Source: Patescibacteria group bacterium
GTDB taxonomy: Bacteria; Patescibacteriota; Minisyncoccia; UBA6257; GWB1-50-10
NCBI GenBank assembly: GCA_040757555.1
Contig: JBFLWN010000001.1
Location: forward strand, 1-51,127
DNA length: 51,127 nucleotides
Direction: 5' to 3'
Shown: one piece after another, positions 1 to 51,127 of the stretch
Layout of the letters: each line of letters opens with the position of its first letter
How positions within the stretch are numbered: the first letter of the stretch is position 1
The notes under the pieces: model-generated
Database searches by the model: none
Seen by the model: only the letters and a program-made list of their open reading frames with translations
Told to the model about the DNA's origin: nothing
Made by a program: the position numbers and the translations under genes

Positions 1-30
1 TTTTGTTTTTGTATCTATATTTTTCTTCAT
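1..30 (-). CDS. 5' end of a gene running off the window (MKKNIDTKTK...)
   Basis: ATG at 30-28 with an open frame to the window edge, 50 bp downstream of the previous stop, same orientation as the operon. Confidence 0.45.
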   Translation of the reverse strand, partial: MKKNIDTKTK

Positions 31-39
31 ATTTTTTCC

Positions 40-81
40 AACAACATTCCAATCCGCCAATTGGCGGATTGGAATGTTGTT
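40..81. repeat. perfect 42-bp palindrome with TCCGCC-AATT-GGCGGA core (REP-like)
   Basis: AACAACATTCCAATCCGCCAA|TTGGCGGATTGGAATGTTGTT is self-complementary; the TCCGCC/GGCGGA core recurs at 22972-23001. Confidence 0.85.
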
Positions 82-784
82 AATAGGTGTTATTTCTCTT
101 TTTTAGTGTATTAGTGAGCCAGTCGTGTAAAAGTTTTGTGTTTGGAATTACACAATGTCCTCCGATTTTACCGGGCATAAATTTCAACACTGGGCGTACT
201 ACATGGGGCATCCCTAATTTTTTGTATCCTCTATTGTATTCTTTATTTGCCCTTGTATAAACCACATCAAAGTCAACTTTATATTTATCACAAATACGCT
301 TTGTTTCTTTTGTATATATAATATTCCACCCATAGTATGTGGTATCGAGAATTTTCAATAACTCAGTCGTTTCTGCTTTGGAAAAAGATTCTGTCGGAAT
401 TCCAACCTCCCTAAAGTATTTTTCCGCGATTTTTGCTTTTGGGCCTCCAAAATATTTTACAAATGTCCTCATCCCCCTTTCCAAATGAGGGTGTATCCCC
501 CTTACAGGACTATGGACCGCAATGGTTCCTATTTTTTTTGTTATACCCACTGCAATAGTCGAATGAATAATAACAAGACTCGGTTTATATTCTTTTATGT
601 ACTTTTTTGTCACTCCAACAAAATTCTTTATCGGCGGATATGCAATATGAAGTACATCAAATTTGCCTACAATATAGTCATTTTTATCCCGAATAGAGAC
701 ATCAAATTTTTTCTTTAAAATATTAAAAAGCGCGTTTCCTATCTCCCCTCGTCCAATGATCAAGTGTTTTGTTTTTTTAGACAT
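80..784 (-). CDS. short nucleotide-sugar dehydrogenase-like protein (UDP-Glc/GDP-Man dehydrogenase family)
   Basis: GRGEIG Rossmann motif, HST, SPVRG, E..K..DT and catalytic GGHC (KIGGHCVIPN); lacks the C-terminal UDP-binding domain. Confidence 0.7.
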   Translation of the reverse strand: MSKKTKHLIIGRGEIGNALFNILKKKFDVSIRDKNDYIVGKFDVLHIAYPPIKNFVGVTKKYIKEYKPSLVIIHSTIAVGITKKIGTIAVHSPVRGIHPHLERGMRTFVKYFGGPKAKIAEKYFREVGIPTESFSKAETTELLKILDTTYYGWNIIYTKETKRICDKYKVDFDVVYTRANKEYNRGYKKLGMPHVVRPVLKFMPGKIGGHCVIPNTKLLHDWLTNTLKKRNNTY

Positions 785-1955
785 GGTATGAATGTGTTAT
801 TTCATTGTATGCCTCAATAAATCGTCTCGCAACTGATTCCGCAGAAAAATTGTTGTACACAAATTCTTTCCCACGTTGACCTATCTTCTCCGCTTTGTCT
901 TTATTTTCCAGTAAATCAACCACCACGTCTGCGAGAAGCTTTATATCTTTTTCAATCACAATTCCTGCTCCCGCATTTTGTATCTCTTCCGATATTGCCA
1001 CTCCCTTTGTGATAACCACCGGAAGTCCCACGGCCATTGCCTCAATTGTAGCCATACTAAAACTCTCCGAAAACGATGGGAGTACAAAGACATTACTTTC
1101 ATGGAGTACAGCTTTCTTCTCTTCTCCCGAGATAAGTCCAGTGAAAATAACTTTCTTATTAATCTTGAGATTTGAGATTTGAGATTTAATTTTTGCTATG
1201 TATCCTGCCTCATCCGGACCAGCAATGACTAGCATGGCATTTGATCTTTTTTTCAAAACGTCCGCGAACGCAGGAATGAGCGTATCAAATCCCTTTACCC
1301 AGTTTAGTCTCCCAACAAATAATACTATCTCCGAGTCCTCTTTGATTCCCCATTTATTACGGAATAAATTATTTTCCACTGGATCGAGATTTTCGCTTTC
1401 AAAGGGATTTGGAATAACTAACGCCCCTTTGAATGGAAGCTTCGTTTCTATATAATCACGCTTCTCGGCTTCACTCGTAAAATGAATCGTCGATGCATTT
1501 TTTAATACAAATTTTTCAATAAAATGCGTATATATTATTTTCTTCAAGGACTTACTTCCATACGTCTGTTTCATAAAATTTCCCCGAGGAGAAACAATGA
1601 ACGGTTTCTTATGTTTTTTTGCATAATACGCGCCAAGCAACGATGCGGAAAGAAATACTGAAGTAATATGGATAAGATCAAAATTCTGAATGTTTTTCTT
1701 TAATGCATAAAGCATTGCACTTGAGTATTCCCATGCACGAAATGTAAGGGGAAAATAAAATACTTTTACTCCATCAATATTAATCTCTTTATTCAAGGAA
1801 ACATCTAATTTTTTATCCCCATCTATATTCGTTGTGTACACCGTGACATCGATACCAAGCCTCACTAACCATTTATTCAAGATGTGCACGCTCACCACAG
1901 GGCCCCCATGACTATAGGCGGGAATATAACTTGGAGTAATGTGAAGAATTTTCAT
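777..1955 (-). CDS. glycosyltransferase family 4 (GT-B)
   Basis: MKILHI..GG start, FVGRL..VKG, PSFSESFSMATIEAMAVGLPVV. Confidence 0.9.
   Translation of the reverse strand: MKILHITPSYIPAYSHGGPVVSVHILNKWLVRLGIDVTVYTTNIDGDKKLDVSLNKEINIDGVKVFYFPLTFRAWEYSSAMLYALKKNIQNFDLIHITSVFLSASLLGAYYAKKHKKPFIVSPRGNFMKQTYGSKSLKKIIYTHFIEKFVLKNASTIHFTSEAEKRDYIETKLPFKGALVIPNPFESENLDPVENNLFRNKWGIKEDSEIVLFVGRLNWVKGFDTLIPAFADVLKKRSNAMLVIAGPDEAGYIAKIKSQISNLKINKKVIFTGLISGEEKKAVLHESNVFVLPSFSESFSMATIEAMAVGLPVVITKGVAISEEIQNAGAGIVIEKDIKLLADVVVDLLENKDKAEKIGQRGKEFVYNNFSAESVARRFIEAYNEITHSYHV
1167..1187 (-). repeat. (AAATCTC)3 heptamer array inside the GT4 gene, encoding KSQISNLK
   Basis: GAGATTT at 1167, 1174 and 1181 on +; same unit as the repeats flanking the four-helix-bundle gene. 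Confidence 0.85.
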
Positions 1956-1957
1956 GC

Positions 1958-3418
1958 TTATTTTTTGAAAAGTCCCGACACTTCAAAAACAGCCTCTTCT
2001 TTAAGAAGGAACAGAGAGGTAGTGTATATACCAGCCGAAATAACAATATTCACAATAAGATGAATATCAAACATCTTCATTATCACCACACCAACACACA
2101 TGATAAGGGTGGCCAAAAGTATTTTCTGTGGGTTTGGAAAAAATTTAAAATACCCCATTGTTTTTGCAAATTTATACATTAAAAACGTATAAATGAAAAA
2201 TGAAAAAACCGTCGCACAAGATGCACCTATCATTCCATAGGGAGGAACCAAAAGAAAATTTAAAATAACATTAGAAATAGCACCTACAAATGGAAATAAT
2301 ACGGTCTTTCGTTGTTTATCATGTGCAAAAACATAATTTGAAAGAATAACCAATGGATATATTGCTAAGATTGAAAATAATAAAATTATAAATGCCACTC
2401 CCCCAGATGAATACCCACCTCCAAAAATATATGGAAGAAGTGATGAACCCAAGATTACACCCCCCATAACGATGGGAATACAAAATGCAAACATTATTTT
2501 AAATGCACCCTCCACTAAAACCCTTATTTTTTCTTTATCTTCCTGATGTGCAAATCTGGAAAATACCGGAAATGTACTTGTTCCGATAAGTCCCGAAAAA
2601 ATAGTGAGGATACCAATTATTTTTTGTGCAGCAGAATAAATACCAACCTCAGAAACAGTTCTCCACCATCCAAGCATAATGAGATCTATATTAAATAAAA
2701 AGATACTGAGCAATCCAGACACTGCGATTGGCCACGCCGATATCAAAATTGGTTTTACTAACTTGCCAGTGAAATTTTTAATTACCCCGAATCCATACCT
2801 CCAAAAAATAATTGATCCGGTAATTATGGTCACTAATAATGACGCAGATGTGTAAGAAATAGCGAGAGAAATCGGTGTTCTCGAATATGTAAGTGCAACA
2901 AAACCGAAAATCGTGACCAACACATTCGCCACTGTAACAATCAATGCCTCCCACTCCATTTTTTCTACTCCTCTGAAAAAAGCTATAAAGAAGTCCCGTA
3001 AATCATCAGCAATTAACATTATTGCAATGATTGGAAGAAGTGTAATCGCCGCACTTATCTTACTAAATAATGGAGCGACAAATAAAAGTAGGGTTGCGGT
3101 TACTATTAATAAACAAATCTCTATCCAAAACCCAGTAGAAAAAATCTGGTCTCGTGATTTTGAATTTTTTGCAATATCACGAGTCATAATCGAATCCACA
3201 CCAATATTTTTAAACATAATAAAAAAACCGGCCAACCCAAGTGCATATGAAAAAATGCCATACCCCTCCGCACCAAGTGCACGAGCTGAATAAATGGTGA
3301 TCGCGGCACGGATAATTCTGCTTCCCATCTGACTCACTCCAAGCCACATAAAGTTCTTAAAAACCACTTTTTTTACACTCCCACTCGCAAAAAATATTTC
3401 CTTGAGTTTATTTATCAT
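1958..3418 (-). CDS. wzx: Wzx-type oligosaccharide flippase
   Basis: many TM segments, ARALGAEGYGIFS, DLIMLG..EVGIYSAA, LVPPYGMIGA motifs. Confidence 0.9.
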   Translation of the reverse strand: MINKLKEIFFASGSVKKVVFKNFMWLGVSQMGSRIIRAAITIYSARALGAEGYGIFSYALGLAGFFIMFKNIGVDSIMTRDIAKNSKSRDQIFSTGFWIEICLLIVTATLLLFVAPLFSKISAAITLLPIIAIMLIADDLRDFFIAFFRGVEKMEWEALIVTVANVLVTIFGFVALTYSRTPISLAISYTSASLLVTIITGSIIFWRYGFGVIKNFTGKLVKPILISAWPIAVSGLLSIFLFNIDLIMLGWWRTVSEVGIYSAAQKIIGILTIFSGLIGTSTFPVFSRFAHQEDKEKIRVLVEGAFKIMFAFCIPIVMGGVILGSSLLPYIFGGGYSSGGVAFIILLFSILAIYPLVILSNYVFAHDKQRKTVLFPFVGAISNVILNFLLVPPYGMIGASCATVFSFFIYTFLMYKFAKTMGYFKFFPNPQKILLATLIMCVGVVIMKMFDIHLIVNIVISAGIYTTSLFLLKEEAVFEVSGLFKK

Positions 3419-3433
3419 ATTTCACAACCAATA

Positions 3434-4402
3434 TTATGCTCTTATAAACTTATATGCTTTATATAATACCCTTAATAGTGGTCGAGGTACTAAAAAAAGT
3501 GGAAGCGCAATCCAAAATTCGGGGTAACTCCAATATAATCTAGTCATCTTCCATATTTTTGGGGAATAATTTGCAAAACCAGTTTTAAGACCTAATGAGC
3601 GTTCCACAATGACAGCCCTCCAAATACGCCCAAATTGATCAGCTAATCCTCTCCGAAAAGATTTATGGTTAAATTTGTCTCTAAACTCTTGAGCAATAAT
3701 ACGATAATTTATTGCATGTACTTCAAAAGAATCATACCACCGCACTTCTCCTGGGGGTTTAGAATAACTAAGAAGACACGCTTTTTGAACAAAGCAAGCT
3801 TCTTTATTTTGAGAAATCACATATAAGACTAAATAATATCCCGTGAGGGTTGTTCCTATAAACTTTTTAGCCTCACCAATGCCTTTTATTGTATCTTCTC
3901 TTTTCAAGATGGTCGCCGACGGAAAACCAAGAAGCCCAACGTTTATTTCAAATATTTCACTACCATTTTTAAAAAATTTATCACCGCCTAAATTTAATCC
4001 TAAATCTTTTTCATTTGTGATATTTTGTGAATTTAACCAAATAAAAGAAAGTGCTGGATATTTTCTTATGTAAGAAATCACACGCGCTACAGCATCATTT
4101 GCCATAATATCATCTCCGTACCACCAAATATATTTTCCTCTTGCCTCTTCCGTTAAAAAGAGAAGAGCCTTATCATACCCCCCAGTTTTACTTTTTTCTC
4201 CCTTAAAATAGCGAACTGAAATAGGAAGACGGTTTATATACTCTTTTACAATATTCTCGGTCTCATTGTTTGAACTGTCATCGCGAATAATTATTTCTAT
4301 ATCAGAAGTAAGTTGTTTGATTATACTTTCGAAAAAAGCCCGAACAGAATTCGGCTGGTTATACGTCGGCAAACAAATACTTAAGATTGGATCGTTATTC
4401 AT
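3434..4402 (-). CDS. glycosyltransferase family 2 (RfbV/abequosyltransferase-like)
   Basis: LSICLPTYN, IIIRDDSS, ARGKYIWWYGDD; paralog of 10638..11642. Confidence 0.8.
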   Translation of the reverse strand: MNNDPILSICLPTYNQPNSVRAFFESIIKQLTSDIEIIIRDDSSNNETENIVKEYINRLPISVRYFKGEKSKTGGYDKALLFLTEEARGKYIWWYGDDIMANDAVARVISYIRKYPALSFIWLNSQNITNEKDLGLNLGGDKFFKNGSEIFEINVGLLGFPSATILKREDTIKGIGEAKKFIGTTLTGYYLVLYVISQNKEACFVQKACLLSYSKPPGEVRWYDSFEVHAINYRIIAQEFRDKFNHKSFRRGLADQFGRIWRAVIVERSLGLKTGFANYSPKIWKMTRLYWSYPEFWIALPLFLVPRPLLRVLYKAYKFIRA

Positions 4403-4405
4403 TCT

Positions 4406-5614
4406 TTATTTTTTCCTCTTTTCAAAAAACTCATGAATCGTTTTAACGATGTAACGAATTTCTTTTGTTTTTAAATATGGATGACTTCCAATATAAAAAC
4501 CGTTTTTATTTATCCAACGAGCCACTGGAAAATGCAACTCCAAATTCTTATCAAAAAGCTTTTTGTATATTGGCTGATTAATAAGTGGGACCATTTCACG
4601 GGTCTCAATATTTCTCGATTCGAGAAAATTCACCAAATTCTTTTTTGGTATATTTTTTAACACGATCGGATACATCATAAAATTATTATCTCTATCAGAT
4701 AAAATAGAGGGTAATTGAATATAATCCTTAAGATCACTCAAGTGTTTTGTATAGTAGGCTGCTATTTTTCTCCGCTTTTGTATATTTTCTTTTCGGCCCT
4801 CAAATTGAGCAACACCCAGCGCTGCCTCGAGTTCCGTTCCCCTCATACTGTGTCCAAGTCGTACAAACGAAAATCTCTTCGAAACAACCATCTCTAGTTT
4901 TCTAGATGACAAGCCTTTATCAGCGTCTATATTTAGATATATTGAATCCCTCCCATGATTCATAAAACTGCGCATAAGGATTGCTAACTCAGGGTCATTG
5001 GTCAATGCAAGTCCACCAACACCCGTAACCAAAAAATGAGCGATGTATGTGGAGAAACAACCAATGTCACCAAATGAACCAACTTTTTTTCCCCTATATT
5101 TCGCAAACATGCACTCGCATGAATCTTCAATAACCCTTAAATTGTGCTTACGAGCAATTTTCATTATTGGATCCATATCCGCGGGCATTCCAAAAAGATG
5201 CACCGGAAGAATTACTCTCGTGCGCTTAGTAATCGCCGCTTCTATTTTTGATGGGTCGATATTGTACGTCTTTGGGTCTACATCAACGAACACGGGCTTC
5301 ATATTGTTAAAAAGAACTATATTTGAAGTTGCAACAAAAGTTACCGCAGGAACTATTACTTCATCTCCATCTTTCCATCCATATTTTTCTTTCATCGCTG
5401 CAAGCGCCATATGGAGGGCACTTGTCCCACTATTCGAAAAGACCGCAAATTTTGAATCGTGTTCTTTTGCAAAAATATCTTCAAATTTCTTACTCCACGG
5501 ACCATAAGAAAGCCGGTGACTTTTTAATACCTCACCAATATACTTTCTCTCCCTGTTACCAAAATGAAATCCCGCAGAACCTATCTGATAATTGGGTATA
5601 AAGTCTTTTGCCAT
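4406..5614 (-). CDS. DegT-family PLP enzyme with His at the catalytic Lys position; ColD/RfbH-like sugar 3-dehydratase
   Basis: NSGTSAL, EDSCE; CFSTYIAHFLVTGVGG aligns to CFSFYANKILTTGEGG of 13454..14572 with K->H. Confidence 0.75.
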   Translation of the reverse strand: MAKDFIPNYQIGSAGFHFGNRERKYIGEVLKSHRLSYGPWSKKFEDIFAKEHDSKFAVFSNSGTSALHMALAAMKEKYGWKDGDEVIVPAVTFVATSNIVLFNNMKPVFVDVDPKTYNIDPSKIEAAITKRTRVILPVHLFGMPADMDPIMKIARKHNLRVIEDSCECMFAKYRGKKVGSFGDIGCFSTYIAHFLVTGVGGLALTNDPELAILMRSFMNHGRDSIYLNIDADKGLSSRKLEMVVSKRFSFVRLGHSMRGTELEAALGVAQFEGRKENIQKRRKIAAYYTKHLSDLKDYIQLPSILSDRDNNFMMYPIVLKNIPKKNLVNFLESRNIETREMVPLINQPIYKKLFDKNLELHFPVARWINKNGFYIGSHPYLKTKEIRYIVKTIHEFFEKRKK

Positions 5615-5640
5615 GTAGTCCTACACTACCAAAAAAAACC

Positions 5641-6588
5641 TCAATTTTCAATTATTTTTTGATTATTAATAAACCAATCAATTGTGTTTTTTAAACCTTC
5701 TTCAAAGGTTGTTTTTGCCTTAAATCCAAATTCTCTCTCTGCCTTACTTATATCCAACATACGTCGATGTTGTCCCCCAATCTTTGTTATATCCCATCGT
5801 ATTTCTCCATTAAAATTCATAAGGCGACAAATCATTGTTGCCAACTCCTTTATTGGAATTTCACGTCCCGCCCCAAGATTTACTGGTTCCGATTTATCAT
5901 ATTTTTCAGTAGCAAACACTATTCCTTCCGCCGCGTCCTCAACATACAAAAATTCTCTACTTGCAGTTCCATCGCCCCACACCTCTATAAAATTCTTTCC
6001 TTCTTTTTTTGCTTCATACACCCTCCTTATGAGAGCTGGGATCGCGTGTGAAGACTTTGGATCAAAATCATCTCCTGGACCATAAAGATTGATCATTAAA
6101 AAATGTATCGCATTAAATTTATACTGAGCGGCATACGCTTGAGATGCAACCAACATCATTCTTTTAGAAAGACCATAGGGCGCTGTAATCTCTGACGGAT
6201 ATCCATTCCATAAATCTTTCTCATTGAATGGGATTGGAGCCGAATCAGGATATTCACACACACTCCCAGATCCAACAAATTTACTAACACCGGCTCTATA
6301 AGCTGAATCAATTAGATTAAGACCCATTATCGCATTCTCATAAAAAAACTCAGCTTGTCGTCCAACGTGATACCACAACCCCCCAACTTTTGCCGCAAGA
6401 TGAATTACTACATCTTGCCCCTTAACCACATAATCACAAACTTCTTTCTTTCTTAAATCATATTCATTCGAACGAGGTATAAAAATATTTTCAGGTAAAA
6501 CTCCGCGTCCAATTAATTTCTTATAAACTTCCTTACCTAAAAACCCAGCCCCACCCGTCAAAACTATTTTTTTATTTTTAAGATCCAT
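5641..6588 (-). CDS. fcl: GDP-L-fucose synthase / ColC-like epimerase-reductase
   Basis: TGGAGFLG, HLAAKVGG, GSVCEYP, YGLSK, NLYGPGDDF..SSHAIPALI, WGDGTASREFLYVED. Confidence 0.88.
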   Translation of the reverse strand: MDLKNKKIVLTGGAGFLGKEVYKKLIGRGVLPENIFIPRSNEYDLRKKEVCDYVVKGQDVVIHLAAKVGGLWYHVGRQAEFFYENAIMGLNLIDSAYRAGVSKFVGSGSVCEYPDSAPIPFNEKDLWNGYPSEITAPYGLSKRMMLVASQAYAAQYKFNAIHFLMINLYGPGDDFDPKSSHAIPALIRRVYEAKKEGKNFIEVWGDGTASREFLYVEDAAEGIVFATEKYDKSEPVNLGAGREIPIKELATMICRLMNFNGEIRWDITKIGGQHRRMLDISKAEREFGFKAKTTFEEGLKNTIDWFINNQKIIEN

Positions 6589-6603
6589 AAAATTAAAAAC
6601 TTT

Positions 6604-7422
6604 TTATTTCCTTGCAACAATATATCCTTGTTCCATTTGTTTCCAACCCTCTGGATGATTATCTATATATTTAGAAATATTTTCGCAAATATTTACCTTA
6701 AATCCCGCACCTACTAACTTCTCAACTAAATCTCTTGTTCCGTAATGGTACTCAATAAATATTTCATCAAATACAGAAATGGTACCCATATCAGCATTTT
6801 CAAAAATTTCATATTCATATCCATCCACATCTACCTTTAGTATGCCCCCAAAAATCTTGTGTTCATTAATGATTTTCTCCAACGATTTCATTGGAATTTT
6901 TCCCAATTCTCTTTGATCTTCTATTGACATTAAGGCGCCTAATCCGCCAAATTTAACAGGTTCGGTTTTTCCTACCCCACATAATTCTACCTTACACTTA
7001 TTTTTTAAATTATTAAGTTCAATGTTTTCTACACACATATCATAATACCTCTTGTTTATTTCATATCCGTAAACATTTCTTGCTCCAAAAAGTCCAAAAT
7101 ACACAGTAGTGTCACCAAGAGCTGTTCCTATATCAATCACATCTTTCCCCTCAATGTTTAACTTTGAATATGCATCCCTCGCAAATACCTCAGATAGAAC
7201 CAATGAATGTTCTGTGCTACAATTCATTTTTATTTTTTTTCCCTTACATTTGATAGTGGTAATTCCACCTTTATCTATCCACCCAAAAGGAAAATACCTA
7301 AAAAAAGATATATACATCTGATAGTCTTTCCAATTTTTTATCTTGTTTCCAAATAATAACATAATTAGTATTTGAGGAAAAAATAACAAATTCTTTCCAA
7401 GAAATTTCAATTTATTAATCAT
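6604..7422 (-). CDS. FkbM family methyltransferase
   Basis: VIDIGTALGD, YEIN, LKVDVDGYEYEI, IEYH. Confidence 0.8.
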   Translation of the reverse strand: MINKLKFLGKNLLFFPQILIMLLFGNKIKNWKDYQMYISFFRYFPFGWIDKGGITTIKCKGKKIKMNCSTEHSLVLSEVFARDAYSKLNIEGKDVIDIGTALGDTTVYFGLFGARNVYGYEINKRYYDMCVENIELNNLKNKCKVELCGVGKTEPVKFGGLGALMSIEDQRELGKIPMKSLEKIINEHKIFGGILKVDVDGYEYEIFENADMGTISVFDEIFIEYHYGTRDLVEKLVGAGFKVNICENISKYIDNHPEGWKQMEQGYIVARK

Positions 7423-7430
7423 TGGTTTTT

Positions 7431-8384
7431 TTATATTAACCTTAAGTCTTCTTCCACCATCATCTCAACTAATTCCTTAAATCTCACTTTTGGAACCCAT
7501 CCTAATTGTTTCTTCGCTTTATTTATATCAGCACACAATTCCAACTCCTTGGGACGTACAAAATCTGGATCAATTTTTATATATTCTTTCCAATTTAAAC
7601 CAACAAAACCAAATGCAAAATCTAGAAAATCCCGAACAGAATGTGTTTCTCCAGTTCCAATAATATAATCTTCTGGTTTTTCCTGTTGCAGCATCATCCA
7701 CATCGCCCCTACATAATCTCTGGCAAACCCCCAATCACGTCGAGCATCTAAATCTCCAAGTCTTAATTCTTGCAAGGAACCCTTCTTTATTTCTGCAACT
7801 GCCTTAGAAATCTTTCTGGTTAAAAATTCTACGTCGCGCCGTGGTGATTCATGATTAAACAAAAACCCCGAACACGCGAACAACCCCTCCTGCTCACGAA
7901 ACATTCGCACAAGATTTACACCCGCTGTTTTTGTTATCCCATAAAGCGAAGTGGGATACATTGGCGTTAATTCGTTTTGTGGGGTTTCTATTCCCCCAAC
8001 AAAAACCCTACTTGAACTCGCAAAAAACAAGCGAGTTTTTAATTTATTATCCTTTATACATGAGAGGGTGTAATATAGGCTATCCACATTTGTACTAAAA
8101 ATCGATTTATAGTTCTCACGTGTATTTTTGACCTCATGTTGTGAAGCTAAATGATATATTTCTTCAGGATTAACCTCAAAGATTATTTTTTCAATTGATT
8201 CACATTCATCAATTTTTCCTGAGTGTAAAACAATTTGGTCTAGGATATGTTGAATACGCCATAATTTATCATTATTTTCTTCATATTGAATAATACCGTG
8301 CACTTCATATCCTTTTTCAAGGAGAAATTCTGCTAAATATGACCCATCTTGACCGGAAATTCCCGTAATTAATGCTTTCTTCAT
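7431..8384 (-). CDS. gmd: GDP-mannose 4,6-dehydratase-like SDR (divergent paralog)
   Basis: [36 protein letters not shown]; ASSSRVF replaces ASSSEMF. Confidence 0.75.
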   Translation of the reverse strand: MKKALITGISGQDGSYLAEFLLEKGYEVHGIIQYEENNDKLWRIQHILDQIVLHSGKIDECESIEKIIFEVNPEEIYHLASQHEVKNTRENYKSIFSTNVDSLYYTLSCIKDNKLKTRLFFASSSRVFVGGIETPQNELTPMYPTSLYGITKTAGVNLVRMFREQEGLFACSGFLFNHESPRRDVEFLTRKISKAVAEIKKGSLQELRLGDLDARRDWGFARDYVGAMWMMLQQEKPEDYIIGTGETHSVRDFLDFAFGFVGLNWKEYIKIDPDFVRPKELELCADINKAKKQLGWVPKVRFKELVEMMVEEDLRLI

Positions 8385-8387
8385 TGA

Positions 8388-9299
8388 TTATTTTTTCTCT
8401 TCCCACCATCGACATTCTGGCGCCCATTTCTCCATTTGTTTATAAGTCAAAGTAAGTCCCTCCTTTAAAGAGTGGGTTGGCTTCCACCCGGTAAGCCTAC
8501 TAATTAATGAAATATCACACCTAAAATTCATTGGTCCGGAAACATTCTTTTCTAAATCTTTCACCTCCTTACCTGAAATTTCTTCTAAAATCTTAGTAAT
8601 TTCTCCAATACTTACCGCCTCCCCCGTCCCAAGATTTACTGGCCCCACATAGTCGGTTTCCATTAGTCTCACAATTGCTTCAGCCGCATCGTCGAGATAA
8701 AGAAAATCTCTTATCGGCTTTTTACTCCATACTGAAACTTCATTTGGAGAAAGAAGATTCTGAATAAGTGTGGGGACAAGATCGGGACGAACCAATTTTG
8801 TTGGACCATAAATATTCGTAAATCTAACTATAATTGAAGGAATTTTATCTTTATAAAATTTAACAATCTCCTCTGAAAGATATTTACTAAATACGTAATC
8901 ATTTATATACGGATTAATCGGCTGTGATTCATCTACTGGGAGTTTCATTTTGTCTTCGTCATATAAAAGAATGGTCGTAAAACAAACAACTTTTTTTAAC
9001 TTTCTTTTTGCAAAATACGAAAATGCCTTTTTAAGAGGAATGACGTTATAATCAAAACCCATTGTGGGGTGATTATTTATAAGATGATGGTTAGAGCTCC
9101 CAATAAGGAAAATAACCTTGTCAAAATCAACTGAATCTAAAATACTTAATTCATCGAGAGAATTAAGTTGAATGTGCTTATTTTTTATATACGAGGGTGG
9201 AACGTTTCGTCCAACAGAAATAATTTCTGGATATTTTTCTAAAATAATTGGGCCTAAGAAACCGCTTCCCCCAAAAAGAATAGTTTTAGATCCGTTCAT
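8388..9299 (-). CDS. NAD-dependent epimerase/dehydratase family (sugar ketoreductase-like)
   Basis: GGSGFLG, YVFSK, RFTNIYGP, RDFLYLDD, NLGTG. Confidence 0.8.
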   Translation of the reverse strand: MNGSKTILFGGSGFLGPIILEKYPEIISVGRNVPPSYIKNKHIQLNSLDELSILDSVDFDKVIFLIGSSNHHLINNHPTMGFDYNVIPLKKAFSYFAKRKLKKVVCFTTILLYDEDKMKLPVDESQPINPYINDYVFSKYLSEEIVKFYKDKIPSIIVRFTNIYGPTKLVRPDLVPTLIQNLLSPNEVSVWSKKPIRDFLYLDDAAEAIVRLMETDYVGPVNLGTGEAVSIGEITKILEEISGKEVKDLEKNVSGPMNFRCDISLISRLTGWKPTHSLKEGLTLTYKQMEKWAPECRWWEEKK

Positions 9300-9305
9300 A
9301 TAAAA

Positions 9306-10586
9306 TCAACTCTCAATAATATCAAACTCCGGAAGAGGAACAATAAATTTACCTCCTTTTTTTAAATATTCCACCTCTCGATCTTTAAATTCATTAATAA
9401 AATGCCACGGGAGAACCAAAAAATAATCGGGTTTTTCGCTCCGCGCTTGCTCTTCAGAGATAATAGGAATATTTGTCCCAACTGTCTTTTTTCCCCACTT
9501 GTCGGGATTGCGATCGGCTATTGCGACAATTTTTGTATGATCGAGATCAAAATACTGCAAGAGCGTGTTCCCCTTTGTTGAGGCCCCATATCCATAAATC
9601 TTCTTTCCGTTTTCAATTTCCTGATTCACAAACTTCTTTACTTTGTCGCGTATCACATTTATCCTCTCCACAAACGCATCATATGAGGCACGATTATTTA
9701 CCCCTATCTGCTTCTCTTGTTCTCTAAAATCCCTAACCCTCTCTTCCATTTTCTTGTCTATATGAAAATCCTCCCCTCTTCCCTTTCTGCGAATATAGAA
9801 ACGCAAACTACCTTCATTTATCGGACGGTATTCGGCATCAAAAACCTCAAGATCATGACGAGCGAGTAAATTTTCAAGTGAAAACATTGAATAATACTCT
9901 AAATGTTCGTGGCAAATTCCATCAAACGCATTTCGTTCCAAAAATGACGGCAGATAGAGCATCTGGATAATAATAAGTCCATCCTCATCAAGACACTTCA
10001 CCATGTCGGCGACAAATGAGTTTGGACCGTCTAGGTCGTAAAACATTGCAATTGCAGTGATCACTTTTGCCTTTTTCTTTCCATATTCTTTCTGCCACGC
10101 CTCATAATTGAAAAAATCAGTAATTACTTTAGTGACCCCCTCCAATCCATATTTTTCTACAAGATTTTTTGCGGGTTCAAATCCAATTGTTTTTATTTCC
10201 TTGTTCTTATAAAACCTTAAAAGCGTACTATCATTTGATCCTATATCAATAACATAGTCTCCAGACGCAAGTGGGATAATGGACTCAACTTTATTCACCA
10301 CATCAGTGAGTTCATCATTCATCGTTTTATTGATGCCGGAACGATACCAATAATTCCGATACATCGCTTCATGGGAAACAGTGTGCTTTGTTTGTAAAAG
10401 TCCACACCCTCCCTTCGTTGGATCACAAAAAACAAGCTCAAGGGGCGCCCTTGCATCATCGGCGGTATTATCTTTTAAATCCAAAAAATCAGAAACAAAA
10501 AGATCCCCCAACGATAAAATCGGAACCAACTCTTTTGAGTTACATACCCGACATGAGTCGATAATGCGCACAATCTCAGCTTTCAT
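9306..10586 (-). CDS. NDP-sugar C-methyltransferase (Zn-binding, TcaB9/KijD1-type)
   Basis: CRVC...C...C Zn site, YWYRSG, DIGSND, HEHLEYY, YGASTKGNTLL, LPWHF, GGKFIVPLP. Confidence 0.88.
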   Translation of the reverse strand: MKAEIVRIIDSCRVCNSKELVPILSLGDLFVSDFLDLKDNTADDARAPLELVFCDPTKGGCGLLQTKHTVSHEAMYRNYWYRSGINKTMNDELTDVVNKVESIIPLASGDYVIDIGSNDSTLLRFYKNKEIKTIGFEPAKNLVEKYGLEGVTKVITDFFNYEAWQKEYGKKKAKVITAIAMFYDLDGPNSFVADMVKCLDEDGLIIIQMLYLPSFLERNAFDGICHEHLEYYSMFSLENLLARHDLEVFDAEYRPINEGSLRFYIRRKGRGEDFHIDKKMEERVRDFREQEKQIGVNNRASYDAFVERINVIRDKVKKFVNQEIENGKKIYGYGASTKGNTLLQYFDLDHTKIVAIADRNPDKWGKKTVGTNIPIISEEQARSEKPDYFLVLPWHFINEFKDREVEYLKKGGKFIVPLPEFDIIES

Positions 10587-10637
10587 AATAATCTCTATAA
10601 TAACAGGAAAAAAATGCCCCGTCTATAAATTTTTTTA

Positions 10638-11642
10638 CTACCCACTTATTCCCCTAAACCGAAAGCGGCGGTGGCTAAAAAATAATTTATAGATTTTATA
10701 TAACCCCTTATTTATCCAAAGTGGTATTAGAAATGGTATTATTGCAATCCAAAATTCGGGGAAACTCCAATATAATTTAAACATTTTCCACCGTTTTCCT
10801 TTTGGCGTATCCCACCCCCCAACCCATCCAACTAACATCCCTCGCCAAAGCGATGCAAAATTTACCGCTAAAATTTTTTTAATGGAACTTTTTTTGAATT
10901 TACTCTCAAACTCTTTCACAATATTGTAAAAATCTATGCCATACACATTGAATCCTTCGTTTTTTATCTTCCCGGTTTTTGTAGTTATTTTCTTTACTTC
11001 ATCAATTGTTGTCGGATGACAAAGAACATACGGGCCACGCAAAAAATAAAATCTCCCCGAACCACTGAGAACATGTAAAATCGGAACCAGACCAGCAAAA
11101 GAAAAACCAACAATATGTCTTCTGGCTTGTACTAAAGAATTTGCCGCTTCATTTCTACTAAAGACTAGTGTTGATAAGAGACCGATATTTGTTCCGAGTA
11201 CCTCAAGAACTTCATTTCCGTCTTTAAAAAAACCGTCATCGCGCCTTATTGCCAGATTATTCAGATCTTGAAAACCAAAATTTGCCCAAACAAAAGTAAT
11301 CTCCGGATTTTTTTTCAATAACTCGAGAACGTGAGTAACAGCATTCGGCATAATTTCATCATCATCACTAAACCACCATACATATTTACCTCGAGCATTC
11401 TCTATTAAAAACAAATTTGCCGCATCAATTCCAATTTTTTCTCCTTTAAAATACCGAAAATTAATTTCCTTCCCTGAAATCAATTTTTCAAAAATTTCTT
11501 TTGTCTCAAGATTTAAACCATCATCTCTTATCACTAACTCAACTTCACTTGTAATTTGTGGCAACAACCCCCGAAACATGCGTTCAAACTCTCTTGGACG
11601 ATTATAGGTCGGTATACAAATACTTATAAGAGCCTCACTCAT
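10638..11642 (-). CDS. glycosyltransferase family 2 (RfbV-like)
   Basis: ISICIPTYNR, IRDDG, ARGKYVWWFSDDD. Confidence 0.82.
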   Translation of the reverse strand: MSEALISICIPTYNRPREFERMFRGLLPQITSEVELVIRDDGLNLETKEIFEKLISGKEINFRYFKGEKIGIDAANLFLIENARGKYVWWFSDDDEIMPNAVTHVLELLKKNPEITFVWANFGFQDLNNLAIRRDDGFFKDGNEVLEVLGTNIGLLSTLVFSRNEAANSLVQARRHIVGFSFAGLVPILHVLSGSGRFYFLRGPYVLCHPTTIDEVKKITTKTGKIKNEGFNVYGIDFYNIVKEFESKFKKSSIKKILAVNFASLWRGMLVGWVGGWDTPKGKRWKMFKLYWSFPEFWIAIIPFLIPLWINKGLYKIYKLFFSHRRFRFRGISG

Positions 11643-11674
11643 ATCAAATAGTATAATAGAAAACGTGAAAAATT

Positions 11675-11702
11675 AAAAAACCCGCCTTTTAAGCGGGTTT
11701 TT
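11675..11702. terminator. intrinsic terminator after fabH-like gene
   Basis: AAAAAACCCGC-cttttaa-GCGGGTTTTT. Confidence 0.75.
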
Positions 11703-11709
11703 GAAATAT

Positions 11710-12681
11710 TTACACGGAGAATTTCCTTGTATATTGCCACCTGACTACAATCTGTATACACTCCCAACCAGCACCGAGAGCAGATAAAACTACTGCATCA
11801 CCTTTTTTTATTTTTCCACTACTCAAAGCATCATCTAAGGTAAGTGGAACGGAAGCAGCTCCAGTATTACCATATTTATCAAGTGTCATATGCGTCTGAT
11901 TGTTTTGAATTCCAGTTTTTTCCATCACCCGTGACAGAACTCCCAGGCTCGCCTGATGAAATATATAGTAATCATATTTTCTTTCGAGAGAATTAACTTG
12001 TTCAATTAATAACTCTGTGGCTCTGTTTTTAGCTAATTTTCTATTCATTACAAAATAATCAGATTTAAGAGCGAAAATCTCTGAGGCACCATAACTACCC
12101 GCTAATGTTATTTCTAAACAATCAGGTAATTCGGATTTTTCTAATACTACCGCCCCCGCTCCATCTCCAAAAATAATTACCGTATCGCGATCTTTTGGGT
12201 TTTGAATTCGAAACATCGTATCAGAGCCAATTATTAATGCGGTTTTTGCGTCCCGACTATTATGAAGTAAAAGAGCTGCATTTATTAATGCCGCTGAAAA
12301 AGAGGCACATGCCGCATTTATATCAAAAGCAGGTGTTCTATCTGATGCACCCAATGACTCTCGAATAAATGCCCCTATTGCGGGTAACCTATATTCCGCC
12401 GTTTGTGTTCCAACAACAATTAAATCCAGATCTCCTGCAGTTTTACCTGCTTCCATAAGGGCTCTCTTTGCTGCCTCAAGGGCCATTGTTGAATTTCCAA
12501 AATGATCATCCAACACTCTGCGTTCCTTAGTACCTACGTGTTTTATAATCCACTCATCGGTTGAATCGAGTTCCCCTCTCTCTATAACATCAATGTTTGT
12601 GAGAATGCGTGGGGGGACATAGCCTCCAACCCCAGTTATCCGAACATTGATATTTTTAATCGTTAATGAATTGGTTGTCAT
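11710..12681 (-). CDS. fabH: 3-oxoacyl-ACP synthase III family protein
   Basis: ITGVGGYVP, GTKERR, catalytic Cys (AACAS), FGDGAGAVVL, HQAS, YGNTGAASVP. Confidence 0.88.
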   Translation of the reverse strand: MTTNSLTIKNINVRITGVGGYVPPRILTNIDVIERGELDSTDEWIIKHVGTKERRVLDDHFGNSTMALEAAKRALMEAGKTAGDLDLIVVGTQTAEYRLPAIGAFIRESLGASDRTPAFDINAACASFSAALINAALLLHNSRDAKTALIIGSDTMFRIQNPKDRDTVIIFGDGAGAVVLEKSELPDCLEITLAGSYGASEIFALKSDYFVMNRKLAKNRATELLIEQVNSLERKYDYYIFHQASLGVLSRVMEKTGIQNNQTHMTLDKYGNTGAASVPLTLDDALSSGKIKKGDAVVLSALGAGWECIQIVVRWQYTRKFSV

Positions 12682-12721
12682 ATAAATCTCCTATATAATG
12701 TGGTTTTAAAAAACTAACCAT

Positions 12722-12750
12722 AGTGTAAGTCGATCCGATTAATATTGCAA
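12722..12750 (-). promoter_or_regulatory. sigma70-type promoter for fabH-like gene
   Basis: TTGCAA-17 bp-TACACT on the minus strand. Confidence 0.5.
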
Positions 12751-12830
12751 ATTTAATTAATAATCAAACAAAATCCAATAACATGAAATGTATTGAAAGA
12801 TACTCCAAGCCATTGAACCATTACGCAGGG

Positions 12831-12859
12831 TTGACAACATAGTAACTGCATCTTAAAAT
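12831..12859 (+). promoter_or_regulatory. sigma70 promoter for GNAT gene
   Basis: TTGACA-17 bp-TAAAAT, 25 bp before the ATG. Confidence 0.7.
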
Positions 12860-12884
12860 AGTCCTAGCTACTCAACAAAAAAGG

Positions 12885-13370
12885 ATGGAAGCTATGAAAG
12901 AAAAAATATCGCCAACTGAAAGGTTGGATATCGATAAAGAAATGAATTTCGAAGAATTTTATGGACATTATGTGAAACCTTATTTGGACATGGACTACAT
13001 CTTTGTCCCCGAAGAAGGGTATGTCGCATGGAGACGTGGTACCGGAGAAAATGTAGAGGTACTCCATATCAGGGCATTCAAAACAGGAAGAGGTCTCGGA
13101 GTCTTGTTAGCACAAGCTATGATTCATGAACTCAAAAAAAATCCTCCTTATTATTCTGTGTTTGGCTTTGGATTAGCTTCTAATCTCCCACCACAAAAAG
13201 TGTGGAGAAAGGTTGGATTTGACATTGAAATTACGAAAGCTCCATACAAGGGGGGGGCCGCATTTCTCGTCTCTCAATCATTTGAAATTCTTGTCAAAAA
13301 ACTGGAAGTTGATGGAGATGAAGAGAAGATCACCGCGCTTCTTGCAAGAGCCATAAGGCCAAAGTTATAA
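12885..13370 (+). CDS. GNAT-fold acetyltransferase-like protein
   Basis: VEVLHI..KTGRGLGVLL (motif A), N...QKVWRKVGF; own promoter and terminator. Confidence 0.65.
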   Translation: MEAMKEKISPTERLDIDKEMNFEEFYGHYVKPYLDMDYIFVPEEGYVAWRRGTGENVEVLHIRAFKTGRGLGVLLAQAMIHELKKNPPYYSVFGFGLASNLPPQKVWRKVGFDIEITKAPYKGGAAFLVSQSFEILVKKLEVDGDEEKITALLARAIRPKL

Positions 13371-13374
13371 ATAT

Positions 13375-13405
13375 AAACCACCTCATAATATGCGAGGTGG
13401 TTTTT
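13375..13405. terminator. intrinsic terminator between convergent genes
   Basis: AAACCACCTC-ataatatgc-GAGGTGGTTTTT. Confidence 0.75.
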
Positions 13406-13453
13406 CTATAGAAAACACAAAAACAAAAAATACTTAGAATTAATGCAAATACA

Positions 13454-14572
13454 TCACTTCATAAGTATCTCATCCAATTGTGATGTCACATATAATAACT
13501 CCTCTTCTGAGATTTCTGGACCACTCGGAAGATAAAATCCATTCTCTCCTATTCTGTTTGCAATCGGACACATATCTTTATTCATCAATCCTTTTTCTAT
13601 AAAAATCCTCTGCATATTAGCTGGAGTAAACGCCTCCCGTGTTTGTATACCTCTTTGTTCAAGCTCATTCATAATCAACTTTCTTTTTCCCTCAAGAGAC
13701 CCTCTTAAAACCACCAAATACATCCAATACACATTTTTTGCATATTGTTTCTCAACTGGGGGTTGTAAATCCTTAATTCCCCCAAATTTCTTTTGGTAAA
13801 ATGCGGCTATATTTCTTTTCAGTTCTATAACTTTTTCAATATTTTCAAGTTGGGCGCATCCGACTGCCGCTTGGAAATTTGTCATCCTGTAGTTAAACCC
13901 AACTGCTACATGCATAAATCGACTTTCCTTATCTCCATACGCAAGAGATTGTAAGACTCTTGCCTTCTTCGCCAATTCCTTATTATTTGTGGTGATCATA
14001 CCCCCCTCTCCAGTCGTTAAAATTTTATTTGCATAGAAACTAAAACACGCAATGTCGCTTAACGAACCGATTTTTTTTCCTTTATATAGTGCCCCATGTG
14101 CCTCAGCCGCATCTTCTATAACAAATAAATTATATCTCTTCGCAATTTCAAAAACAGGATCCATGTCCACTGGATGACCATAAATATGCACCACAATAAT
14201 AGCTTTTGTCTTCGAGGTAATCCTTTCTTCCAATAGAGCTGGGTTCAAATTCCACGTATCTTCCTCAATATCAACTGGAATCGGTTTTGCCCTCTGATAA
14301 AGTACGGCAAAAAACGTCGCCATATTTGTAAATGTTGAGACAAGAACCTCATCTCCATCACTAATTCCGAGTGTTGCAAGCGCAAGATGGATAGCGGTAG
14401 TGCCATTTGTTGTCGCAACTCCATATTTACACTCACAATAAGAAGCAAAATCGTTTTCAAAGCGGGAAATAAACTCTCCTGCGGTACCAGAAATTTCAGT
14501 GCGTCTAATTGCTCGCGAAACATATTCGTTTTCTTTTCCAGAAAAAAGTGGTTTTGAAACTGGAATATTCAT
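13454..14572 (-). CDS. DegT/DnrJ aminotransferase, GDP-perosamine synthase-like
   Basis: NGTTAIHLAL, EDAAEAHGA, SFYANKILTTGEGGM, GFNYRMTNFQAA; follows gmd. Confidence 0.85.
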   Translation of the reverse strand: MNIPVSKPLFSGKENEYVSRAIRRTEISGTAGEFISRFENDFASYCECKYGVATTNGTTAIHLALATLGISDGDEVLVSTFTNMATFFAVLYQRAKPIPVDIEEDTWNLNPALLEERITSKTKAIIVVHIYGHPVDMDPVFEIAKRYNLFVIEDAAEAHGALYKGKKIGSLSDIACFSFYANKILTTGEGGMITTNNKELAKKARVLQSLAYGDKESRFMHVAVGFNYRMTNFQAAVGCAQLENIEKVIELKRNIAAFYQKKFGGIKDLQPPVEKQYAKNVYWMYLVVLRGSLEGKRKLIMNELEQRGIQTREAFTPANMQRIFIEKGLMNKDMCPIANRIGENGFYLPSGPEISEEELLYVTSQLDEILMK

Positions 14573-14577
14573 AACTA

Positions 14578-15054
14578 TTAAAATAAAAAATCTTTGAGGT
14601 AATTATTTGGGTTATATTCTTTGTTTGATATCTCAATAAGCCGAGCTTTTTCAGAAACTGCCATAAATGCGAGTATGCATCCCGGTGGAATTATTGCCAC
14701 ATCCCCACCAAAAAGCATTTTTTCATAAATTTTTTTATCATTCCTATCCTTATATCTGAACCTAAAATATTTCTTTTTTTTATCCCCAAATATAAGAACG
14801 ATTTCCCATTGACCCGAATCTTTAGGGTGCCCGTGATTCCCTACAATTAATTTTTTTGAAACCGCCTCTCTTGAAAAATCAATTATTTTTATCTGTTTTA
14901 TTGGAAATGGAAATTTTAAATTATTCACCAAACCAACAATAGAGCGACGTTCATCTACGTTCTCAAATGTATTCTTCGAGGACAATACCTTCACCCTTGC
15001 TGTAAGGCGAGCATCAAGCTTATATTTCAAATTGTTCTTTTCGCTCATAATCAT
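14578..15054 (-). CDS. cupin-fold sugar isomerase/epimerase-like protein (FdtA/WxcM-like)
   Basis: DERR, GNHGH, E, IIPPG motifs; located between gmd and the aminotransferase. Confidence 0.55.
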   Translation of the reverse strand: MIMSEKNNLKYKLDARLTARVKVLSSKNTFENVDERRSIVGLVNNLKFPFPIKQIKIIDFSREAVSKKLIVGNHGHPKDSGQWEIVLIFGDKKKKYFRFRYKDRNDKKIYEKMLFGGDVAIIPPGCILAFMAVSEKARLIEISNKEYNPNNYLKDFLF

Positions 15055-15060
15055 CGATTT

Positions 15061-16086
15061 TTATAAACCCAGATCACTCTCATACATCATTTTTACAAGT
15101 TCCTTGAATTTTGTCTTTGGTTCCCATCCGAATGCTTTTTTTGCCTTTGAGTAGTCACCGAGAAGTACGTCGACCTCTGCGGGACGGAAATACATAGGAT
15201 CTATCGCAATAACAGTTTTCCCAGTTTTTTTATCAATTCCCTTTTCATCTAATCCACTTCCCTCCCATACCAAATCAATGCCCGCAAGTTTACACGTTTC
15301 TTCAACAAACTCACGAACGGTGTGTGTTTCGCCCGTTGCGAGAATATAGTCATCCGGTTTTTCCTGTTGCATCATCATCCACATTCCCTCCACATAATCT
15401 TTTGCATATCCCCAATCTCGCTTTGCCTCCAAGTTTCCAAGAAAAAGAGCCTCTCCCCCTCTTTGCATATAACTTGCAATTCCCGCTGTAATTTTTTTTG
15501 AAACAAAATTTTCTCCCCGTCTCGGACTCTCATGATTAAAAAGAATTCCATTACACGCAAACATTCCATAACTTTCACGATAATTTACCGCCATCCAATA
15601 TGCATATACCTTCGCAACTCCATATGGACTTCGCGGATGAAATGGTGTTGTTTCTTTCTGTGGATTTTCCTGTACCATACCAAACATCTCCGAACTCGAT
15701 GCCTGATAAAATTTCGTTTTCGGACTGTCATGCCAAATCGCTTCCAAAAGACGAGTTGTTGAAATACCCGTTACATCACCGGTAAACTCGGGAATATCGA
15801 AACTGATGCGAACATGCGATTGTGCACCAAGATGATACACTTCGTCTGGACGAATATCTCGCATAATTCTATGAAGAGAACTTGCATCTCCTAGGTCTCC
15901 GTAGTGAAGAATAATCTTATTTTCCTTGTTGTGTATATCAGGAAAAAGATGACTGATTCGTTGACGATTAAATGTACTCGTTCGTCGGATAATCCCGTGA
16001 ACCTCATACCCCTTTTCTAACAAAAATTCAGCGAGATATGAACCATCTTGACCAGTAATCCCTGTAATAAGAGCTTTTTTATTCAT
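15061..16086 (-). CDS. gmd: GDP-mannose 4,6-dehydratase
   Basis: [57 protein letters not shown]. Confidence 0.95.
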
Positions 16087-16123
16087 AAGAAAATTATATC
16101 CCTTGCCCCTAAAAATTGGAAGA

Positions 16124-16891
16124 TTACAAAGAAAAATCTAATACAAGGGGGAGGTGATCCGAAACGGCAATATTCGGAAGATAAAATTTTTGAACCATAA
16201 CATCTGGAGAAGTAATTACATAATCAGAAACGTGTTCATCCAATTTGTGCATGATACTCCGAGTATTTTTAATATTAAATTCTTTTATAAGACTTTTCAT
16301 TCCATTTTCAAGCATTTTCAGACTCTTTGTCTCCGGAAATAAATTAAAATCTCCACATAATATTTTCGCGGTGTTTTTATTTTTTAAAAAGTCTATAATA
16401 ATCTCCGATTGTCTCAATCTCTCCGGTGTATCTGTCTTTGGCCACAAAGGAACTCCATGTATATTACAAACGATTAATTCCTTCTCTTTATCTCCAAAAA
16501 GTTTTATATACTGTGCGTTATACGGAAGCGTCTTCTCATTATTTCCTTCCATACCGTTTCGCTCTCCAAAAATAAAAAAATCTTCAAATGATTCCACTTG
16601 AATTCCTTTTCGAACAAATGTTGCTAAACCAAAGGAAATACGATTGTCTATCCTATTTTTATAATCATACCCATCCTGCATCGGTGAAAAATAACCAGAA
16701 AAATTCGGCAATTGTTTTTCAATTTCCTGAAAAATATTATATCTTCTCTCAGGTAATTCCGACTCAGAAAGTTGAGACGAAAATACTTCTTGTAAACAAA
16801 ATATATCTACTTTCTCTGACTCTCTTTTTATGAATCCAATAACGTCGTCAAAAACCGTCCCTCCCCAAATGTTTAATGAAACTAAACGCAT
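16124..16891 (-). CDS. endonuclease/exonuclease/phosphatase family protein
   Basis: SLNIW, CLQEV, CGDFN, SDHLP. Confidence 0.88.
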
Positions 16892-16900
16892 TACTACACT

Positions 16901-17950
16901 TTATTGAAGCGAGATTGATATTGCAAGCATTTTTGACAATTGCTCTCTCTGACTATACCCACTCTTCAAACACCTCTCTCTCCCAGCACGAGCAATCTCT
17001 CTTCTCTTCTCATCATTTTCAAGATAAAATCTCACTTTTTGAAGCATTTCCTCATTCGAATCAAAAAACTCCGCTTCCTTTCCTTCCTCAAAAAAATCCA
17101 AATGTCGCTTTGTTCTTTCACCAAGCATAAATCCACCGCATGCAGGAATTTCAACACTGCGACTTGTCACTTCGTCCCGGTTTATCTTACGCAAAAAACA
17201 CAAATTTATTTTTGTCGCATTCATCGCTTTTACATAATCCTCTCCATAAGCCGCTTTGTTTTTTATAATAAGGTTTTTATGTTTATCCCTCCAACCACTC
17301 CATCCATTTCCCCACACTGTTACCGTTACTCCATGCTCCGCAAGATATAACATTTGCTCTGCTCTATCGTTTTCAAATGTACCTATAAAACTAACATCGC
17401 AAGCGAAATTTCTCTGATCGTCATCTGTAAGTATAAGTGGCCTATGTAATCTTTCATCATATGAATCCAAAAAAAGCTCTGTTTTCCGCGCACCAAGCAT
17501 TTTTAACTCAGAAAGATTATATACTTTTGTGGTAAAGACAACGTCATAGTATTTAAGTCCCCAGACATACCACCACGATCGATTATGCTTTGCATACATA
17601 TCATCTTCTGAGCACGAAACAAGAATACATTTTTGTGTTTTCTTTTTTATATATCGCAATATTTTCGGATAAATAGTAACGCCCTTATCTATCCAGATAA
17701 TGTCAAATCCTTTCTGATCTACTGTTTTTTTAATAACGCAATTTTCGTTATTTGCGTTAAGAGGAAGTTTTAATTTCCAAAAAACACGGGATATAAACGA
17801 TGGATGATCGATTCCTGCAATAAACGGGACGGGAACTGAGGAAACACGCGAAACGTTATGACCAAGTATTTCGAGTGTTTCGCACCGCTGAAGACTTCTC
17901 CCCCCTTCGTTTAAGTCTCCGACAAATAATATACTAAAAGTCTTTTCCAT
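16901..17950 (-). CDS. CgeB-like glycosyltransferase (GT-B)
   Basis: DVSFIG, KINL, RSVEIPACGGFML, FEEGKE..F; start moved to MEKTF (17950) to avoid overlap. Confidence 0.82.
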   Translation of the reverse strand: MEKTFSILFVGDLNEGGRSLQRCETLEILGHNVSRVSSVPVPFIAGIDHPSFISRVFWKLKLPLNANNENCVIKKTVDQKGFDIIWIDKGVTIYPKILRYIKKKTQKCILVSCSEDDMYAKHNRSWWYVWGLKYYDVVFTTKVYNLSELKMLGARKTELFLDSYDERLHRPLILTDDDQRNFACDVSFIGTFENDRAEQMLYLAEHGVTVTVWGNGWSGWRDKHKNLIIKNKAAYGEDYVKAMNATKINLCFLRKINRDEVTSRSVEIPACGGFMLGERTKRHLDFFEEGKEAEFFDSNEEMLQKVRFYLENDEKRREIARAGRERCLKSGYSQREQLSKMLAISISLQ

Positions 17951-17957
17951 AGTTTTT

Positions 17958-18704
17958 TTATTTTTTATATGCAAAAAAATCTCCCGCACTTTCAAGCGAC
18001 TCTTCTCCAATTGGCTCAATAATATATCCAAGCGACGTAAGTATCGAATAAAAATTTTCTGGATCTCCCTTCTTATACGAAGCCTCTAGTATGATTTTTG
18101 GATGATATTTTTGAAGTGTTATCATTGCTCCGGTCAAAACCCCTTCCTGAAAACCCTCAACATCTATTTTTATCACCGATGGCGGCAAAATAAGTTTGTC
18201 ATCTACCAATCGATCAATTGTTACCATCTTTATAGGATACGCTCCCTTACTACTCAATTTACCCATAAAACTATTTTCGCCCTCATCAAACGATGCATCT
18301 CCCTCACTATCAGAAACTGCGGCTTCAATGACAACTACATTATTACATCCATTTAAAGCAATATGTTTATTTAAAAAACTAACATTCCTTTTTAATGGCT
18401 CAAAAGCAAAAATCCTTCCACTTTTTCCAACAAGTTGTGAAGCAAGAATTGTAAAAATACCGACATGGGCACCAATATCGAAAAAAACATCGCCCTCTTT
18501 CAAAACTTTTTCCAAAATTTGTTGGTGTTCGCGCTCGTATGTTCCAAGCCAATATCCACTTACCCCCGAATTTACTATCCATTTTTTTCCTCGTAATGGC
18601 CCTTGAAAAATTCTTATAATCTCAGGTTTTGGGAATATGTTTAGTACTTTACGCAATATCTTTCCTGCAAAACCCCTGTTTGATATTTTTGAAAAATTGA
18701 TCAT
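17958..18704 (-). CDS. FkbM family methyltransferase
   Basis: FFDIGAHVG, FAFEP, IKIDVEG. Confidence 0.9.
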   Translation of the reverse strand: MINFSKISNRGFAGKILRKVLNIFPKPEIIRIFQGPLRGKKWIVNSGVSGYWLGTYEREHQQILEKVLKEGDVFFDIGAHVGIFTILASQLVGKSGRIFAFEPLKRNVSFLNKHIALNGCNNVVVIEAAVSDSEGDASFDEGENSFMGKLSSKGAYPIKMVTIDRLVDDKLILPPSVIKIDVEGFQEGVLTGAMITLQKYHPKIILEASYKKGDPENFYSILTSLGYIIEPIGEESLESAGDFFAYKK

Positions 18705-19876
18705 ATTTTTAATACCCGTCTAATCCCCTCAACGTCTTTTTCGTGTGAATAATTTTTTATAATCTCTAAAGACTTTTTTTTGTAATTTCCCGAAAGAGTT
18801 AAAAATAAACATTCGGTGAATTTTTCTACATCTCCTAAGGGAAATACAAATCCATTTTCGCCCCGTTTTACTAAATCATATCCACACCCTACCACGTCAG
18901 AAACAATCACTGGAAGGTCAAAACACATTGCCTCATTTACCATAAGTCCCCACGTTTCTCCCATACCAGAAGGAAGCACAAATACGTCGGAAATGACATA
19001 AAACGCCGGAGATTCTGTTTGGTTTTTGAACCCCACAAAATGTACATCTTTCAAGTTATGTTTACTCGCATATATTTCGAGTTCTGAACGGAGGGCACCA
19101 TCACCAAGGAAAATAAGAGCTGGAGTAATCGGTAATTTGTAATTAGTAACTAGTAACTCATATGCGCGGAGAAGATCCATTGGTCGTTTTTTTTCAATTA
19201 ATTTTCCACCAAAAAGGATTATAGGACGATCATCTTCAATTCCTAAAAGCTTTTTTCTTAACTCTTTACGTTTTGGTTTTAATTCTTCGGCGGCCTTCAC
19301 AAACCGCTCATTGTCCACCGCATAAGGGACAAAAAATAACTTTTCTTTTGAAACACCATAATATTCATAAAATTTCTTATTTTGTTCTCCAATATATAAA
19401 AATGCTGAAACTCTTTTGAGTAATGTCCTAAAGAAAATTTTTTTTAGAAACTGTTTTAATTTTGACTTTTGTAACTCTTGATTCAACGGACTTTCCCCGT
19501 GCAATAATATGTGTGTACCAATTATTGGCGCCACGATTAACACAAGCCAATTTACAAACGAATTCCACCCATAAATCAACACGGCATCGTAGCGATTTTT
19601 TACAAGTTCCCTCACAATGCCAAAATTAAGTTGCCCAAAAAAATTACTTGATGGTTTTGGGGAAAAATTCTTTAAAAATTTATACGGATATCCTTCAAGT
19701 ATAGGAATATCCCACTTCACACTCACATTGAGCTCCGGATCATGGGTCTCTTTTATTCCGAAATCCCAATTAAAATAAACCATAAGATCAATATCCTCAG
19801 ACACCGCAAGTCTTCTCAATAATGGCGTCTGGTATTGAATGGCGTGGGACATAATTATTGCTAATTTCTTTTTCAT
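18701..19876 (-). CDS. glycosyltransferase family 4
   Basis: GKLIEKKRP, FVLPS..ETWGLMVNEAM. Confidence 0.9.
   Translation of the reverse strand: MKKKLAIIMSHAIQYQTPLLRRLAVSEDIDLMVYFNWDFGIKETHDPELNVSVKWDIPILEGYPYKFLKNFSPKPSSNFFGQLNFGIVRELVKNRYDAVLIYGWNSFVNWLVLIVAPIIGTHILLHGESPLNQELQKSKLKQFLKKIFFRTLLKRVSAFLYIGEQNKKFYEYYGVSKEKLFFVPYAVDNERFVKAAEELKPKRKELRKKLLGIEDDRPIILFGGKLIEKKRPMDLLRAYELLVTNYKLPITPALIFLGDGALRSELEIYASKHNLKDVHFVGFKNQTESPAFYVISDVFVLPSGMGETWGLMVNEAMCFDLPVIVSDVVGCGYDLVKRGENGFVFPLGDVEKFTECLFLTLSGNYKKKSLEIIKNYSHEKDVEGIRRVLKI
19122..19156 (-). repeat. 5 x period-7 array (TTACTAG TTACTAA TTACAAA TTACCGA TTACTCC) inside the GT4 gene
   Basis: GTAA at 19125, 19132, 19139, 19146, 19153 on +; encodes LLVTNYKLPIT. 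Confidence 0.85.
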
Positions 19877-19999
19877 CCCGTTAATAATAGGAAATATTTA
19901 TATTCCCGTACATCTTTTTCATATTTAGCACGTCCTTTTTTATTTTAATACACGTTAAACACATTCCCTCATTTGTTGTCAAAAGATTATTAACGGGAT
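19875..19999. mobile_element. MITE-like element with 14-bp terminal inverted repeats
   Basis: ATCCCGTTAATAAT (19875-19888) / ATTATTAACGGGAT (19986-19999); ATGAA repeated at both ends on the minus strand. Confidence 0.55.
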
Positions 20000-20004
20000 T
20001 CATG

Positions 20005-21078
20005 TTATTTTTTTTCTTCAACTTTAATTTTTATAAAATCCAATAATTTCTTTATCTGATTTTGATATGCCTCCGTGCCATACGCTCCAATAGTTCGACT
20101 ACGTAATACATTTCTATCTAAAAGCTCAGGTGATACATCACGTTTTAAAACTTTGGTAATTGCGTCACTAATTGAATTAATATCGTCCGATAAAACAATT
20201 AATCCGAGTGCGCCATTTAAAAGAGCTGTTTCCGCACCTTTCTGATTTCCTCCTATGACCGGAACCCCACACGACAGAGCCTCAAGAAGGACTATGGCGG
20301 GAAATCCTTCGTTTTTTGAGGGTAACACAAACACATCAGCAAGATTATAATAATCTACTAATTCCTCATTTTTTGGCGAATCGCCTAGAATTACACTTCC
20401 CTCCAGATGTAGCTCATGAATAAGTTGTCTCACATTAGAAACATCATCTCCGCCCCCCACTAAAAGATACTTTGCTTCTGGGATACTTTTTACTACCACT
20501 GGCATGGCTTTAATTACTCTCTTATATCCCTTGTTATCCCCATCGAGAACAGACATTCTTCCTATGGTCAAAATAACTTTTGAACCACTTAATCCATACC
20601 GTGACAACAAATCTTTAGATCTTTCCAAAATTTTAAAATGGTTCTCATCTACGGAGTTTGGTAATTTAAAAAGCCTTTCTTTAACACCTCTAACTTGATC
20701 TAATATGTTCTCTGCAGTCGCTTCAAATAAATAGATAATTACATCCGCAAGTCGTAAGGATTTTTTAAATGACTCTTTTATCTTTACGGTCTCTATGCCA
20801 TATACACTTATACTAAACTGAATGCCAAAGAATTTCTTTAAAAAATAACATAACGGAGAAAAATGAAGGTGTGTACAAATAATAAAATCTGGATTTTTGA
20901 AGATCGCAAAAAATAAAACCTTAATTGCAAAAAGCAATTTAGAAAAAAATCTCCCCTCTTTTCTTTCAATGAGAAATACATCACCCCCCTGTTCTCTCAA
21001 TGAGGACAAAAAAATACGATTGTATTTCTCTATCCCACCAATTTGATTTATGTCTGAACTGATAAAAAGTATTTTCAT
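20005..21078 (-). CDS. glycosyltransferase family 4
   Basis: MKILF..GGIE, TIGR..NKG, DVFVLPSKNEGF..LLEALSCGVPV; start set at MKILF. Confidence 0.9.
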   Translation of the reverse strand: MKILFISSDINQIGGIEKYNRIFLSSLREQGGDVFLIERKEGRFFSKLLFAIKVLFFAIFKNPDFIICTHLHFSPLCYFLKKFFGIQFSISVYGIETVKIKESFKKSLRLADVIIYLFEATAENILDQVRGVKERLFKLPNSVDENHFKILERSKDLLSRYGLSGSKVILTIGRMSVLDGDNKGYKRVIKAMPVVVKSIPEAKYLLVGGGDDVSNVRQLIHELHLEGSVILGDSPKNEELVDYYNLADVFVLPSKNEGFPAIVLLEALSCGVPVIGGNQKGAETALLNGALGLIVLSDDINSISDAITKVLKRDVSPELLDRNVLRSRTIGAYGTEAYQNQIKKLLDFIKIKVEEKK

Positions 21079-21083
21079 CTGAA

Positions 21084-22916
21084 TTAAGAAAATTTCTTTA
21101 ATACCTCTATTGCCCAATTTTGTGACCAGTGAAACTTAGTAACCGGCAATTTATAATCGGTAACTAGTAACCGTCCCGTGAGCCATTTTTGAAGTGGAAA
21201 CGTAAAACCCATCTTTGGACGATCCCACACCTCAGAAGGAATAATATCTTTTGTCGCATCTATCAAAAATTGCTTCTGATATTCCCCGGAAAGTTTTAGT
21301 TCTGCTGGAAGAGAAGATATATATTCAACAAGCGGATGATCGAGAAATGGAACACGAACCTCAATAGAATGCGCCATCGACATCACATCGGTATCTTTTA
21401 ATAACTGATTCTGCATATAGAGAGTAAAATCGAGATAGGAGAGGAGGTCAGCCGGAGAAAGGGTAACTAGTAAATTGTAATTAGTAACTAATAATTCGTT
21501 TTCTAGTTTTTTGATAAAACTCCACACGCTTTTTTCGGAAATACCTAAAACTTTTGCGACTTCTGAAGGAAGAAAAATACCACGAAACAAGAGATAAAAT
21601 TCAAGAATGCTCTCCGAACGCAAATATGAAAGTTTTCTGTATTTCCCCCCGAATATTGATCCCAAAAATAATAATGGAAGTTTTACTACTTTTGGCAATT
21701 TTTGTATTTTTCGGATAAATCCTGCTTTTCTAAAATTTGTATACCCGAGAAAAATCTCATCACTTCCCAATCCCGAAAGCACAACAGTGAGTCCCGCCTG
21801 CCTTGCGGCTTCTGAGATCATATATGAATTTATCCCATCGATACTTGGTTGATCCATTGATTTCCAAAATTCATCGAGTGTCTTATAAAAACCTTCTTTT
21901 GTGATAAGAATTTCCCTGTGCGCACTTCCAATTTTTTTTGCCACCATATCTTGATATCTTTTTTCTGAAAATTCTTCTTCTTCAAAATGTACCGAGAGCG
22001 TTTTTACGCTCTCACGCTGATCAATACTGATTTTAGCTGATGAATGCTGATTCAATTCACTACTGGCAAGTGCGGTAAGAGCAGAGGAGTCCAATCCACC
22101 ACTCAGAAATACCCCAATCGGGGCATCGCTAATAAGGTGTCCCCGTATTGAATCTTCAAGAAGTGTTCTTATTTTCTTAGATATAACAATTGGATCAGTA
22201 TCGGAACTTTTGTTTATATAAAAATCGAGAGGATTATAATATTGAGCTATTTTTTTATTTCCCGATGCATCAACTTCAATATAATTGCTCGCGGGAACCG
22301 CATAGACATTCTTTAATGTGGTGTGGGGAAGCGGGACAGATCCGAAAAGCAAAAAACCAATAGACGCCTCATTATTTTTCTCTATATTAATTTCCCCGCT
22401 TTTTTCAATCGCCTTCACTGTTGAGGCAAATACAACTTTCTCTTTGTCAAAATAGTAGTAGAGCGGCTTTATTCCATACCGGTCACGCACAAGAAAAAGC
22501 TTTTGTCTTTCTTCGTCCCACAAACCAAACGCAAACATCCCTCGAAGTTTTTTTACCATCTTAATTCCCCATTTTTCATATCCCGCAAGGATTACCTCGG
22601 TATCAGAATTGGTATGAAACGATATTCCTAAATTTTCTAATTCTTTTTTTAGTTCCCGAAAATTATATATCTCCCCATTAAAGGTGACAGAGATTTTTGC
22701 ACCACTCACATTTCTCCACTCCATTGGCTGATGTCCATCTTTTGAAAGGTCAATAATTGAAAGTCTTCGATGACCAAACCCTCCATTTGAAAACAAAAAC
22801 ACTCCCCGATCATCGGGTCCGCGCAACGCTTGAGATTCATCCATTCTTTCAATAGCGTGTTCAATTTCTTTTTGTTCTTTTTTCTCAAAAGACACTATTC
22901 CACTAATCCCACACAT
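21084..22916 (-). CDS. asnB: asparagine synthase (glutamine-hydrolysing)-like amidotransferase
   Basis: MCGISG, RGPD, HRRLSIID, FNGEIYN, RDRYGIKPLYY, LSGGLDSS, EVRVPFLD, KMGF. Confidence 0.93.
   Translation of the reverse strand: MCGISGIVSFEKKEQKEIEHAIERMDESQALRGPDDRGVFLFSNGGFGHRRLSIIDLSKDGHQPMEWRNVSGAKISVTFNGEIYNFRELKKELENLGISFHTNSDTEVILAGYEKWGIKMVKKLRGMFAFGLWDEERQKLFLVRDRYGIKPLYYYFDKEKVVFASTVKAIEKSGEINIEKNNEASIGFLLFGSVPLPHTTLKNVYAVPASNYIEVDASGNKKIAQYYNPLDFYINKSSDTDPIVISKKIRTLLEDSIRGHLISDAPIGVFLSGGLDSSALTALASSELNQHSSAKISIDQRESVKTLSVHFEEEEFSEKRYQDMVAKKIGSAHREILITKEGFYKTLDEFWKSMDQPSIDGINSYMISEAARQAGLTVVLSGLGSDEIFLGYTNFRKAGFIRKIQKLPKVVKLPLLFLGSIFGGKYRKLSYLRSESILEFYLLFRGIFLPSEVAKVLGISEKSVWSFIKKLENELLVTNYNLLVTLSPADLLSYLDFTLYMQNQLLKDTDVMSMAHSIEVRVPFLDHPLVEYISSLPAELKLSGEYQKQFLIDATKDIIPSEVWDRPKMGFTFPLQKWLTGRLLVTDYKLPVTKFHWSQNWAIEVLKKFS
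21136..21170 (-). repeat. 5 x period-7 TTAC-type array at the asnB 3' end
   Basis: TTACTAG TTACCGA TTATAAA TTGCCGG TTACTAA; encodes LLVTDYKLPVT. Confidence 0.8.
21460..21494 (-). repeat. 5 x period-7 TTAC-type array inside asnB
   Basis: TTATTAG TTACTAA TTACAAT TTACTAG TTACCCT; encodes LLVTNYNLLVT. Confidence 0.8.
22012..22051 (-). repeat. 4 x period-10 ATCAG array inside asnB
   Basis: CTGAT at 22017, 22027, 22037, 22047 on +. Confidence 0.7.
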
Positions 22917-22960
22917 GGATTAAGTATAAAGCGACAAAGAGAAAGTATAAAGTGGGAGAT

Positions 22961-23080
22961 ATAAAAATCTTTCCGCCAAAGGCGGATCCGCCTCGGGCGG
23001 AAAAACTAAAAACTCAAAACTCAAAATTAACAAACTAACCACGCCTGTCGGCGGGCAGAAATCTCAAAATTCAAAACCAT
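22961..23080. repeat. intergenic composite: GC-rich REP-like palindromes interleaved with period-7 AAAACT/AAATCTC units
   Basis: TCCGCCaaaGGCGGATCCGCCtcgGGCGGA, then AAAAACT AAAAACT CAAAACT CAAAATT, GCCTGTCGGCGGGC, AAATCTCAAAATTC. Confidence 0.7.
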
Positions 23081-23081
23081 T

Positions 23082-24695
23082 TCACTGCCATTCACAGAAG
23101 ATAAGTGGAGTCTGATTTTCGTATGATGTTATTTCTTTCCTATTTTCGGGACGACAGATTGTTTGTTCAAGTGGAATTTGCCACGTATTCCTTGAATCCT
23201 GCGCGTTTCCCGTTTTCGAATAAATCGCTATTTTATTTTTAAATCCCAATTTAGTGATTTCAGCCTGTACCTCGGGTTTAAAGAGGTCACTTGAAATGGG
23301 AAATATCTGCACTTGTGGAAACTGATTTCTATATACCACGAGTGCCGTACCCGGATTTCCCCATTGAGGATCAAAAAACAATACACTTGGGCTGGGAGCT
23401 GTCTTTAACATATTCACCGCCTCACGAATATTCCATCCGTTTGTCCAATTGAAGAGATCTTGTTTCATCTGTCCCGTCCCCTGTTCGAGATATTTCATTG
23501 GTGCACTTTTCATCATTACTATTTGATATCCGGACCACAAAACCATTGTAGCAATGATTATTATTCCACATCCCTTTATCCATTTTTTATCCGAAAAAAA
23601 CGAAAGAAAGGCAAAGCGTGCGATCATATATACCGTAAAAATCACCGTAAGGGAAATATAAATATGTTCATTAAACCACTTAAGTCCAAATATGACTCCG
23701 CAGGACGAAAGAATAAATAAAAATCCAATTGCGATATCTCGCCAATTTTTTTTCCAAATCATAAAGATAAAAAATCCTACAAGTGCAATCACTGCGGGCA
23801 ACCCATAATAATGTGCGAACACTCCATACACAATATTGAAGTTTTCTTTCCATATATCGAGGGGAAATCCAAACAATTCTTTTATCGAAAATGTCCATTG
23901 TCCCGTATATATATCACGTGCAAAAATACGCGCGGGAAGAATTATTTTATAGAGTAGAAATGAAAAAACCCATACTCCCACAAATATACCGATATTCCTC
24001 TGCCATGCTTTTTTCTTTTCTATTCGAATATTCCGTTCTTTTTTTGATATTTCTTCTTCCCCTTGTTTCTTTTTCCATTCCTTTCTCATTTCGAAGAAAA
24101 AGAAAAACGGAAGAAATATAAAAACATAAAAATAGAGAACGCCACTCTGCTTTGAAAGCAAAAGCATTATACCGGCAAGAAGTGCTCCCCCAATATCACC
24201 CCATGGAATTTTTTCTGCGGGAGCAGTAAGAATTTTTACAAATCCAAAAAGCAGGAGCGCTGCGGATGAAAGTACGAAGATATCCGCCATATATCGTATT
24301 CCCACATAGAGAGACGCGGGGAGAAGTGCGAATGTGAAAGCCGCAATAATCGCTGTTTTTTCGTCATACAATCGTTTTACGCCATAATATACCCCAATGA
24401 GCCCTATAATAGAGAATATAACGGATGCGGTCCTCCCTGCCGCAACAGGATCTTCGGAAATAGGCATAAATACAGACCCAATCCAATACTGGAGCGGAGC
24501 CTTCCAATCATTAAATACATTATCCATAGAAATGTATTTATATTTCGCAAAATCTTCGTGAATGAGTTGTGAGTATTGAAGATAGATACTCTCATCACTG
24601 AATATAGGAAACGAAGTAAGATTCAGAAATCTCACAAAAAGAAACACGACAAAAATCGCGATAAGGAGATATATGGAAAAATTTTTCTTCAGCAT
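23082..24695 (-). CDS. GT-C membrane glycosyltransferase (ArnT/PMT-like)
   Basis: PIFSDESIY after TM1, KAPL, AGR..S, many TMs, soluble C-terminus. Confidence 0.8.
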   Translation of the reverse strand: MLKKNFSIYLLIAIFVVFLFVRFLNLTSFPIFSDESIYLQYSQLIHEDFAKYKYISMDNVFNDWKAPLQYWIGSVFMPISEDPVAAGRTASVIFSIIGLIGVYYGVKRLYDEKTAIIAAFTFALLPASLYVGIRYMADIFVLSSAALLLFGFVKILTAPAEKIPWGDIGGALLAGIMLLLSKQSGVLYFYVFIFLPFFFFFEMRKEWKKKQGEEEISKKERNIRIEKKKAWQRNIGIFVGVWVFSFLLYKIILPARIFARDIYTGQWTFSIKELFGFPLDIWKENFNIVYGVFAHYYGLPAVIALVGFFIFMIWKKNWRDIAIGFLFILSSCGVIFGLKWFNEHIYISLTVIFTVYMIARFAFLSFFSDKKWIKGCGIIIIATMVLWSGYQIVMMKSAPMKYLEQGTGQMKQDLFNWTNGWNIREAVNMLKTAPSPSVLFFDPQWGNPGTALVVYRNQFPQVQIFPISSDLFKPEVQAEITKLGFKNKIAIYSKTGNAQDSRNTWQIPLEQTICRPENRKEITSYENQTPLIFCEWQ

Positions 24696-24697
24696 AA

Positions 24698-25282
24698 CTA
24701 TGGCTGCGAAAGAAATGCGCGAATTTCAGTGTCATCCGGCCAGAGAGAAAGAATAGTTTCTGCCACCTCCCTTGCTTTTATAATCTCTCCCTTTTCTTTG
24801 TACAGATTCAAAAGTTCATAGAGCACAGGGGGAAGCTTTGGACCAATGGTGCGAGCGGCAACATAATACCCTTCCGCTCTTTGATAGTCTTCTTCTTTGT
24901 TAAATCGCCTCCATAATACAAAATGCATTTGCCCCCCCGCAAGAAGATGACGAACATTATTTTTAAACAGGAGTGGTTCCGCATAATCCACAAGCGCACG
25001 AGTTACTTCTTCCGATTGATTTTGTTTTACTATAATATTCATAATATCGTTCGACAAAAATTTCGTTACTTCTTCTTCGCCAATTGGAGAATATAGTTTG
25101 ACCGCTTTATCGTACGCATTGAAATAATCACCAAGCGACTGCACCTTTCCCCCACTTACTGTTTTTAACGCATCAATATATGCCTGCGCTTTTGCCCAGG
25201 GTGCATAAGCGCCAAAATAAATTCCAATAACGGAAAGAATTATTAATACAATGATAAGAAGTTGTTTTACAAAAATATTCAT
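24698..25282 (-). CDS. membrane-anchored TPR-like protein
   Basis: N-terminal TM, then helical A..Y..A....P and L..LY...G....A patterns. Confidence 0.6.
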   Translation of the reverse strand: MNIFVKQLLIIVLIILSVIGIYFGAYAPWAKAQAYIDALKTVSGGKVQSLGDYFNAYDKAVKLYSPIGEEEVTKFLSNDIMNIIVKQNQSEEVTRALVDYAEPLLFKNNVRHLLAGGQMHFVLWRRFNKEEDYQRAEGYYVAARTIGPKLPPVLYELLNLYKEKGEIIKAREVAETILSLWPDDTEIRAFLSQP

Positions 25283-25297
25283 AGAGATAATTTAAAG

Positions 25298-25756
25298 GTA
25301 AAATCTCAAATCTCAAAAATGAAATTCAAAATTTAAATCTTATTTTTATTTTTCATTGTTATAATACTTGCGGCTAATATTTTAGATATTTCTTCGGTTT
25401 CTTTTAAAATATCATTGCTTTCTTTTTCGTTTAATTTCTTACTATCTCTCAAATAACAAATCCATAATTTTGATTCATTGGCTGATTTTAATGCGTAATG
25501 ATAAAAATTGATATAGTCTTTTTTAGAACTCGCAGATTTTGCCTCAATCACGTTTGCACTCACTGAGGTGCCACTTCTTAATAATTGTTTTCCAATAACA
25601 TCCGACGTTCTGTCTTTTGGGAGCCTCTCTATCATCTGTATAATTTTTAATCCATATAAATAAATCCTCCTATATAATTCGTTTTTGTATTCATTACCTG
25701 TCATATATTTTTTATTTTTTAACTGTACTTTTGAGATTTGAGATTTGAGATTTTAC
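25298..25756. mobile_element. four-helix-bundle cassette bounded by a perfect 20-bp inverted repeat
   Basis: GTAAAATCTCAAATCTCAAA (25298-25317) and TTTGAGATTTGAGATTTTAC (25737-25756). Confidence 0.55.
25333..25704 (-). CDS. four helix bundle protein (23S rRNA IVP / bAvd-like family)
   Basis: QLLRSGTSVSANVIEA..S.KDY..F...ALKSANES..W family signature; 123 aa, Lys-rich. Confidence 0.9.
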   Translation of the reverse strand: MTGNEYKNELYRRIYLYGLKIIQMIERLPKDRTSDVIGKQLLRSGTSVSANVIEAKSASSKKDYINFYHYALKSANESKLWICYLRDSKKLNEKESNDILKETEEISKILAASIITMKNKNKI

Positions 25757-27154
25757 ATCAGTAAGCCGATATGTCGCAAGTGCGAAAAACACAAATAAAT
25801 TAAGGTAAATAATAGAGACATCAAAAAGAACAAGACCTTGAACGAGATATGACAATGGAAGGGCAAAAAGAAGGGCATCTTCCATCACAAAAGAACCGTC
25901 TCGCACTTCTTGTTTTTTTTCTTTTACTAAATCTTTTTGTGATGGAGAATTTCCAATTTCGAATTTCGAATTTCCAATTTTATTTTTAAATAAGCCGGAT
26001 TTTTTGAAAATAAGAACAAAAAAAGTAATAAAAATACCAAAATAACTTAAGAAACCAAGGATGCCGGTTTCAGCGAGATAATCAAAATAAATACTATGTG
26101 CCCTATCGAACCACGCGCCAAATTGCTGACCGGGAACGAAATATTTTGTGTTGAAATTTGTATCGAAAATCTGGAGATAATTTTCAGGACCCCATCCCAA
26201 AAGTGGTCGCTCTTTAAATCCATCCCACGCGATTTTCCACATGATAGTACGATGTTCAAACGTTTGTGCACGTACCGAAAGATCAAAAAGACGTGATCCG
26301 GGAAGATCTTTCGCAAGCGGAGAATTGCTTACTCCTATTATTCCCCCAAAAAGAACAATAAGAACCACGGTTGCAATAATAAACTTTTTTCGCCATTTTT
26401 TACTCGTAAATCCGACATATCCAAGAAATCCTATGAGCGAAATAGCAAGTCCAACAAATCCTCCACGTGTCGCAGCGGCAAAAAATACCACAAGAAAAAT
26501 GAGAAATAATACTCCCATGAATATCCCCCCTGCGGATTTAATTTTTGCGCTATATTTTTTTATGAAAAGATATGCGACATAAAACATGAGAAAAATTGCA
26601 TATGTTGCAACATATGCAGGATTTCCTATTGATCCCTGAAATCGAAATCCAGGGCCAAATTGTGCACCTATAAAATTATTCACTCCCGAGGCAGCAAGAA
26701 GTCCATATAAAGACATGAGAAGTCCCCCTGCAATTCCCCATTGAAATAAACGAAACCAATCTTTTTCTTCTTTGAAAAGTGTTACGAGTAACACAAAATA
26801 AATGTAGAAACAAAGCATTTGTAACCCCCCCTCTCCCCGCTCAAAATTGGACCAAAAAGAATTTAGCGGATCAATACCAAAAAATCCTGCAAGAAGAAAT
26901 ATAAGAACAAAGATACTTACCGCAATCGTGAGGGGGCGTCGAAATATTTCGATTAACCTTTTCCACATAACCTCCACATGATCCTCAAACAGAAGTCCGA
27001 TAAGAAAGAAAATCAGTGCCAAAAACACTAAACTTCGAAACCATACATATTTTCCCACAATAAACGGAAAAAGCGTTGATGTGGTTACTAGAACCACTCC
27101 TATCATAGGAAGAAGGAGAAGAAATTTTGATGTCTTAAAAAATGAAAAATTCAT
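25712..27154 (-). CDS. O-antigen ligase / O-oligosaccharyltransferase family (Wzy_C)
   Basis: GSIGNP, TRGG, R..MW..AW..FKERPLLGWGPENY, DRAHS...YLAETGILG. Confidence 0.9.
   Translation of the reverse strand: MNFSFFKTSKFLLLLPMIGVVLVTTSTLFPFIVGKYVWFRSLVFLALIFFLIGLLFEDHVEVMWKRLIEIFRRPLTIAVSIFVLIFLLAGFFGIDPLNSFWSNFERGEGGLQMLCFYIYFVLLVTLFKEEKDWFRLFQWGIAGGLLMSLYGLLAASGVNNFIGAQFGPGFRFQGSIGNPAYVATYAIFLMFYVAYLFIKKYSAKIKSAGGIFMGVLFLIFLVVFFAAATRGGFVGLAISLIGFLGYVGFTSKKWRKKFIIATVVLIVLFGGIIGVSNSPLAKDLPGSRLFDLSVRAQTFEHRTIMWKIAWDGFKERPLLGWGPENYLQIFDTNFNTKYFVPGQQFGAWFDRAHSIYFDYLAETGILGFLSYFGIFITFFVLIFKKSGLFKNKIGNSKFEIGNSPSQKDLVKEKKQEVRDGSFVMEDALLFALPLSYLVQGLVLFDVSIIYLNLFVFFALATYRLTDVKSQISNLKSTVKK
25947..25981 (-). 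repeat. 5 x period-7 GAAATT(C/G) array inside the O-antigen ligase gene
   Basis: AATTT(C/T) at 25948, 25955, 25962, 25969, 25976; encodes KIGNSKFEIGNS. Confidence 0.8.
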
Positions 27155-27208
27155 AACTTATACTTAGCAATCTAATTACAGATTTTAGTGTACATTATTA
27201 TTAGCGAA

Positions 27209-27236
27209 TCAAAAAGCCCCCGAAGGGGCTTTTTGA
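27209..27236 (-). terminator. intrinsic terminator of the S-layer-like gene
   Basis: TCAAAAAGCCCC-TTCG-GGGGCTTTTTGA. Confidence 0.85.
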
Positions 27237-27273
27237 CTAGGTTTTACGCTACCTAAAAACCAAACTCTAAGAA

Positions 27274-30200
27274 CTAGTAGGTCAAGGTTGCACCGAGAAC
27301 TTCGCCGGAATCCGACACATTCAAGTTTGAATAGGTCGCTCCCGCTGAACCGGTTGTGGTGTAGCTGTATGAAACTACGCCATCCGCCCAGTAGTATTCT
27401 TCTGCGGTTATTGCTTTTGTTCCTACTTCAGATGCACTGTATCCCTTTGAACCATTTACTTTCACAGTCACTTTACAGCTACCCGTGAAGGTTGAGTTCT
27501 TTGTACATGCTGAAGCGGTGTTCGCTTTCACCACATACGTCTTTGATCCATTTGCAGAAATTGTCTGCGCGGGTGAGAATGAGCCAAAAGTGATGTTGGT
27601 TGAAGTCGCTGATGCCGATGATAACGAAGTGTTATCAGTATCAATCGAGTTCGTCAAATCACCTGATTCATAAAGTTTCCATGTATCAAGAGTTGACGTC
27701 GCACCGTTTGGAGTCAATGCCACATTGATTGTGGTTGACGACAATGTGATGTCACGTGTTCCTGGGTTGGAAATTGTGAATCGTGCTACTTCCTCAGACG
27801 CACTTCCTGCTGGGGTCAAGGTTCCCGTGTATGCATTCGCAATAACAGGAGCCGCTGCGGTTACAAGCATGTAGTTCGATGCCGCATTTGAAGTAAGAGT
27901 CAAACCGGTCGACATGTCGCCCTGGCTTGATGATACTTTCATATCGGTTGTCGAAGTGCTCTTCACCACAACTCTTCCCACAGCCTTTGGACTGATGGTC
28001 TCCTGATCGGTGATGTCAGCTTTCACGGTCAAGACTTTCGGGGTGCCTGCGGGCAACGAGAAGGTCAAACCATCCATCAAAACATCTCCGCTCTGAGGAA
28101 CCGTTCCGCCCGTATTCAACAAGGTTGAACCATCATAGAGGTACACTTTGCTGAAGTTCTGTTGGATTGCAGTTGCGGCAGCCCATTCAGTGGTTGATGC
28201 AGATTCGAATGAGAAGGTCACTCTCTTAAGAGTCAAATCCTCGTTCGCAGACTCAAATTTAATCTTTGAGATTTCAACACCTGTCTGGCCTGCGATCAAA
28301 ACTTTCGCAAGTGGAGTGGCAGCATCCGCAGCAATCGTGAGTGTTGCACTCTTGACTGTTATGGTCTGTCCTTCTTTTGCACCGCTTGGAGTTGAGCTCA
28401 AGCTCTTTCCAGACGCTACACCATATCCACTTACTCCTGCATCTCCTACTGAGATGATAATTGTCTGGTCAGCTACTGCTGAAGACAACACATCCGCATA
28501 GAGACTCAACACCTTGCTCGATGATTTTGCAACCGTAAGATTGGTGGTGAATGTGTTTGAAGATGCTGATGGTGAACCAATTGTCGAACCAAGCTGGGTC
28601 GTACCATCCATAAGTTTTAAGTTCTGGAGGTATGAGCTGGTTGCAATGGTGAAGTTGATCGAGTTCACGCGAACATCATCCGCACTTGACGCTTGGAATA
28701 CGAATTCTCCAACTTTTACATTGGTTGCACCCGCTGCACGATTGGTGCTCGCAAATGACGTATTCTTTGTCACCGTGAGAGAAACATCGCCAACAGTAAT
28801 GTTGTTTGCTTCACGCTCACTGGTTGCCAAATCGGTGTAATCATTTGTTGAGTAACGCTTCGTGTAGAACTTACCCACCGATACTGTGTAGTTCGATGAA
28901 GAAGTTGCGTTTGCTGAAACTGTTCCGGTTACTTCGATAGTCTTTGTCTGGCCACTTGGAATAGTGATGTAAGACGAAAGATCTCTCTGGTAAGCTCCTG
29001 GATCAGTTACTGAAATCGCTTGCAAGTTTGAAGTATCGGCTGAGATTGACAAGTAGGTTTCGCCGGACGTTGCATCCTTGACGGAGATCGTTCCGGTTAA
29101 TGCCAATCCATAAGTTGGATACTGTACTTGGATACCTAATTTGCGGATTTCAAGTGTTTCACCCGCGGCCTTCAAATCGAATTTCGCGAGAGATACGTTC
29201 TGCGCTGAAGGCGCAACGCTTCCAGTCGCACTTCCCGACGCTTTCGAGACGGTGAGTGCTCCCTGCTTAATCTTGAATCCACCATTGGTGTTCTGTGTAT
29301 CAGATCCAGTAAGTGCTGCACCTGCTGAATCGAGTACCTGGATTGCACCACCCGTGGTCACACCGCGAGCAACGACATCATAGTCATTCATCACGTAGAC
29401 ACGGAAGTAGTTGTTTGATCCATCCATGATGTCAGCTTTGACGGAGAAATCCTTCGTCAAACCTTTATCAACCATGTAAGGGGTCGCAAGTACAAATGAT
29501 ACATAGCGATCCACTGGGGCTGATGCGGTTGCAAGGACATTTCCTTCTGGAGAATATAATTTCCAGTTCTTCACATCCTTTGCTTCCTGGATTGTGCCTT
29601 CTACATAGAGAACAACTTTCTCAAGGTTTACACCTTCTTTCGAGTTATTCTGTACTACGCGGAGTTTGAAGACTTCCTTTTGGGTGTCTCCCACTTCAAC
29701 ATTTCCATCGTTTGATGAAATTGTCGAATAGGTCAATCCGGCTACTGACTGATCATCGAGGTAAACATTACCAAGTGATGTTGATCCATCAACAGTCGTG
29801 AAGATTCCCCCCATGAGAGGAAATGCTCCTGATGGCTGTGAAGAACCAGTCGCTACGGTAATATCCGTCACTGCATTTACTGCGAAGCTGAGTGAGCCGC
29901 TGTTTGCGTCTGAACTCAAGTTCACTGCAACGGTCAAGTATTTGGTCTGTCCTGCTGGCACGACAAACGGGGTTCCTGGGAAGGAAACCGTCGCCTTTCC
30001 ATCTGCAGTCAAGGCACTGATTATGTTTCCATAACGATTGCCATTGTCATCCCAAACGCTTACACCAGTGATGTTCGTGTTCGCTGTGTACCCACCGCGA
30101 GTCACGGTCACTGCAGTTACATTCTCTGCCTGTGATCCTGCTGTAAACTTAAGTTTTAACACTTTGTTATAGAGAGAACCATCAGGAATCGTGGTTGCTG

Positions 30201-30666
30201 CAGGTCCTGCTGCTTCCACTTTGAGAAATGCTGATGTTGGAAGTACTACTGGAGTTCCAGGGGTTCCTGGAGTTCCTGCCATTGCCGTCCTTGTTTTTGG
30301 TCCAAAGTATCCAGATGCTGGAGTTACGCCAGCAGCTTTTTGCCAGGCAACAAGAGCTGCCTTGGTCGCTGGGCCAAAGTATGAAGTCGGAGCGGCAATT
30401 TTCAAGTAACCACCATTGATAAGAATCTGCTGGAGGGCAGATACGTCAGCTCCTTTTGCACCAAGGGTGAGGTCCTTTGTGAAAGTATATGATGACGATG
30501 CTGCTGGAGTTCCAGTTTGCATGGATGCTACCTGAGCTTGTAATTGTGCAATTTGTGCAAGCAAAGCATTGATATCAACGCTCTGTGCGCTTGCTGGGGT
30601 TCCAGTCATCGACAACGCTACAACGAGCGCAATCGCGACTGTTCCGAATTTTCTTAATCTACTCAT
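27274..30666 (-). CDS. large secreted S-layer-like surface protein with N-terminal peptidoglycan-binding domain
   Basis: signal peptide, LLAQIAQLQAQ coil, DLTLG.KGADVSALQ..L / YFGPATKAAL..WQ / YFGPKT PG-binding motifs, repeated Ser/Thr/Val-rich beta modules; visibly higher GC. Confidence 0.8.
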   Translation of the reverse strand: MSRLRKFGTVAIALVVALSMTGTPASAQSVDINALLAQIAQLQAQVASMQTGTPAASSSYTFTKDLTLGAKGADVSALQQILINGGYLKIAAPTSYFGPATKAALVAWQKAAGVTPASGYFGPKTRTAMAGTPGTPGTPVVLPTSAFLKVEAAGPAATTIPDGSLYNKVLKLKFTAGSQAENVTAVTVTRGGYTANTNITGVSVWDDNGNRYGNIISALTADGKATVSFPGTPFVVPAGQTKYLTVAVNLSSDANSGSLSFAVNAVTDITVATGSSQPSGAFPLMGGIFTTVDGSTSLGNVYLDDQSVAGLTYSTISSNDGNVEVGDTQKEVFKLRVVQNNSKEGVNLEKVVLYVEGTIQEAKDVKNWKLYSPEGNVLATASAPVDRYVSFVLATPYMVDKGLTKDFSVKADIMDGSNNYFRVYVMNDYDVVARGVTTGGAIQVLDSAGAALTGSDTQNTNGGFKIKQGALTVSKASGSATGSVAPSAQNVSLAKFDLKAAGETLEIRKLGIQVQYPTYGLALTGTISVKDATSGETYLSISADTSNLQAISVTDPGAYQRDLSSYITIPSGQTKTIEVTGTVSANATSSSNYTVSVGKFYTKRYSTNDYTDLATSEREANNITVGDVSLTVTKNTSFASTNRAAGATNVKVGEFVFQASSADDVRVNSINFTIATSSYLQNLKLMDGTTQLGSTIGSPSASSNTFTTNLTVAKSSSKVLSLYADVLSSAVADQTIIISVGDAGVSGYGVASGKSLSSTPSGAKEGQTITVKSATLTIAADAATPLAKVLIAGQTGVEISKIKFESANEDLTLKRVTFSFESASTTEWAAATAIQQNFSKVYLYDGSTLLNTGGTVPQSGDVLMDGLTFSLPAGTPKVLTVKADITDQETISPKAVGRVVVKSTSTTDMKVSSSQGDMSTGLTLTSNAASNYMLVTAAAPVIANAYTGTLTPAGSASEEVARFTISNPGTRDITLSSTTINVALTPNGATSTLDTWKLYESGDLTNSIDTDNTSLSSASATSTNITFGSFSPAQTISANGSKTYVVKANTASACTKNSTFTGSCKVTVKVNGSKGYSASEVGTKAITAEEYYWADGVVSYSYTTTGSAGATYSNLNVSDSGEVLGATLTY

Positions 30667-30814
30667 TTTTTTCTAATTTAATTTAATTTTCTATATTGTG
30701 TAACACTCATTGAAGAGTGTAATTTCGACTCTTTGATATTTTAAACAGAAGTTTAAAAAATCTTAGAACCGTCGACCTTTCAAAAGTTTCGGGACACCAT
30801 TTGTTCTGTTTTCG

Positions 30815-30848
30815 ACCCTCCTTCGCTCCTGCTTCAGTGGGCAAGCCC
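30815..30848. repeat. GC-rich REP-like imperfect palindrome in the S-layer leader
   Basis: CCCTCCTTCGCTCCTGCTTCAGTGGGCAAGCCC in an AT-rich context, enclosed by a CACCATTT/AAATGGTG stem. Confidence 0.4.
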
Positions 30849-30970
30849 TCTTCCACAGACTCAAACGAGGAAACAATAAAGAAATGGTGGTTGATAATGA
30901 TGTACATTGAGATTCTGAAAGTAAATCTCAAGTTTGAGAAAGAGCTGGATATTATTTTTCAGAAAATAAT

Positions 30971-31150
30971 AAAAAACTCGCTTGTTCGGAGCGAGATCAC
31001 AATACTACTGCGCAAAACCCAAACGCACTACGAGAAAAATTCTCTGCTTTGAGTTCTTAACGAGTAGATCTTGCGACTTAGCCTCACTCCAAGTCACTAG
31101 AACATTTCTGTTCTCCCTAGAATTTCGGATACCCCTATCTAAAATACTAG
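30971..31150 (-). ncRNA. candidate structured leader/sRNA ending in an intrinsic terminator
   Basis: hairpins AGAACA-GAAA-TGTTCT, GACTTGG..CTAAGTC, GAGAA..TTCTC, then CTCGCT..AGCGAG-TTTTTT, directly after a promoter. Confidence 0.45.
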
Positions 31151-31157
31151 TAGCCTT

Positions 31158-31185
31158 ATTATACCAAATTGTTTTAAAAATGCAA
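31158..31185 (-). promoter_or_regulatory. sigma70 promoter with extended -10, upstream of the S-layer leader
   Basis: TTGCAT-16 bp-TATAAT with TG two bases upstream of the -10. Confidence 0.6.
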
Positions 31186-31285
31186 AACGCACTCATTTTC
31201 ACTCATATCTACAGGCAAATCTTCCCACATCTCGCGTCTGTAAATATAACGAAATCTATTCAAAGATGTTACGTATAAAAGGACC

Positions 31286-32056
31286 TTACAAAGACCATTT
31301 TGAGACGGCAAAAATGATAAGGGTGAGAAGCACAAAAATAGTAACCTGCCGAAGGAGGAGTTTTTTGGTCAAATTCCCCTGAAAATGGGCGATAAGACTA
31401 TCCCGAAGGAGTAAAAAGAAGAGAGCAAGAAAGATACTTCCATTCAATATCCCGAGGGGCATAAACTTTGTGACCAATAAGAGTTCTGAAGTAAGAAAGG
31501 CGACCACCGCACTCGTCACCCCAATTCTCCGTTTAAACTGTACGTCAAAGAAGTAGAGCGATTCGCGAAACAGTAATAACACAATAACAAAGAACGGAAA
31601 TATCCAAAAAAGCGATCTCTCAAAGAGAATGAAGAACACCACAAATGAGGCGAGGAGTACCGCAGTATTAAATACTCCATATATAATGAATCGATCTTTG
31701 AAAAAAAAGTGGGAAATTCCTATTAAAAGAAAAAATGCGAAGAAAAAGAGTAAAAACAATCCAATAAAAAACATTGAGATGTAGGGAGATGAGAGGGAAA
31801 AGGCAATATTCCGTGTGATAACCCAAAATCCAATGACCGTGATGAGGGGGAAGAACCAAAATGAGGAACGAAGAAGGTTTCGTTCGGCAATTTGAGTGAT
31901 ATAAACCACTAACACCGATCCAAAAAACAGTATAATAGACCACCACCGAAAATCGGTAGCAAGTACAATCCATAAAAATATGGAAACAATAAGCGTTTTA
32001 GATACCAACCTCAACAACTCCTGACTTATTGAGGGTAACCGAAATTTTCTTTCCAT
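31286..32056 (-). CDS. polytopic membrane protein of unknown function
   Basis: about 8 hydrophobic segments; 5' end overlaps clpB by 59 bp, so the start is uncertain. Confidence 0.7.
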
Positions 32057-34643
32057 GGGTTATTCCTTTTCGGACTATTTTATCCGCAAGTGCATCGACA
32101 ATAATTTTTTGAATGAGTCGTTTAATAGGACGCGCACCATAATTCGGATCAAATCCATTTTTTCCGAGATATTCCCGCACTGCAGGGGTAACCGAAAGAG
32201 TAATTTCTTTTGTCTTGAGACGGTTTTCCACTTCACGAAGTTGAATATCAACAATTTTTCGAATATCCGCATGGGACAATGCATTGAAAATAATAACCTC
32301 ATCCAGTCGATTCAAAAATTCCGGCTTGAATGTATCGTGGAGCGCTTCCATCACCCGCTCTCTGAATTTTTCTTCCGATTTTTTTCCTTCTTTTTCTTTT
32401 TCTTCATCGATATCAAATCCGATTGATGAAATTTGTCTGAAATATTCACTTCCCACATTCGAGGTCATGATAATCACGGTGTTTTTAAAGTTTACTGTCT
32501 TTCCCTTTCCATCGGTGAGTCGTCCGTTATCGAGAATTTGAAGGAGAATATTAAATACTTCAGGATGTGCTTTTTCAATTTCATCAAAGAGCACCAAGCT
32601 GTATGGTCGGTGTCTCACAATCTCCGTAAGTTGCCCCCCATCGTCATGTCCCACATATCCTGGAGGAGAACCGATAAGTCTCGATACCGCATGTTTTTCC
32701 ATATACTCGGACATATCAATTCTCACGAGCGCTTTTTCGTCATTAAACATAAACTCGGCGACCGCTCGTGCAAGTTCTGTTTTCCCTACCCCTGTTGGAC
32801 CAAGAAACATAAACGATCCTGCGGGACGATTTTCATCCGAAAGTCCGGTACGTGATCTTCGAAGTGCTCGCGCAATTGAGTTAATCGCTTCTTTCTGGCC
32901 AATCACCCGCGTCTCAAGATCTTCTTCAATACGTGCCAATTTCCCCATTTCGGACTCGAGCATACGCGTGATCGGAATCCCCGTCCATCGGGACACTACC
33001 GATGCGATATCCTCTTCATCAATAGTTTCTTTCATAAACTTTTTGTCTTTTTCACGCGATGCTTTCGCACGTTTTCGTTCAAGTGATGCATGTTCTTTTT
33101 CCGCCGCAGGAAGTTCTCCATAAAGAATTTTCGCTACGCGTTCAAAATTCCCCTCTCGTTCGGCAACTTCCGCTTCATGACGTAATGTATCGATTTTTTG
33201 TCGCACCGTATGCACATCCTGGGAAGAATCTTTTTCTTTTTTCCATTCCCCCGAAAGCGCGTCATTTTCTTCTTTCAGTTGTGCAAGTGATTTTTCAATC
33301 TCTTTCATGCGCGCAGTTTTTTTCGATCCCTTTTCCTGCAACAACGCCGATCGTTCAATTTCAAGTCGAGTAATCTCTTTTCGAATACTTTCAATATCAC
33401 GAGGAACACTATCACTCTCGAGTCGTCGCGATGCAGCCGCTTCATCGATAAGATCAACCGCTTTGTCCGGTAAAAATCTGTCGGTAATATATCGCGCACT
33501 CAAATTCACCGCCGATATAATTGCCTCATCCGAAATTTTAAGCCCATGATGCATTTCATATTTTTCTTTGAGCCCCCGTAAAATCGAAATGGAATCTTCT
33601 ATCGTCGGCTCTTCAACAATAATCGGCTGAAATCTTCGTTCGAGTGCCGCGTCTTTTTCGATGTGTTTTTGATATTCCTTGAGTGTTGTTGCTCCGATTG
33701 CATGCAATTCTCCACGGGCAAGTGCCGGTTTCAACATATTCGATGCATCAATTGCACCCTCTGCTGCACCTGCTCCCACAATCATGTGAATTTCGTCAAT
33801 AAATAAAATATACTTCCCCGCACTCTTCTCAAGTTCGCGTAAGAATGCTTTCAATCGATCCTCAAATTCGCCTCTAAATTTTGTTCCTGCAACAAGTGAT
33901 CCTAAATCGAGCGAAAGCACTTCTTTTCCCTTGAGCGATTCGGGAACGTCCCCCGATAAAATCTTCTGTGCAAGTCCTTCAACAATTGCGGTCTTTCCCA
34001 CTCCTGGTTCTCCGATAAGCACCGGATTATTTTTTGTCCTTCGGGAAAGAATTTGCATCACACGACGTAATTCATCCTCACGTCCGATCACCGGATCAAG
34101 TTTTCCCTCTCGTGCTTTCTTGGTGAGATTGATCGCATATTTTTCGAATACCTGAAATTTTGTTTCTGGTGTTTCATCCGTCACCCGTGTTGATCCGCGC
34201 AATGTTTGAAACTGTTTTAATAATTCATCTTTTTTTGCACCAAAACGCAAAAGAATTTCTTGCGCGTATGATTGTACGTCCGCGATCGCAATTAAAATAT
34301 GTTCACATGAAATAAATTCATCTTTCTCCTTGCGCGCAATTTCACCCGCACGATCAAGGATTTTCATAAGTTCCTGTGACAAATATAACTGTTGCCCCAC
34401 TTGCCCTGCCCCCATAAAAATTTTCGGCATTTGGTGAATATGCACTTCAAGTTCTTTCTCGAGTGTTTCGATATTCACATTCGCTTCCATAAGTATGGGA
34501 CGCACTAATGTTTGTTCGTCGCTCAATAATGTGTAAAGCAAATGAATCGCCTTTAACTCTCCCTGATTTGAGCGCATCACAAGTTCCTGCGCGTTTTGTA
34601 GTGCCTCCTGTGCTCGTATAGTAAATCGATGAAATTGTGGCAT
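31998..34643 (-). CDS. clpB: ATP-dependent chaperone ClpB
   Basis: Clp-N repeats, GEPGVGKT, long coiled-coil M domain, [22 protein letters not shown]. Confidence 0.93.
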
Positions 34644-34721
34644 GGTATTTTTTAATTAAATAATTCGTTCCTTTCGCTCAACCTTATATATCATACGCTA
34701 TTTTATACCAATCAATCAAAA

Positions 34722-34748
34722 TCAGCAAGGTCAACTGCCGAGTGCTGA
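34722..34748 (-). promoter_or_regulatory. degenerate CIRCE (HrcA operator) overlapping the clpB promoter
   Basis: TCAGCACTC-N9-CCTTGCTGA vs consensus TTAGCACTC-N9-GAGTGCTAA; overlaps TTGCTG-17 bp-TAAAAT. Confidence 0.6.
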
Positions 34749-34753
34749 TTAGG

Positions 34754-34785
34754 TAGAGGTTAGGGATTAGTAAGTTAGGGTATAG
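34754..34785. repeat. 5-unit TAG array (spacing 7,7,8,7) at a gene end
   Basis: TAG at 34754, 34761, 34768, 34776, 34783. Confidence 0.5.
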
Positions 34786-35296
34786 AAAAATCATAAGATA
34801 AACTAAAAAGCCGCTGTTCATATAAAGCGGCTTTTAAAATTAACCATGTGATGAGGAGAAAGGAATAGATATACATTGCTATATCTATCGGATCCCCTGC
34901 GGTTGGATATTTCGGATGATTTGGAATACTATCCGCTGCCATCTGCATTAATTCTGTAATCATCGCGATCATAAACGCAATTACAGCAAATCTCATCATC
35001 TTCTTTATCAACCTATCGAAACTTCTTTTTTTGTGGGGCACAGCAAAGTTTGTATGCATAATTGCCATAAAAACTCCCATTCCCACAAACCCGAAGTCCG
35101 CAACGTACCACCTAACCCATGACGGACCGATAAGATAAATTTGCATCACCTTTCCCCATTGATATAACACGGGGAAGAAAAGAACGATTGATAGATATGG
35201 ATTCCTGTATTTTTTCGAAAATCCAATTCCAGCAATAGAAATAAAAATGAACGCTACTGTTTGTAGAAAAAAAACATGTGAGGGAACCGATTGCAT
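34775..35296 (-). CDS. hypothetical membrane protein
   Basis: about 5 TMs, E..Q and GDPIDI motifs; own promoter. Confidence 0.7.
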   Translation of the reverse strand: MQSVPSHVFFLQTVAFIFISIAGIGFSKKYRNPYLSIVLFFPVLYQWGKVMQIYLIGPSWVRWYVADFGFVGMGVFMAIMHTNFAVPHKKRSFDRLIKKMMRFAVIAFMIAMITELMQMAADSIPNHPKYPTAGDPIDIAMYIYSFLLITWLILKAALYEQRLFSLSYDFSIP

Positions 35297-35344
35297 ATAA
35301 ATCCTCGCTCTTAATTGAAAAATTGTTAATTTAATGCTGTGCTA

Positions 35345-35373
35345 ATCATAGCACAGTATTAATAAAATGTCAA
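35345..35373 (-). promoter_or_regulatory. sigma70 promoter
   Basis: TTGACA-17 bp-TATGAT. Confidence 0.7.
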
Positions 35374-35390
35374 ATATTATCAATCTAAGA

Positions 35391-36656
35391 TTATTCCTGC
35401 GGTCTTTCTTTCAACGTCACCGAAAACTCCATTGCGTCTTTCCCGCGATACACTTTTAACGTCACCGTCTCCCCTATATTATATTTCTGTATCACACTCC
35501 CCAATGTTTTTTCAGTGGTTAATTTTTCTCCGTTCACCTCAGTAATAATATCTTCCGCCTTAATTCCCGCTACATCTGCAGGAGACTCGGGAACCACTGC
35601 GGGACCATCCTCGGTTCCTCGCACCAATGCCCCCTCCTCAATGGAAAGTTTTTGTTTTTTTGCAATTTCTTCGGTAAGCATTAAATATCTCACCCCGATA
35701 TATGGCGATTTAATACTTCCTGTGTCTTTCACCGATTGAATCGCGCGCTTCACTTGATTGATTGGAATGGTAAATCCAATATTTTGTGCTCCCGATGCCA
35801 CTGCGGTATTAATCCCAACCACTTCACCTTTTAGATTCAAAAGCGGTCCTCCAGAATTTCCCTGATTGATTGCCGCATCGGTTTGTATGAGTCCTTCGAT
35901 TTTTTCCACAAATCCGCCCCCTCCCGATGCAGTAATACTTCGAGAAAGACCGGAGATAACCCCGACAGAAACGGTATTTCGAAATTCTCCAAGCGCATTT
36001 CCAATTGCAATTGCGGTCTGTCCAAGTTTTATTCCATCGGAATCTCCCAATTTCGCGGGTTTCAATCCCTTCGCATCTATTTTTATGACTGCAAGATCTT
36101 TTGTATTGTCACGCGCTAATACTTTAGCCTTATATTTTTTTCCGTCATTCGTAAGTACGGTATATTCAGCTTTTGTGTCCAAGACCACGTGTTTATTCGT
36201 CACAATAAGTCCATCTTCGGAAACAATAAATCCACTCCCTCCCCCAACCTCCTGATTCCTTGTTCCTTTTTGACAAGGAACCGAAAAATCAAATCCTCCA
36301 CCAAAAAAATCCTGAAATTCTGGAGGAAGGTCACTGAAGGGATTATTTCCCGGACACTGTTCAATAATAGGTAAGTCTTTTGAGATAACAATTGAAACCA
36401 CACTCGGTGACGCTTGTTCGACTGCTTGAACCACTGCATTCTCATAATCAATTGCGGGTTTATACAATGGAATATCTTTCGTCTCACCTTCATTTTTCTC
36501 AACTGTCGAAGTTGTGGGGGGAGAAAACCCACCCTTCAAAAATCCCCACACCTCGTCAAAAAATCCAGCACTCGCTAAACGCGGGAAAATCGCCGAGCTT
36601 GCGACGATTCCCACGAAAAGAATTGCAATAATAATAGAAATTCTCTTCTTATCCAT
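35391..36656 (-). CDS. htrA: HtrA/DegP-family serine protease with one PDZ domain
   Basis: GSGFIV, TNKHV, DLAVIK, QTDAAINQGNSGGPL, SPAD.AGIK.EDII. Confidence 0.93.
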   Translation of the reverse strand: MDKKRISIIIAILFVGIVASSAIFPRLASAGFFDEVWGFLKGGFSPPTTSTVEKNEGETKDIPLYKPAIDYENAVVQAVEQASPSVVSIVISKDLPIIEQCPGNNPFSDLPPEFQDFFGGGFDFSVPCQKGTRNQEVGGGSGFIVSEDGLIVTNKHVVLDTKAEYTVLTNDGKKYKAKVLARDNTKDLAVIKIDAKGLKPAKLGDSDGIKLGQTAIAIGNALGEFRNTVSVGVISGLSRSITASGGGGFVEKIEGLIQTDAAINQGNSGGPLLNLKGEVVGINTAVASGAQNIGFTIPINQVKRAIQSVKDTGSIKSPYIGVRYLMLTEEIAKKQKLSIEEGALVRGTEDGPAVVPESPADVAGIKAEDIITEVNGEKLTTEKTLGSVIQKYNIGETVTLKVYRGKDAMEFSVTLKERPQE

Positions 36657-36681
36657 AGTCTATGTAGTACGAATAAAACGA

Positions 36682-37467
36682 CTATTTTATTTCATATCGG
36701 AGGGTCACTGAAGTAGTCACCTCCTGTGATCCTGGTTCAATTGAAGGAGCAGCCGCCATATCGCCCCCTCCCATTCCATATACTTCACTTGATACTTTCA
36801 TATTTCGGTACATTGGTGTCGGATAATATCCTCCCTCGTCAATCGAAATAAGTTTCCCCACAGAAAATCCTGCCGCATCCGCAATCTGTTCCGCCTTTTC
36901 TTTTGCTTTTTCTATCGCCTGTTCTCGCGCATCTGCCAATATTTTTGTCGGATCATCAATAGTGAATTGTAATTGTGAAACCGAATTTGCTCCCTGTTCC
37001 ACTACTCCCCCGATAATATCGCCTGCCTTTTCGAAATCACGCACCTTCACCAATACCGACTGTCGCACCGTGTATCCAACAATTGTTGGGGGTGGACATG
37101 TGCTTCCTCCATACATCCCACAATTTGCGTATTGATACCTTGGCTCAACGCTATACTGCTCCGTCTTTATATCTTTCTCTTCAACTTTATTTTCTTTTAC
37201 AAACGCAATCGCCTTATTCACCTTTTCCACATTCTGTTTCTGTAAATCACCAAGATTCTTTCCTCCCTCGGTAATCACACTGAATGTGAATGTTGCCACA
37301 TCGGGAATCGACACCACTTTTCCGTCCGCCGAAACCGAAAATGTCCTCATCGATGCCGGATCAATTTGCTTTGCATATGACCCCACATACATCCACGCGG
37401 ACACCGACACGACAACAAGAGCAAATATAATTGCCCATCCCACATAATTCTTTATTTTTTGTTCCAT
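36682..37467 (-). CDS. SIMPL domain (DUF541/YggE-like) protein
   Basis: SVSADGKV..PDVA, DIKT..YSV.P.Y, AREQAI.KAKEKA..IA, IEPGSQEV. Confidence 0.88.
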   Translation of the reverse strand: MEQKIKNYVGWAIIFALVVVSVSAWMYVGSYAKQIDPASMRTFSVSADGKVVSIPDVATFTFSVITEGGKNLGDLQKQNVEKVNKAIAFVKENKVEEKDIKTEQYSVEPRYQYANCGMYGGSTCPPPTIVGYTVRQSVLVKVRDFEKAGDIIGGVVEQGANSVSQLQFTIDDPTKILADAREQAIEKAKEKAEQIADAAGFSVGKLISIDEGGYYPTPMYRNMKVSSEVYGMGGGDMAAAPSIEPGSQEVTTSVTLRYEIK

Positions 37468-37522
37468 ATTTTTATACTAATTTTTTTATTCTTACGACGT
37501 TTTGTGTTCTCATTATAACAGA

Positions 37523-38743
37523 CTATTTTATATTTTCTAAAACCCTTTTTAAGACTCCTCCAACATACTCAATTTCCTCCTTGGTAGTATATTTCCCAAG
37601 ACTAAAGCGAATACTCTCCCGCGCACGCGTTTCTCCCCATATATCTTGAATTATACGCGACGGTTCCTGCGAACGCGCATGACACGCCGATCCAGATGAC
37701 ACCGCAATACCCTCCATATCAAGTTTTATAAGAAATAATTCGGACGAAATATCAGGAAAATACACATTCAATATATTCGGAAGTGTATTTTCAAGAGACC
37801 CATTTGTTTCAGCTTTGGGATATACTTTTTTAATTGAAGTCCACAACTCTTCTCTTAATTTTGCTATCCTTTTTGTTTCTTTATTACGATTCTTATCAGC
37901 AAGTTCACACGCCTTTGCACATCCAACAATCCCTGCGATATTCTGTGTTCCGCTGCGCAATCCAAACTCCTGTCCCCCTCCGGTTATAATCGAAGAAAGC
38001 GGATAAGTTTTATTCTTTTTCACATACAACACACCAACACCTTTTGGCCCATATATTTTATGTGCGGAGAACGTCATCAAATCCACGCCAAGTTTTTTCA
38101 CATTACAATCGAGAAATTGGAACGCCTGGACAGCGTCGGTATGAAACAATGGATGTGTTGTCTCATAGTTTCCAGTTTTTGATTTCCAATTTTCAATGAT
38201 TTTTGAAATTTCAAAAATCGGCTGAATGGTTCCAATTTCATTATTCGCGTACATTATTGAAATCAAAATTGTTCGTTCATCTAATTCCTTTTCAATTTTT
38301 TTTACATCAATTATTCCATTTTTATTCACTGGAATAATTACCGTCTCGACCCCTTCTTTTTCTAAATCTTTTGCGGTTTCATAAACTGATTCATGTTCAA
38401 TCGCAGAAATAATTATTTTCGGGCGTGATGTAATTTTATTCGATTGATGGTGGTAGTTTTTTAGAACCCCTCTCAATGCCAAACTATTTGCCTCTGTCGC
38501 TGATCCGGTAAAAATAATCTCATTAAAATCCGCGCCGATCGATTGTGCGATTTTTGCCCGCGCCTCATCAATATACTTGAGCGATTCACGTCCAAAGCTA
38601 TGCAGTGAATTCGGATTTCCGAATATTAAACCTTCACCAAAGAATGGTTTCATGGCATTAAACACCTCTGTGTCTACTGGAGTAGTTGCCGCATAATCAA
38701 GGTATATTCTCTTAGAAATAGGCTCTTTTTTTATCATTTTCAC
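37523..38743 (-). CDS. iscS: cysteine desulfurase (IscS/NifS family)
   Basis: YLDYAATTP, GNPNSLH, HTDAVQ, SAHKIYGPKG, RSGT, SSGSAC. Confidence 0.92.
   Translation of the reverse strand: MKMIKKEPISKRIYLDYAATTPVDTEVFNAMKPFFGEGLIFGNPNSLHSFGRESLKYIDEARAKIAQSIGADFNEIIFTGSATEANSLALRGVLKNYHHQSNKITSRPKIIISAIEHESVYETAKDLEKEGVETVIIPVNKNGIIDVKKIEKELDERTILISIMYANNEIGTIQPIFEISKIIENWKSKTGNYETTHPLFHTDAVQAFQFLDCNVKKLGVDLMTFSAHKIYGPKGVGVLYVKKNKTYPLSSIITGGGQEFGLRSGTQNIAGIVGCAKACELADKNRNKETKRIAKLREELWTSIKKVYPKAETNGSLENTLPNILNVYFPDISSELFLIKLDMEGIAVSSGSACHARSQEPSRIIQDIWGETRARESIRFSLGKYTTKEEIEYVGGVLKRVLENIK
38167..38194 (-). repeat. degenerate period-7 GGAAA(C/T)-type array inside iscS
   Basis: GAAAATT GGAAATC AAAAACT GGAAACT; encodes the ENWKSKTGN segment before HTDAVQ. 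Confidence 0.5.
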
Positions 38744-38768
38744 TGCATTATAAGCCCATTTTTCTGAT

Positions 38769-38797
38769 TTGACAAATCCATATTTTGGTGATATAAT
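38769..38797 (+). promoter_or_regulatory. consensus sigma70 promoter
   Basis: TTGACA-17 bp-TATAAT with extended TG; GGAGG upstream of the ATG at 38853. Confidence 0.8.
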
Positions 38798-38852
38798 TAC
38801 ACCAGAGGCTAAAAAGCAGCCATATTAAAAATTAGAAAAGGGAGGAGTCGCG

Positions 38853-39299
38853 ATGTTAAAATCGAGATTTCCAATCAGTGCAGTATTTGCAATAACAATT
38901 GTAAACGAGGGATTTGTACTCATCCATGAAGCAAATACCAGACCGCCAGTGTTATGGAAAAACGTCGGAGGAAGGTTAGAAAAACCTACAGAGGACGACG
39001 TTGAAATAGAGTTGGAGGGAATAAAAAGAGAGTTTGAAGAAGAAACAAAGAAAAAGCTTCCTCGAAATAAATTCGAAGAATTCACAGTAGTCGATGTAGA
39101 GAGAGGAAATTATTCGATCCTCTTTTACGTCGTCGACATTCCAGAAGTTTCTTTTACTGAACTCCGGAAAGGAGACGAGGTTGAAGAAATGAAATTCGTT
39201 TCCAGAAAGCAATTGCAAGAAATGATCTCCATGCGACAACTCGTCGGAAATCATGCAAAAGCCCTCCAGGAATACCTGGAAGCCACTGAAGAAGAATAA
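38853..39299 (+). CDS. NUDIX hydrolase
   Basis: W..VGGRLE...REFEEET Nudix box with lengthened spacer; promoter, RBS and terminator present. Confidence 0.8.
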   Translation: MLKSRFPISAVFAITIVNEGFVLIHEANTRPPVLWKNVGGRLEKPTEDDVEIELEGIKREFEEETKKKLPRNKFEEFTVVDVERGNYSILFYVVDIPEVSFTELRKGDEVEEMKFVSRKQLQEMISMRQLVGNHAKALQEYLEATEEE

Positions 39300-39336
39300 T
39301 TTTTTCATCCTCGATCCCCCCACCGAAAATCCATTC

Positions 39337-39368
39337 AAAAAACCCCGCATACAACTGCGGGGTTCTTT
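39337..39368. terminator. intrinsic terminator
   Basis: AACCCCGCA-tacaac-TGCGGGGTT flanked by A and T runs. Confidence 0.75.
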
Positions 39369-39413
39369 CTTTTTCTCATTCGCTCATTCGCGCGAATGAT
39401 TCCCTTCCCTTTT

Positions 39414-39448
39414 GTTACTAGTTAAAGGTTAATTGTTATTAGTCATCT
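39414..39448 (+). repeat. 5 x period-7 GTTA array just downstream of the mgtC-like gene
   Basis: GTTACTA GTTAAAG GTTAATT GTTATTA GTCATCT. Confidence 0.75.
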
Positions 39449-39449
39449 C

Positions 39450-39926
39450 CTATTCATTCCTCTCTCCCCTTTTCTGAAGGGTATTCACATCAAATTTTCT
39501 GAGAATAGCGAGAAGAATAGTGAGACCCACTGCCGAGATAACCGCAAAGTTGATAAGTCCAATCCCACAGAGTATCCCAATCGCTGCTACAAGCCACACC
39601 GTCGCCGCTGTGGTCAGTCCAATCACATGAGTTCCATGTTTCACGATAATTCCCGCGCCCAAAAATCCCACCCCCACCACCACGTTTGCGATTACTCCCA
39701 AAAATCCACTATTTCGTGCAATCACTTCGGCGAGATTTTCTGGAGAAAGCGCGATGATATAGGGAAGCACAATACTCACCATCGAGAAAATTGCCGCACC
39801 CGCCGCTACCATAATGTCGGTGCGAAGCCCCGCCTCTTTTCCCGCAAGTTCCCGCTCAATTCCGATAATCGCCCCAAGGATAATTGCGATCACCAATCGA
39901 ATAATCATTTGTTCTAATGTAAGCAT
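39450..39926 (-). CDS. MgtC/SapB family membrane protein
   Basis: IGIERE..KEAGLRT, GVGFLGAG, GLTTAATVW. Confidence 0.92.
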   Translation of the reverse strand: MLTLEQMIIRLVIAIILGAIIGIERELAGKEAGLRTDIMVAAGAAIFSMVSIVLPYIIALSPENLAEVIARNSGFLGVIANVVVGVGFLGAGIIVKHGTHVIGLTTAATVWLVAAIGILCGIGLINFAVISAVGLTILLAILRKFDVNTLQKRGERNE

Positions 39927-39960
39927 ATATATAGTATAGGATTTAAAGTTTTAAATGTCT

Positions 39961-40527
39961 CTACTGATAACTTGGACGCGCTTCTTTTTTCCCGGAAATA
40001 AAATTTATATATCGGGCGAGGGCAAAAAGTATACTTGAAAAACGATTTAAAAATTGTAAAAATTCGGGAGAAATTTTTTTCTTTTTTGAAAATTTTACCG
40101 CAATACGCTCCGTTTTTCGTGCAACCACCCGTGCAATATCAAGTGATGCGGCACACATTGTCCCTCCAGGGAGCACAAAGTGTTTTATCGGGGGAACAAC
40201 AGCATCAATATCAAAAATTATTTTTTCTATTTCACGGATGTGGTGTTCGGCGATAGCGATTGTCGGATTTTTTGTTCCGAATCCGATTGCTCCAATTTCA
40301 GCTTGCGCAATAAAAAGCATCTCCTGAAGACGAAATAAAATTTTTTCTACATCAATAGTGTGCGCAGATTTTTCCTTATCACACGCCACACAAAACCCAA
40401 TCCACGAATTCAATTCATCAAGTGCGCCAAGTAATGCAAATAATGAGTCGCTTTTTGGAATATTTTTCTTCCCTATCACACTTTTTCCATCATCTCCATT
40501 TCTCGTAAAAAATAGTGTATTTGGCAT
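39961..40527 (-). CDS. PduO-type ATP:cob(I)alamin adenosyltransferase
   Basis: TRNGDDG, GALDELNS.IG, FVLPGG, ARVVARKTER, LNRFSS.LF.LAR. Confidence 0.9.
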   Translation of the reverse strand: MPNTLFFTRNGDDGKSVIGKKNIPKSDSLFALLGALDELNSWIGFCVACDKEKSAHTIDVEKILFRLQEMLFIAQAEIGAIGFGTKNPTIAIAEHHIREIEKIIFDIDAVVPPIKHFVLPGGTMCAASLDIARVVARKTERIAVKFSKKKKISPEFLQFLNRFSSILFALARYINFISGKKEARPSYQ

Positions 40528-40542
40528 ATATCTATTTTATAC

Positions 40543-40577
40543 AAAAAATCTCCGACCCGCACATACCGGATCGGAGA
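40543..40577 (-). terminator. intrinsic terminator
   Basis: TCTCCGA..TCGGAGA stem followed by a T run on the minus strand. Confidence 0.65.
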
Positions 40578-40589
40578 CCCTTGACTGTT

Positions 40590-40880
40590 CTATAAATTAT
40601 TCAAGTCGGCATTGATACTCTCGAGTTCTTTATCAAGATTTATATCGTTTATTCCCTGTAAATCCTGCTGAATCACTGGAGTGGTATCTTCAAGTGGTGT
40701 AGGAGTTGGAGTGAGTTCTCCACTTTGTACATCTACCTTCGGTTCTTCAACTACCATTGCATTTTTCATCTGCCACCACCACGCAAGCACCAAAAGAATC
40801 ACGATAATAAGCGCAATTACGACAACGATATTCCTATTTTTCGGCGAAGGCATATTTGTTTGTTGTGTTGTTTGTTCCAT
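40590..40880 (-). CDS. small single-pass membrane protein
   Basis: one TM and an acidic tail. Confidence 0.7.
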   Translation of the reverse strand: MEQTTQQTNMPSPKNRNIVVVIALIIVILLVLAWWWQMKNAMVVEEPKVDVQSGELTPTPTPLEDTTPVIQQDLQGINDINLDKELESINADLNNL

Positions 40881-40885
40881 AAATA

Positions 40886-41974
40886 TTATTGTTGTGTATT
40901 TTGTTCTACAGGAACAGTCGACGACGCTGTTGATGAAGATATTTGATTATTTGTTTCGATAAGATTGATTTCTGGGATTTGTGCCAATGAAAGCGCTGCT
41001 TTTTGTAAGGTCTCTTTAATTTTCTGCACCGCGACTTTCACTTTTTCCAGATCATTTTTCAATGTATCACGTGCTGCACTCGCATCGTTTTTCAACGTTT
41101 CCTCGGTGTTTATTGTTATTGCATACACTTTTCCCATCTGTTCTTGAATCGCTACGCGAGCAGCAACAATTGCAGTATTCGCTTCTCCTACAGCGGATTT
41201 TATCCCGGACACATCTTTTCCTGCAGCACTCGCCTTATCGGCGCGCGAATTAATGTTTAAGAGAACCTTTTCAAGGCGCTCGACTATATTCGAAAAATTC
41301 TCCAATGCACGCTTATTTGCTTCATTCAAATTCTGTCCAATACGTGTCATCACTTCTTTCTTTTTCTCATCTTTTAACTGTGCAACCCTTGCCTCAAATT
41401 CAACTTTTTTCGTCTCAATTTGTTTTTTCAATTCCTCTCTTTTCTCTTCAACTTGCTTTTTAAATTCTTCACGCTGTGTCTCAATTTGTTTTTTCAACTC
41501 CTCTCTTTTTTCCATCACTACCGTTGTTTGATCTTCGCGAAGTAACTGTATTTTTTCCTTACTTTCTTCTTGGATTTTTTTTGCCGTTTCAATCGCCTTC
41601 TCTCGCGCCTGCATAAATTCCTCTTTACTCACTGCCGAAGGATTTGGAATTGCCTCTTTTATATTGCGCACTTCTTCACGAACAGTACCTCGAATTTCCT
41701 CGGTTTTTTGTCGAGTTTCGACACGAATATTTTGCACATTTTCCCGAACTTGTTCACGAACTTCTTTCGTGGTTTCTCTTGCTCCCTCTCTCATTTCCTT
41801 CACTCCCTCTTGCATTCCCTCACGAATATTCTGTATGCCATTTTGAAACTCAACACGAACTCCTTGAATCGGCCTTGGGGCATTTGTTGGTGTTTCAATT
41901 TGGGCAAACACAAACGGAACATTCGCCACACACAAGGTGACGACTGATAAAAAAACTAATTTTGTTATTTTCAT
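40886..41974 (-). CDS. secreted coiled-coil protein with 11/22-residue periodicity
   Basis: signal peptide; EKREELKKQIET duplicated at 66-bp spacing (41412/41478). Confidence 0.78.
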   Translation of the reverse strand: MKITKLVFLSVVTLCVANVPFVFAQIETPTNAPRPIQGVRVEFQNGIQNIREGMQEGVKEMREGARETTKEVREQVRENVQNIRVETRQKTEEIRGTVREEVRNIKEAIPNPSAVSKEEFMQAREKAIETAKKIQEESKEKIQLLREDQTTVVMEKREELKKQIETQREEFKKQVEEKREELKKQIETKKVEFEARVAQLKDEKKKEVMTRIGQNLNEANKRALENFSNIVERLEKVLLNINSRADKASAAGKDVSGIKSAVGEANTAIVAARVAIQEQMGKVYAITINTEETLKNDASAARDTLKNDLEKVKVAVQKIKETLQKAALSLAQIPEINLIETNNQISSSTASSTVPVEQNTQQ

Positions 41975-42175
41975 AATATATATTTTTAACTACTCTTCGA
42001 CCACACTTTTCGTGTATACATATATTATAACGAATAGACCTTGAGAAACGTACATGTTACCAAGTAGTGATCCACTAATGAGCAGACTACTACCCGGTTG
42101 ACTTTTCTGCACAAACGGGTCAAAATTCCAAATGGACGTTTCACATAATCAATCGCTAACAGCCGAAGGTGCTAT

Positions 42176-42406
42176 ATGATGACTTTATCCGTTTCTCTCG
42201 CCAATTCTGTCACCAAAGAAGAAAGACAGAATATTCCCGAAATACTCTCCCCTCAACAATTCAAATGTATTCCCGCAAAAGGGAAAATAATAGAGGTGAG
42301 GATAATGGGTGGTGAAAAACTCCGGGTAAAAACAGTGAGCCGACACATGTCGAGCACGCGCGTCACTATTGATGTAATTCCTGTACGGACGAGAAAAAAG
42401 AAGTAG
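42176..42406 (+). CDS. small hypothetical protein
   Basis: 76-aa ORF filling a gap, with GAAGG upstream and a terminator downstream. Confidence 0.55.
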   Translation: MMTLSVSLANSVTKEERQNIPEILSPQQFKCIPAKGKIIEVRIMGGEKLRVKTVSRHMSSTRVTIDVIPVRTRKKK

Positions 42407-42426
42407 AAAACAAATTTTTTAAAAAT

Positions 42427-42453
42427 AAACCCGAGATATATCCTCGGGTTTTT
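42427..42453. terminator. bidirectional terminator
   Basis: AAACCCGAG-atatatc-CTCGGGTTTTT between convergent genes. Confidence 0.75.
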
Positions 42454-42459
42454 CTTTTT

Positions 42460-43212
42460 TTATAAAAACTTAAACGTTGAAAGGATTTTATTAAACACCC
42501 CAACATCAACATTTTCTTTACTACGCATCTCACTCAAAAATACACTCGCGGTGCTGCCCCTTGCCGTATCATGCGTCACGTTATACATCGAAAATAGAAA
42601 ATAATTTCCCTCTTTTTCCTTATGTGCATTAATCACCCGATCCCACGTTTTTCCGTCCATACTCACTGCAAAATAATCTTTTGTAAATGCTCCCCCTATT
42701 TCCGAGAGAAGCATAAAATCTGGCCGCTCGTCCCCACTATATTCGAAACGTCCTCCAAACACCCCCATAAGCGGAACTGACGTGGTTTTTCCGACAGAGA
42801 TATAAAGTTTTACATCACTTGAGGGAAATGAAATATATGTCTCTCCGCTCTCGACCACAGTTGCTGTTTCCGGATATTTCACTTCAAATCCATACTGAGT
42901 GTTTTTGTATGTCTTCCAATTTACCGTTTCGTCCTTTTTCACCGGAATACTTGCGATTTCACATTTTTCTTCCCACACTCGTAAACACTTTTGTTTTATT
43001 TCACACCACGTGTACCCCGCGGATCCAATACATCCATACACATCCTTATCTCCTCCCACAATCGGCGTCGAGGTTGCGGGGATTTCACTTACTGTTTGTA
43101 CATATTCTTCAGAAATAGTTGATTCCTCTTTTTGAGAAACAAAAAACACGATACCAATAATGATCAAAAAGAATAAGATAAGCGAGAGAATAATTTTCAT
43201 TTGCGTATTCAT
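42460..43212 (-). CDS. membrane-anchored protein with a Cys module (GGDKD.YGCIGSAGYTWC) and a PsbP-like domain
   Basis: N-terminal TM, 4-Cys module, WKTYKN..YGFEVKYP, F.KILSTFKF end. Confidence 0.75.
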   Translation of the reverse strand: MNTQMKIILSLILFFLIIIGIVFFVSQKEESTISEEYVQTVSEIPATSTPIVGGDKDVYGCIGSAGYTWCEIKQKCLRVWEEKCEIASIPVKKDETVNWKTYKNTQYGFEVKYPETATVVESGETYISFPSSDVKLYISVGKTTSVPLMGVFGGRFEYSGDERPDFMLLSEIGGAFTKDYFAVSMDGKTWDRVINAHKEKEGNYFLFSMYNVTHDTARGSTASVFLSEMRSKENVDVGVFNKILSTFKFL

Positions 43213-43241
43213 CTCGTTATTCTATCAGAGAACGAAAAAAT

Positions 43242-43270
43242 AAAAAACCCCGATATATTTCGGGGTTTTT
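43242..43270. terminator. intrinsic terminator
   Basis: AAAAAACCCCGA-tatatt-TCGGGGTTTTT. Confidence 0.75.
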
Positions 43271-43272
43271 AT

Positions 43273-43698
43273 TTAATTAACTCTTATCTTTTCCAAATAT
43301 TCCTTTGCAAATGAGATACCACACGTACATGCACCAATTCCTTTTTGCAGATGACAATCTTTCGTGTGTTCACGGAGCACAACAGCCCTGAGTTCATTCA
43401 ACGCACTTTCCTTTACGTCGTCTGGATACCCATCTTCTTTGAGGATAGAAATTGCATCATCAACCCTCACAGACCTCACCTCTTCTTCATCCGTCGGTTT
43501 AAGTGAAAACTTTCCATCCTTATAAAAAGGTTTTTTTGTCCACCCGCGCTGATACATGCGCCCTCCGTCCGGATAATACACGGCACCGCACACATCACAT
43601 GTAGGACAATGCGTATGATGATGACATCCGGTTTGAAGGAGAAATACCTTTGAAGGGTCAATGTTTCCATTGCATCCTTTTTCTATACATTTTTTCAT
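43273..43698 (-). CDS. Cys/His-rich hypothetical protein (possibly metal-binding)
   Basis: C-x4-C, CHHHTHCPTCDVC, H..DC..CTC; ATG at 43698 overlaps the upstream TGA. Confidence 0.65.
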   Translation of the reverse strand: MKKCIEKGCNGNIDPSKVFLLQTGCHHHTHCPTCDVCGAVYYPDGGRMYQRGWTKKPFYKDGKFSLKPTDEEEVRSVRVDDAISILKEDGYPDDVKESALNELRAVVLREHTKDCHLQKGIGACTCGISFAKEYLEKIRVN

Positions 43699-44120
43699 AA
43701 GTTCCTCCGTACTTTCAATAAAATTATTCGAAAATAGACATAGACCAGTAAAAATATTCCAATCACCCAAATAAATGAATCAAGTTTGCCACACAAACAA
43801 ATACATCCAATAAATCCAAATACTAATATTGCGAATTCTTGTTGTTCCCTTCTTTTAATTTTATTTATTTCCTCAACGTTTTGGATATTGAGATGTTTTC
43901 CAACATCCCACATTGGGGAAATAAAACTGAACGCCGCAGAAATAAGAACACAAACTAAAAGCGTGTATCCGTTTATATACTCATTTACCGCCGGAACATA
44001 ACTGATTAATTTATCAGGAATGTTCACAAGTTGTACAAAAAGAATAAAAAATGAGGAAAATATAAGCACAATAAAGAGCAAATATTTTACCATTAATTCG
44101 ATAACTCTCATCTCTGTCAC
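43695..44120 (-). CDS. hypothetical membrane protein
   Basis: about 4 TMs; ATGA coupling to the next gene. Confidence 0.6.
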   Translation of the reverse strand: MTEMRVIELMVKYLLFIVLIFSSFFILFVQLVNIPDKLISYVPAVNEYINGYTLLVCVLISAAFSFISPMWDVGKHLNIQNVEEINKIKRREQQEFAILVFGFIGCICLCGKLDSFIWVIGIFLLVYVYFRIILLKVRRNL

Positions 44121-44150
44121 CTCTTTTATTTATGAATAATGCTAGTAGCA

Positions 44151-44174
44151 AAATACCATTGTTTGATGGTATTT
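44151..44174. terminator. possible terminator after the PAS gene
   Basis: AAATACCAT-tgtttg-ATGGTATTT. Confidence 0.45.
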
Positions 44175-44194
44175 GTCAACTCAAATTAAAATTT

Positions 44195-45469
44195 CTATTT
44201 TTCCAGTTTATTAATTTTTTCTTCTAGTGCGGTTATTTTCTTTTTTAATTCAATCATCTTCAATTCGCGTCCCACCATCAATGTATTCACCCGCTCCATT
44301 TCTTCATTTTTTTTCTTTGTTTCTTCCTCTGCTTTTTTTTGTGCCGTAATATCGATACTAAATCCAATAATTCCAACAATATCTCCCTCGGTATTACGAA
44401 ATGGAATTTTGTCGGTTTGAACCCACAACAATCCCTTCGGAGTGGTTATGGATTCGATAATATTCATCTTTGCCCTTCCAGAGGCCATCACCTCTTTATC
44501 GTCTTTCCAATACATTTCTGCTTGTTCTTTTGGATAAAGATCAAAAAGAGATTTCCCTTCTAGTTCCTCTTTTGTTTTTGATACTGCCTCACAAAAACTT
44601 TTATTTACCTGTACAAATCTATTTTCTTTGTCTTTGAAAAAAATCCATGCTGGCACGGAATCCAAAAGAACCTGATCTTGTTCTTTTTCTTTTTTCATAA
44701 CCTCCTCTTCACTTTTATGATTCGTAATATCGCGTTGTATGGCGAGAAATCCATTTATGACCCCATTCTCATCAGTAATTGGATTAATTGAACCCTCTAT
44801 GGTAAGAAAGCGTCCGTCTTTTGTTTTATTTATTATTTCACTGCTCTTAAATACCTTCCCTTGTGTGATAGTGTCCCACACGTACTTATAATCTTCCTTT
44901 TTTAACTTTCCACTTTTTAGAATCCGCGGAGTCACCTTCCCTATCACCTCTCCTTCATTGTGCCCATACATATGGGTAAATTCAGGATTAATATATGTAA
45001 TAATTCCATCTCTATCCGTAGTAAAAATAATTTCGCCCGATGCCTCAACTGCCTTTCTAAGTTTTAGAAGCTCTTGTTCGCGCATTTTATGTTGGGTAAT
45101 ATCGCGCACTGTCGCCTGAAGCACATTTTCGCCTTCATAAGGGAACGAAGAAAGGAGGACATCGGCGTAAAAATTTTCTCCGTTTGTTTTTTTATGTACC
45201 CATTCAAAATGATCGTGTCCGTTTTTGAGCGCAATTTTTATATGTCCCATTGCGGCGGGAAACGATTCTCTCCCATCGGGTTGGTGGGAAGGAGAAATAT
45301 CCGCAGGATGCACTTTTGAAAAATCTTCTACCGTTTTAAACCCAAACATCTCCAAAGTGCGCCGATTACAATCAAAAAAACCCTTCTCGGTGAGAAGCAT
45401 AATCGCGTCATGTGAGTGTTGATAAATCGCCTCAAATTTTTTCTGCTCTTCCGAAAGTTTTTTATCCAT
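44195..45469 (-). CDS. triple PAS-domain protein ending in a short coiled coil, with no output domain
   Basis: three PAS/PAC units ending RDIT, RDIT, IDIT; C-terminal MVGRELKMIELKK. Confidence 0.88.
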   Translation of the reverse strand: MDKKLSEEQKKFEAIYQHSHDAIMLLTEKGFFDCNRRTLEMFGFKTVEDFSKVHPADISPSHQPDGRESFPAAMGHIKIALKNGHDHFEWVHKKTNGENFYADVLLSSFPYEGENVLQATVRDITQHKMREQELLKLRKAVEASGEIIFTTDRDGIITYINPEFTHMYGHNEGEVIGKVTPRILKSGKLKKEDYKYVWDTITQGKVFKSSEIINKTKDGRFLTIEGSINPITDENGVINGFLAIQRDITNHKSEEEVMKKEKEQDQVLLDSVPAWIFFKDKENRFVQVNKSFCEAVSKTKEELEGKSLFDLYPKEQAEMYWKDDKEVMASGRAKMNIIESITTPKGLLWVQTDKIPFRNTEGDIVGIIGFSIDITAQKKAEEETKKKNEEMERVNTLMVGRELKMIELKKKITALEEKINKLEK

Positions 45470-45547
45470 GTGCTTATTATATCACTTCGTACATGGTAAA
45501 AACTGGATGTTATATAAGAAGATGTAGGAACTAAAATTGTATTTAAA

Positions 45548-46861
45548 TTAATCTAATCCCCTCACCGTTTTGCAAGTTTTAGTATATAAATTACGAAAAA
45601 TATTATTTGGATCCGTTCTTAGTTTTACCTCATCATAATTCTTTTTATTCCAGGTTTTCCAAAATTCTTCTTCAGAATAATAGTTATTTGAAATTAATGT
45701 TTTAATTCCACCGATAGACATAAGTTCTTCTTCCATCATTCGATAATAATTTTTATTTCCTCTCTTCTCCATTCCGTATATCGCAATATCCAAAAATAGT
45801 TCATCGTTATTTTTACTGAAAATTTCCGGATTTATCCATTCATATTGCCTCACAATTTTGTATGGAACATACCACAAAGGAAAATGATCTATTTCTTTTT
45901 TGTACCACTCAAAAAAATCGTTAAGTCGTGAAAATGGGATAAAAAGGTCAATGGTAATGGGAATTTTATTATCGGGAATAAGTGAATGGAATTTTTCCAC
46001 AAACCAAAGAGTCCTTGTTGAATTAATAAACTTTCCAAAAAATAGTCTACCGAGAAAAGATTTTGGAGATACGTTCGTCACCCCCTTTTCATATCTAAAA
46101 AAATAATCAGCTGTTTTAAGATAGTCCTCTTTTCTCTTTTTGGTACTTACATAGTAAATTTTCATCCAATCATATCGATGAGTATATGGCGCAGTATCTA
46201 CAAAATTACCGACCGAAAGCACACACTCCGTCGGAGAATGTATAATCCCATCCATAAAATCAACGTCTTTGTTGTGGTAATGTTCGAGCGTGGCTTTTTT
46301 ATACCCCTCCAGATTGTCATATTTTTCATACACAACCTTCACAAATTGTTTTGCGGGTAATAATTTGAATTTCAATTGAGAAATAATTCCAATAGTACCG
46401 AACGTTCCGTGTACCATCTGAAATACCGATTTATTTTCATTTTCTGGAGTACAAATTAAAACTTCACCTTTCGCAGTGATAACCTCGTATTCAATACAAC
46501 TATCATGAAATCCCCCATATTTATAAGACATTGATTCTAATGACGCCCCAGCAACCGCTCCTCCTATAGTAATGGTTTTCAACTCTGGGACCGTGAAAGG
46601 AACAAGATTATATTTAAGCGTTTCGTGTACCAAGTCTACAAAAGTTACTCCTGGCTCTGCGGTACAAGTCAATTGTTCTGTATCGATATCAATAATTTTA
46701 TTTAATTCACTAAGGTCAATTTTTTCATCAAAATACGTTTTATCATTTGTTTTGGGCACTTGATGAGAAACACTTTTTTTCTTAAAAGAAACCGGCGTTA
46801 CTTCTTTGCGTTTTTTCAAAAAATTAACCACTCTCTCAACTTTTTCTTTATGCATTACCAT
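45548..46861 (-). CDS. FAD-binding oxidoreductase (VAO/PCMH; delta24-sterol-reductase-like)
   Basis: AEPGVT, VPELKTITIGGAVAG..LESMSYKYG, GT.GII, DPNNIF.NLY.K. Confidence 0.82.
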   Translation of the reverse strand: MVMHKEKVERVVNFLKKRKEVTPVSFKKKSVSHQVPKTNDKTYFDEKIDLSELNKIIDIDTEQLTCTAEPGVTFVDLVHETLKYNLVPFTVPELKTITIGGAVAGASLESMSYKYGGFHDSCIEYEVITAKGEVLICTPENENKSVFQMVHGTFGTIGIISQLKFKLLPAKQFVKVVYEKYDNLEGYKKATLEHYHNKDVDFMDGIIHSPTECVLSVGNFVDTAPYTHRYDWMKIYYVSTKKRKEDYLKTADYFFRYEKGVTNVSPKSFLGRLFFGKFINSTRTLWFVEKFHSLIPDNKIPITIDLFIPFSRLNDFFEWYKKEIDHFPLWYVPYKIVRQYEWINPEIFSKNNDELFLDIAIYGMEKRGNKNYYRMMEEELMSIGGIKTLISNNYYSEEEFWKTWNKKNYDEVKLRTDPNNIFRNLYTKTCKTVRGLD

Positions 46862-46903
46862 GTGTTAATAATATCCCAGTTCGAAACTCCCGTCAGGGTA
46901 TAT

Positions 46904-46935
46904 AAAAAACGATAGGGTTTATCTATCGTTTTTTT
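46904..46935. terminator. intrinsic terminator
   Basis: AAAAAACGATAG-ggtttat-CTATCGTTTTTTT. Confidence 0.7.
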
Positions 46936-47054
46936 CAGGGTCCAGAACATAACAGTATTATAACCGTGTTATCGGATAGAAATTACATGGAAGAGTTATA
47001 TAGAAAATTCTGTTTTTTAAAGGAGATGATAAGGTTGGAGAAATAGCAAAAACT

Positions 47055-47552
47055 CTATTCTTCAGTGCAATTAACCCCAAAAGAATAATATGGATTTTCT
47101 ACGTCACCACTAGTCAGAGTGATCTTTGTTTTCTTAATTGTTTTTATAATCAAGGCAGTATCAGAATAAATTTGTCGGAGTATTTTTTTAAAAAGAATAG
47201 TTTCCTCTTTTTTTTTATAAATCGTCGTTATAAAACCATACTCCTTCAGAAAAAGTCTGAATTCACGATCAAATGATCTAAAAAGTCCAAAATCATAAAG
47301 AGCTTCTAAATGTTCTTTTGATTTGGGTGGTAATTTAATTTTTTGTAAAAGATCTTTTATAGCTTTTGTATCTTCTATTTCGGTGTGTAGTGCCCAATTG
47401 CAATAAAATCTTAATATCCCATATTTTCCATCTCCTTTATGATCGATGTCCAAAATTTTCCGCACCCTCGAAAGTATGTAAACAACTTGTGGTTCTCCGG
47501 TTATCGGCACCATTAACTCAAAACGTAATTTTTCCTTTATATCATTTACCAT
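47055..47552 (-). CDS. hypothetical protein
   Basis: 165-aa ORF, RFYCNWALH motif, directly downstream of the ATPase-nuclease gene. Confidence 0.7.
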   Translation of the reverse strand: MVNDIKEKLRFELMVPITGEPQVVYILSRVRKILDIDHKGDGKYGILRFYCNWALHTEIEDTKAIKDLLQKIKLPPKSKEHLEALYDFGLFRSFDREFRLFLKEYGFITTIYKKKEETILFKKILRQIYSDTALIIKTIKKTKITLTSGDVENPYYSFGVNCTEE

Positions 47553-47576
47553 GCATCAATGGGAATTATATTAAAA

Positions 47577-49592
47577 TTACTCTATTTGTAATTTCTTAAA
47601 AAATATTTTATTTCTAATATTTGCATCCTTTAGAAGCTTTGAAAAACTGATTATTTCAATATACATACGAAACCCACCGTGATACCCAAAGTATCCTTGA
47701 TCATCGGGACTCTCGGTCAATTGGTGCCGTTTAGCAAACTCTCTTATCCTATCCACTACATCGCAAATAATATATCCATAAACTGGTGTATTACCATTAA
47801 CCCTTACCTTTTCCACGCCTTTTGGTGTTTCATATTTTCCAGCTCTGATTTCCTCTAGATATTTTCCTATTTGATTAATTGGATCGTCTTCGTCTTTGTA
47901 ATCTTCTCTTTTAGGACGCTTGAATTCAAAAATAGTTAGAGGATTACTGAATTCATTATCACCACTTCTAAATGCTCTCTTTTTATCAAAAACAACTAGA
48001 TCGGGCTCTTTTGGGGACTGTTTCTTGTTTATTTTCTTATCAGAAGCAATAAATTCAGAGAAAACTAATCTCTCATCTAGTAACCAAAGATTGTGATCCT
48101 CATAATTAACACAAGTTGAATCTTTCCCCATTGGAAAAATCACACTATGAATCTCATTCTCGTATTTAGTGGATCCATCGTCGTTTCTCTCAAGTAATTT
48201 TTTTAAAAATTCTAATACCACTTTTCTGTTGGAAACATAGTGTGCTAAATCACTTTTTCCAATTTCTGTAATTTTATTAATAAGCTCTTCTAGTTTCTCA
48301 GTAAATTTTGTAGTGTTATCAGATAATGCTTCCTCTATTTCTTTTTTAGTAGACTGCTCCCTCGAAAATTTAATTTTCTGAAGTTCTGTCTCAATCCCCG
48401 CCTCAGTAATATCATAAGGAAGAGAAGAAAAAGAAATGTCACTTAAGTACGGTCTGTACCACGGAGCCTTCGAATTTACATAATCTCTTACTTTCGATTC
48501 CTTTCTTTCTTGTCTAGGTTGAACCTCTGCTTTAAAAACATCTCTTGTGAGTTCCGCGGCGCGTCTTTCTATTTCTTTTTGGGAAAAGGGATGAAGGATA
48601 TCATTCTCTTTTTGAAATTGAAAACCATCACGTTCAGTCAAAACATTTGAATTCAGATAATTTCCAAATACATAAGTTTTTATAATGTAGTTTCTGTGGG
48701 TCATCTTATCCTTCTCATCTGTTATGGTGTCGTAAAAATCATCTTTGAATTCTGGTATGTACTCATAAAGAGCCTCTTCTGTAACCTGTCTTTTGTCGGC
48801 TACCAAACTAATTGAGCTCCGACCTCCTCCATAGAAAATCTTGAAAATCTTAATTTTAAATTCTTCTTTGTCTTTCTTATCTCCTGTCTCTAAGACAAAT
48901 TCTTTATTTTCAATTTCTTGTATCAATTCCCCCCTCCCTAGATAGTCGTTAAGAGTAATAGAATTTTTATTATCTTCTTCTTTTACTGTAATCTTCGGAC
49001 ATGAAAAACCGTCTATAGCAAAATAAAGTAATAGTTTTTCCAATAATTTTCTTGCTACTGTTTCTAATTTTTTATCAAGCTTATCAACATGTTCGTCTTT
49101 TAAATTTTCTAAGATAACTGATGTTCGAGTGTTTTCGGTATTTGCAAGTTTCTTGGATTCATTTTTGATAAAATTTTCATCTCCAACAAATTCAAATTTT
49201 CTCTCAAAATACTTCCCACCCTCCTTGTAGATACTCTCGATTCTAACGTTGTTAAAATATTTCAAAAAAGCGAACCTACCAAATCCTTTCCCTCCTTGTT
49301 TAATTTTTTGATCACTATACAAGGTGTTAAAGGAATTTAAATTTTCATCGTCAAATCCAATACCAGTGTCAGATATTACAATACCAGTCACAGAAGAAAG
49401 TCCGTCTTCGTCTATTGGTAATTTTTTATCCCTTCTCAATAAAACAACCTCTATTTCTCTTTTATTTTCCCCCGACATCTCCACCGCATCTACGGAGTTA
49501 GAGATAGCTTCCACCAAGGGTGTATACACGTTTGTTTGGCGAATATTATCAACCAATCTTTTTACATTTACATGGGGTGCGACCTGTTCCAT
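47577..49592 (-). CDS. GHKL (MORC-like) ATPase fused to a C-terminal PD-(D/E)XK nuclease-like domain
   Basis: EAISNSVDA, DTGIGF, GGKGFGRF; NLWLLDERL, EPDL...IFEFKRP, DPINQ..YL; alternative GTG start at 49664. Confidence 0.8.
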   Translation of the reverse strand: MEQVAPHVNVKRLVDNIRQTNVYTPLVEAISNSVDAVEMSGENKREIEVVLLRRDKKLPIDEDGLSSVTGIVISDTGIGFDDENLNSFNTLYSDQKIKQGGKGFGRFAFLKYFNNVRIESIYKEGGKYFERKFEFVGDENFIKNESKKLANTENTRTSVILENLKDEHVDKLDKKLETVARKLLEKLLLYFAIDGFSCPKITVKEEDNKNSITLNDYLGRGELIQEIENKEFVLETGDKKDKEEFKIKIFKIFYGGGRSSISLVADKRQVTEEALYEYIPEFKDDFYDTITDEKDKMTHRNYIIKTYVFGNYLNSNVLTERDGFQFQKENDILHPFSQKEIERRAAELTRDVFKAEVQPRQERKESKVRDYVNSKAPWYRPYLSDISFSSLPYDITEAGIETELQKIKFSREQSTKKEIEEALSDNTTKFTEKLEELINKITEIGKSDLAHYVSNRKVVLEFLKKLLERNDDGSTKYENEIHSVIFPMGKDSTCVNYEDHNLWLLDERLVFSEFIASDKKINKKQSPKEPDLVVFDKKRAFRSGDNEFSNPLTIFEFKRPKREDYKDEDDPINQIGKYLEEIRAGKYETPKGVEKVRVNGNTPVYGYIICDVVDRIREFAKRHQLTESPDDQGYFGYHGGFRMYIEIISFSKLLKDANIRNKIFFKKLQIE

Positions 49593-49663
49593 CACTGCAA
49601 AAAATTTTTTTGATGTATTTTTTTCCAATTCAAAATAAACTACATAAGAATAATACCACTCCA

Positions 49664-50227
49664 CTAATTAATGTTAAGTCTTGTGTAAAACACTTCTATT
49701 TCTTGTATTGGCATAAAAACACCGCTCCCTATCTCAAATTTTGTCGAGTTGTGCCCAGTAGGACAGCAGAAACTCGGCATTTGGCGGTCTAGATCTATCC
49801 ACTCCACATAGAACCCTCCATTATCTGCCGGTTTAATACGCGAAATTCCAACGTTCTCGGTCGAAAAGATTACTCTCCCACTCTTTACTATCACCCCATA
49901 TTGAGGACAATGATTTGACCCATTTTCACAGATGTTCAATATCTGCTCTCGTTCTCCATCACTATCTATATCAGCCTCTATTCCGTTCACATCAAATTGT
50001 TCCGCTTTCGGAAAATTAAACACATACGAAGATGTGGAATATCCACTTAAAAGGATTGATGCGTGTATGGTTGAAGAAACTATCTCACATTCAAAATATG
50101 CGCATCCAATATTTTGATCTAATAGTTTATTTTCTTTCACGAAGAAAAGTTGAAAAGCGATTGCGATACAAAAAATTACAAATTCAAAGATAATGATTTT
50201 CTTGTGTTCGATAAAAAAATTCTTCAT
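49664..50227 (-). CDS. membrane-anchored hypothetical protein
   Basis: N-terminal TM, DIDSDGERE loop, CCP motif. Confidence 0.7.
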   Translation of the reverse strand: MKNFFIEHKKIIIFEFVIFCIAIAFQLFFVKENKLLDQNIGCAYFECEIVSSTIHASILLSGYSTSSYVFNFPKAEQFDVNGIEADIDSDGEREQILNICENGSNHCPQYGVIVKSGRVIFSTENVGISRIKPADNGGFYVEWIDLDRQMPSFCCPTGHNSTKFEIGSGVFMPIQEIEVFYTRLNIN

Positions 50228-50361
50228 GAATTATTCGAAGAAATATTCAAATAAACTATTTTTAGGGAAGTTGGGAATAAATACATTCTCACTGACTTTT
50301 TAGAAAAAATGGAAAAATAAAGAGATTGGATTTCATTGGCTCTTCCTAATTCTATATAACC

Positions 50362-50673
50362 CTAATCTATACATCCGGAAACATTACAAATCTCATCACA
50401 TACATTTAGTCCATACTCATCTGTCTTGCAATCTTTTACACACTCAAATCCCTCGTTCATAAACTTCTGTTTCCCGATTGATAGACATTCTTGAGCAGAA
50501 GAAAATCCTGGTATTGTATAACTGTTTTCATAACACTCAGAATTATTCACTTTAGATTTACATACAATCAATGACCACTCATCTTTTTTGAATACTGTTG
50601 GTATAACAAAAATAAAAAGTAGTATAGCGACAATCCCACCAATGATAGAAAAAATAATTTTTTTATCTTTCAT
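50362..50673 (-). CDS. small membrane-anchored Cys-rich protein
   Basis: N-terminal TM, 8 Cys in the extracellular part. Confidence 0.72.
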   Translation of the reverse strand: MKDKKIIFSIIGGIVAILLFIFVIPTVFKKDEWSLIVCKSKVNNSECYENSYTIPGFSSAQECLSIGKQKFMNEGFECVKDCKTDEYGLNVCDEICNVSGCID

Positions 50674-50689
50674 ATTTTTGACCCTTAAC

Positions 50690-50858
50690 GTGCCGCTAGG
50701 AACACAAAGCTCCCAGCCAGCGATCCTTGCGGACCCATACAGGTTTCCCCATATGACGGTTCAACGTGCTCTGACTAGGAGCTTAATACGTTGAACCGTT
50801 TTCTAAACCATGCCGATTACTCGGTTTAGGTCCTGCCTAATGGCTATTTAGTTGTGCT
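50690..50858 (-). ncRNA. candidate highly structured RNA (5' leader of 50362..50673 or independent ncRNA)
   Basis: three GNRA-capped hairpins, a 12-bp stem, a 14-bp long-range helix and a closing stem; G-U pairs favour the minus strand; TATAAT at 50867-50862. Confidence 0.7.
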
Positions 50859-50893
50859 TTCATTATAAGTGTAAAAAAATTAAAATAAAACCA

Positions 50894-51127
50894 ATGACAA
50901 AGAACGGTGAAAAAATAAGAGAGGAACTCAAAAAAGAGATTATTGATACCCTACTAAGATCCGCCAAGAGAAACGAAAATAAAACTTTTTTATATCTCTC
51001 CGATATTGATGAGGTAGGACCGTCTTATATCGAAAGGGTTGGCTTCTTAGAATCACTTAAAAAAAGTGGGGTTATAACAAAATTTAAAGAAGTTGAGAAA
51101 GTAGATCAGTTTGAAGAATGGGATGAA
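50894..51127 (+). CDS. 5' part of a hypothetical protein running off the window
   Basis: ATG at 50894, open to the end (MTKNGEKIREELKKEII...). Confidence 0.6.
   Translation, partial: MTKNGEKIREELKKEIIDTLLRSAKRNENKTFLYLSDIDEVGPSYIERVGFLESLKKSGVITKFKEVEKVDQFEEWDE

Follow-up and report, generated by a model that had tools for sequence, protein, structure and literature searches.

What is new here is that genes of the 23S_rRNA_IVP (S23p) family, both in the lineage of a Patescibacteria group bacterium and in many phyla, are bracketed by inverted arrays of tandem heptamers. We also consider it rather probable that the period-7 arrays scattered through the genome of this bacterium are copies of one module homed in the arms of such IVP cassettes. 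The DNA analysed (the window) is a stretch of 51,127 nucleotides (contig JBFLWN010000001.1) from a genome of 873 kb that is 100% complete.

The original prediction, made from the letters of the window, had described dispersed arrays of period 7. Direct reading of the sequence and TRF showed period-7 repeats at places it had named; two others on its list, at 38167–38194 and 34754–34785, were recovered by neither TRF nor our column-invariance detector, which scores as an array four units with at least four invariant columns. In the whole genome, this detector returned 55 arrays of period 7 (2.0 expected), compared to 11 of period 8 (8.6 expected) and 6 of period 6 (1.6 expected). TRF found 23 period-7 arrays with at least four copies, where 20 block-wise dinucleotide shuffles gave an expectation of 1.0, so the excess is beyond chance. 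The window makes up 5.9% of the genome and holds 8 of the 55 arrays. The units belong to at least six heptamer families, and over half of the arrays (29 of 55) lie in genes.

The arrays have a size ceiling. When one core mismatch was allowed, 22 of the 55 had four units, 28 had five, three had six, and seven and nine units occurred once each; with strict cores, 44 had four units, 11 had five and none had more. The ceiling on block length is ∼28–35 nt. Perfect heptamer pairs show no excess (60 against 49.6 expected), and the genome has only two perfect three-unit arrays and one of five units. The missing excess of perfect pairs and the length ceiling argue that the arrays are not fresh microsatellites, as the original prediction had maintained. 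Its own argument, that only 3–4 bases per unit are fixed, has no statistical backing: the 16 TRF arrays tested have 0–4 mismatches apiece, and their 74 invariant columns are not statistically different from the 71.7 expected under random decay of a perfect array (P = 0.17).

The IVP cassette of the window (25262–25775, minus strand) is located between a TPR gene and a Wzy-like gene, and is composed of an arm, an ORF and an inverted arm. The ORF (25333–25704, minus strand, 123 aa) is a 23S_rRNA_IVP gene of the S23p four-helix-bundle type (Pfam PF05635, E 1.1e-21); it matches PDB 2RLD, an entry of five chains (E 6.7e-16), and its AlphaFold model has four helices with a mean pLDDT of 64.6. Both arms, on the minus strand, were found by TRF, direct reading and the detector. 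The upstream arm (25730–25757) reads AAATCTC ×3.4 on the coding strand (TRF 25730–25753, 100%), and is translated as the final codons (KSQISNLK) of the Wzy-like gene (25712–27154). The downstream arm (25289–25337) has GAGATTT-type units on the coding strand, inverted relative to the upstream arm, with a perfect stretch at 25301–25317 (×2.4, 100% by TRF). The duplex of the two arms has a computed energy of −28.4 kcal/mol, and they pair in both the MFE and the centroid predicted folds. RNase III is encoded by this genome. IVP genes number only 3 in this genome, and 52 of its 55 period-7 arrays are not adjacent to one, which counts against the proposal that the arrays are copies of a module homed in cassette arms.

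The link that the original prediction had drawn between the arrays and four-helix-bundle genes stood up in the wider comparison. Among 46 IVP genes of the lineage, a tandem array is present within 150 nt upstream in 26, downstream in 21 and on both sides in 13; the corresponding numbers for 896 other genes of the window's genome were 20, 23 and 0, a ∼25-fold excess at the IVP flanks. The best period was 7 in 29 of 47 lineage flanks and in 48 of 54 flank arrays of non-CPR genomes. At 80 IVP loci from many phyla, the proximal 150 nt hold arrays in 48/80 upstream and 44/79 downstream cases, compared to 0–4 of 50–52, or 0–1 of 28, for intervals 200–550 nt off at the same loci. In 16 of 21 loci, upstream and downstream units are reverse complements of each other with at most one mismatch. 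The most frequent arm length (30–31 nt; 22 of 75) equals five cores, and the arrays start and stop on a core; copy numbers range from 3 to 20.9, and periods 8–11 also occur. In 24 of 40 loci the upstream arm ends 0–25 nt from the IVP start codon, and its unit contains AG in 37/40 and TAG in 25/40. Likeness between arm units is about at background when the IVP proteins are less than about 50% identical; plain co-descent accounts for this trend as well as co-evolution. Of five cultured genomes outside CPR that have IVP genes, four carry many five-core AGT-type arrays, which include IVP arms and ORF-less inverted pairs.

Arrays also co-occur with IVP genes among genomes of the same family or order, from which samples of 50–400 kb were picked by contig. 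The median density was 9.5 arrays per 100 kb in nine genomes with IVP genes and 1.25 in twelve without (Mann–Whitney p 0.0009; Spearman 0.72 with IVP count; these statistics ignore kinship). Equal abundance in genomes lacking four-helix-bundle genes, which the original prediction had named as speaking against it, was thus not what we observed. Some IVP-negative genomes are still above expectation (G024, 6 against 0.3; G010, 3 against 0; G017, 2 against 0), and the 80-kb sample of the IVP-positive G005 has zero arrays. The IVP genes of apparent negatives may sit in unassembled rRNA operons. The original prediction had also suggested that different heptamer families might belong to different paralogs. 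The window's genome has 3 IVP genes against six or more heptamer families, and comparison of solo arrays with the cassette arms of their own genome gave no clear diagonal.

The solo arrays of the window are found both in genes, named here after Pfam, and between them. Those in genes are all on the minus strand. An AAATCTC-type array at 1165–1199 (TRF TTGAGAT ×3.3, 1165–1187, 100% matches) lies in a GT4 gene (777–1955; aa 253–264, IAKIKSQISNLK). TTAC-type arrays are present at 19124–19158 in a second GT4 gene (18701–19876, ELLVTNYKLPIT; TRF 19124–19156, ×4.7, 80%) and at 21462–21496 in AsnB (aa 474–485, ELLVTNYNLLVT; TRF 21463–21494, ×4.6, 76%). Direct reading adds a decayed TTAC-type array at 21136–21170, close to the AsnB C-terminus (LLVTDYKLPVT), with GTAAC in three of five units and under TRF score 30. 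The Wzy-like gene contains a GAAATTC-type array at 25947–25981 (aa 392–403, KIGNSKFEIGNS; TRF 25948–25980, ×4.7, 92%). Three intergenic copies have no assigned strand. An AAAAACT-type array at 23001–23038 (TRF ×5.3, 83%), in the spacer between AsnB and a PMT_2 gene, is flanked by two G+C-rich hairpins. A weak AAATCTC-like copy at 23059–23075 (two mismatches to the 17-mer) and a GTTA-type array at 39411–39445, recovered by the column-invariance detector, lie directly 3′ of the stops of genes 23082–24695 and 39450–39926, respectively, and in both the stop-rich orientation is that of the coding strand.

The peptides given in the original prediction were confirmed, those of GT4 18701–19876 and AsnB as well as KSQISNLK in GT4 777–1955 and at the Wzy-like C-terminus. 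Its orientation rule (one orientation within genes, inverted after stop codons) is true as a description. Shared frame and sense orientation arise because stop codons close the other frames and the other strand, as direct reading and a closure count showed: in 10 of the 29 in-gene arrays, every frame of the antisense strand is interrupted by a stop, compared to 88 of 3000 random in-gene 33-mers. Frame and sense are therefore uninformative on function. In alignments, the peptides are not clean insertions. The AsnB array at 21136–21170 shows no length difference from orthologs at 51–54% identity, that at 21462–21496 is not a length insertion relative to orthologs, and the second TsaD array aligns without gaps. 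When aligned with a Thermotoga structure, the RsmH array peptide falls on the homologous stretch, with +1 and +3 residues, and three arrays fall on one motif of paralogous Por_Secre_tail domains. Some in-gene arrays (RsmH, TsaD array 2, Por_Secre_tail) thus overlie ancestral-looking segments, and for these an origin by insertion is less supported. Arrays are also carried by the genes of LeuRS, UvrC, a Mur ligase, the CCA enzyme, MnmA, SMC, PolA and KsgA. Copies at gene ends may be scars left by lost cassettes, as the original prediction had suggested; for those in mid-gene, this origin is less supported.

Comparison with a genome of the same genus, G003, showed turnover. The genes flanking the window's cassette are 78–79% identical in G003, and no DNA similarity was detected between the 514 nt that separate them here and the 512-nt G003 cassette, an unrelated IVP cassette with different arms. 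Another G003 cassette (∼440 nt) corresponds to an array-free spacer of ∼97 nt in the window's genome. These two sites indicate that cassettes are gained and lost together with their arms. In GT4 777–1955, the array is of AAATCTC type here and of TTAC type in the G003 ortholog, where place, length and register are unchanged and the flanks align without gaps; this points to replacement of a block. Both AsnB arrays are retained in G003; the TTAC cores of that at 21136–21170 are intact in four of five units there and three of five here. Unit sequence varies between sister genomes and among loci.

We propose that the module is a block of ∼30–35 nt in which a short core occurs five times, once every 7 nt, and that its home would be the inverted arm pair around 23S_rRNA_IVP genes, making a small IVS-type cassette. 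In a minus-strand transcript of the window, the arms at 25730–25757 and 25289–25337 would form a long stem enclosing the ORF, similar to the stems of rRNA IVSs that are substrates of RNase III; it may be processed likewise. The other arrays of the window would be solo copies that arose as whole blocks and not unit by unit through slippage, since perfect two-unit repeats are not in excess, perfect three-unit ones are nearly absent and no strict-core array exceeds five units. Such solo arrays would be swapped as blocks in register, presumably by short-patch copying from another array, and then be eroded by point mutation; they may derive from the arms or exchange with them. Within genes, arrays would persist only in loops or linkers, in a frame and orientation that dodge opposite-strand stop triplets, and this avoidance would explain the common frame, the recurring peptides and the sense rule.

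A more tentative possibility, by analogy with TRAP, is that the pentameric IVP ring binds the arrays as RNA, one heptamer per protomer, so that the arms would autoregulate the IVP gene and the solo arrays would form a regulon. TRAP is a ring oligomer of eleven subunits that recognizes (G/U)AG repeats with 2–3-nt spacers in RNA near the start codon. Each TRAP subunit reads a single short triplet, and these are evenly spaced; the upstream IVP arms, with mostly NAG cores at fixed spacing, resemble such sites. The arms differ in having five cores and 4–5-nt spacers, and the folds are unrelated. Ring binding is plausible, and is compatible with the module proposal, adding a function to it. The family is described as a homopentamer (PMC4990558; Lin 2006, in the reference list of PMC3936711), 2RLD has five chains, and the homologous Avd is a positively charged pentamer contacting RNA (10.1101/2023.10.23.563531). 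The five-core modal arm, its nearness to the start codon, the AG and TAG units, the tendency of arm units to follow protein similarity and the paucity of arrays in genomes without IVP genes point the same way. However, the spread of arm copy numbers and periods, the few IVP genes for many unit families and the downstream position of the AG-type arm in the window's cassette do not fit; complementary arms, if paired, would be double-stranded, and in Coxiella S23p was judged probably not to be produced (PMC4990558). Avd of diversity-generating retroelements, a pentameric four-helix-bundle barrel, acts with an adjacent reverse transcriptase (PMC10053308; 10.1101/2023.10.23.563531), whereas the IVP gene of the window has none nearby. 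The sole reverse transcriptase gene of the genome is on a different contig, and among relatives the presence of such genes does not track array density.

We regard it as improbable that the arrays are decayed slippage microsatellites unrelated to IVP genes, next to which they would merely find tolerant non-coding DNA. That heptameric repeats are over-represented in bacteria was noted earlier (PMC4692102), Coxiella strains differ in unit number (PMC4990558), and mismatch placement fits random decay. This explanation is disfavoured by the lack of any excess of perfect two-unit repeats, the near absence of three-unit ones, the sharp ceiling at 4–5 units, the excess at IVP flanks with nearly empty distal intervals, the mutual inversion of the arms and the in-register switch of unit family in GT4 777–1955. 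Sites for another abundant protein, a nucleoid protein or post-transcriptional regulator, are a quite improbable explanation. IHF/HU has been proposed for tandem heptanucleotides of Geobacter metallireducens, in fours and fives, in and between genes and with opposite-strand pairs (PMC2700814), and S1, Csp or CsrA for Beggiatoaceae TAACTGA repeats just 5′ of start codons (PMC4679880). A conserved housekeeping protein would hardly tolerate units that differ across sister genomes and loci, and the placement around IVP genes is left unaccounted for. Selection on the peptides (LLVTNYK..., KSQISNLK) or phase variation of surface-polysaccharide genes is very improbable: one polysaccharide locus does hold several arrays in its glycosyltransferase, Wzy and AsnB genes, and coding-region heptanucleotides drive NeuO phase variation, but arrays are also found in housekeeping genes such as TsaD, LeuRS, PolA and SMC and in intergenic DNA, most are too imperfect for slippage to be likely, stops explain the common frame, and one site in one gene encodes different peptides in two species.

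A close known counterpart of the cassette is the 23S rRNA IVS with an S23p ORF of Coxiella and Leptospira (Warrier et al. 2016; PMC4990558). There too, a PF05635-type ORF is contained in an element with ends that form an RNase III-cut stem, the encoded proteins belong to a family of homopentameric four-helix bundles, and in Coxiella two to three tandem heptamers and a degenerate one, in strain-variable number, occur just 5′ of the ORF. The cassette of the window differs in lying outside rRNA genes. The Coxiella account ties the heptamers to one IVS, does not generalize them to an arm architecture and does not treat dispersed solo arrays, which the window's genome has.

Dispersed heptamers have precedents, and the cyanobacterial STRR heptamers are comparable repeats. 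Aklujkar et al. 2009 (PMC2700814) described in G. metallireducens 49 elements of four tandem heptanucleotides, in or between genes, with some genes containing several. The same report lists eight pairs made of five tandem heptanucleotides, as well as 24 pairs of four octanucleotide repeats that lie on opposite strands and are separated by variable distances. The units are G+C-rich, and the elements were ascribed to IHF/HU or to global regulators yet to be named; neither S23 nor intervening sequence occurs as a term in the main text of that report. TAACTGA direct repeats of Beggiatoaceae, Cyanobacteria and Bacteroidetes (MacGregor 2015; PMC4679880) form scattered sets of 2–6 copies, mainly intergenic with some in ORFs, and their stop-codon content depends on orientation. 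The text of PMC4679880 contains neither four helix, S23 nor intervening sequence, and draws no link to IVP. TAACTGA and STRR repeats, as described, have one dominant unit per genome, whereas the window's genome has many families, with more than half of its arrays in genes. That the dispersed heptamer repeats of this genome are of one kind with those bracketing IVP genes in many bacteria offers a testable lead on two old puzzles.

The genome that contains the window (G000; 873,410 bases in 32 contigs, rated 100% complete) can be read as that of a CPR bacterium with a tiny genome, and the window covers 51 kb from the start of its contig C1. G+C content along the window is 35-47%, and almost every gene is on the minus strand. 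The polysaccharide locus (777-27154) includes GT4 glycosyltransferases (777-1955, 18701-19876 and 20005-21117), AsnB (21084-22916), a PMT_2 protein (23082-24695), a TPR protein (24698-25282), a 23S_rRNA_IVP (IVP) protein of 123 amino acids (25333-25704, minus strand) and a Wzy_C (Wzy-like) protein (25712-27154). TRF reported period-7 arrays in the window at 1165-1187, 19124-19156, 21463-21494, 23001-23038, 25301-25317, 25730-25753 and 25948-25980. The array at 39411-39445 was plain by direct reading and was also found by an independent detector of invariant columns; that at 21136-21170 is decayed, and visible by direct reading. The predicted arrays are thus real by TRF, direct reading and the independent detector, and they encode the peptides originally given for them. 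Two further arrays claimed at 38167-38194 and 34754-34785 were missed by both TRF and the invariant-column detector.

Some other repeats and elements were observed in the window. The AAAAACT array (22980-23060 region) is flanked by two short G+C-rich hairpins, GGCGGATCCGCC and GCCTGTCGGCGGGC, within an A+T-rich spacer; similar hairpins interrupt one arm of an IVP cassette in the same-genus genome G003. TRF also reported a 31-nt unit repeated 2.3 times (20941-21013, score 86) that spans the region of the GT4 gene at 20005-21117, and a 33-nt unit repeated 3.4 times (41397-41509, score 112) within the ORF at 40886-41974. A full-length Rfam match to the LOOT RNA (RF03000) lies at 50722-50832 on the minus strand (78.2 bits; gathering score 46.4).

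We counted the arrays over the whole genome, taking the TRF expectation from 20 dinucleotide shuffles within 300-nt blocks. Period-7 arrays of at least 3, 4 and 4.5 copies numbered 45, 23 and 15 (6.1, 1.0 and 0.45 expected), and those of period 8 numbered 13, 5 and 3 (4.5, 0.6 and 0.3 expected). The independent detector, set to four units with at least four invariant columns, returned 55 arrays at period 7 against 2.0 expected, 11 against 8.6 at period 8 and 6 against 1.6 at period 6; for five units at period 7, it found 16 against 0. By crude ORF calls, 29 of the 55 arrays are in genes, 11 run across a gene end and 15 are intergenic. They belong to at least six unit families, namely AAATCTC, TTAC-type, GAAATTC/AATTTCG, AGTATTA, TCAAAAT and AAAAACT.

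The number of units depends on how the cores are scored. When one core mismatch was permitted, 22 arrays had four units, 28 had five and 5 had more; with strict cores, 44 had four, 11 had five and none was longer. As a flanking unit would pass the relaxed test by chance in roughly 13% of cases by our estimate, the step from four to five units (60%) is real and that from five to six (15%) is not. The proposal that each unit has a fixed core and a free spacer is not demonstrated within this genome. In the 16 TRF arrays of this genome that were tested, with 0-4 differences from the consensus, mismatches are not clustered by column (74 invariant columns against 71.7 expected, P 0.17) and are placed as random decay predicts, which leaves a core-plus-variable-spacer architecture unsupported. 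Perfect two-unit heptamers are not enriched in the genome (60 against 49.6), and only three perfect arrays of at least three units exist (two of three units and one of five). These counts rule out growth by slippage, unit by unit, and indicate that the arrays arise as blocks of ~30-35 nt. The scarcity of perfect arrays, and the constant length and register of orthologous arrays between two species, also speak against phase-variable simple sequence repeats.

The original prediction had drawn attention to the common frame, the similar peptides and the 'sense' orientation of the in-gene arrays. As 7 and 3 are coprime, three successive units run through all three reading frames. The strand bearing GTAA, GAGATTT or the like has TAA, TGA or TAG in every frame; coding is therefore possible only on its complement, and as a rule in a single frame. 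Of the 29 in-gene arrays, 10 have an antisense strand with stops in every frame, compared to 88 of 3000 random 33-mers taken from within genes. This stop-codon constraint on the opposite strand accounts for the common frame and peptides and for the 'sense' rule, and also explains why the other orientation is possible just past stop codons. Therefore, we concluded that the arguments from peptide, frame and orientation reduce to the coding constraint.

The claim that these peptides are insertions survived only in part. Arrays occur in the housekeeping genes for TsaD (three arrays), LeuRS, RsmH, UvrC, a Mur ligase, the CCA enzyme, MnmA, SMC, PolA and KsgA. Compared with solved homologs, TsaD array 3 falls within a 14-residue excess and the MnmA array within a 6-residue excess. 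TsaD array 2 aligns without a gap, and the AsnB arrays are of equal length in orthologs of 51-54% identity, leaving clean 33-nt insertions unsupported. The RsmH array adds 1 and 3 residues, and the stretch that it replaces is nearly equal in length and already similar; TsaD array 1 is upstream of the likely true start codon. Three AGTATnA arrays share one motif, SIKYEVSSI, of paralogous Por_Secre_tail domains (G000:C1:80969-81862, C1:84528-85409 and C4:72077-74089). Three proteins of this Patescibacteria genome thus have the domain, which is a type IX secretion sorting domain.

The arrays were also compared with those of G003. Both AsnB arrays are retained there at a protein identity of 82%; reading the two sequences together, the ancestor of the AsnB array must have had five TTAC units, different cores having been lost in G000 and G003. 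The array in the GT4 gene at 777-1955 is of the AAATCTC type in G000, whereas G003 has a TTAC-type array of equal length and register at this position; the flanks align without gaps at about 85% identity, and the change is a block replacement. Two other same-genus genomes, G001 and G002, are devoid of the polysaccharide locus of the window, so that they give no direction for this change of array family; only the arrays themselves matched. The AsnB genes also carry a second family of repeats, of the AAATCAGCG type, which form in-frame low-complexity insertions of the kind KS(A/V)xISxxxR. One such insertion, SSAKISIDQRESV, is present in the window gene (about 21915-21975, minus strand), and four in the G003 ortholog (L002, contig C7), whose length is thereby increased from 610 to about 688 amino acids.

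The IVP gene of the window matches PF05635 (E 1.1e-21; 77.4 bits, cut-off 33.8), one of three such matches in the genome, and PDB 2RLD (E 6.7e-16); its single-sequence structure model is of low confidence (pLDDT 64.6). It is bracketed by inverted heptamer arrays, which we call arms. The upstream arm, AAATCTC x3.4 on the coding strand, extends over the final codons of the Wzy-like gene; the downstream arm is of the GAGATTT type. The arms (25730-25757 and 25289-25337) have a predicted duplex energy of -28.4 kcal/mol. In the predicted MFE and centroid folds of the minus-strand transcript alike, they pair into the stem that closes off the ORF, with a whole-fold z-score of only -1.96. The two IVP genes of contig C4 likewise have inverted repeats, of the AAAGT type, on either side, and all three IVP genes of G003 have inverted heptamer arms of unit families different from those of G000. 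At the site of the window cassette (25262-25775), G003 holds an unrelated IVP cassette. Another G003 cassette, of about 440 nt, whose first arm unit shares bases with the stop codon of the preceding gene, corresponds to an array-free spacer of about 97 nt in G000. Inverted pairs without an ORF are also found, at C4 25077-25151 in G000, and in G003 and other phyla.

This organization resembles the IVS-type S23p/IVP cassette in having a PF05635 ORF and inverted-repeat ends that pair around it in the predicted fold. Unlike an IVS, the window cassette is not inside an rRNA gene: it lies between the Wzy-like and TPR genes, and an Rfam search of the window detected no rRNA. The genome has a gene for RNase III, the enzyme that would excise such a cassette. 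In a relative, the IVP ORF of locus L115 (G008:C4:30849-32163), which is preceded by a TCAGAnn x4 array, is inside what we take, by eye, to be 16S rRNA gene sequence from the 5' part. L115 thus reads as a true rRNA intervening sequence.

We analyzed the flanks of 46 IVP genes of the lineage, comprising six from G000 and G003 and 40 that are full-length, over the cut-off and away from contig ends, scoring TRF arrays of period 5-12 with at least three copies within 150 nt. Arrays were present upstream of 26, downstream of 21 and on both sides of 13; among 896 other genes of G000, the corresponding numbers were 20, 23 and 0. The best period was 7 in 29 of 47 IVP flanks. Flank complementarity exceeded that of control genes, 19 of 44 loci falling below the control 5th percentile.

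The association extends to other phyla. An alignment of 10 IVP proteins, run against one genome per species, gave 600 candidate stretches, of which 589 were confirmed, and the best 80 of the 589 were classed by their titles as 28 CPR, 48 other phyla and 4 unclear. Within this best-80 set, the 28 CPR loci had arrays upstream in 23 cases, downstream in 12 and on both sides in 10; for the 48 loci from other phyla, the numbers were 24, 30 and 15. Proximal windows held arrays in 48 of 80 cases upstream and 44 of 79 downstream, compared to 0-4 of 50-52 (other phyla) and 0-1 of 28 (CPR) for internal control windows 200-350 and 400-550 nt off. Period 7 accounted for 25 of the 35 flank arrays at CPR loci and for 48 of the 54 from other phyla. 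The upstream unit was the reverse complement of the downstream unit, with at most one mismatch, in 16 of the 21 best-80 loci having period-7 arrays on both sides. The mode of array length in this set was 30-31 nt (22 of 75), which, for arrays that start and finish on a core, corresponds to five cores. For 40 loci of the IVP subfamily of the set, the upstream unit contains AG in 37 and TAG in 25, and in 27 the upstream arm leaves no frame open on the coding strand. These data show that IVP genes of many phyla sit between inverted arrays, with a modal five cores at 7-nt spacing. Likeness of arm units correlates with that of the IVP proteins, which is compatible with both co-descent and co-evolution. 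Between the families of solo arrays (those away from IVP genes) and the cassette arms of their own genome, a consensus-distance matrix gave no clear diagonal; the exact-pattern count was too strict.

Genomes with IVP genes are also richer in arrays. Among the 41 genomes of the family and order, 29 had PF05635 matches, and array density was measured in the whole of G000 and in 50-400 kb from each of 20 relatives. The median density per 100 kb was 9.5 (range 0-25) in nine IVP-bearing genomes and 1.25 (range 0-3.8) in 12 without IVP genes (Mann-Whitney p 0.0009; Spearman 0.72 with IVP count), statistics that ignore relatedness and rest on partial samples. Density did not fall with G+C content among these 21 genomes. 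Equal abundance in genomes without IVP genes, which the original prediction had named as telling against it, was thus not seen, even if some IVP-negative genomes still hold a few arrays. Within one Patescibacteria family and order, IVP-bearing genomes thus hold several times more arrays. Five cultured genomes from outside the CPR, which have 2-15 IVP genes, were searched for a five-core AGT pattern. It occurred in 161, 155, 27, 0 and 28 windows and the backwards control pattern in 53, 58, 50, 0 and 4, each overlapping window of a long array being counted.

An origin of the arrays from a retroelement, such as a diversity-generating retroelement, was considered and rejected. The sole reverse transcriptase (RT) gene of the genome is on another contig (G000:C9:17848-18915; PF00078 match 18061-18636, E 5.9e-20), in a small operon that has a heptamer array at either end (C9 16459-16507 and 19673-19707). 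We found no template/variable repeat pair at this gene; a repeat pair nearby is an ordinary duplicated intergenic region without adenine-specific mismatches. The window IVP gene has no RT nearby. Across the 41 genomes, RT presence was unrelated to array density: arrays are dense without an RT match in G003, G007 and G022, and sparse with one in G016 and G036. Contig C9 also carries a 199-nt direct repeat of 84% identity (22418-22612 and 23274-23468) flanking the gene at 22614-23249; a terminator-like hairpin and a heptamer array of the GTAA type are present in each copy. On G005:C20 and G004:C2, the weak PF05635 matches (E 2e-4 to 3e-4) are within about 600 nt of RT matches, the arrangement to be expected of Avd genes in diversity-generating retroelements; strong PF05635 matches have no RT neighbour.

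The arrays are real and are members of a known, unexplained class of heptanucleotide direct repeats. Such heptamers (STRR) were reportedly described in cyanobacteria by Mazel in 1990. Like the STRR, TAACTGA and Geobacter repeats, the present ones are 7-nt tandem units in many sets (55 sets of 4-5 units in 873 kb); unlike those, which are one or few dominant units per genome, they fall into at least six families. G. metallireducens has dispersed four- and five-unit elements in and between genes, with pairs on opposite strands (PMC2700814), the published sets of paired sites numbering 8, 21 and 24, and TAACTGA repeats are catalogued in Beggiatoaceae and others (PMC4679880). The consulted parts of these two accounts make no tie to IVP genes. 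In the available literature, which leaves out most subscription journals, the only heptamer-IVP tie seen is in the Coxiella IVS, where two or three tandem heptamers and a degenerate one, variable among strains, directly precede the ORF and the first repeat is the site of RNase III cleavage (PMC4990558). The systematic tie of arrays to IVP cassettes and the five-core modal form are the new elements relative to that literature.

In a TRAP-type ring, each subunit binds one RNA site, so that sites and subunits are equal in number. The modal five cores and a family that is pentameric in the literature would fit such a ring, but arms reach 20.9 copies. S23p is a homopentamer of four-helix bundles (PMC4990558), and its homolog Avd is a positively charged pentamer that contacts RNA (10.1101/2023.10.23.563531, PMC10053308). 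IVP genes are found inserted within cas operons (PMC3936711) and within CPR rRNA genes, the latter account calling the family uncharacterised (PMC11270868). Tentatively, and with more doubt than confidence, we propose that IVP/S23p proteins are sequence-specific readers, whose putative pentameric ring would bind five RNA cores at 7-nt spacing on their own arms and on solo arrays. The ring might act first on the arms of its own cassette, where it would autoregulate the gene or govern processing by RNase III, and then on the solo arrays dispersed within genes and between them. The putative ring reading five sites fared better than expected against the outcomes that the original prediction had said would speak against it.

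For annotators, the short low-complexity peptides in housekeeping proteins of such genomes are by-products of a nucleotide-level element. The tie between IVP genes and arrays turns the numerology of five sites and five subunits into a simple binding experiment. It joins two old unknowns, the dispersed heptanucleotide repeats, which had neither function nor partner protein, and the widespread, functionally blank S23p family. If the proposed reading is true, the heptanucleotide repeats of cyanobacteria (STRR), Beggiatoaceae, Geobacter and others would gain a function, and the unit families would be specificity classes co-evolving with the IVP paralogs.

What the first reader, a model, noticed from the sequence alone, without database searches (positions are those of the whole stretch)
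25298..25756. Four-helix-bundle (Avd/IVP-like) gene enclosed by a perfect 20-bp heptamer-built inverted repeat
Seen: GTAAAATCTCAAATCTCAAA (25298-25317) and its exact reverse complement (25737-25756) bracket the 123-aa gene. Both arms are arrays of AAATCTC. The upstream arm lies inside the last codons of the O-antigen ligase (VKSQISNLK). In the mRNA the arms could pair and loop out the gene. Known: this family was first found in excised 23S rRNA intervening sequences, and the related DGR protein bAvd is a nucleic-acid-binding homopentamer. Inference: this is a self-contained cassette of a small protein plus its cognate repeat, acting either as an unconventional mobile unit or as an RNA-level regulatory or processing module. 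No transposase or RT is present in the window.
Basis: partly seen in the sequence, partly recalled or inferred. Interest (0 to 1): 0.85.

Follow-up and report, generated by a model that had tools for sequence, protein, structure and literature searches.

The report
IVS-type gene cassette with heptamer arms
A small four-helix-bundle gene sits in the loop of a long hairpin whose arms are mirror-image runs of a 7-base unit, and the same layout surrounds this gene family in many bacterial phyla, which points to a widespread, little-described selfish gene-plus-repeat element.

Summary
A perfect 20-nt inverted repeat made of AAATCTC units (25298-25317 / 25737-25756) brackets a 123-aa PF05635/TIGR02436 gene. 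No such repeat arose in 10 shuffled genomes.

It is not a one-off. All 3 PF05635 genes of this 873-kb genome have inverted periodic arms. So do 38 of 58 in related genomes and 36 of 78 in named genomes of many phyla (both above the 95th percentile of neighbour genes), and 7 of 8 on cyanobacterial plasmids. The unit is 7 nt, in one protein clade 8 nt. It differs between cassettes but follows the protein clade.

Cassettes lie co-oriented inside operons (95 of 112). Relatives show empty sites, ORF-less hairpins and cassettes of another clade at the same junctions. The cognate unit is also scattered through the same genome, including a hairpin insertion in this genome's 23S rRNA.

This is the build of ORF-bearing rRNA intervening sequences (Coxiella: heptamer arm, stem cut by RNase III), here outside rRNA.

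Best reading: a selfish IVS-type hairpin cassette, looped out and probably processed in read-through RNA, whose protein probably acts on its own repeats (REP/RAYT-like). The mechanism is unproven, and mismatches show no wobble-pair bias that would favour RNA.

The parts
25730..25756 (-). Upstream arm in gene sense: three AAATCTC units plus GTAAAA lead. The perfect 20-nt part is 25737-25756, the imperfect extension reaches 25710. It encodes the last residues of the ligase.
25333..25704 (-). 123-aa four-helix-bundle / '23S rRNA IVS protein' gene in the loop between the arms.
   Evidence: PF05635 E 1.1e-21. TIGR02436 E 4.2e-24. PDB 2rld_A E 6.7e-16. Invariant Q40 N51 E54 E77 in alignment A1.
25294..25337 (-). 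Downstream arm in gene sense: two units. The perfect 20-nt part is 25298-25317. It starts 15 nt after the stop codon and ends 15 nt before the start of the next gene.
25712..27154 (-). Wzy_C (O-antigen ligase family) gene. Conserved up to ...ATYRL. The 15-residue tail is arm-coded and differs from the tails in G003 and G007.
24698..25282 (-). TPR gene immediately downstream, same strand. In G007 its start lies 4 nt after the ligase stop (empty site).
1165..1187 (-). Solo array of three AAATCTC units inside a 392-aa ORF (777-1955). It encodes the same KSQISNLK peptide as the ligase tail. One of the scattered copies of the cassette's unit.

Best explanation
This is one copy of a widespread cassette. 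A PF05635 'IVS protein' gene lies in the loop of a long hairpin, and the arms are inverted arrays of a cassette-specific 7-nt (in one clade 8-nt) unit. It is built like the ORF-bearing intervening sequences of 23S rRNA, but here it sits, co-oriented, between a Wzy_C ligase gene and a TPR gene of an envelope operon.

Shown: arms plus ORF behave as one unit of inheritance and insertion. Related genomes have empty junctions, ORF-less hairpins, or a cassette of another clade at the same junction. The unit of the resident cassette is scattered elsewhere in the same genome.

Inferred: the cassette has no promoter of its own that matters and is transcribed by read-through. In that RNA the arms pair into a duplex of 20 bp or more that loops out the ORF. 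RNase III, which this genome encodes, cuts that duplex as in rRNA IVSs, so the insertion is tolerated.

Further inferred: the protein recognises its own repeat unit and helps to keep or spread the hairpins, as RAYT proteins do with REP sequences.
For: Architecture in this genome and its relatives:
- All 3 PF05635 genes of G000 have inverted periodic arms, with scores 40, 35 and 27 against a genome median of 17 and a 95th percentile of 23.
- In relatives, 58 genes have median 30 against 17 for 88 neighbour genes; 38 of 58 exceed the neighbours' 95th percentile. With a slightly different control set it is 40 of 58.
- The best self-match lag is 7 in 70.3 and 8 in 17.6 of 116 flanks. Controls are flat (17.5 and 8.8 of 122).

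Other phyla:
- In named genomes, 78 genes have median 31 against 16 for 177 controls (36 of 78 over the 95th percentile). The non-CPR subset of 41 has median 34.
- On cyanobacterial plasmids, 8 of 8 genes have arrays on both sides, 7 of them inverted.

Unit and clade:
- Unit and period follow the protein tree. An octamer clade has 11 of 11 arms with period 8. In the large clade 87 of 94 arms hold an AG core, against a mean of 59.7 (maximum 67) in letter-shuffles.

Placement:
- Both neighbours lie on the gene's strand in 95 of 112 cases, both opposite in 1 of 112.

Site states in relatives:
- Ligase-TPR junction: empty in G007, a cassette of another clade (21% identity) with other heptamers in G003.
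- dnaB-recR junction: empty in G004, ORF-less heptamer hairpins in G002 and G003, a full cassette in G000.

Scattered cognate units:
- G000 has 5 further exact two-unit sites, including an ORF-less hairpin at C4:25083-25137 and a 23S rRNA hairpin insertion (z -7.97).
- G032 has 41 matches against 0 in four other genomes. G008 has 9 against 0.
- Nostoc plasmids show the same.

Precedent and means:
- The Coxiella IVS has a 28-bp terminal stem, tandem heptamers in the 5' arm, and RNase III cleavage (passages read).
- G000 has an RNase III gene.
- The fold of the read-through RNA pairs the arms.
Against: - Mismatches between arms show no excess of G.U over A.C on the sense strand (68 against 81 in 92 cassettes, p 0.33). 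Selection on the sense RNA stem is therefore not demonstrated, and a DNA-level process could keep the arms alike.
- One cassette (Pseudanabaena, L167) has long direct, not inverted, arrays.
- 20 of 58 and 42 of 78 homologues do not exceed the control 95th percentile.
- The protein has no known catalytic or nucleic-acid-binding activity, and in Coxiella it seems not to be made.
- The agreement of unit and clade could be plain linkage.
- No target-site duplication was seen.
- Related genomes are not independent, so the p-values overstate.
- No expression data could be had.
Confidence: 0.55

Rival explanations
1. DNA-level element. The arrays are subterminal binding sites on double- or single-stranded DNA for the four-helix-bundle protein, which brings the two ends together for excision or insertion, or represses its own gene. 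The RNA stem is a by-product.
For: No sense-strand wobble bias. Clade-specific unit and period, with a conserved AG core. Cognate units scattered in the same genome only. Several independent occupants of the same junction. Arrays of short motifs in inverted order at both ends are usual for transposon ends, and a small repressor that binds heptad arrays is known on a Gram-positive plasmid (both recalled, not from a call).
Against: No nuclease or recombinase domain in the 123-aa protein. No target duplication seen. The near-exclusive co-orientation with host genes (95 of 112 against 1 of 112) is not expected for a cut-and-paste DNA element. Homologous rRNA IVSs are processed as RNA.
Confidence: 0.2
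2. The arms carry no function. They are slippage-prone quasi-palindromes that grow by tandem duplication and are kept alike by template switching between arms, around a gene that tends to land in hairpins.
For: Copy number of units varies (2 against 3 here; 16 copies in L167; strain variation in Coxiella). No wobble bias.
Against: A 7- or 8-nt period that follows the protein clade, and an AG core kept across phyla at 45-60% protein identity, are not expected from neutral slippage. Neighbour genes show nothing similar.
Confidence: 0.1
3. The arms are expression signals that make the insertion harmless: promoter parts for the cassette and the gene behind it, stop codons in all frames, or repeated ribosome-binding-like motifs masked by the other arm.
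For: Promoter-like hexamers overlap both arms on the minus strand (25779-25750 and 25316-25289). 26 of 67 upstream arrays of at least 21 nt close all three frames. Many units of the large clade are purine-rich.
Against: The promoter scan is barely above shuffles (15 against 8.9, sd 2.9). AAATCTC has no stop, and the ligase reads through it. 15 of 67 arrays close no frame. None of this explains the inverted symmetry or the scattered ORF-less copies.
Confidence: 0.07
4. The gene is the Avd accessory protein of a diversity-generating retroelement and works with a reverse transcriptase.
For: PF05635 resembles Avd. G000 has one RT.
Against: The RT is on another contig, between a DUF3800 gene and an SNase gene, and no direct repeat of 40 nt or more was found in L150:2500-8001 around it. 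16 of 29 related genomes with PF05635 genes had no RT hit, among them G008 with 6 PF05635 matches and G032 with about 20 scattered arrays. Avd-like genes next to RTs in G004 and G005 are only weak PF05635 hits.
Confidence: 0.03

Closest known systems
ORF-bearing intervening sequences (IVS) of 23S rRNA (Coxiella burnetii helix 45; Leptospira, as cited in that paper)
   Same: Same protein family in the loop. Terminal inverted repeats form a long stem. Tandem heptamers lie in the arm with variable copy number. ORF-less short versions exist. The distribution suggests horizontal spread (CPR rRNA insertions with this ORF). This genome's own 23S rRNA carries a hairpin insertion that contains the cassette's unit.
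   Different: This copy and most of those surveyed lie between protein-coding genes, not in rRNA. The general rule (inverted arrays of a clade-specific 7- or 8-nt unit, many phyla, scattered cognate copies) was not in the papers found. RNase III cutting is untested for these.
REP / REPIN sequences with their RAYT gene (recalled, not from a call)
   Same: A single gene flanked by inverted copies of a short repeat. The same repeat is scattered through that genome, partly as hairpin doublets in intergenic regions of operons. Repeat type is genome- and clade-specific.
   Different: RAYT is a tyrosine HUH transposase. This protein is a 4-helix bundle with no known catalytic motif. The repeat here is a tandem array of a 7-8-nt unit, not a 20-40-nt palindrome.
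DGR accessory protein Avd
   Same: Homologous small helical protein. Relatives with solved structures form pentamers. PDB entry 2rld has 5 chains.
   Different: No adjacent RT and no template/variable repeats. Most genomes that hold the cassette had no RT hit.
Short tandemly repeated heptamers of heterocystous cyanobacteria (STRR; recalled)
   Same: Tandem heptamers in intergenic DNA. On 8 of 8 cyanobacterial plasmid loci examined such arrays flank a PF05635 gene, and the same units recur elsewhere on the plasmid.
   Different: No link between these repeats and a protein family turned up in the searches. Whether the classical repeats are the same thing was not tested.

Membership tests
PF05635 / TIGR02436 (23S rRNA IVS protein, four-helix-bundle protein) | Profile match above the curated cut-off | tested here: met
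   77.4 bits against 33.8. 84.9 bits against 24.
PF05635 / TIGR02436 (23S rRNA IVS protein, four-helix-bundle protein) | Conserved polar motif (R, S, N, E spaced along helix 2, as quoted) | tested here: met
   Q40, N51, E54, E77 invariant and R43, S47 at least 90% in 20 sequences.
PF05635 / TIGR02436 (23S rRNA IVS protein, four-helix-bundle protein) | Four-helix-bundle fold, pentameric assembly | not tested
   Only sequence likeness to 2rld_A, E 6.7e-16, an entry with 5 chains. No model was made.
rRNA intervening sequence (IVS) | Lies within an rRNA gene, replacing a helix tip | tested here: not met
   This copy lies between two protein genes. The only Rfam hit in the window is LOOT at 50722-50832.
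rRNA intervening sequence (IVS) | Terminal inverted repeats that form a stem of about 20 bp or more | tested here: met
   20 of 20 perfect, paired in the minimum-energy fold.
rRNA intervening sequence (IVS) | Excision by RNase III | not testable with these tools
   An RNase III gene is present. No RNA run was listed.
DGR (Avd with RT and template/variable repeats) | Adjacent reverse transcriptase | tested here: not met
   The only RT is on contig C9. 16 of 29 genomes with the gene had no RT hit.
REP/RAYT-like system | Gene flanked by inverted repeats that are also scattered in the same genome | tested here: met
REP/RAYT-like system | The protein is a Y1 HUH transposase | tested here: not met
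   Only PF05635 matched.
Insertion sequence / MITE | Transposase gene, or target-site duplication at the ends | tested here: inconclusive
   No transposase domain in the ORF. No duplication was evident at the empty-versus-filled junctions, but these are family-level comparisons.

The most novel reading that the evidence does not exclude
PF05635 proteins are the trans-acting partner of a new class of mobile hairpin elements, made of inverted arrays of a cognate 7-8-nt unit. These elements colonise operons and rRNA genes across bacteria. The long-puzzling rRNA intervening sequences, their 'IVS protein', and the tandem heptamer repeats of cyanobacteria would then be faces of one system that works like REP/RAYT but with an unrelated, non-HUH protein.
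Probability: 0.3. Interest if true: 0.9.

Novelty: new variant of a known kind. Interest (0 to 1): 0.8.

Why it matters
The origin and spread of rRNA intervening sequences, and the role of the protein they encode, have been open since the 1990s. Papers still call the protein uncharacterised.

This finding gives a simple, checkable rule. The gene comes with inverted arrays of its own short unit, in many phyla, mostly outside rRNA, and the unit recurs elsewhere in the same genome.

That turns the question into experiments: binding of the protein to its own against foreign units, RNase III end mapping, and mobility assays. These can be done in culturable hosts such as Nostoc, Anabaena and Chryseobacterium.

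The rule also explains why these genes turn up inside cas, conjugation and envelope operons. It offers a lead on cyanobacterial heptamer repeats. Practically, such arrays break assemblies (G032) and add arm-coded tails to host proteins.

Tried and rejected
- Sense-strand wobble test for RNA-level selection: no bias (68 G.U against 81 A.C). It neither supports RNA pairing nor excludes it, because arrays can pair in several registers.
- Stop codons in all frames as the reason for heptamers: only 26 of 67 arrays. Rejected as a general rule.
- Promoter/terminator scan: weak.
- DGR reading: rejected.
- The second heptamer array inside the ligase (25955-25974): in the alignment with the G007 ligase it falls in a variable loop and is not a clean insertion. 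Left open.
- Expression: no RNA holder was listed for window:24700-26300.
- No structure prediction, complex prediction or large protein-database search was run. The family assignment did not need them.
- Literature searches found heptamer arms described only for the Coxiella IVS. None links PF05635 genes outside rRNA to flanking arrays. Supplements are closed and most subscription papers are not held, so this is 'not found in those searches'. The first description of these IVSs (PMC47033) is not held, and what I say of it comes from citations.
- The names IS630-like and RAYT-like for ORFs on C20 and C29, the REP/RAYT comparison, the heptad-binding plasmid repressor and the cyanobacterial repeat name are recalled, not from a call.
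- Rows left out: loci with flanks too short (L016, L066, L072, L109). L070 was dropped as the same place as L009. ORFs under 95 aa or with stops were left out of the tree of 126. For orientation, 15 cassettes with a neighbour more than 400 nt away were not counted.

Full report
**1. The observation**

The window shows GTAAAATCTCAAATCTCAAA at 25298-25317 and its exact reverse complement at 25737-25756. All genes here are on the minus strand:
- a Wzy_C ligase ORF, 25712-27154;
- a 123-aa ORF, 25333-25704, PF05635 E 1.1e-21 and TIGR02436 E 4.2e-24;
- a TPR ORF, 24698-25282;
- a PMT_2 ORF.

Read in gene sense, the upstream arm has three AAATCTC units and lies in the last 15 codons of the ligase (...TDVKSQISNLKSTVKK). 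The downstream arm has two units and lies between the stop of the small gene and the start of the TPR gene.

A perfect 20-nt inverted repeat within 700 nt occurs at about 6 places in the 873-kb genome and in none of 10 block-shuffled genomes. The gene ranks 5th of 839 ORFs for complementarity of its flanks. The minimum-energy fold of the read-through RNA pairs the arms.

**2. It is a property of the gene family, not of this locus**

The genome (G000; 32 contigs, 38% G+C) has three PF05635 matches. The other two are an intact gene between recR and dnaB and an internally deleted copy, both on contig C4. Both are also flanked by imperfect inverted periodic arrays, of another unit. Their scores are 27 and 35 against a genome median of 17.

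In 40 related genomes plus G000 the family was found in 29 of 41. I fetched all matches and called the ORFs with a profile built from the first set.
- 58 distinct genes have a median flank score of 30 against 17 for 88 neighbour genes of the same loci. 38 of 58 exceed the neighbours' 95th percentile (40 of 58 with the control set).
- Shuffled flanks give a median of 16 and a 99th percentile of 26.
- The best self-match lag of the 105-nt flanks is 7 in 70.3 and 8 in 17.6 of 116 flanks. Among 122 control flanks the lags are flat.
- The units differ from cassette to cassette (for example TTAGTAG, GATGTTA, ATTTACA, TTAACGGG).

**3. It is not confined to this lineage**

One search of named genomes with a single protein gave 80 loci. 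They come from Patescibacteria, Saccharibacteria, Acidobacteriota, Bacteroidota, Planctomycetota, Verrucomicrobiota, Campylobacterota, Eubacteriales and others.
- 78 genes there have a median of 31 against 16 for 177 neighbour genes. The 41 genes from non-CPR records have a median of 34.
- A protein search of plasmids found 30 records, mostly cyanobacterial.
- Of 8 plasmid loci examined, all have heptamer arrays on both sides. Seven are inverted (scores 40-63). One (Pseudanabaena) has long direct arrays.
- Contexts there are cas6|cas4, nrdB|nrdA and conjugation operons.

**4. Unit and period follow the protein clade**

The units were ordered on a tree of 126 proteins.
- The window's clade has A-rich, C-containing units.
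- One clade of 7 cassettes has period 8 in 11 of 11 scored arms.
- The large clade (85 cassettes, many phyla, 77 distinct units) keeps an AG core in 87 of 94 arms. Letter-shuffled units give a mean of 59.7 and a maximum of 67.
- Arms are polar. The sense upstream arm is G over C (0.26 against 0.12) and the downstream arm is the mirror. The window's clade has the opposite polarity.

At 45-60% protein identity, neutral flanks would have lost any likeness, so the core is under some constraint. Linkage alone, however, explains part of the agreement.

**5. Placement and dynamics**

Both neighbours are on the cassette's strand in 95 of 112 cases, both are opposite in 1, and the rest are mixed.

Ligase-TPR junction:
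- G007 has the two genes 4 nt apart with no arrays.
- G003 has a cassette whose protein is only 21% identical to the window's and whose arms use other heptamers.
- The ligase tails differ accordingly after ...ATYRL.

dnaB-recR junction:
- G004 has an overlapping stop and start.
- G002 and G003 have ORF-less hairpins of heptamer arrays with different units.
- G000 has a full cassette.

The two C4 copies of G000 share the ORF and part of the arms at two different sites.

**6. Cognate units are scattered in the same genome**

Exact two-unit matches of AAATCTC occur at five further places in G000:
- inside two ORFs;
- in an intergenic spacer;
- as an ORF-less hairpin at C4:25083-25137;
- inside a 152-nt insertion of the 23S rRNA gene, which folds into one long hairpin (z -7.97, 0 of 200 shuffles).

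Patterns taken from cassettes of three other genomes were searched in five genomes each.
- G032's octamer pair gives 41 matches in G032 and 0 in the others.
- G008's gives 9 against 0.
- G002's AT-rich pattern gives 16 against 0-6, with a reversed-pattern control of 5.
- In G032 the matches belong to a composite element of about 200 nt at many contig ends.

Two Nostoc plasmids show the same, including ORF-less hairpins. One cassette of G032 abuts the 5' end of a 16S rRNA gene.

**7. What is known**

The Coxiella paper (passages read) describes:
- a 23S helix-45 IVS with this ORF;
- a 28-bp terminal stem;
- three tandem heptamers in the 5' arm, with strain-dependent copy number;
- cleavage by RNase III at the first repeat;
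- old ideas that IVSs are transposition remnants or mobile elements.

A CPR study (passages read) found this ORF in 16S and 23S insertions and many short ORF-less insertions at known IVS sites. A DGR paper notes the likeness of PF05635 to Avd.

None of the six searches produced a paper that describes the flanking arrays as a family-wide feature, or cassettes outside rRNA as a class.

**8. How it most likely works**

Shown:
- the architecture;
- its generality;
- co-orientation with host genes;
- empty, ORF-less and full states at the same junctions;
- scattering of the cognate unit in the same genome.

Inferred by homology with rRNA IVSs:
- read-through transcription;
- pairing of the arms;
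- cutting by RNase III, whose gene is present in G000.

Inferred from the clade-specific unit, the clade-specific period and the scattered cognate copies: the protein acts on its own repeats, in the manner of REP/RAYT.

Against an RNA-only view:
- there is no wobble bias;
- one cassette has direct arrays.

Against the DGR view:
- the RT is elsewhere in the genome and has no repeats of the DGR kind;
- 16 of 29 genomes with the gene had no RT hit.

**9. Verdict**

The finding is real and, as far as the searches reach, undescribed as a general rule. I file the gene as a member of PF05635. I file the cassette as an IVS-type element outside rRNA, that is, a new variant of a known kind. The most novel reading, a REP/RAYT-like system with an unrelated protein, stays open at about 0.3.

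Noticed in passing
window 50722-50832 (-): Rfam match to LOOT RNA (RF03000), 78.2 bits against a gathering score of 46.4. It is the only Rfam hit in the window.
   Followed up: no
window 25947-25985: A second period-7 array (units AATTTCG / AATTTCC) inside the ligase ORF, encoding ...KIGNSKFEIGNS.... In the alignment with the G007 ligase it falls in a variable loop.
   Followed up: partly
window 1165-1187: Three AAATCTC units inside a 392-aa ORF encode the same KSQISNLK peptide as the arm-coded ligase tail. Short arrays of the cassette's unit can sit in frame in coding DNA.
   Followed up: partly
G000 C9:25883-28537 (L040 5884-8538): The 23S rRNA gene has two insertions against the Rfam model. 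One is about 93 nt near model position 583. The other is 152 nt near position 690, holds AAATCTC x2 and folds as one hairpin.
   Followed up: partly
G000 C9:17848-18915 (L150 4849-5916): The only reverse transcriptase of the genome (355 aa) lies between a DUF3800 gene and an SNase-homologue gene. No direct repeat of 40 nt or more was found in L150:2500-8001 around it, so it does not look like a DGR. It could be a defence-type RT.
   Followed up: partly
G000 C4:5616-6218 and C11:1831-2424: Two paralogous proteins of about 200 aa are each flanked on both sides by similar 32-36-nt palindromic hairpins. These are the top scorers of the genome-wide flank test.
   Followed up: no
G000 C29 (1285 nt): A small contig holds a truncated ORF that looks like an IS200/RAYT-type tyrosine transposase (by recall, no profile run). 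It also has a 37-nt inverted repeat about 465 nt apart and an 8-nt tandem array. It may be contamination.
   Followed up: no
G000 C3:74025-74061: Five AAAATTC units encode the N-terminus MIQNSKFKIQNSK of a pilin-like protein (FTLIEL motif). Period-7 arrays of related A/T-rich units are common in this genome.
   Followed up: no
L154 360-851 (G032 C6): A long intergenic stretch holds many different period-7/8 arrays one after another plus a G+C-rich hairpin, including GAGATTT x3. It looks like nested or decayed hairpin elements.
   Followed up: no
L167 (Pseudanabaena plasmid) around 1501-1860: The four-helix-bundle gene between cas6 and cas4 is flanked by direct, not inverted, arrays of about 16 and about 10 heptamers.
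   Followed up: no
L033 2500-2545 (G003): The upstream arm of the G003 cassette is interrupted by two small G+C-rich hairpins. A similar hairpin ends the arms of L048. These may be nested mini-insertions.
   Followed up: no

Follow-up and report, generated by a model that had tools for sequence, protein, structure and literature searches.

The structured RNA encoded at positions 50722-50832 on the minus strand of the window (the whole stretch of DNA analyzed, 51,127 nt) is almost certainly a copy of LOOT RNA (Rfam RF03000), a class that is already catalogued as an orphan family and whose function is unexplained. On balance we favor the reading that it is a cis-acting, switchable leader with a terminator-like, possibly conditional helix formed between a hairpin loop and a tail that lies outside the Rfam model. 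The cmscan match reaches 78.2 bits where the gathering score is 46.4 (E = 4e-13); it spans the full model (positions 1-121 of 121) without truncation and is the sole gathering-level Rfam match in the window. The first-pass annotation had considered the element unrecognised and assignable to no known family, a view that fails by the very cmscan comparison it had proposed, since with a confident Rfam match the RNA can no longer count as a new class. What is new here is the placement of LOOT in real genomes, the extension of its structure beyond both ends of the Rfam model, and testable evidence, drawn from about 140 relatives, for a role in cis.

Searches around the element at E values up to 1 returned, besides LOOT, just a chance-level match to ctRNA_pT181 (23 bits, gathering score 56), and thus no Rfam riboswitch or ribozyme family. 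A tRNA and tmRNA scan of the window found none, and blastn of the element against a phage collection gave no match. Rfam types RF03000 as "Gene; sRNA". The family belongs to the Weinberg/Breaker collection of metagenome-derived motifs, and it is publicly described as known from metagenomes alone and as presumed to be a trans-acting RNA. The motif is presumably described in the supplement of Weinberg et al. 2017. As far as the accessible portions of the literature extend, LOOT is mentioned in Rfam release papers and one structure-prediction paper only, with nothing on function or host: the Rfam 14 paper gives it as a metagenome-based family in its Figure 1 legend (PMC7779021), a table of the Rfam 15 paper records two covarying pairs added to it (PMC11701678), and the structure-prediction paper uses it as a passing example. 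The discovery paper (PMC5737381) never names the motif in its main text, where "Loot" occurs only as the name of an author in the reference list.

The genome from which the window derives (873 kb, 32 contigs) carries two LOOT copies. In counts that each include this genome, LOOT exceeds the cut-off in 8 of 61 close relatives, and samples of 151 genomes apiece gave 27 carriers at the level of the order, 29 at that of the class and 30 at that of the phylum. None of 14 control genomes had a match over the cut-off; all LOOT-bearing genomes measure 0.5-1.4 Mb, and up to five matches occur in a single one. A scan for the tail pattern in one genome per species yielded 66 loci, 60 of them with a full LOOT just upstream; this wider census relied on a 19-base tail pattern and covers one subfamily outside the phylum, broad degenerate DNA patterns having been dropped because of the thousands of chance matches estimated for them. 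The named carriers are mostly Patescibacteria/CPR, among them many Saccharibacteria, Parcubacteria/Paceibacteria, Moraniibacteriota and Microgenomates, as well as Nealson-, Woese-, Davies-, Beckwith-, Doudna-, Harrison-, Staskawicz-, Terry- and Magasanikbacteria, and nine full copies come from records whose titles name something other than Patescibacteria/CPR. On a putative viral contig, one copy adjoins a serine recombinase.

The first-pass annotation had proposed a structured RNA on the minus strand, and the helices that it listed were all found there, with their sequences and coordinates correct. A 178-nt stretch has a minimum free energy of -73.1 kcal/mol, against a mean of -47.0 (sd 4.1) for dinucleotide shuffles (z = -6.39, none of 200 as low), and the core, as had also been noted, is GC-rich in an AT-rich context (about 0.48-0.51, compared with 0.25-0.37 in neighboring 170-nt windows). 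The core consists of P1/P1a with a GUAA loop (50806-50832), in which GACCUAAACC...GGCAUGGUU carries the CCUAA...AUGG internal loop around a small hairpin, of P2 (50756-50799), a hairpin with a 12-bp stem here (50799-50788/50767-50756, all pairs standard) and a 20-nt loop, of P3 (CAUAUGGG-GAAA-CCUGUAUG, 50736-50755, with the GAAA at 50747-50744), and of P4 (GGUCC-GCAA-GGAUC, 50722-50735). P2, P3 and P4 abut one another in this copy, both by cmscan and in the fold. This arrangement of P1/P1a, long P2, GAAA-capped P3 and GNRA-capped P4 is that of RF03000, with no differences in the core; the Rfam model, in contrast, ends at P4, so that the 5' motif, tail arm, U tract and distal arm described below fall outside it, and it draws the tip of P2 as a further 8-bp helix, a region that pairs partly here and serves instead as the partner of the tail.

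Conservation was assessed on 91 relatives (93 loci minus L010 and L033, both below the cut-off), aligned with MAFFT over the core and 30 nt of tail (alignment A1), and on 95 matches realigned with a covariance model, R1, built from A1 (alignment A2). In A2, which like a further alignment, A3, is fitted to an in-house model and whose relatives are not independent, P1 is paired in 92.5% of cells, P2 in 85.8% (11/11 pairs compensatory) and P3 in 97.8% (8/8 pairs compensatory), and P4 in 66.2% overall, its three outer pairs holding and its inner pairs being misaligned because the helix varies in length. Likewise, P2 is paired in about 49% of cells of A1, where this helix of variable length is misaligned. 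The P4 loops of the family are mostly GCAA or GAAA, with a few UUCG.

The bases that scarcely vary are the CUAA and AUGG of P1 and the GAAA of the P3 loop. Among the 91 relatives C4, U5, A6 and A7 are invariant, A22, U23, G24 and G25 are conserved in at least 90%, and the GAAA is present in every copy (84 in register; in seven, a one-column shift of the alignment makes it read AAAG). The internal loop of P1, CCUAAA (50830-50825)/CAUGG (50812-50808) in the window, occurs in the family as CCUAAA/CAUGG in 54 copies, CCUAAC/UAUGG in 25, CCUAAG/UAUGG in 2 and UCUAAA/CAUGA in 3, the last with a C-G to U-A change that keeps the pair. In one study the canonical 11-nt receptor of GAAA tetraloops is CCUAAG_UAUGG, and UCUAAA/CAUGA is among the receptor variants tested (bioRxiv 10.1101/2024.03.11.584472). 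Based on this pattern of conservation, the GAAA of P3 most likely docks into the CCUAAA/CAUGG loop of P1, in the manner of the tetraloop/11-nt receptor contacts of group I introns, RNase P and engineered scaffolds. LOOT shares with these the invariant GAAA and a CCUAA(A/C/G)...(C/U)AUGG receptor, canonical in two copies, and differs in that the canonical closing G-U is mostly A/C or C/U. With the tetraloop and its receptor accounted for, few conserved unpaired bases remain among the 91 relatives for a ligand pocket. The ribozyme option raised in the first-pass annotation gained no support: no ribozyme family matched at E up to 1, and the invariant bases are almost all explained by tetraloop and receptor.

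The family also has a long-range helix beyond the reach of the Rfam model. In it, 14 bases from the loop of P2 (loop arm A, AAGCUCCUAGUCAG, 50784-50771) pair with the tail that follows P4 (tail arm B, CUGGCUGGGAGCUU, 50720-50707) over 14 bp, as had been proposed for this copy. In A1, 91.6% of the cells of this helix are paired compared with 75.0% after shuffling, a level reached by none of 500 shuffles, and all 14 pairs have changed on both sides; sliding the partner by 1-3 columns lowers pairing to 39-55%. In A2 the two stretches of the helix, which is not among the pairs of the model, are paired in 89.8% and 91.8% of cells, again with 14/14 compensatory. The tail of each locus pairs with its own P2 region at a mean of -27.9 kcal/mol, compared with -18.6 for tails taken from other loci, its own being better in 89/91. 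The expectation of a pseudoknotted RNA with GNRA hairpins is thereby borne out, covariation establishing a true loop-to-tail pseudoknot. A 4-bp mini-hairpin within the loop arm (GCUC/GAGC) is paired in 69.3% of cells versus 61.1% after shuffling, and none of 500 shuffles reach this value. The argument that wobbles read as G-U on the minus strand point to selection on an RNA holds for the family too: U-G is the commonest pair at two positions of the loop-tail helix, in 55 and 70 of 94 distinct rows of A2. A 14-bp helix within a 20-nt loop is sterically demanding, and this helix and P2 may form in alternation, not together.

Directly after this helix comes a U-rich tract (UUUGUGUU, 50701-50708, the end of the helix and just beyond). 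U126, U127 and U129 are conserved in at least 90% of the 91 relatives, and the 9 nt past the helix hold a mean of 5.6 U, with at least five U in 74/91 loci, against a background T frequency of 0.31. The 5' flank of the helix is A-rich and able to pair with the U tract. In these respects LOOT resembles intrinsic terminators, which share the G+C-rich helix, the A-rich 5' flank and the U-rich tract directly after it; the same 21-base pattern of tail plus U residues also makes up the 3' side of ordinary, local terminator hairpins in seven phage contigs that are related to one another but otherwise unrelated. It departs from them in that its arms lie about 50 nt apart and that the 5' arm sits inside the loop of another helix, making the putative terminator stem a pseudoknot. 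A simple terminator scan of 50300-51127 accordingly gave no site at the element and no local hairpin that passes, since the stem is long-range. We would tentatively regard the loop-tail helix as a conditional terminator, a role that it may have but that we hold short of probable. The U tract may merely lengthen the helix by way of the A-rich flank.

A candidate for the other state of the tail is found immediately downstream. The distal arm (GUUCCUAGCGGC, 50692-50703) can pair back to tail arm B in a 12-bp tail hairpin, P5, whose loop contains the U tract, and this hairpin is part of the minimum-free-energy fold of the window's copy. Across the family, a distal arm right after the U tract pairs with the tail at -12 kcal/mol or below in 40/91 loci, and the locus's own tail matches or beats all 15 swapped tails in 18/91 against about 6 by chance, a control that is weak because the tails resemble one another. 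Other upstream or internal partners for the loop arm or the tail were sought, and none exceeded the swapped-locus controls, so that no RNA-encoded anti-terminator was found. These observations bear on an alternative in which LOOT is a constitutive structured 5' cap, devoid of ligand or switch, that protects accessory mRNAs from decay at the 5' end or, in the manner of processive-antitermination RNAs, recruits RNA polymerase or a protein. Leader position and a promoter of its own (see below) would suit such a cap, as would conserved bases that are nearly all structural (tetraloop and receptor), the remaining sequence being free to vary, and downstream genes that are diverse and in many cases secreted or membrane proteins. 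However, it explains neither the alternative partners, namely the distal arm of the tail and the P2 copy at the start codon discussed below, nor the conserved U tract, and a conserved single-stranded 5' end would offer nucleases an entry point; we consider it rather improbable.

The favored reading of a switchable leader begins with a transcript that starts at LOOT itself. A sequence fitting [ACT][ACT]AAYTNART was found within 50 nt upstream of P1 in 58/91 relatives, 9-32 nt before P1 (family consensus ACAAYUNAAU, outside the Rfam model), and a TATAAT-like hexamer (at least 5/6 identical) lies within 25 nt upstream of this strict motif in 46/58, mostly 6-7 nt away, compared with a rate of 20% at random positions in the same loci. 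In the window, TATAAT at 50867-50862 precedes the motif ACAACUAAAU at 50855-50846; the TATAAT noticed just before this element thus has counterparts in many relatives. A simple sigma-70 scan identified no full -35/-10 pair at the element, and a search by eye for a pairing partner of the 5' motif found none. Judging from sequence, LOOT probably has its own promoter, the 5' motif representing the first bases of the transcript.

The remark that the element stands just upstream of an ORF likewise extends to the family. An ATG-initiated ORF of at least 60 aa on the same strand starts 15-200 nt after the core in 81/91 loci, although ORFs were called naively and compact genomes are rich in co-directional neighbors anyway, and in 58/91 loci the start falls at +35 to +74, that is 11-50 nt past the U tract. 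Divergent upstream ORFs, found in 45/91 loci, are broadly spread with no peak. A further 49 distinct loci, chosen by tail sequence and hence sharing the tail pattern by construction, gave such an ORF in 43/49, the start lying at +35 to +74 in 27. The window itself has a 103-aa ORF (50362-50673, minus strand) whose ATG, at 50673, lies 48 nt after the Rfam core; the predicted protein has an N-terminal hydrophobic segment and a Cys-rich remainder, and no family was found for it. A distance of 11-50 nt between U tract and start codon (48 nt from core to ATG here) leaves no space for a separate promoter, and the ORF would thus be transcribed through LOOT. We consider it probable that LOOT acts in cis as the leader of the co-directional gene and not as a trans-acting sRNA.

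The latter is nevertheless the main rival. It supposes a stand-alone trans-acting sRNA of about 150-170 nt, running from ACAAYUNAAU to the U tract, in which the loop-tail helix is a constitutive terminator and nearness to a gene just reflects compact genomes. The Rfam type, the -10 box of its own, a conserved and probably single-stranded 5' motif that could act as a seed, the terminator-like end, the presence of up to five copies per genome and the heterogeneity of the neighbors all fit this account. Independence from the neighboring gene, on the other hand, is not what the loci display, given the tight spacing and the complementarity into the start region: a same-strand ORF follows 81/91 copies, its start clustering sharply 35-74 nt past the core, as is replicated in the second set; a distal arm past the U tract pairs with the tail in many copies; and about a quarter of the family carries at the start codon a locus-specific copy of the 5' strand of P2, which is sensible only on a shared transcript. 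A stand-alone sRNA is therefore, in our view, unlikely.

Tabulation of the downstream genes had been suggested in the first-pass annotation; the outcome is heterogeneous. A Pfam family (E <= 1e-5) was assigned to 30/81 downstream proteins, leaving 51/81 without one, and an N-terminal hydrophobic segment is present in 56/81. The families comprise DNA methylases (7, two of them fused to Mrr_cat), DUF4352 (5), SNase (3), zinc-ribbon (3), Trypsin_2 (2), TylF (2), NOV_C, DUF2726, a TnsA-like protein and others, with proteases and nucleases included, and no shared pathway pointing to a ligand was found among the 81 proteins. This weighs against a classical small-molecule riboswitch, for instance a cyclic-dinucleotide sensor, with LOOT as the putative aptamer and with switching by the loop-tail helix and P2. 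Such a riboswitch would account for the features resembling an expression platform, for the consistent 5' leader position (81/91 and 43/49) and for two candidate pairs of mutually exclusive structures, the loop-tail helix versus the tail hairpin and P2 versus the start-codon mimic. Cyclic-di-GMP class I riboswitches likewise rely on a tetraloop-receptor contact and are found ahead of a wide variety of genes, a likeness that also speaks for it. Nonetheless, conserved pocket-like unpaired bases, a coherent gene set of the kind that marks a metabolite riboswitch, an Rfam riboswitch family at E up to 1 and an upstream anti-terminator are all missing, and a classical riboswitch of this type seems quite improbable. 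As for the two-state leader envisaged in the first-pass annotation, the evidence across the family favors it.

A second candidate switch within the cis-acting leader involves P2 and the start codon of the downstream gene. The 3' strand of P2 has a complement of -12 kcal/mol or below 12-160 nt downstream in 28/91 loci, and the locus's own strand matches or beats all 15 strands from swapped loci in 23/91, against about 6 by chance. Of these 28 loci, 23 have a start codon (ORF of at least 30 aa) placed between -4 and +12 nt relative to the site's end, mostly at 0-4 nt. The site is a copy of the 5' strand of P2, with exact direct repeats of 10-27 nt in 19/91 loci, and varies from locus to locus together with P2, so that the 3' strand of P2 can pair with either. 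In nested folds, P2 and the downstream pairing are near-equal in energy, the downstream pairing prevailing in L019 and P2 being kept in L045, L030, L073, L068 and L003. In the second set, the locus's own P2 strand matches or beats all 15 swaps in 12/49, and eight of these 12 sites, as read by eye, begin at +46 to +64 and abut the ATG. In translational ON-riboswitches such as the add adenine riboswitch, a strand of the aptamer pairs alternatively with the start region. LOOT is similar in that about a quarter of its copies repeat the 5' strand of P2 just 5' of the start codon, and different in that its switching helix would be an internal one, P2, and not the closing helix. The arrangement is absent from the window's own copy (-6.2 kcal/mol, z = +1.1). 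In L016, the 27-nt repeat falls inside a degenerate second LOOT copy.

Repeats of this kind could also arise at the level of DNA, the direct and inverted repeats being scars left where a mobile cassette recombined or inserted. Direct repeats as long as 27 nt, the variable downstream genes, the copy beside a serine recombinase and the location of the L016 repeat are in keeping with such an origin. It is, however, contradicted by the strong strand-specific covariation, with many G-U pairs that would be A-C on the other strand, by the invariant GAAA and receptor bases, and by repeats that end at start codons, and we regard a DNA-level element as extremely improbable.

Returning to the switchable leader, we hypothesize the following course of events. 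The minus strand would be transcribed from the -10 box at 50867-50862, starting at about ACAACUAAAU (50855), and the RNA would fold into P0 (a small 5' hairpin described below), P1/P1a, P2, P3 and P4. Docking of the GAAA into its receptor would create a rigid scaffold (P1, P3, P4, tetraloop and receptor) that presents the P2 loop to the emerging tail. The 14 bases of the P2 loop would then pair with the tail at 50720-50707 in a terminator-like stem that holds the 3' strand of P2, P3 and P4 in its loop, and whether this helix forms, possibly in response to a signal, would decide between a stop of RNA polymerase at the U tract and read-through. In the read-through RNA the tail would re-pair with the distal arm as P5, for which the window's copy has the sequence, and in about a quarter of the members the 3' strand of P2 would re-pair with the copy of its 5' strand at the start codon, coupling the fold to translation. 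The window's copy would therefore work with the terminator-like module and P5, without the start-codon mimic.

A bolder proposal, which we advance tentatively and with less confidence than the role in cis, is that LOOT might be a Patescibacteria-wide cis leader, with an intrinsic terminator that its rigid tetraloop-receptor scaffold builds from a pseudoknot and with gating of the start codon in many copies, that controls, in response to some signal, accessory genes for surface or secreted proteins, nucleases and DNA methylases. If true, it would be the first widespread lineage-specific riboregulator for ultra-small bacteria and would represent a new terminator design. Should the role in cis hold by itself, gene regulation in a huge and mostly uncultured lineage would be opened to experiment.

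Two further helices that had been listed for the window proved particular to this copy and were rejected as features of the family, covariation across homologs having established P1, P2, P3 and the loop-tail helix as conserved or compensatory. The helix CUAAACC/GGUUUAG, said to compete with CCGA-GUAA-UCGG, is present as sequence and yet is paired in 47.6% of cells, the level of shuffled alignments (312 of 500 reach it). The closing stem, GCCAUUAGG at 50844-50836 with CCUAGCGGC at 50700-50692, exists here but is not conserved: own flanks give -4.7 kcal/mol and swapped-locus flanks -4.2, and own flanks match or beat all 15 swaps in 7/89 loci, with about 6 expected by chance. Its 3' arm is the distal arm of the tail hairpin, and its 5' arm is part of the optional hairpin P0 (GCC-AUUA-GGC, 50835-50844), which appears in both the minimum-free-energy and the centroid folds. 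A local hairpin of -2 kcal/mol or below occurs 5' of P1 in 22/89 loci, and small P0-like hairpins with other sequences are found in L004, L006, L022, L026 and L049.

The region downstream of LOOT (the structured RNA of Rfam family RF03000) in the window looks like a set of accessory or hypothetical genes. Three genes downstream of the RNA, a 695-aa ORF (47577-49664, minus strand) displays an N-terminal match to HATPase_c_3/HATPase_c, which is weak and under the curated cut-offs, and no family was found for the neighboring 187-aa and 165-aa products of this region. Among the LOOT loci gathered from related genomes, the commonest recognisable genes immediately behind the RNA encode DNA methyltransferases (L003, L011, L030, L038, L041, L045 and L068), and in two of these seven loci an Mrr-type nuclease domain is fused to the methyltransferase. 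All except L038 harbor the start-codon mimic, a copy of the 5' strand of P2 at the start codon of the downstream ORF, and no obvious Shine-Dalgarno sequence is present in these six mimic-bearing loci.

A full LOOT (86.5 bits) was found on L176 (9854-9992, plus strand), a 12.4-kb contig of putative viral origin, and therefore LOOT is also carried by a mobile element or prophage. This copy is divergent from a large serine recombinase gene and is followed by a small ORF whose product begins with a signal-peptide-like segment. Further genes of the contig encode a ParB-methylase, a Bro-N protein, a Schlafen/AlbA_2 protein and an Eco57I-type methylase. The 21-base tail pattern is also found in seven related phage (viral) contigs (L161-L166 and L168), in which it supplies the 3' half of a terminator hairpin of the ordinary, local kind located behind a gene, and LOOT is absent upstream of the pattern in all seven.

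Full copies also occur in nine records titled as Bathyarchaeota/Bathyarchaeia, Gammaproteobacteria, Pseudomonadales, Flavobacteriaceae or Latescibacter (L095, L108, L112, L118, L120, L121, L122, L126 and L140). Five genomes among these carriers measure 1.0-3.3 Mb. Such contigs may be mis-binned or mislabelled, rather than representing a true occurrence of LOOT outside Patescibacteria.

The genome of the window (G000) holds a second LOOT copy on contig C5 (57622-57761, plus strand; L002:1501-1640; 66.8 bits), with a long insertion in P1a. Its loop, CCCAUCAUCAGG, and its tail, CCUGGUGGUGGG, followed by UUUUUU, differ from those of the window copy. Copies within one genome bear different loop-tail 'codes', as is likewise observed for L008 and L011. 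Tandem arrangements were found at two loci. At L016, the copy (1289-1415, minus strand) is followed after 57 nt by a second, degenerate LOOT-like match (28.3 bits with our covariance model), which accounts for the 27-nt repeat of this locus, and the L041 copy (232-381, plus strand) is preceded by another full LOOT about 1.1 kb upstream.
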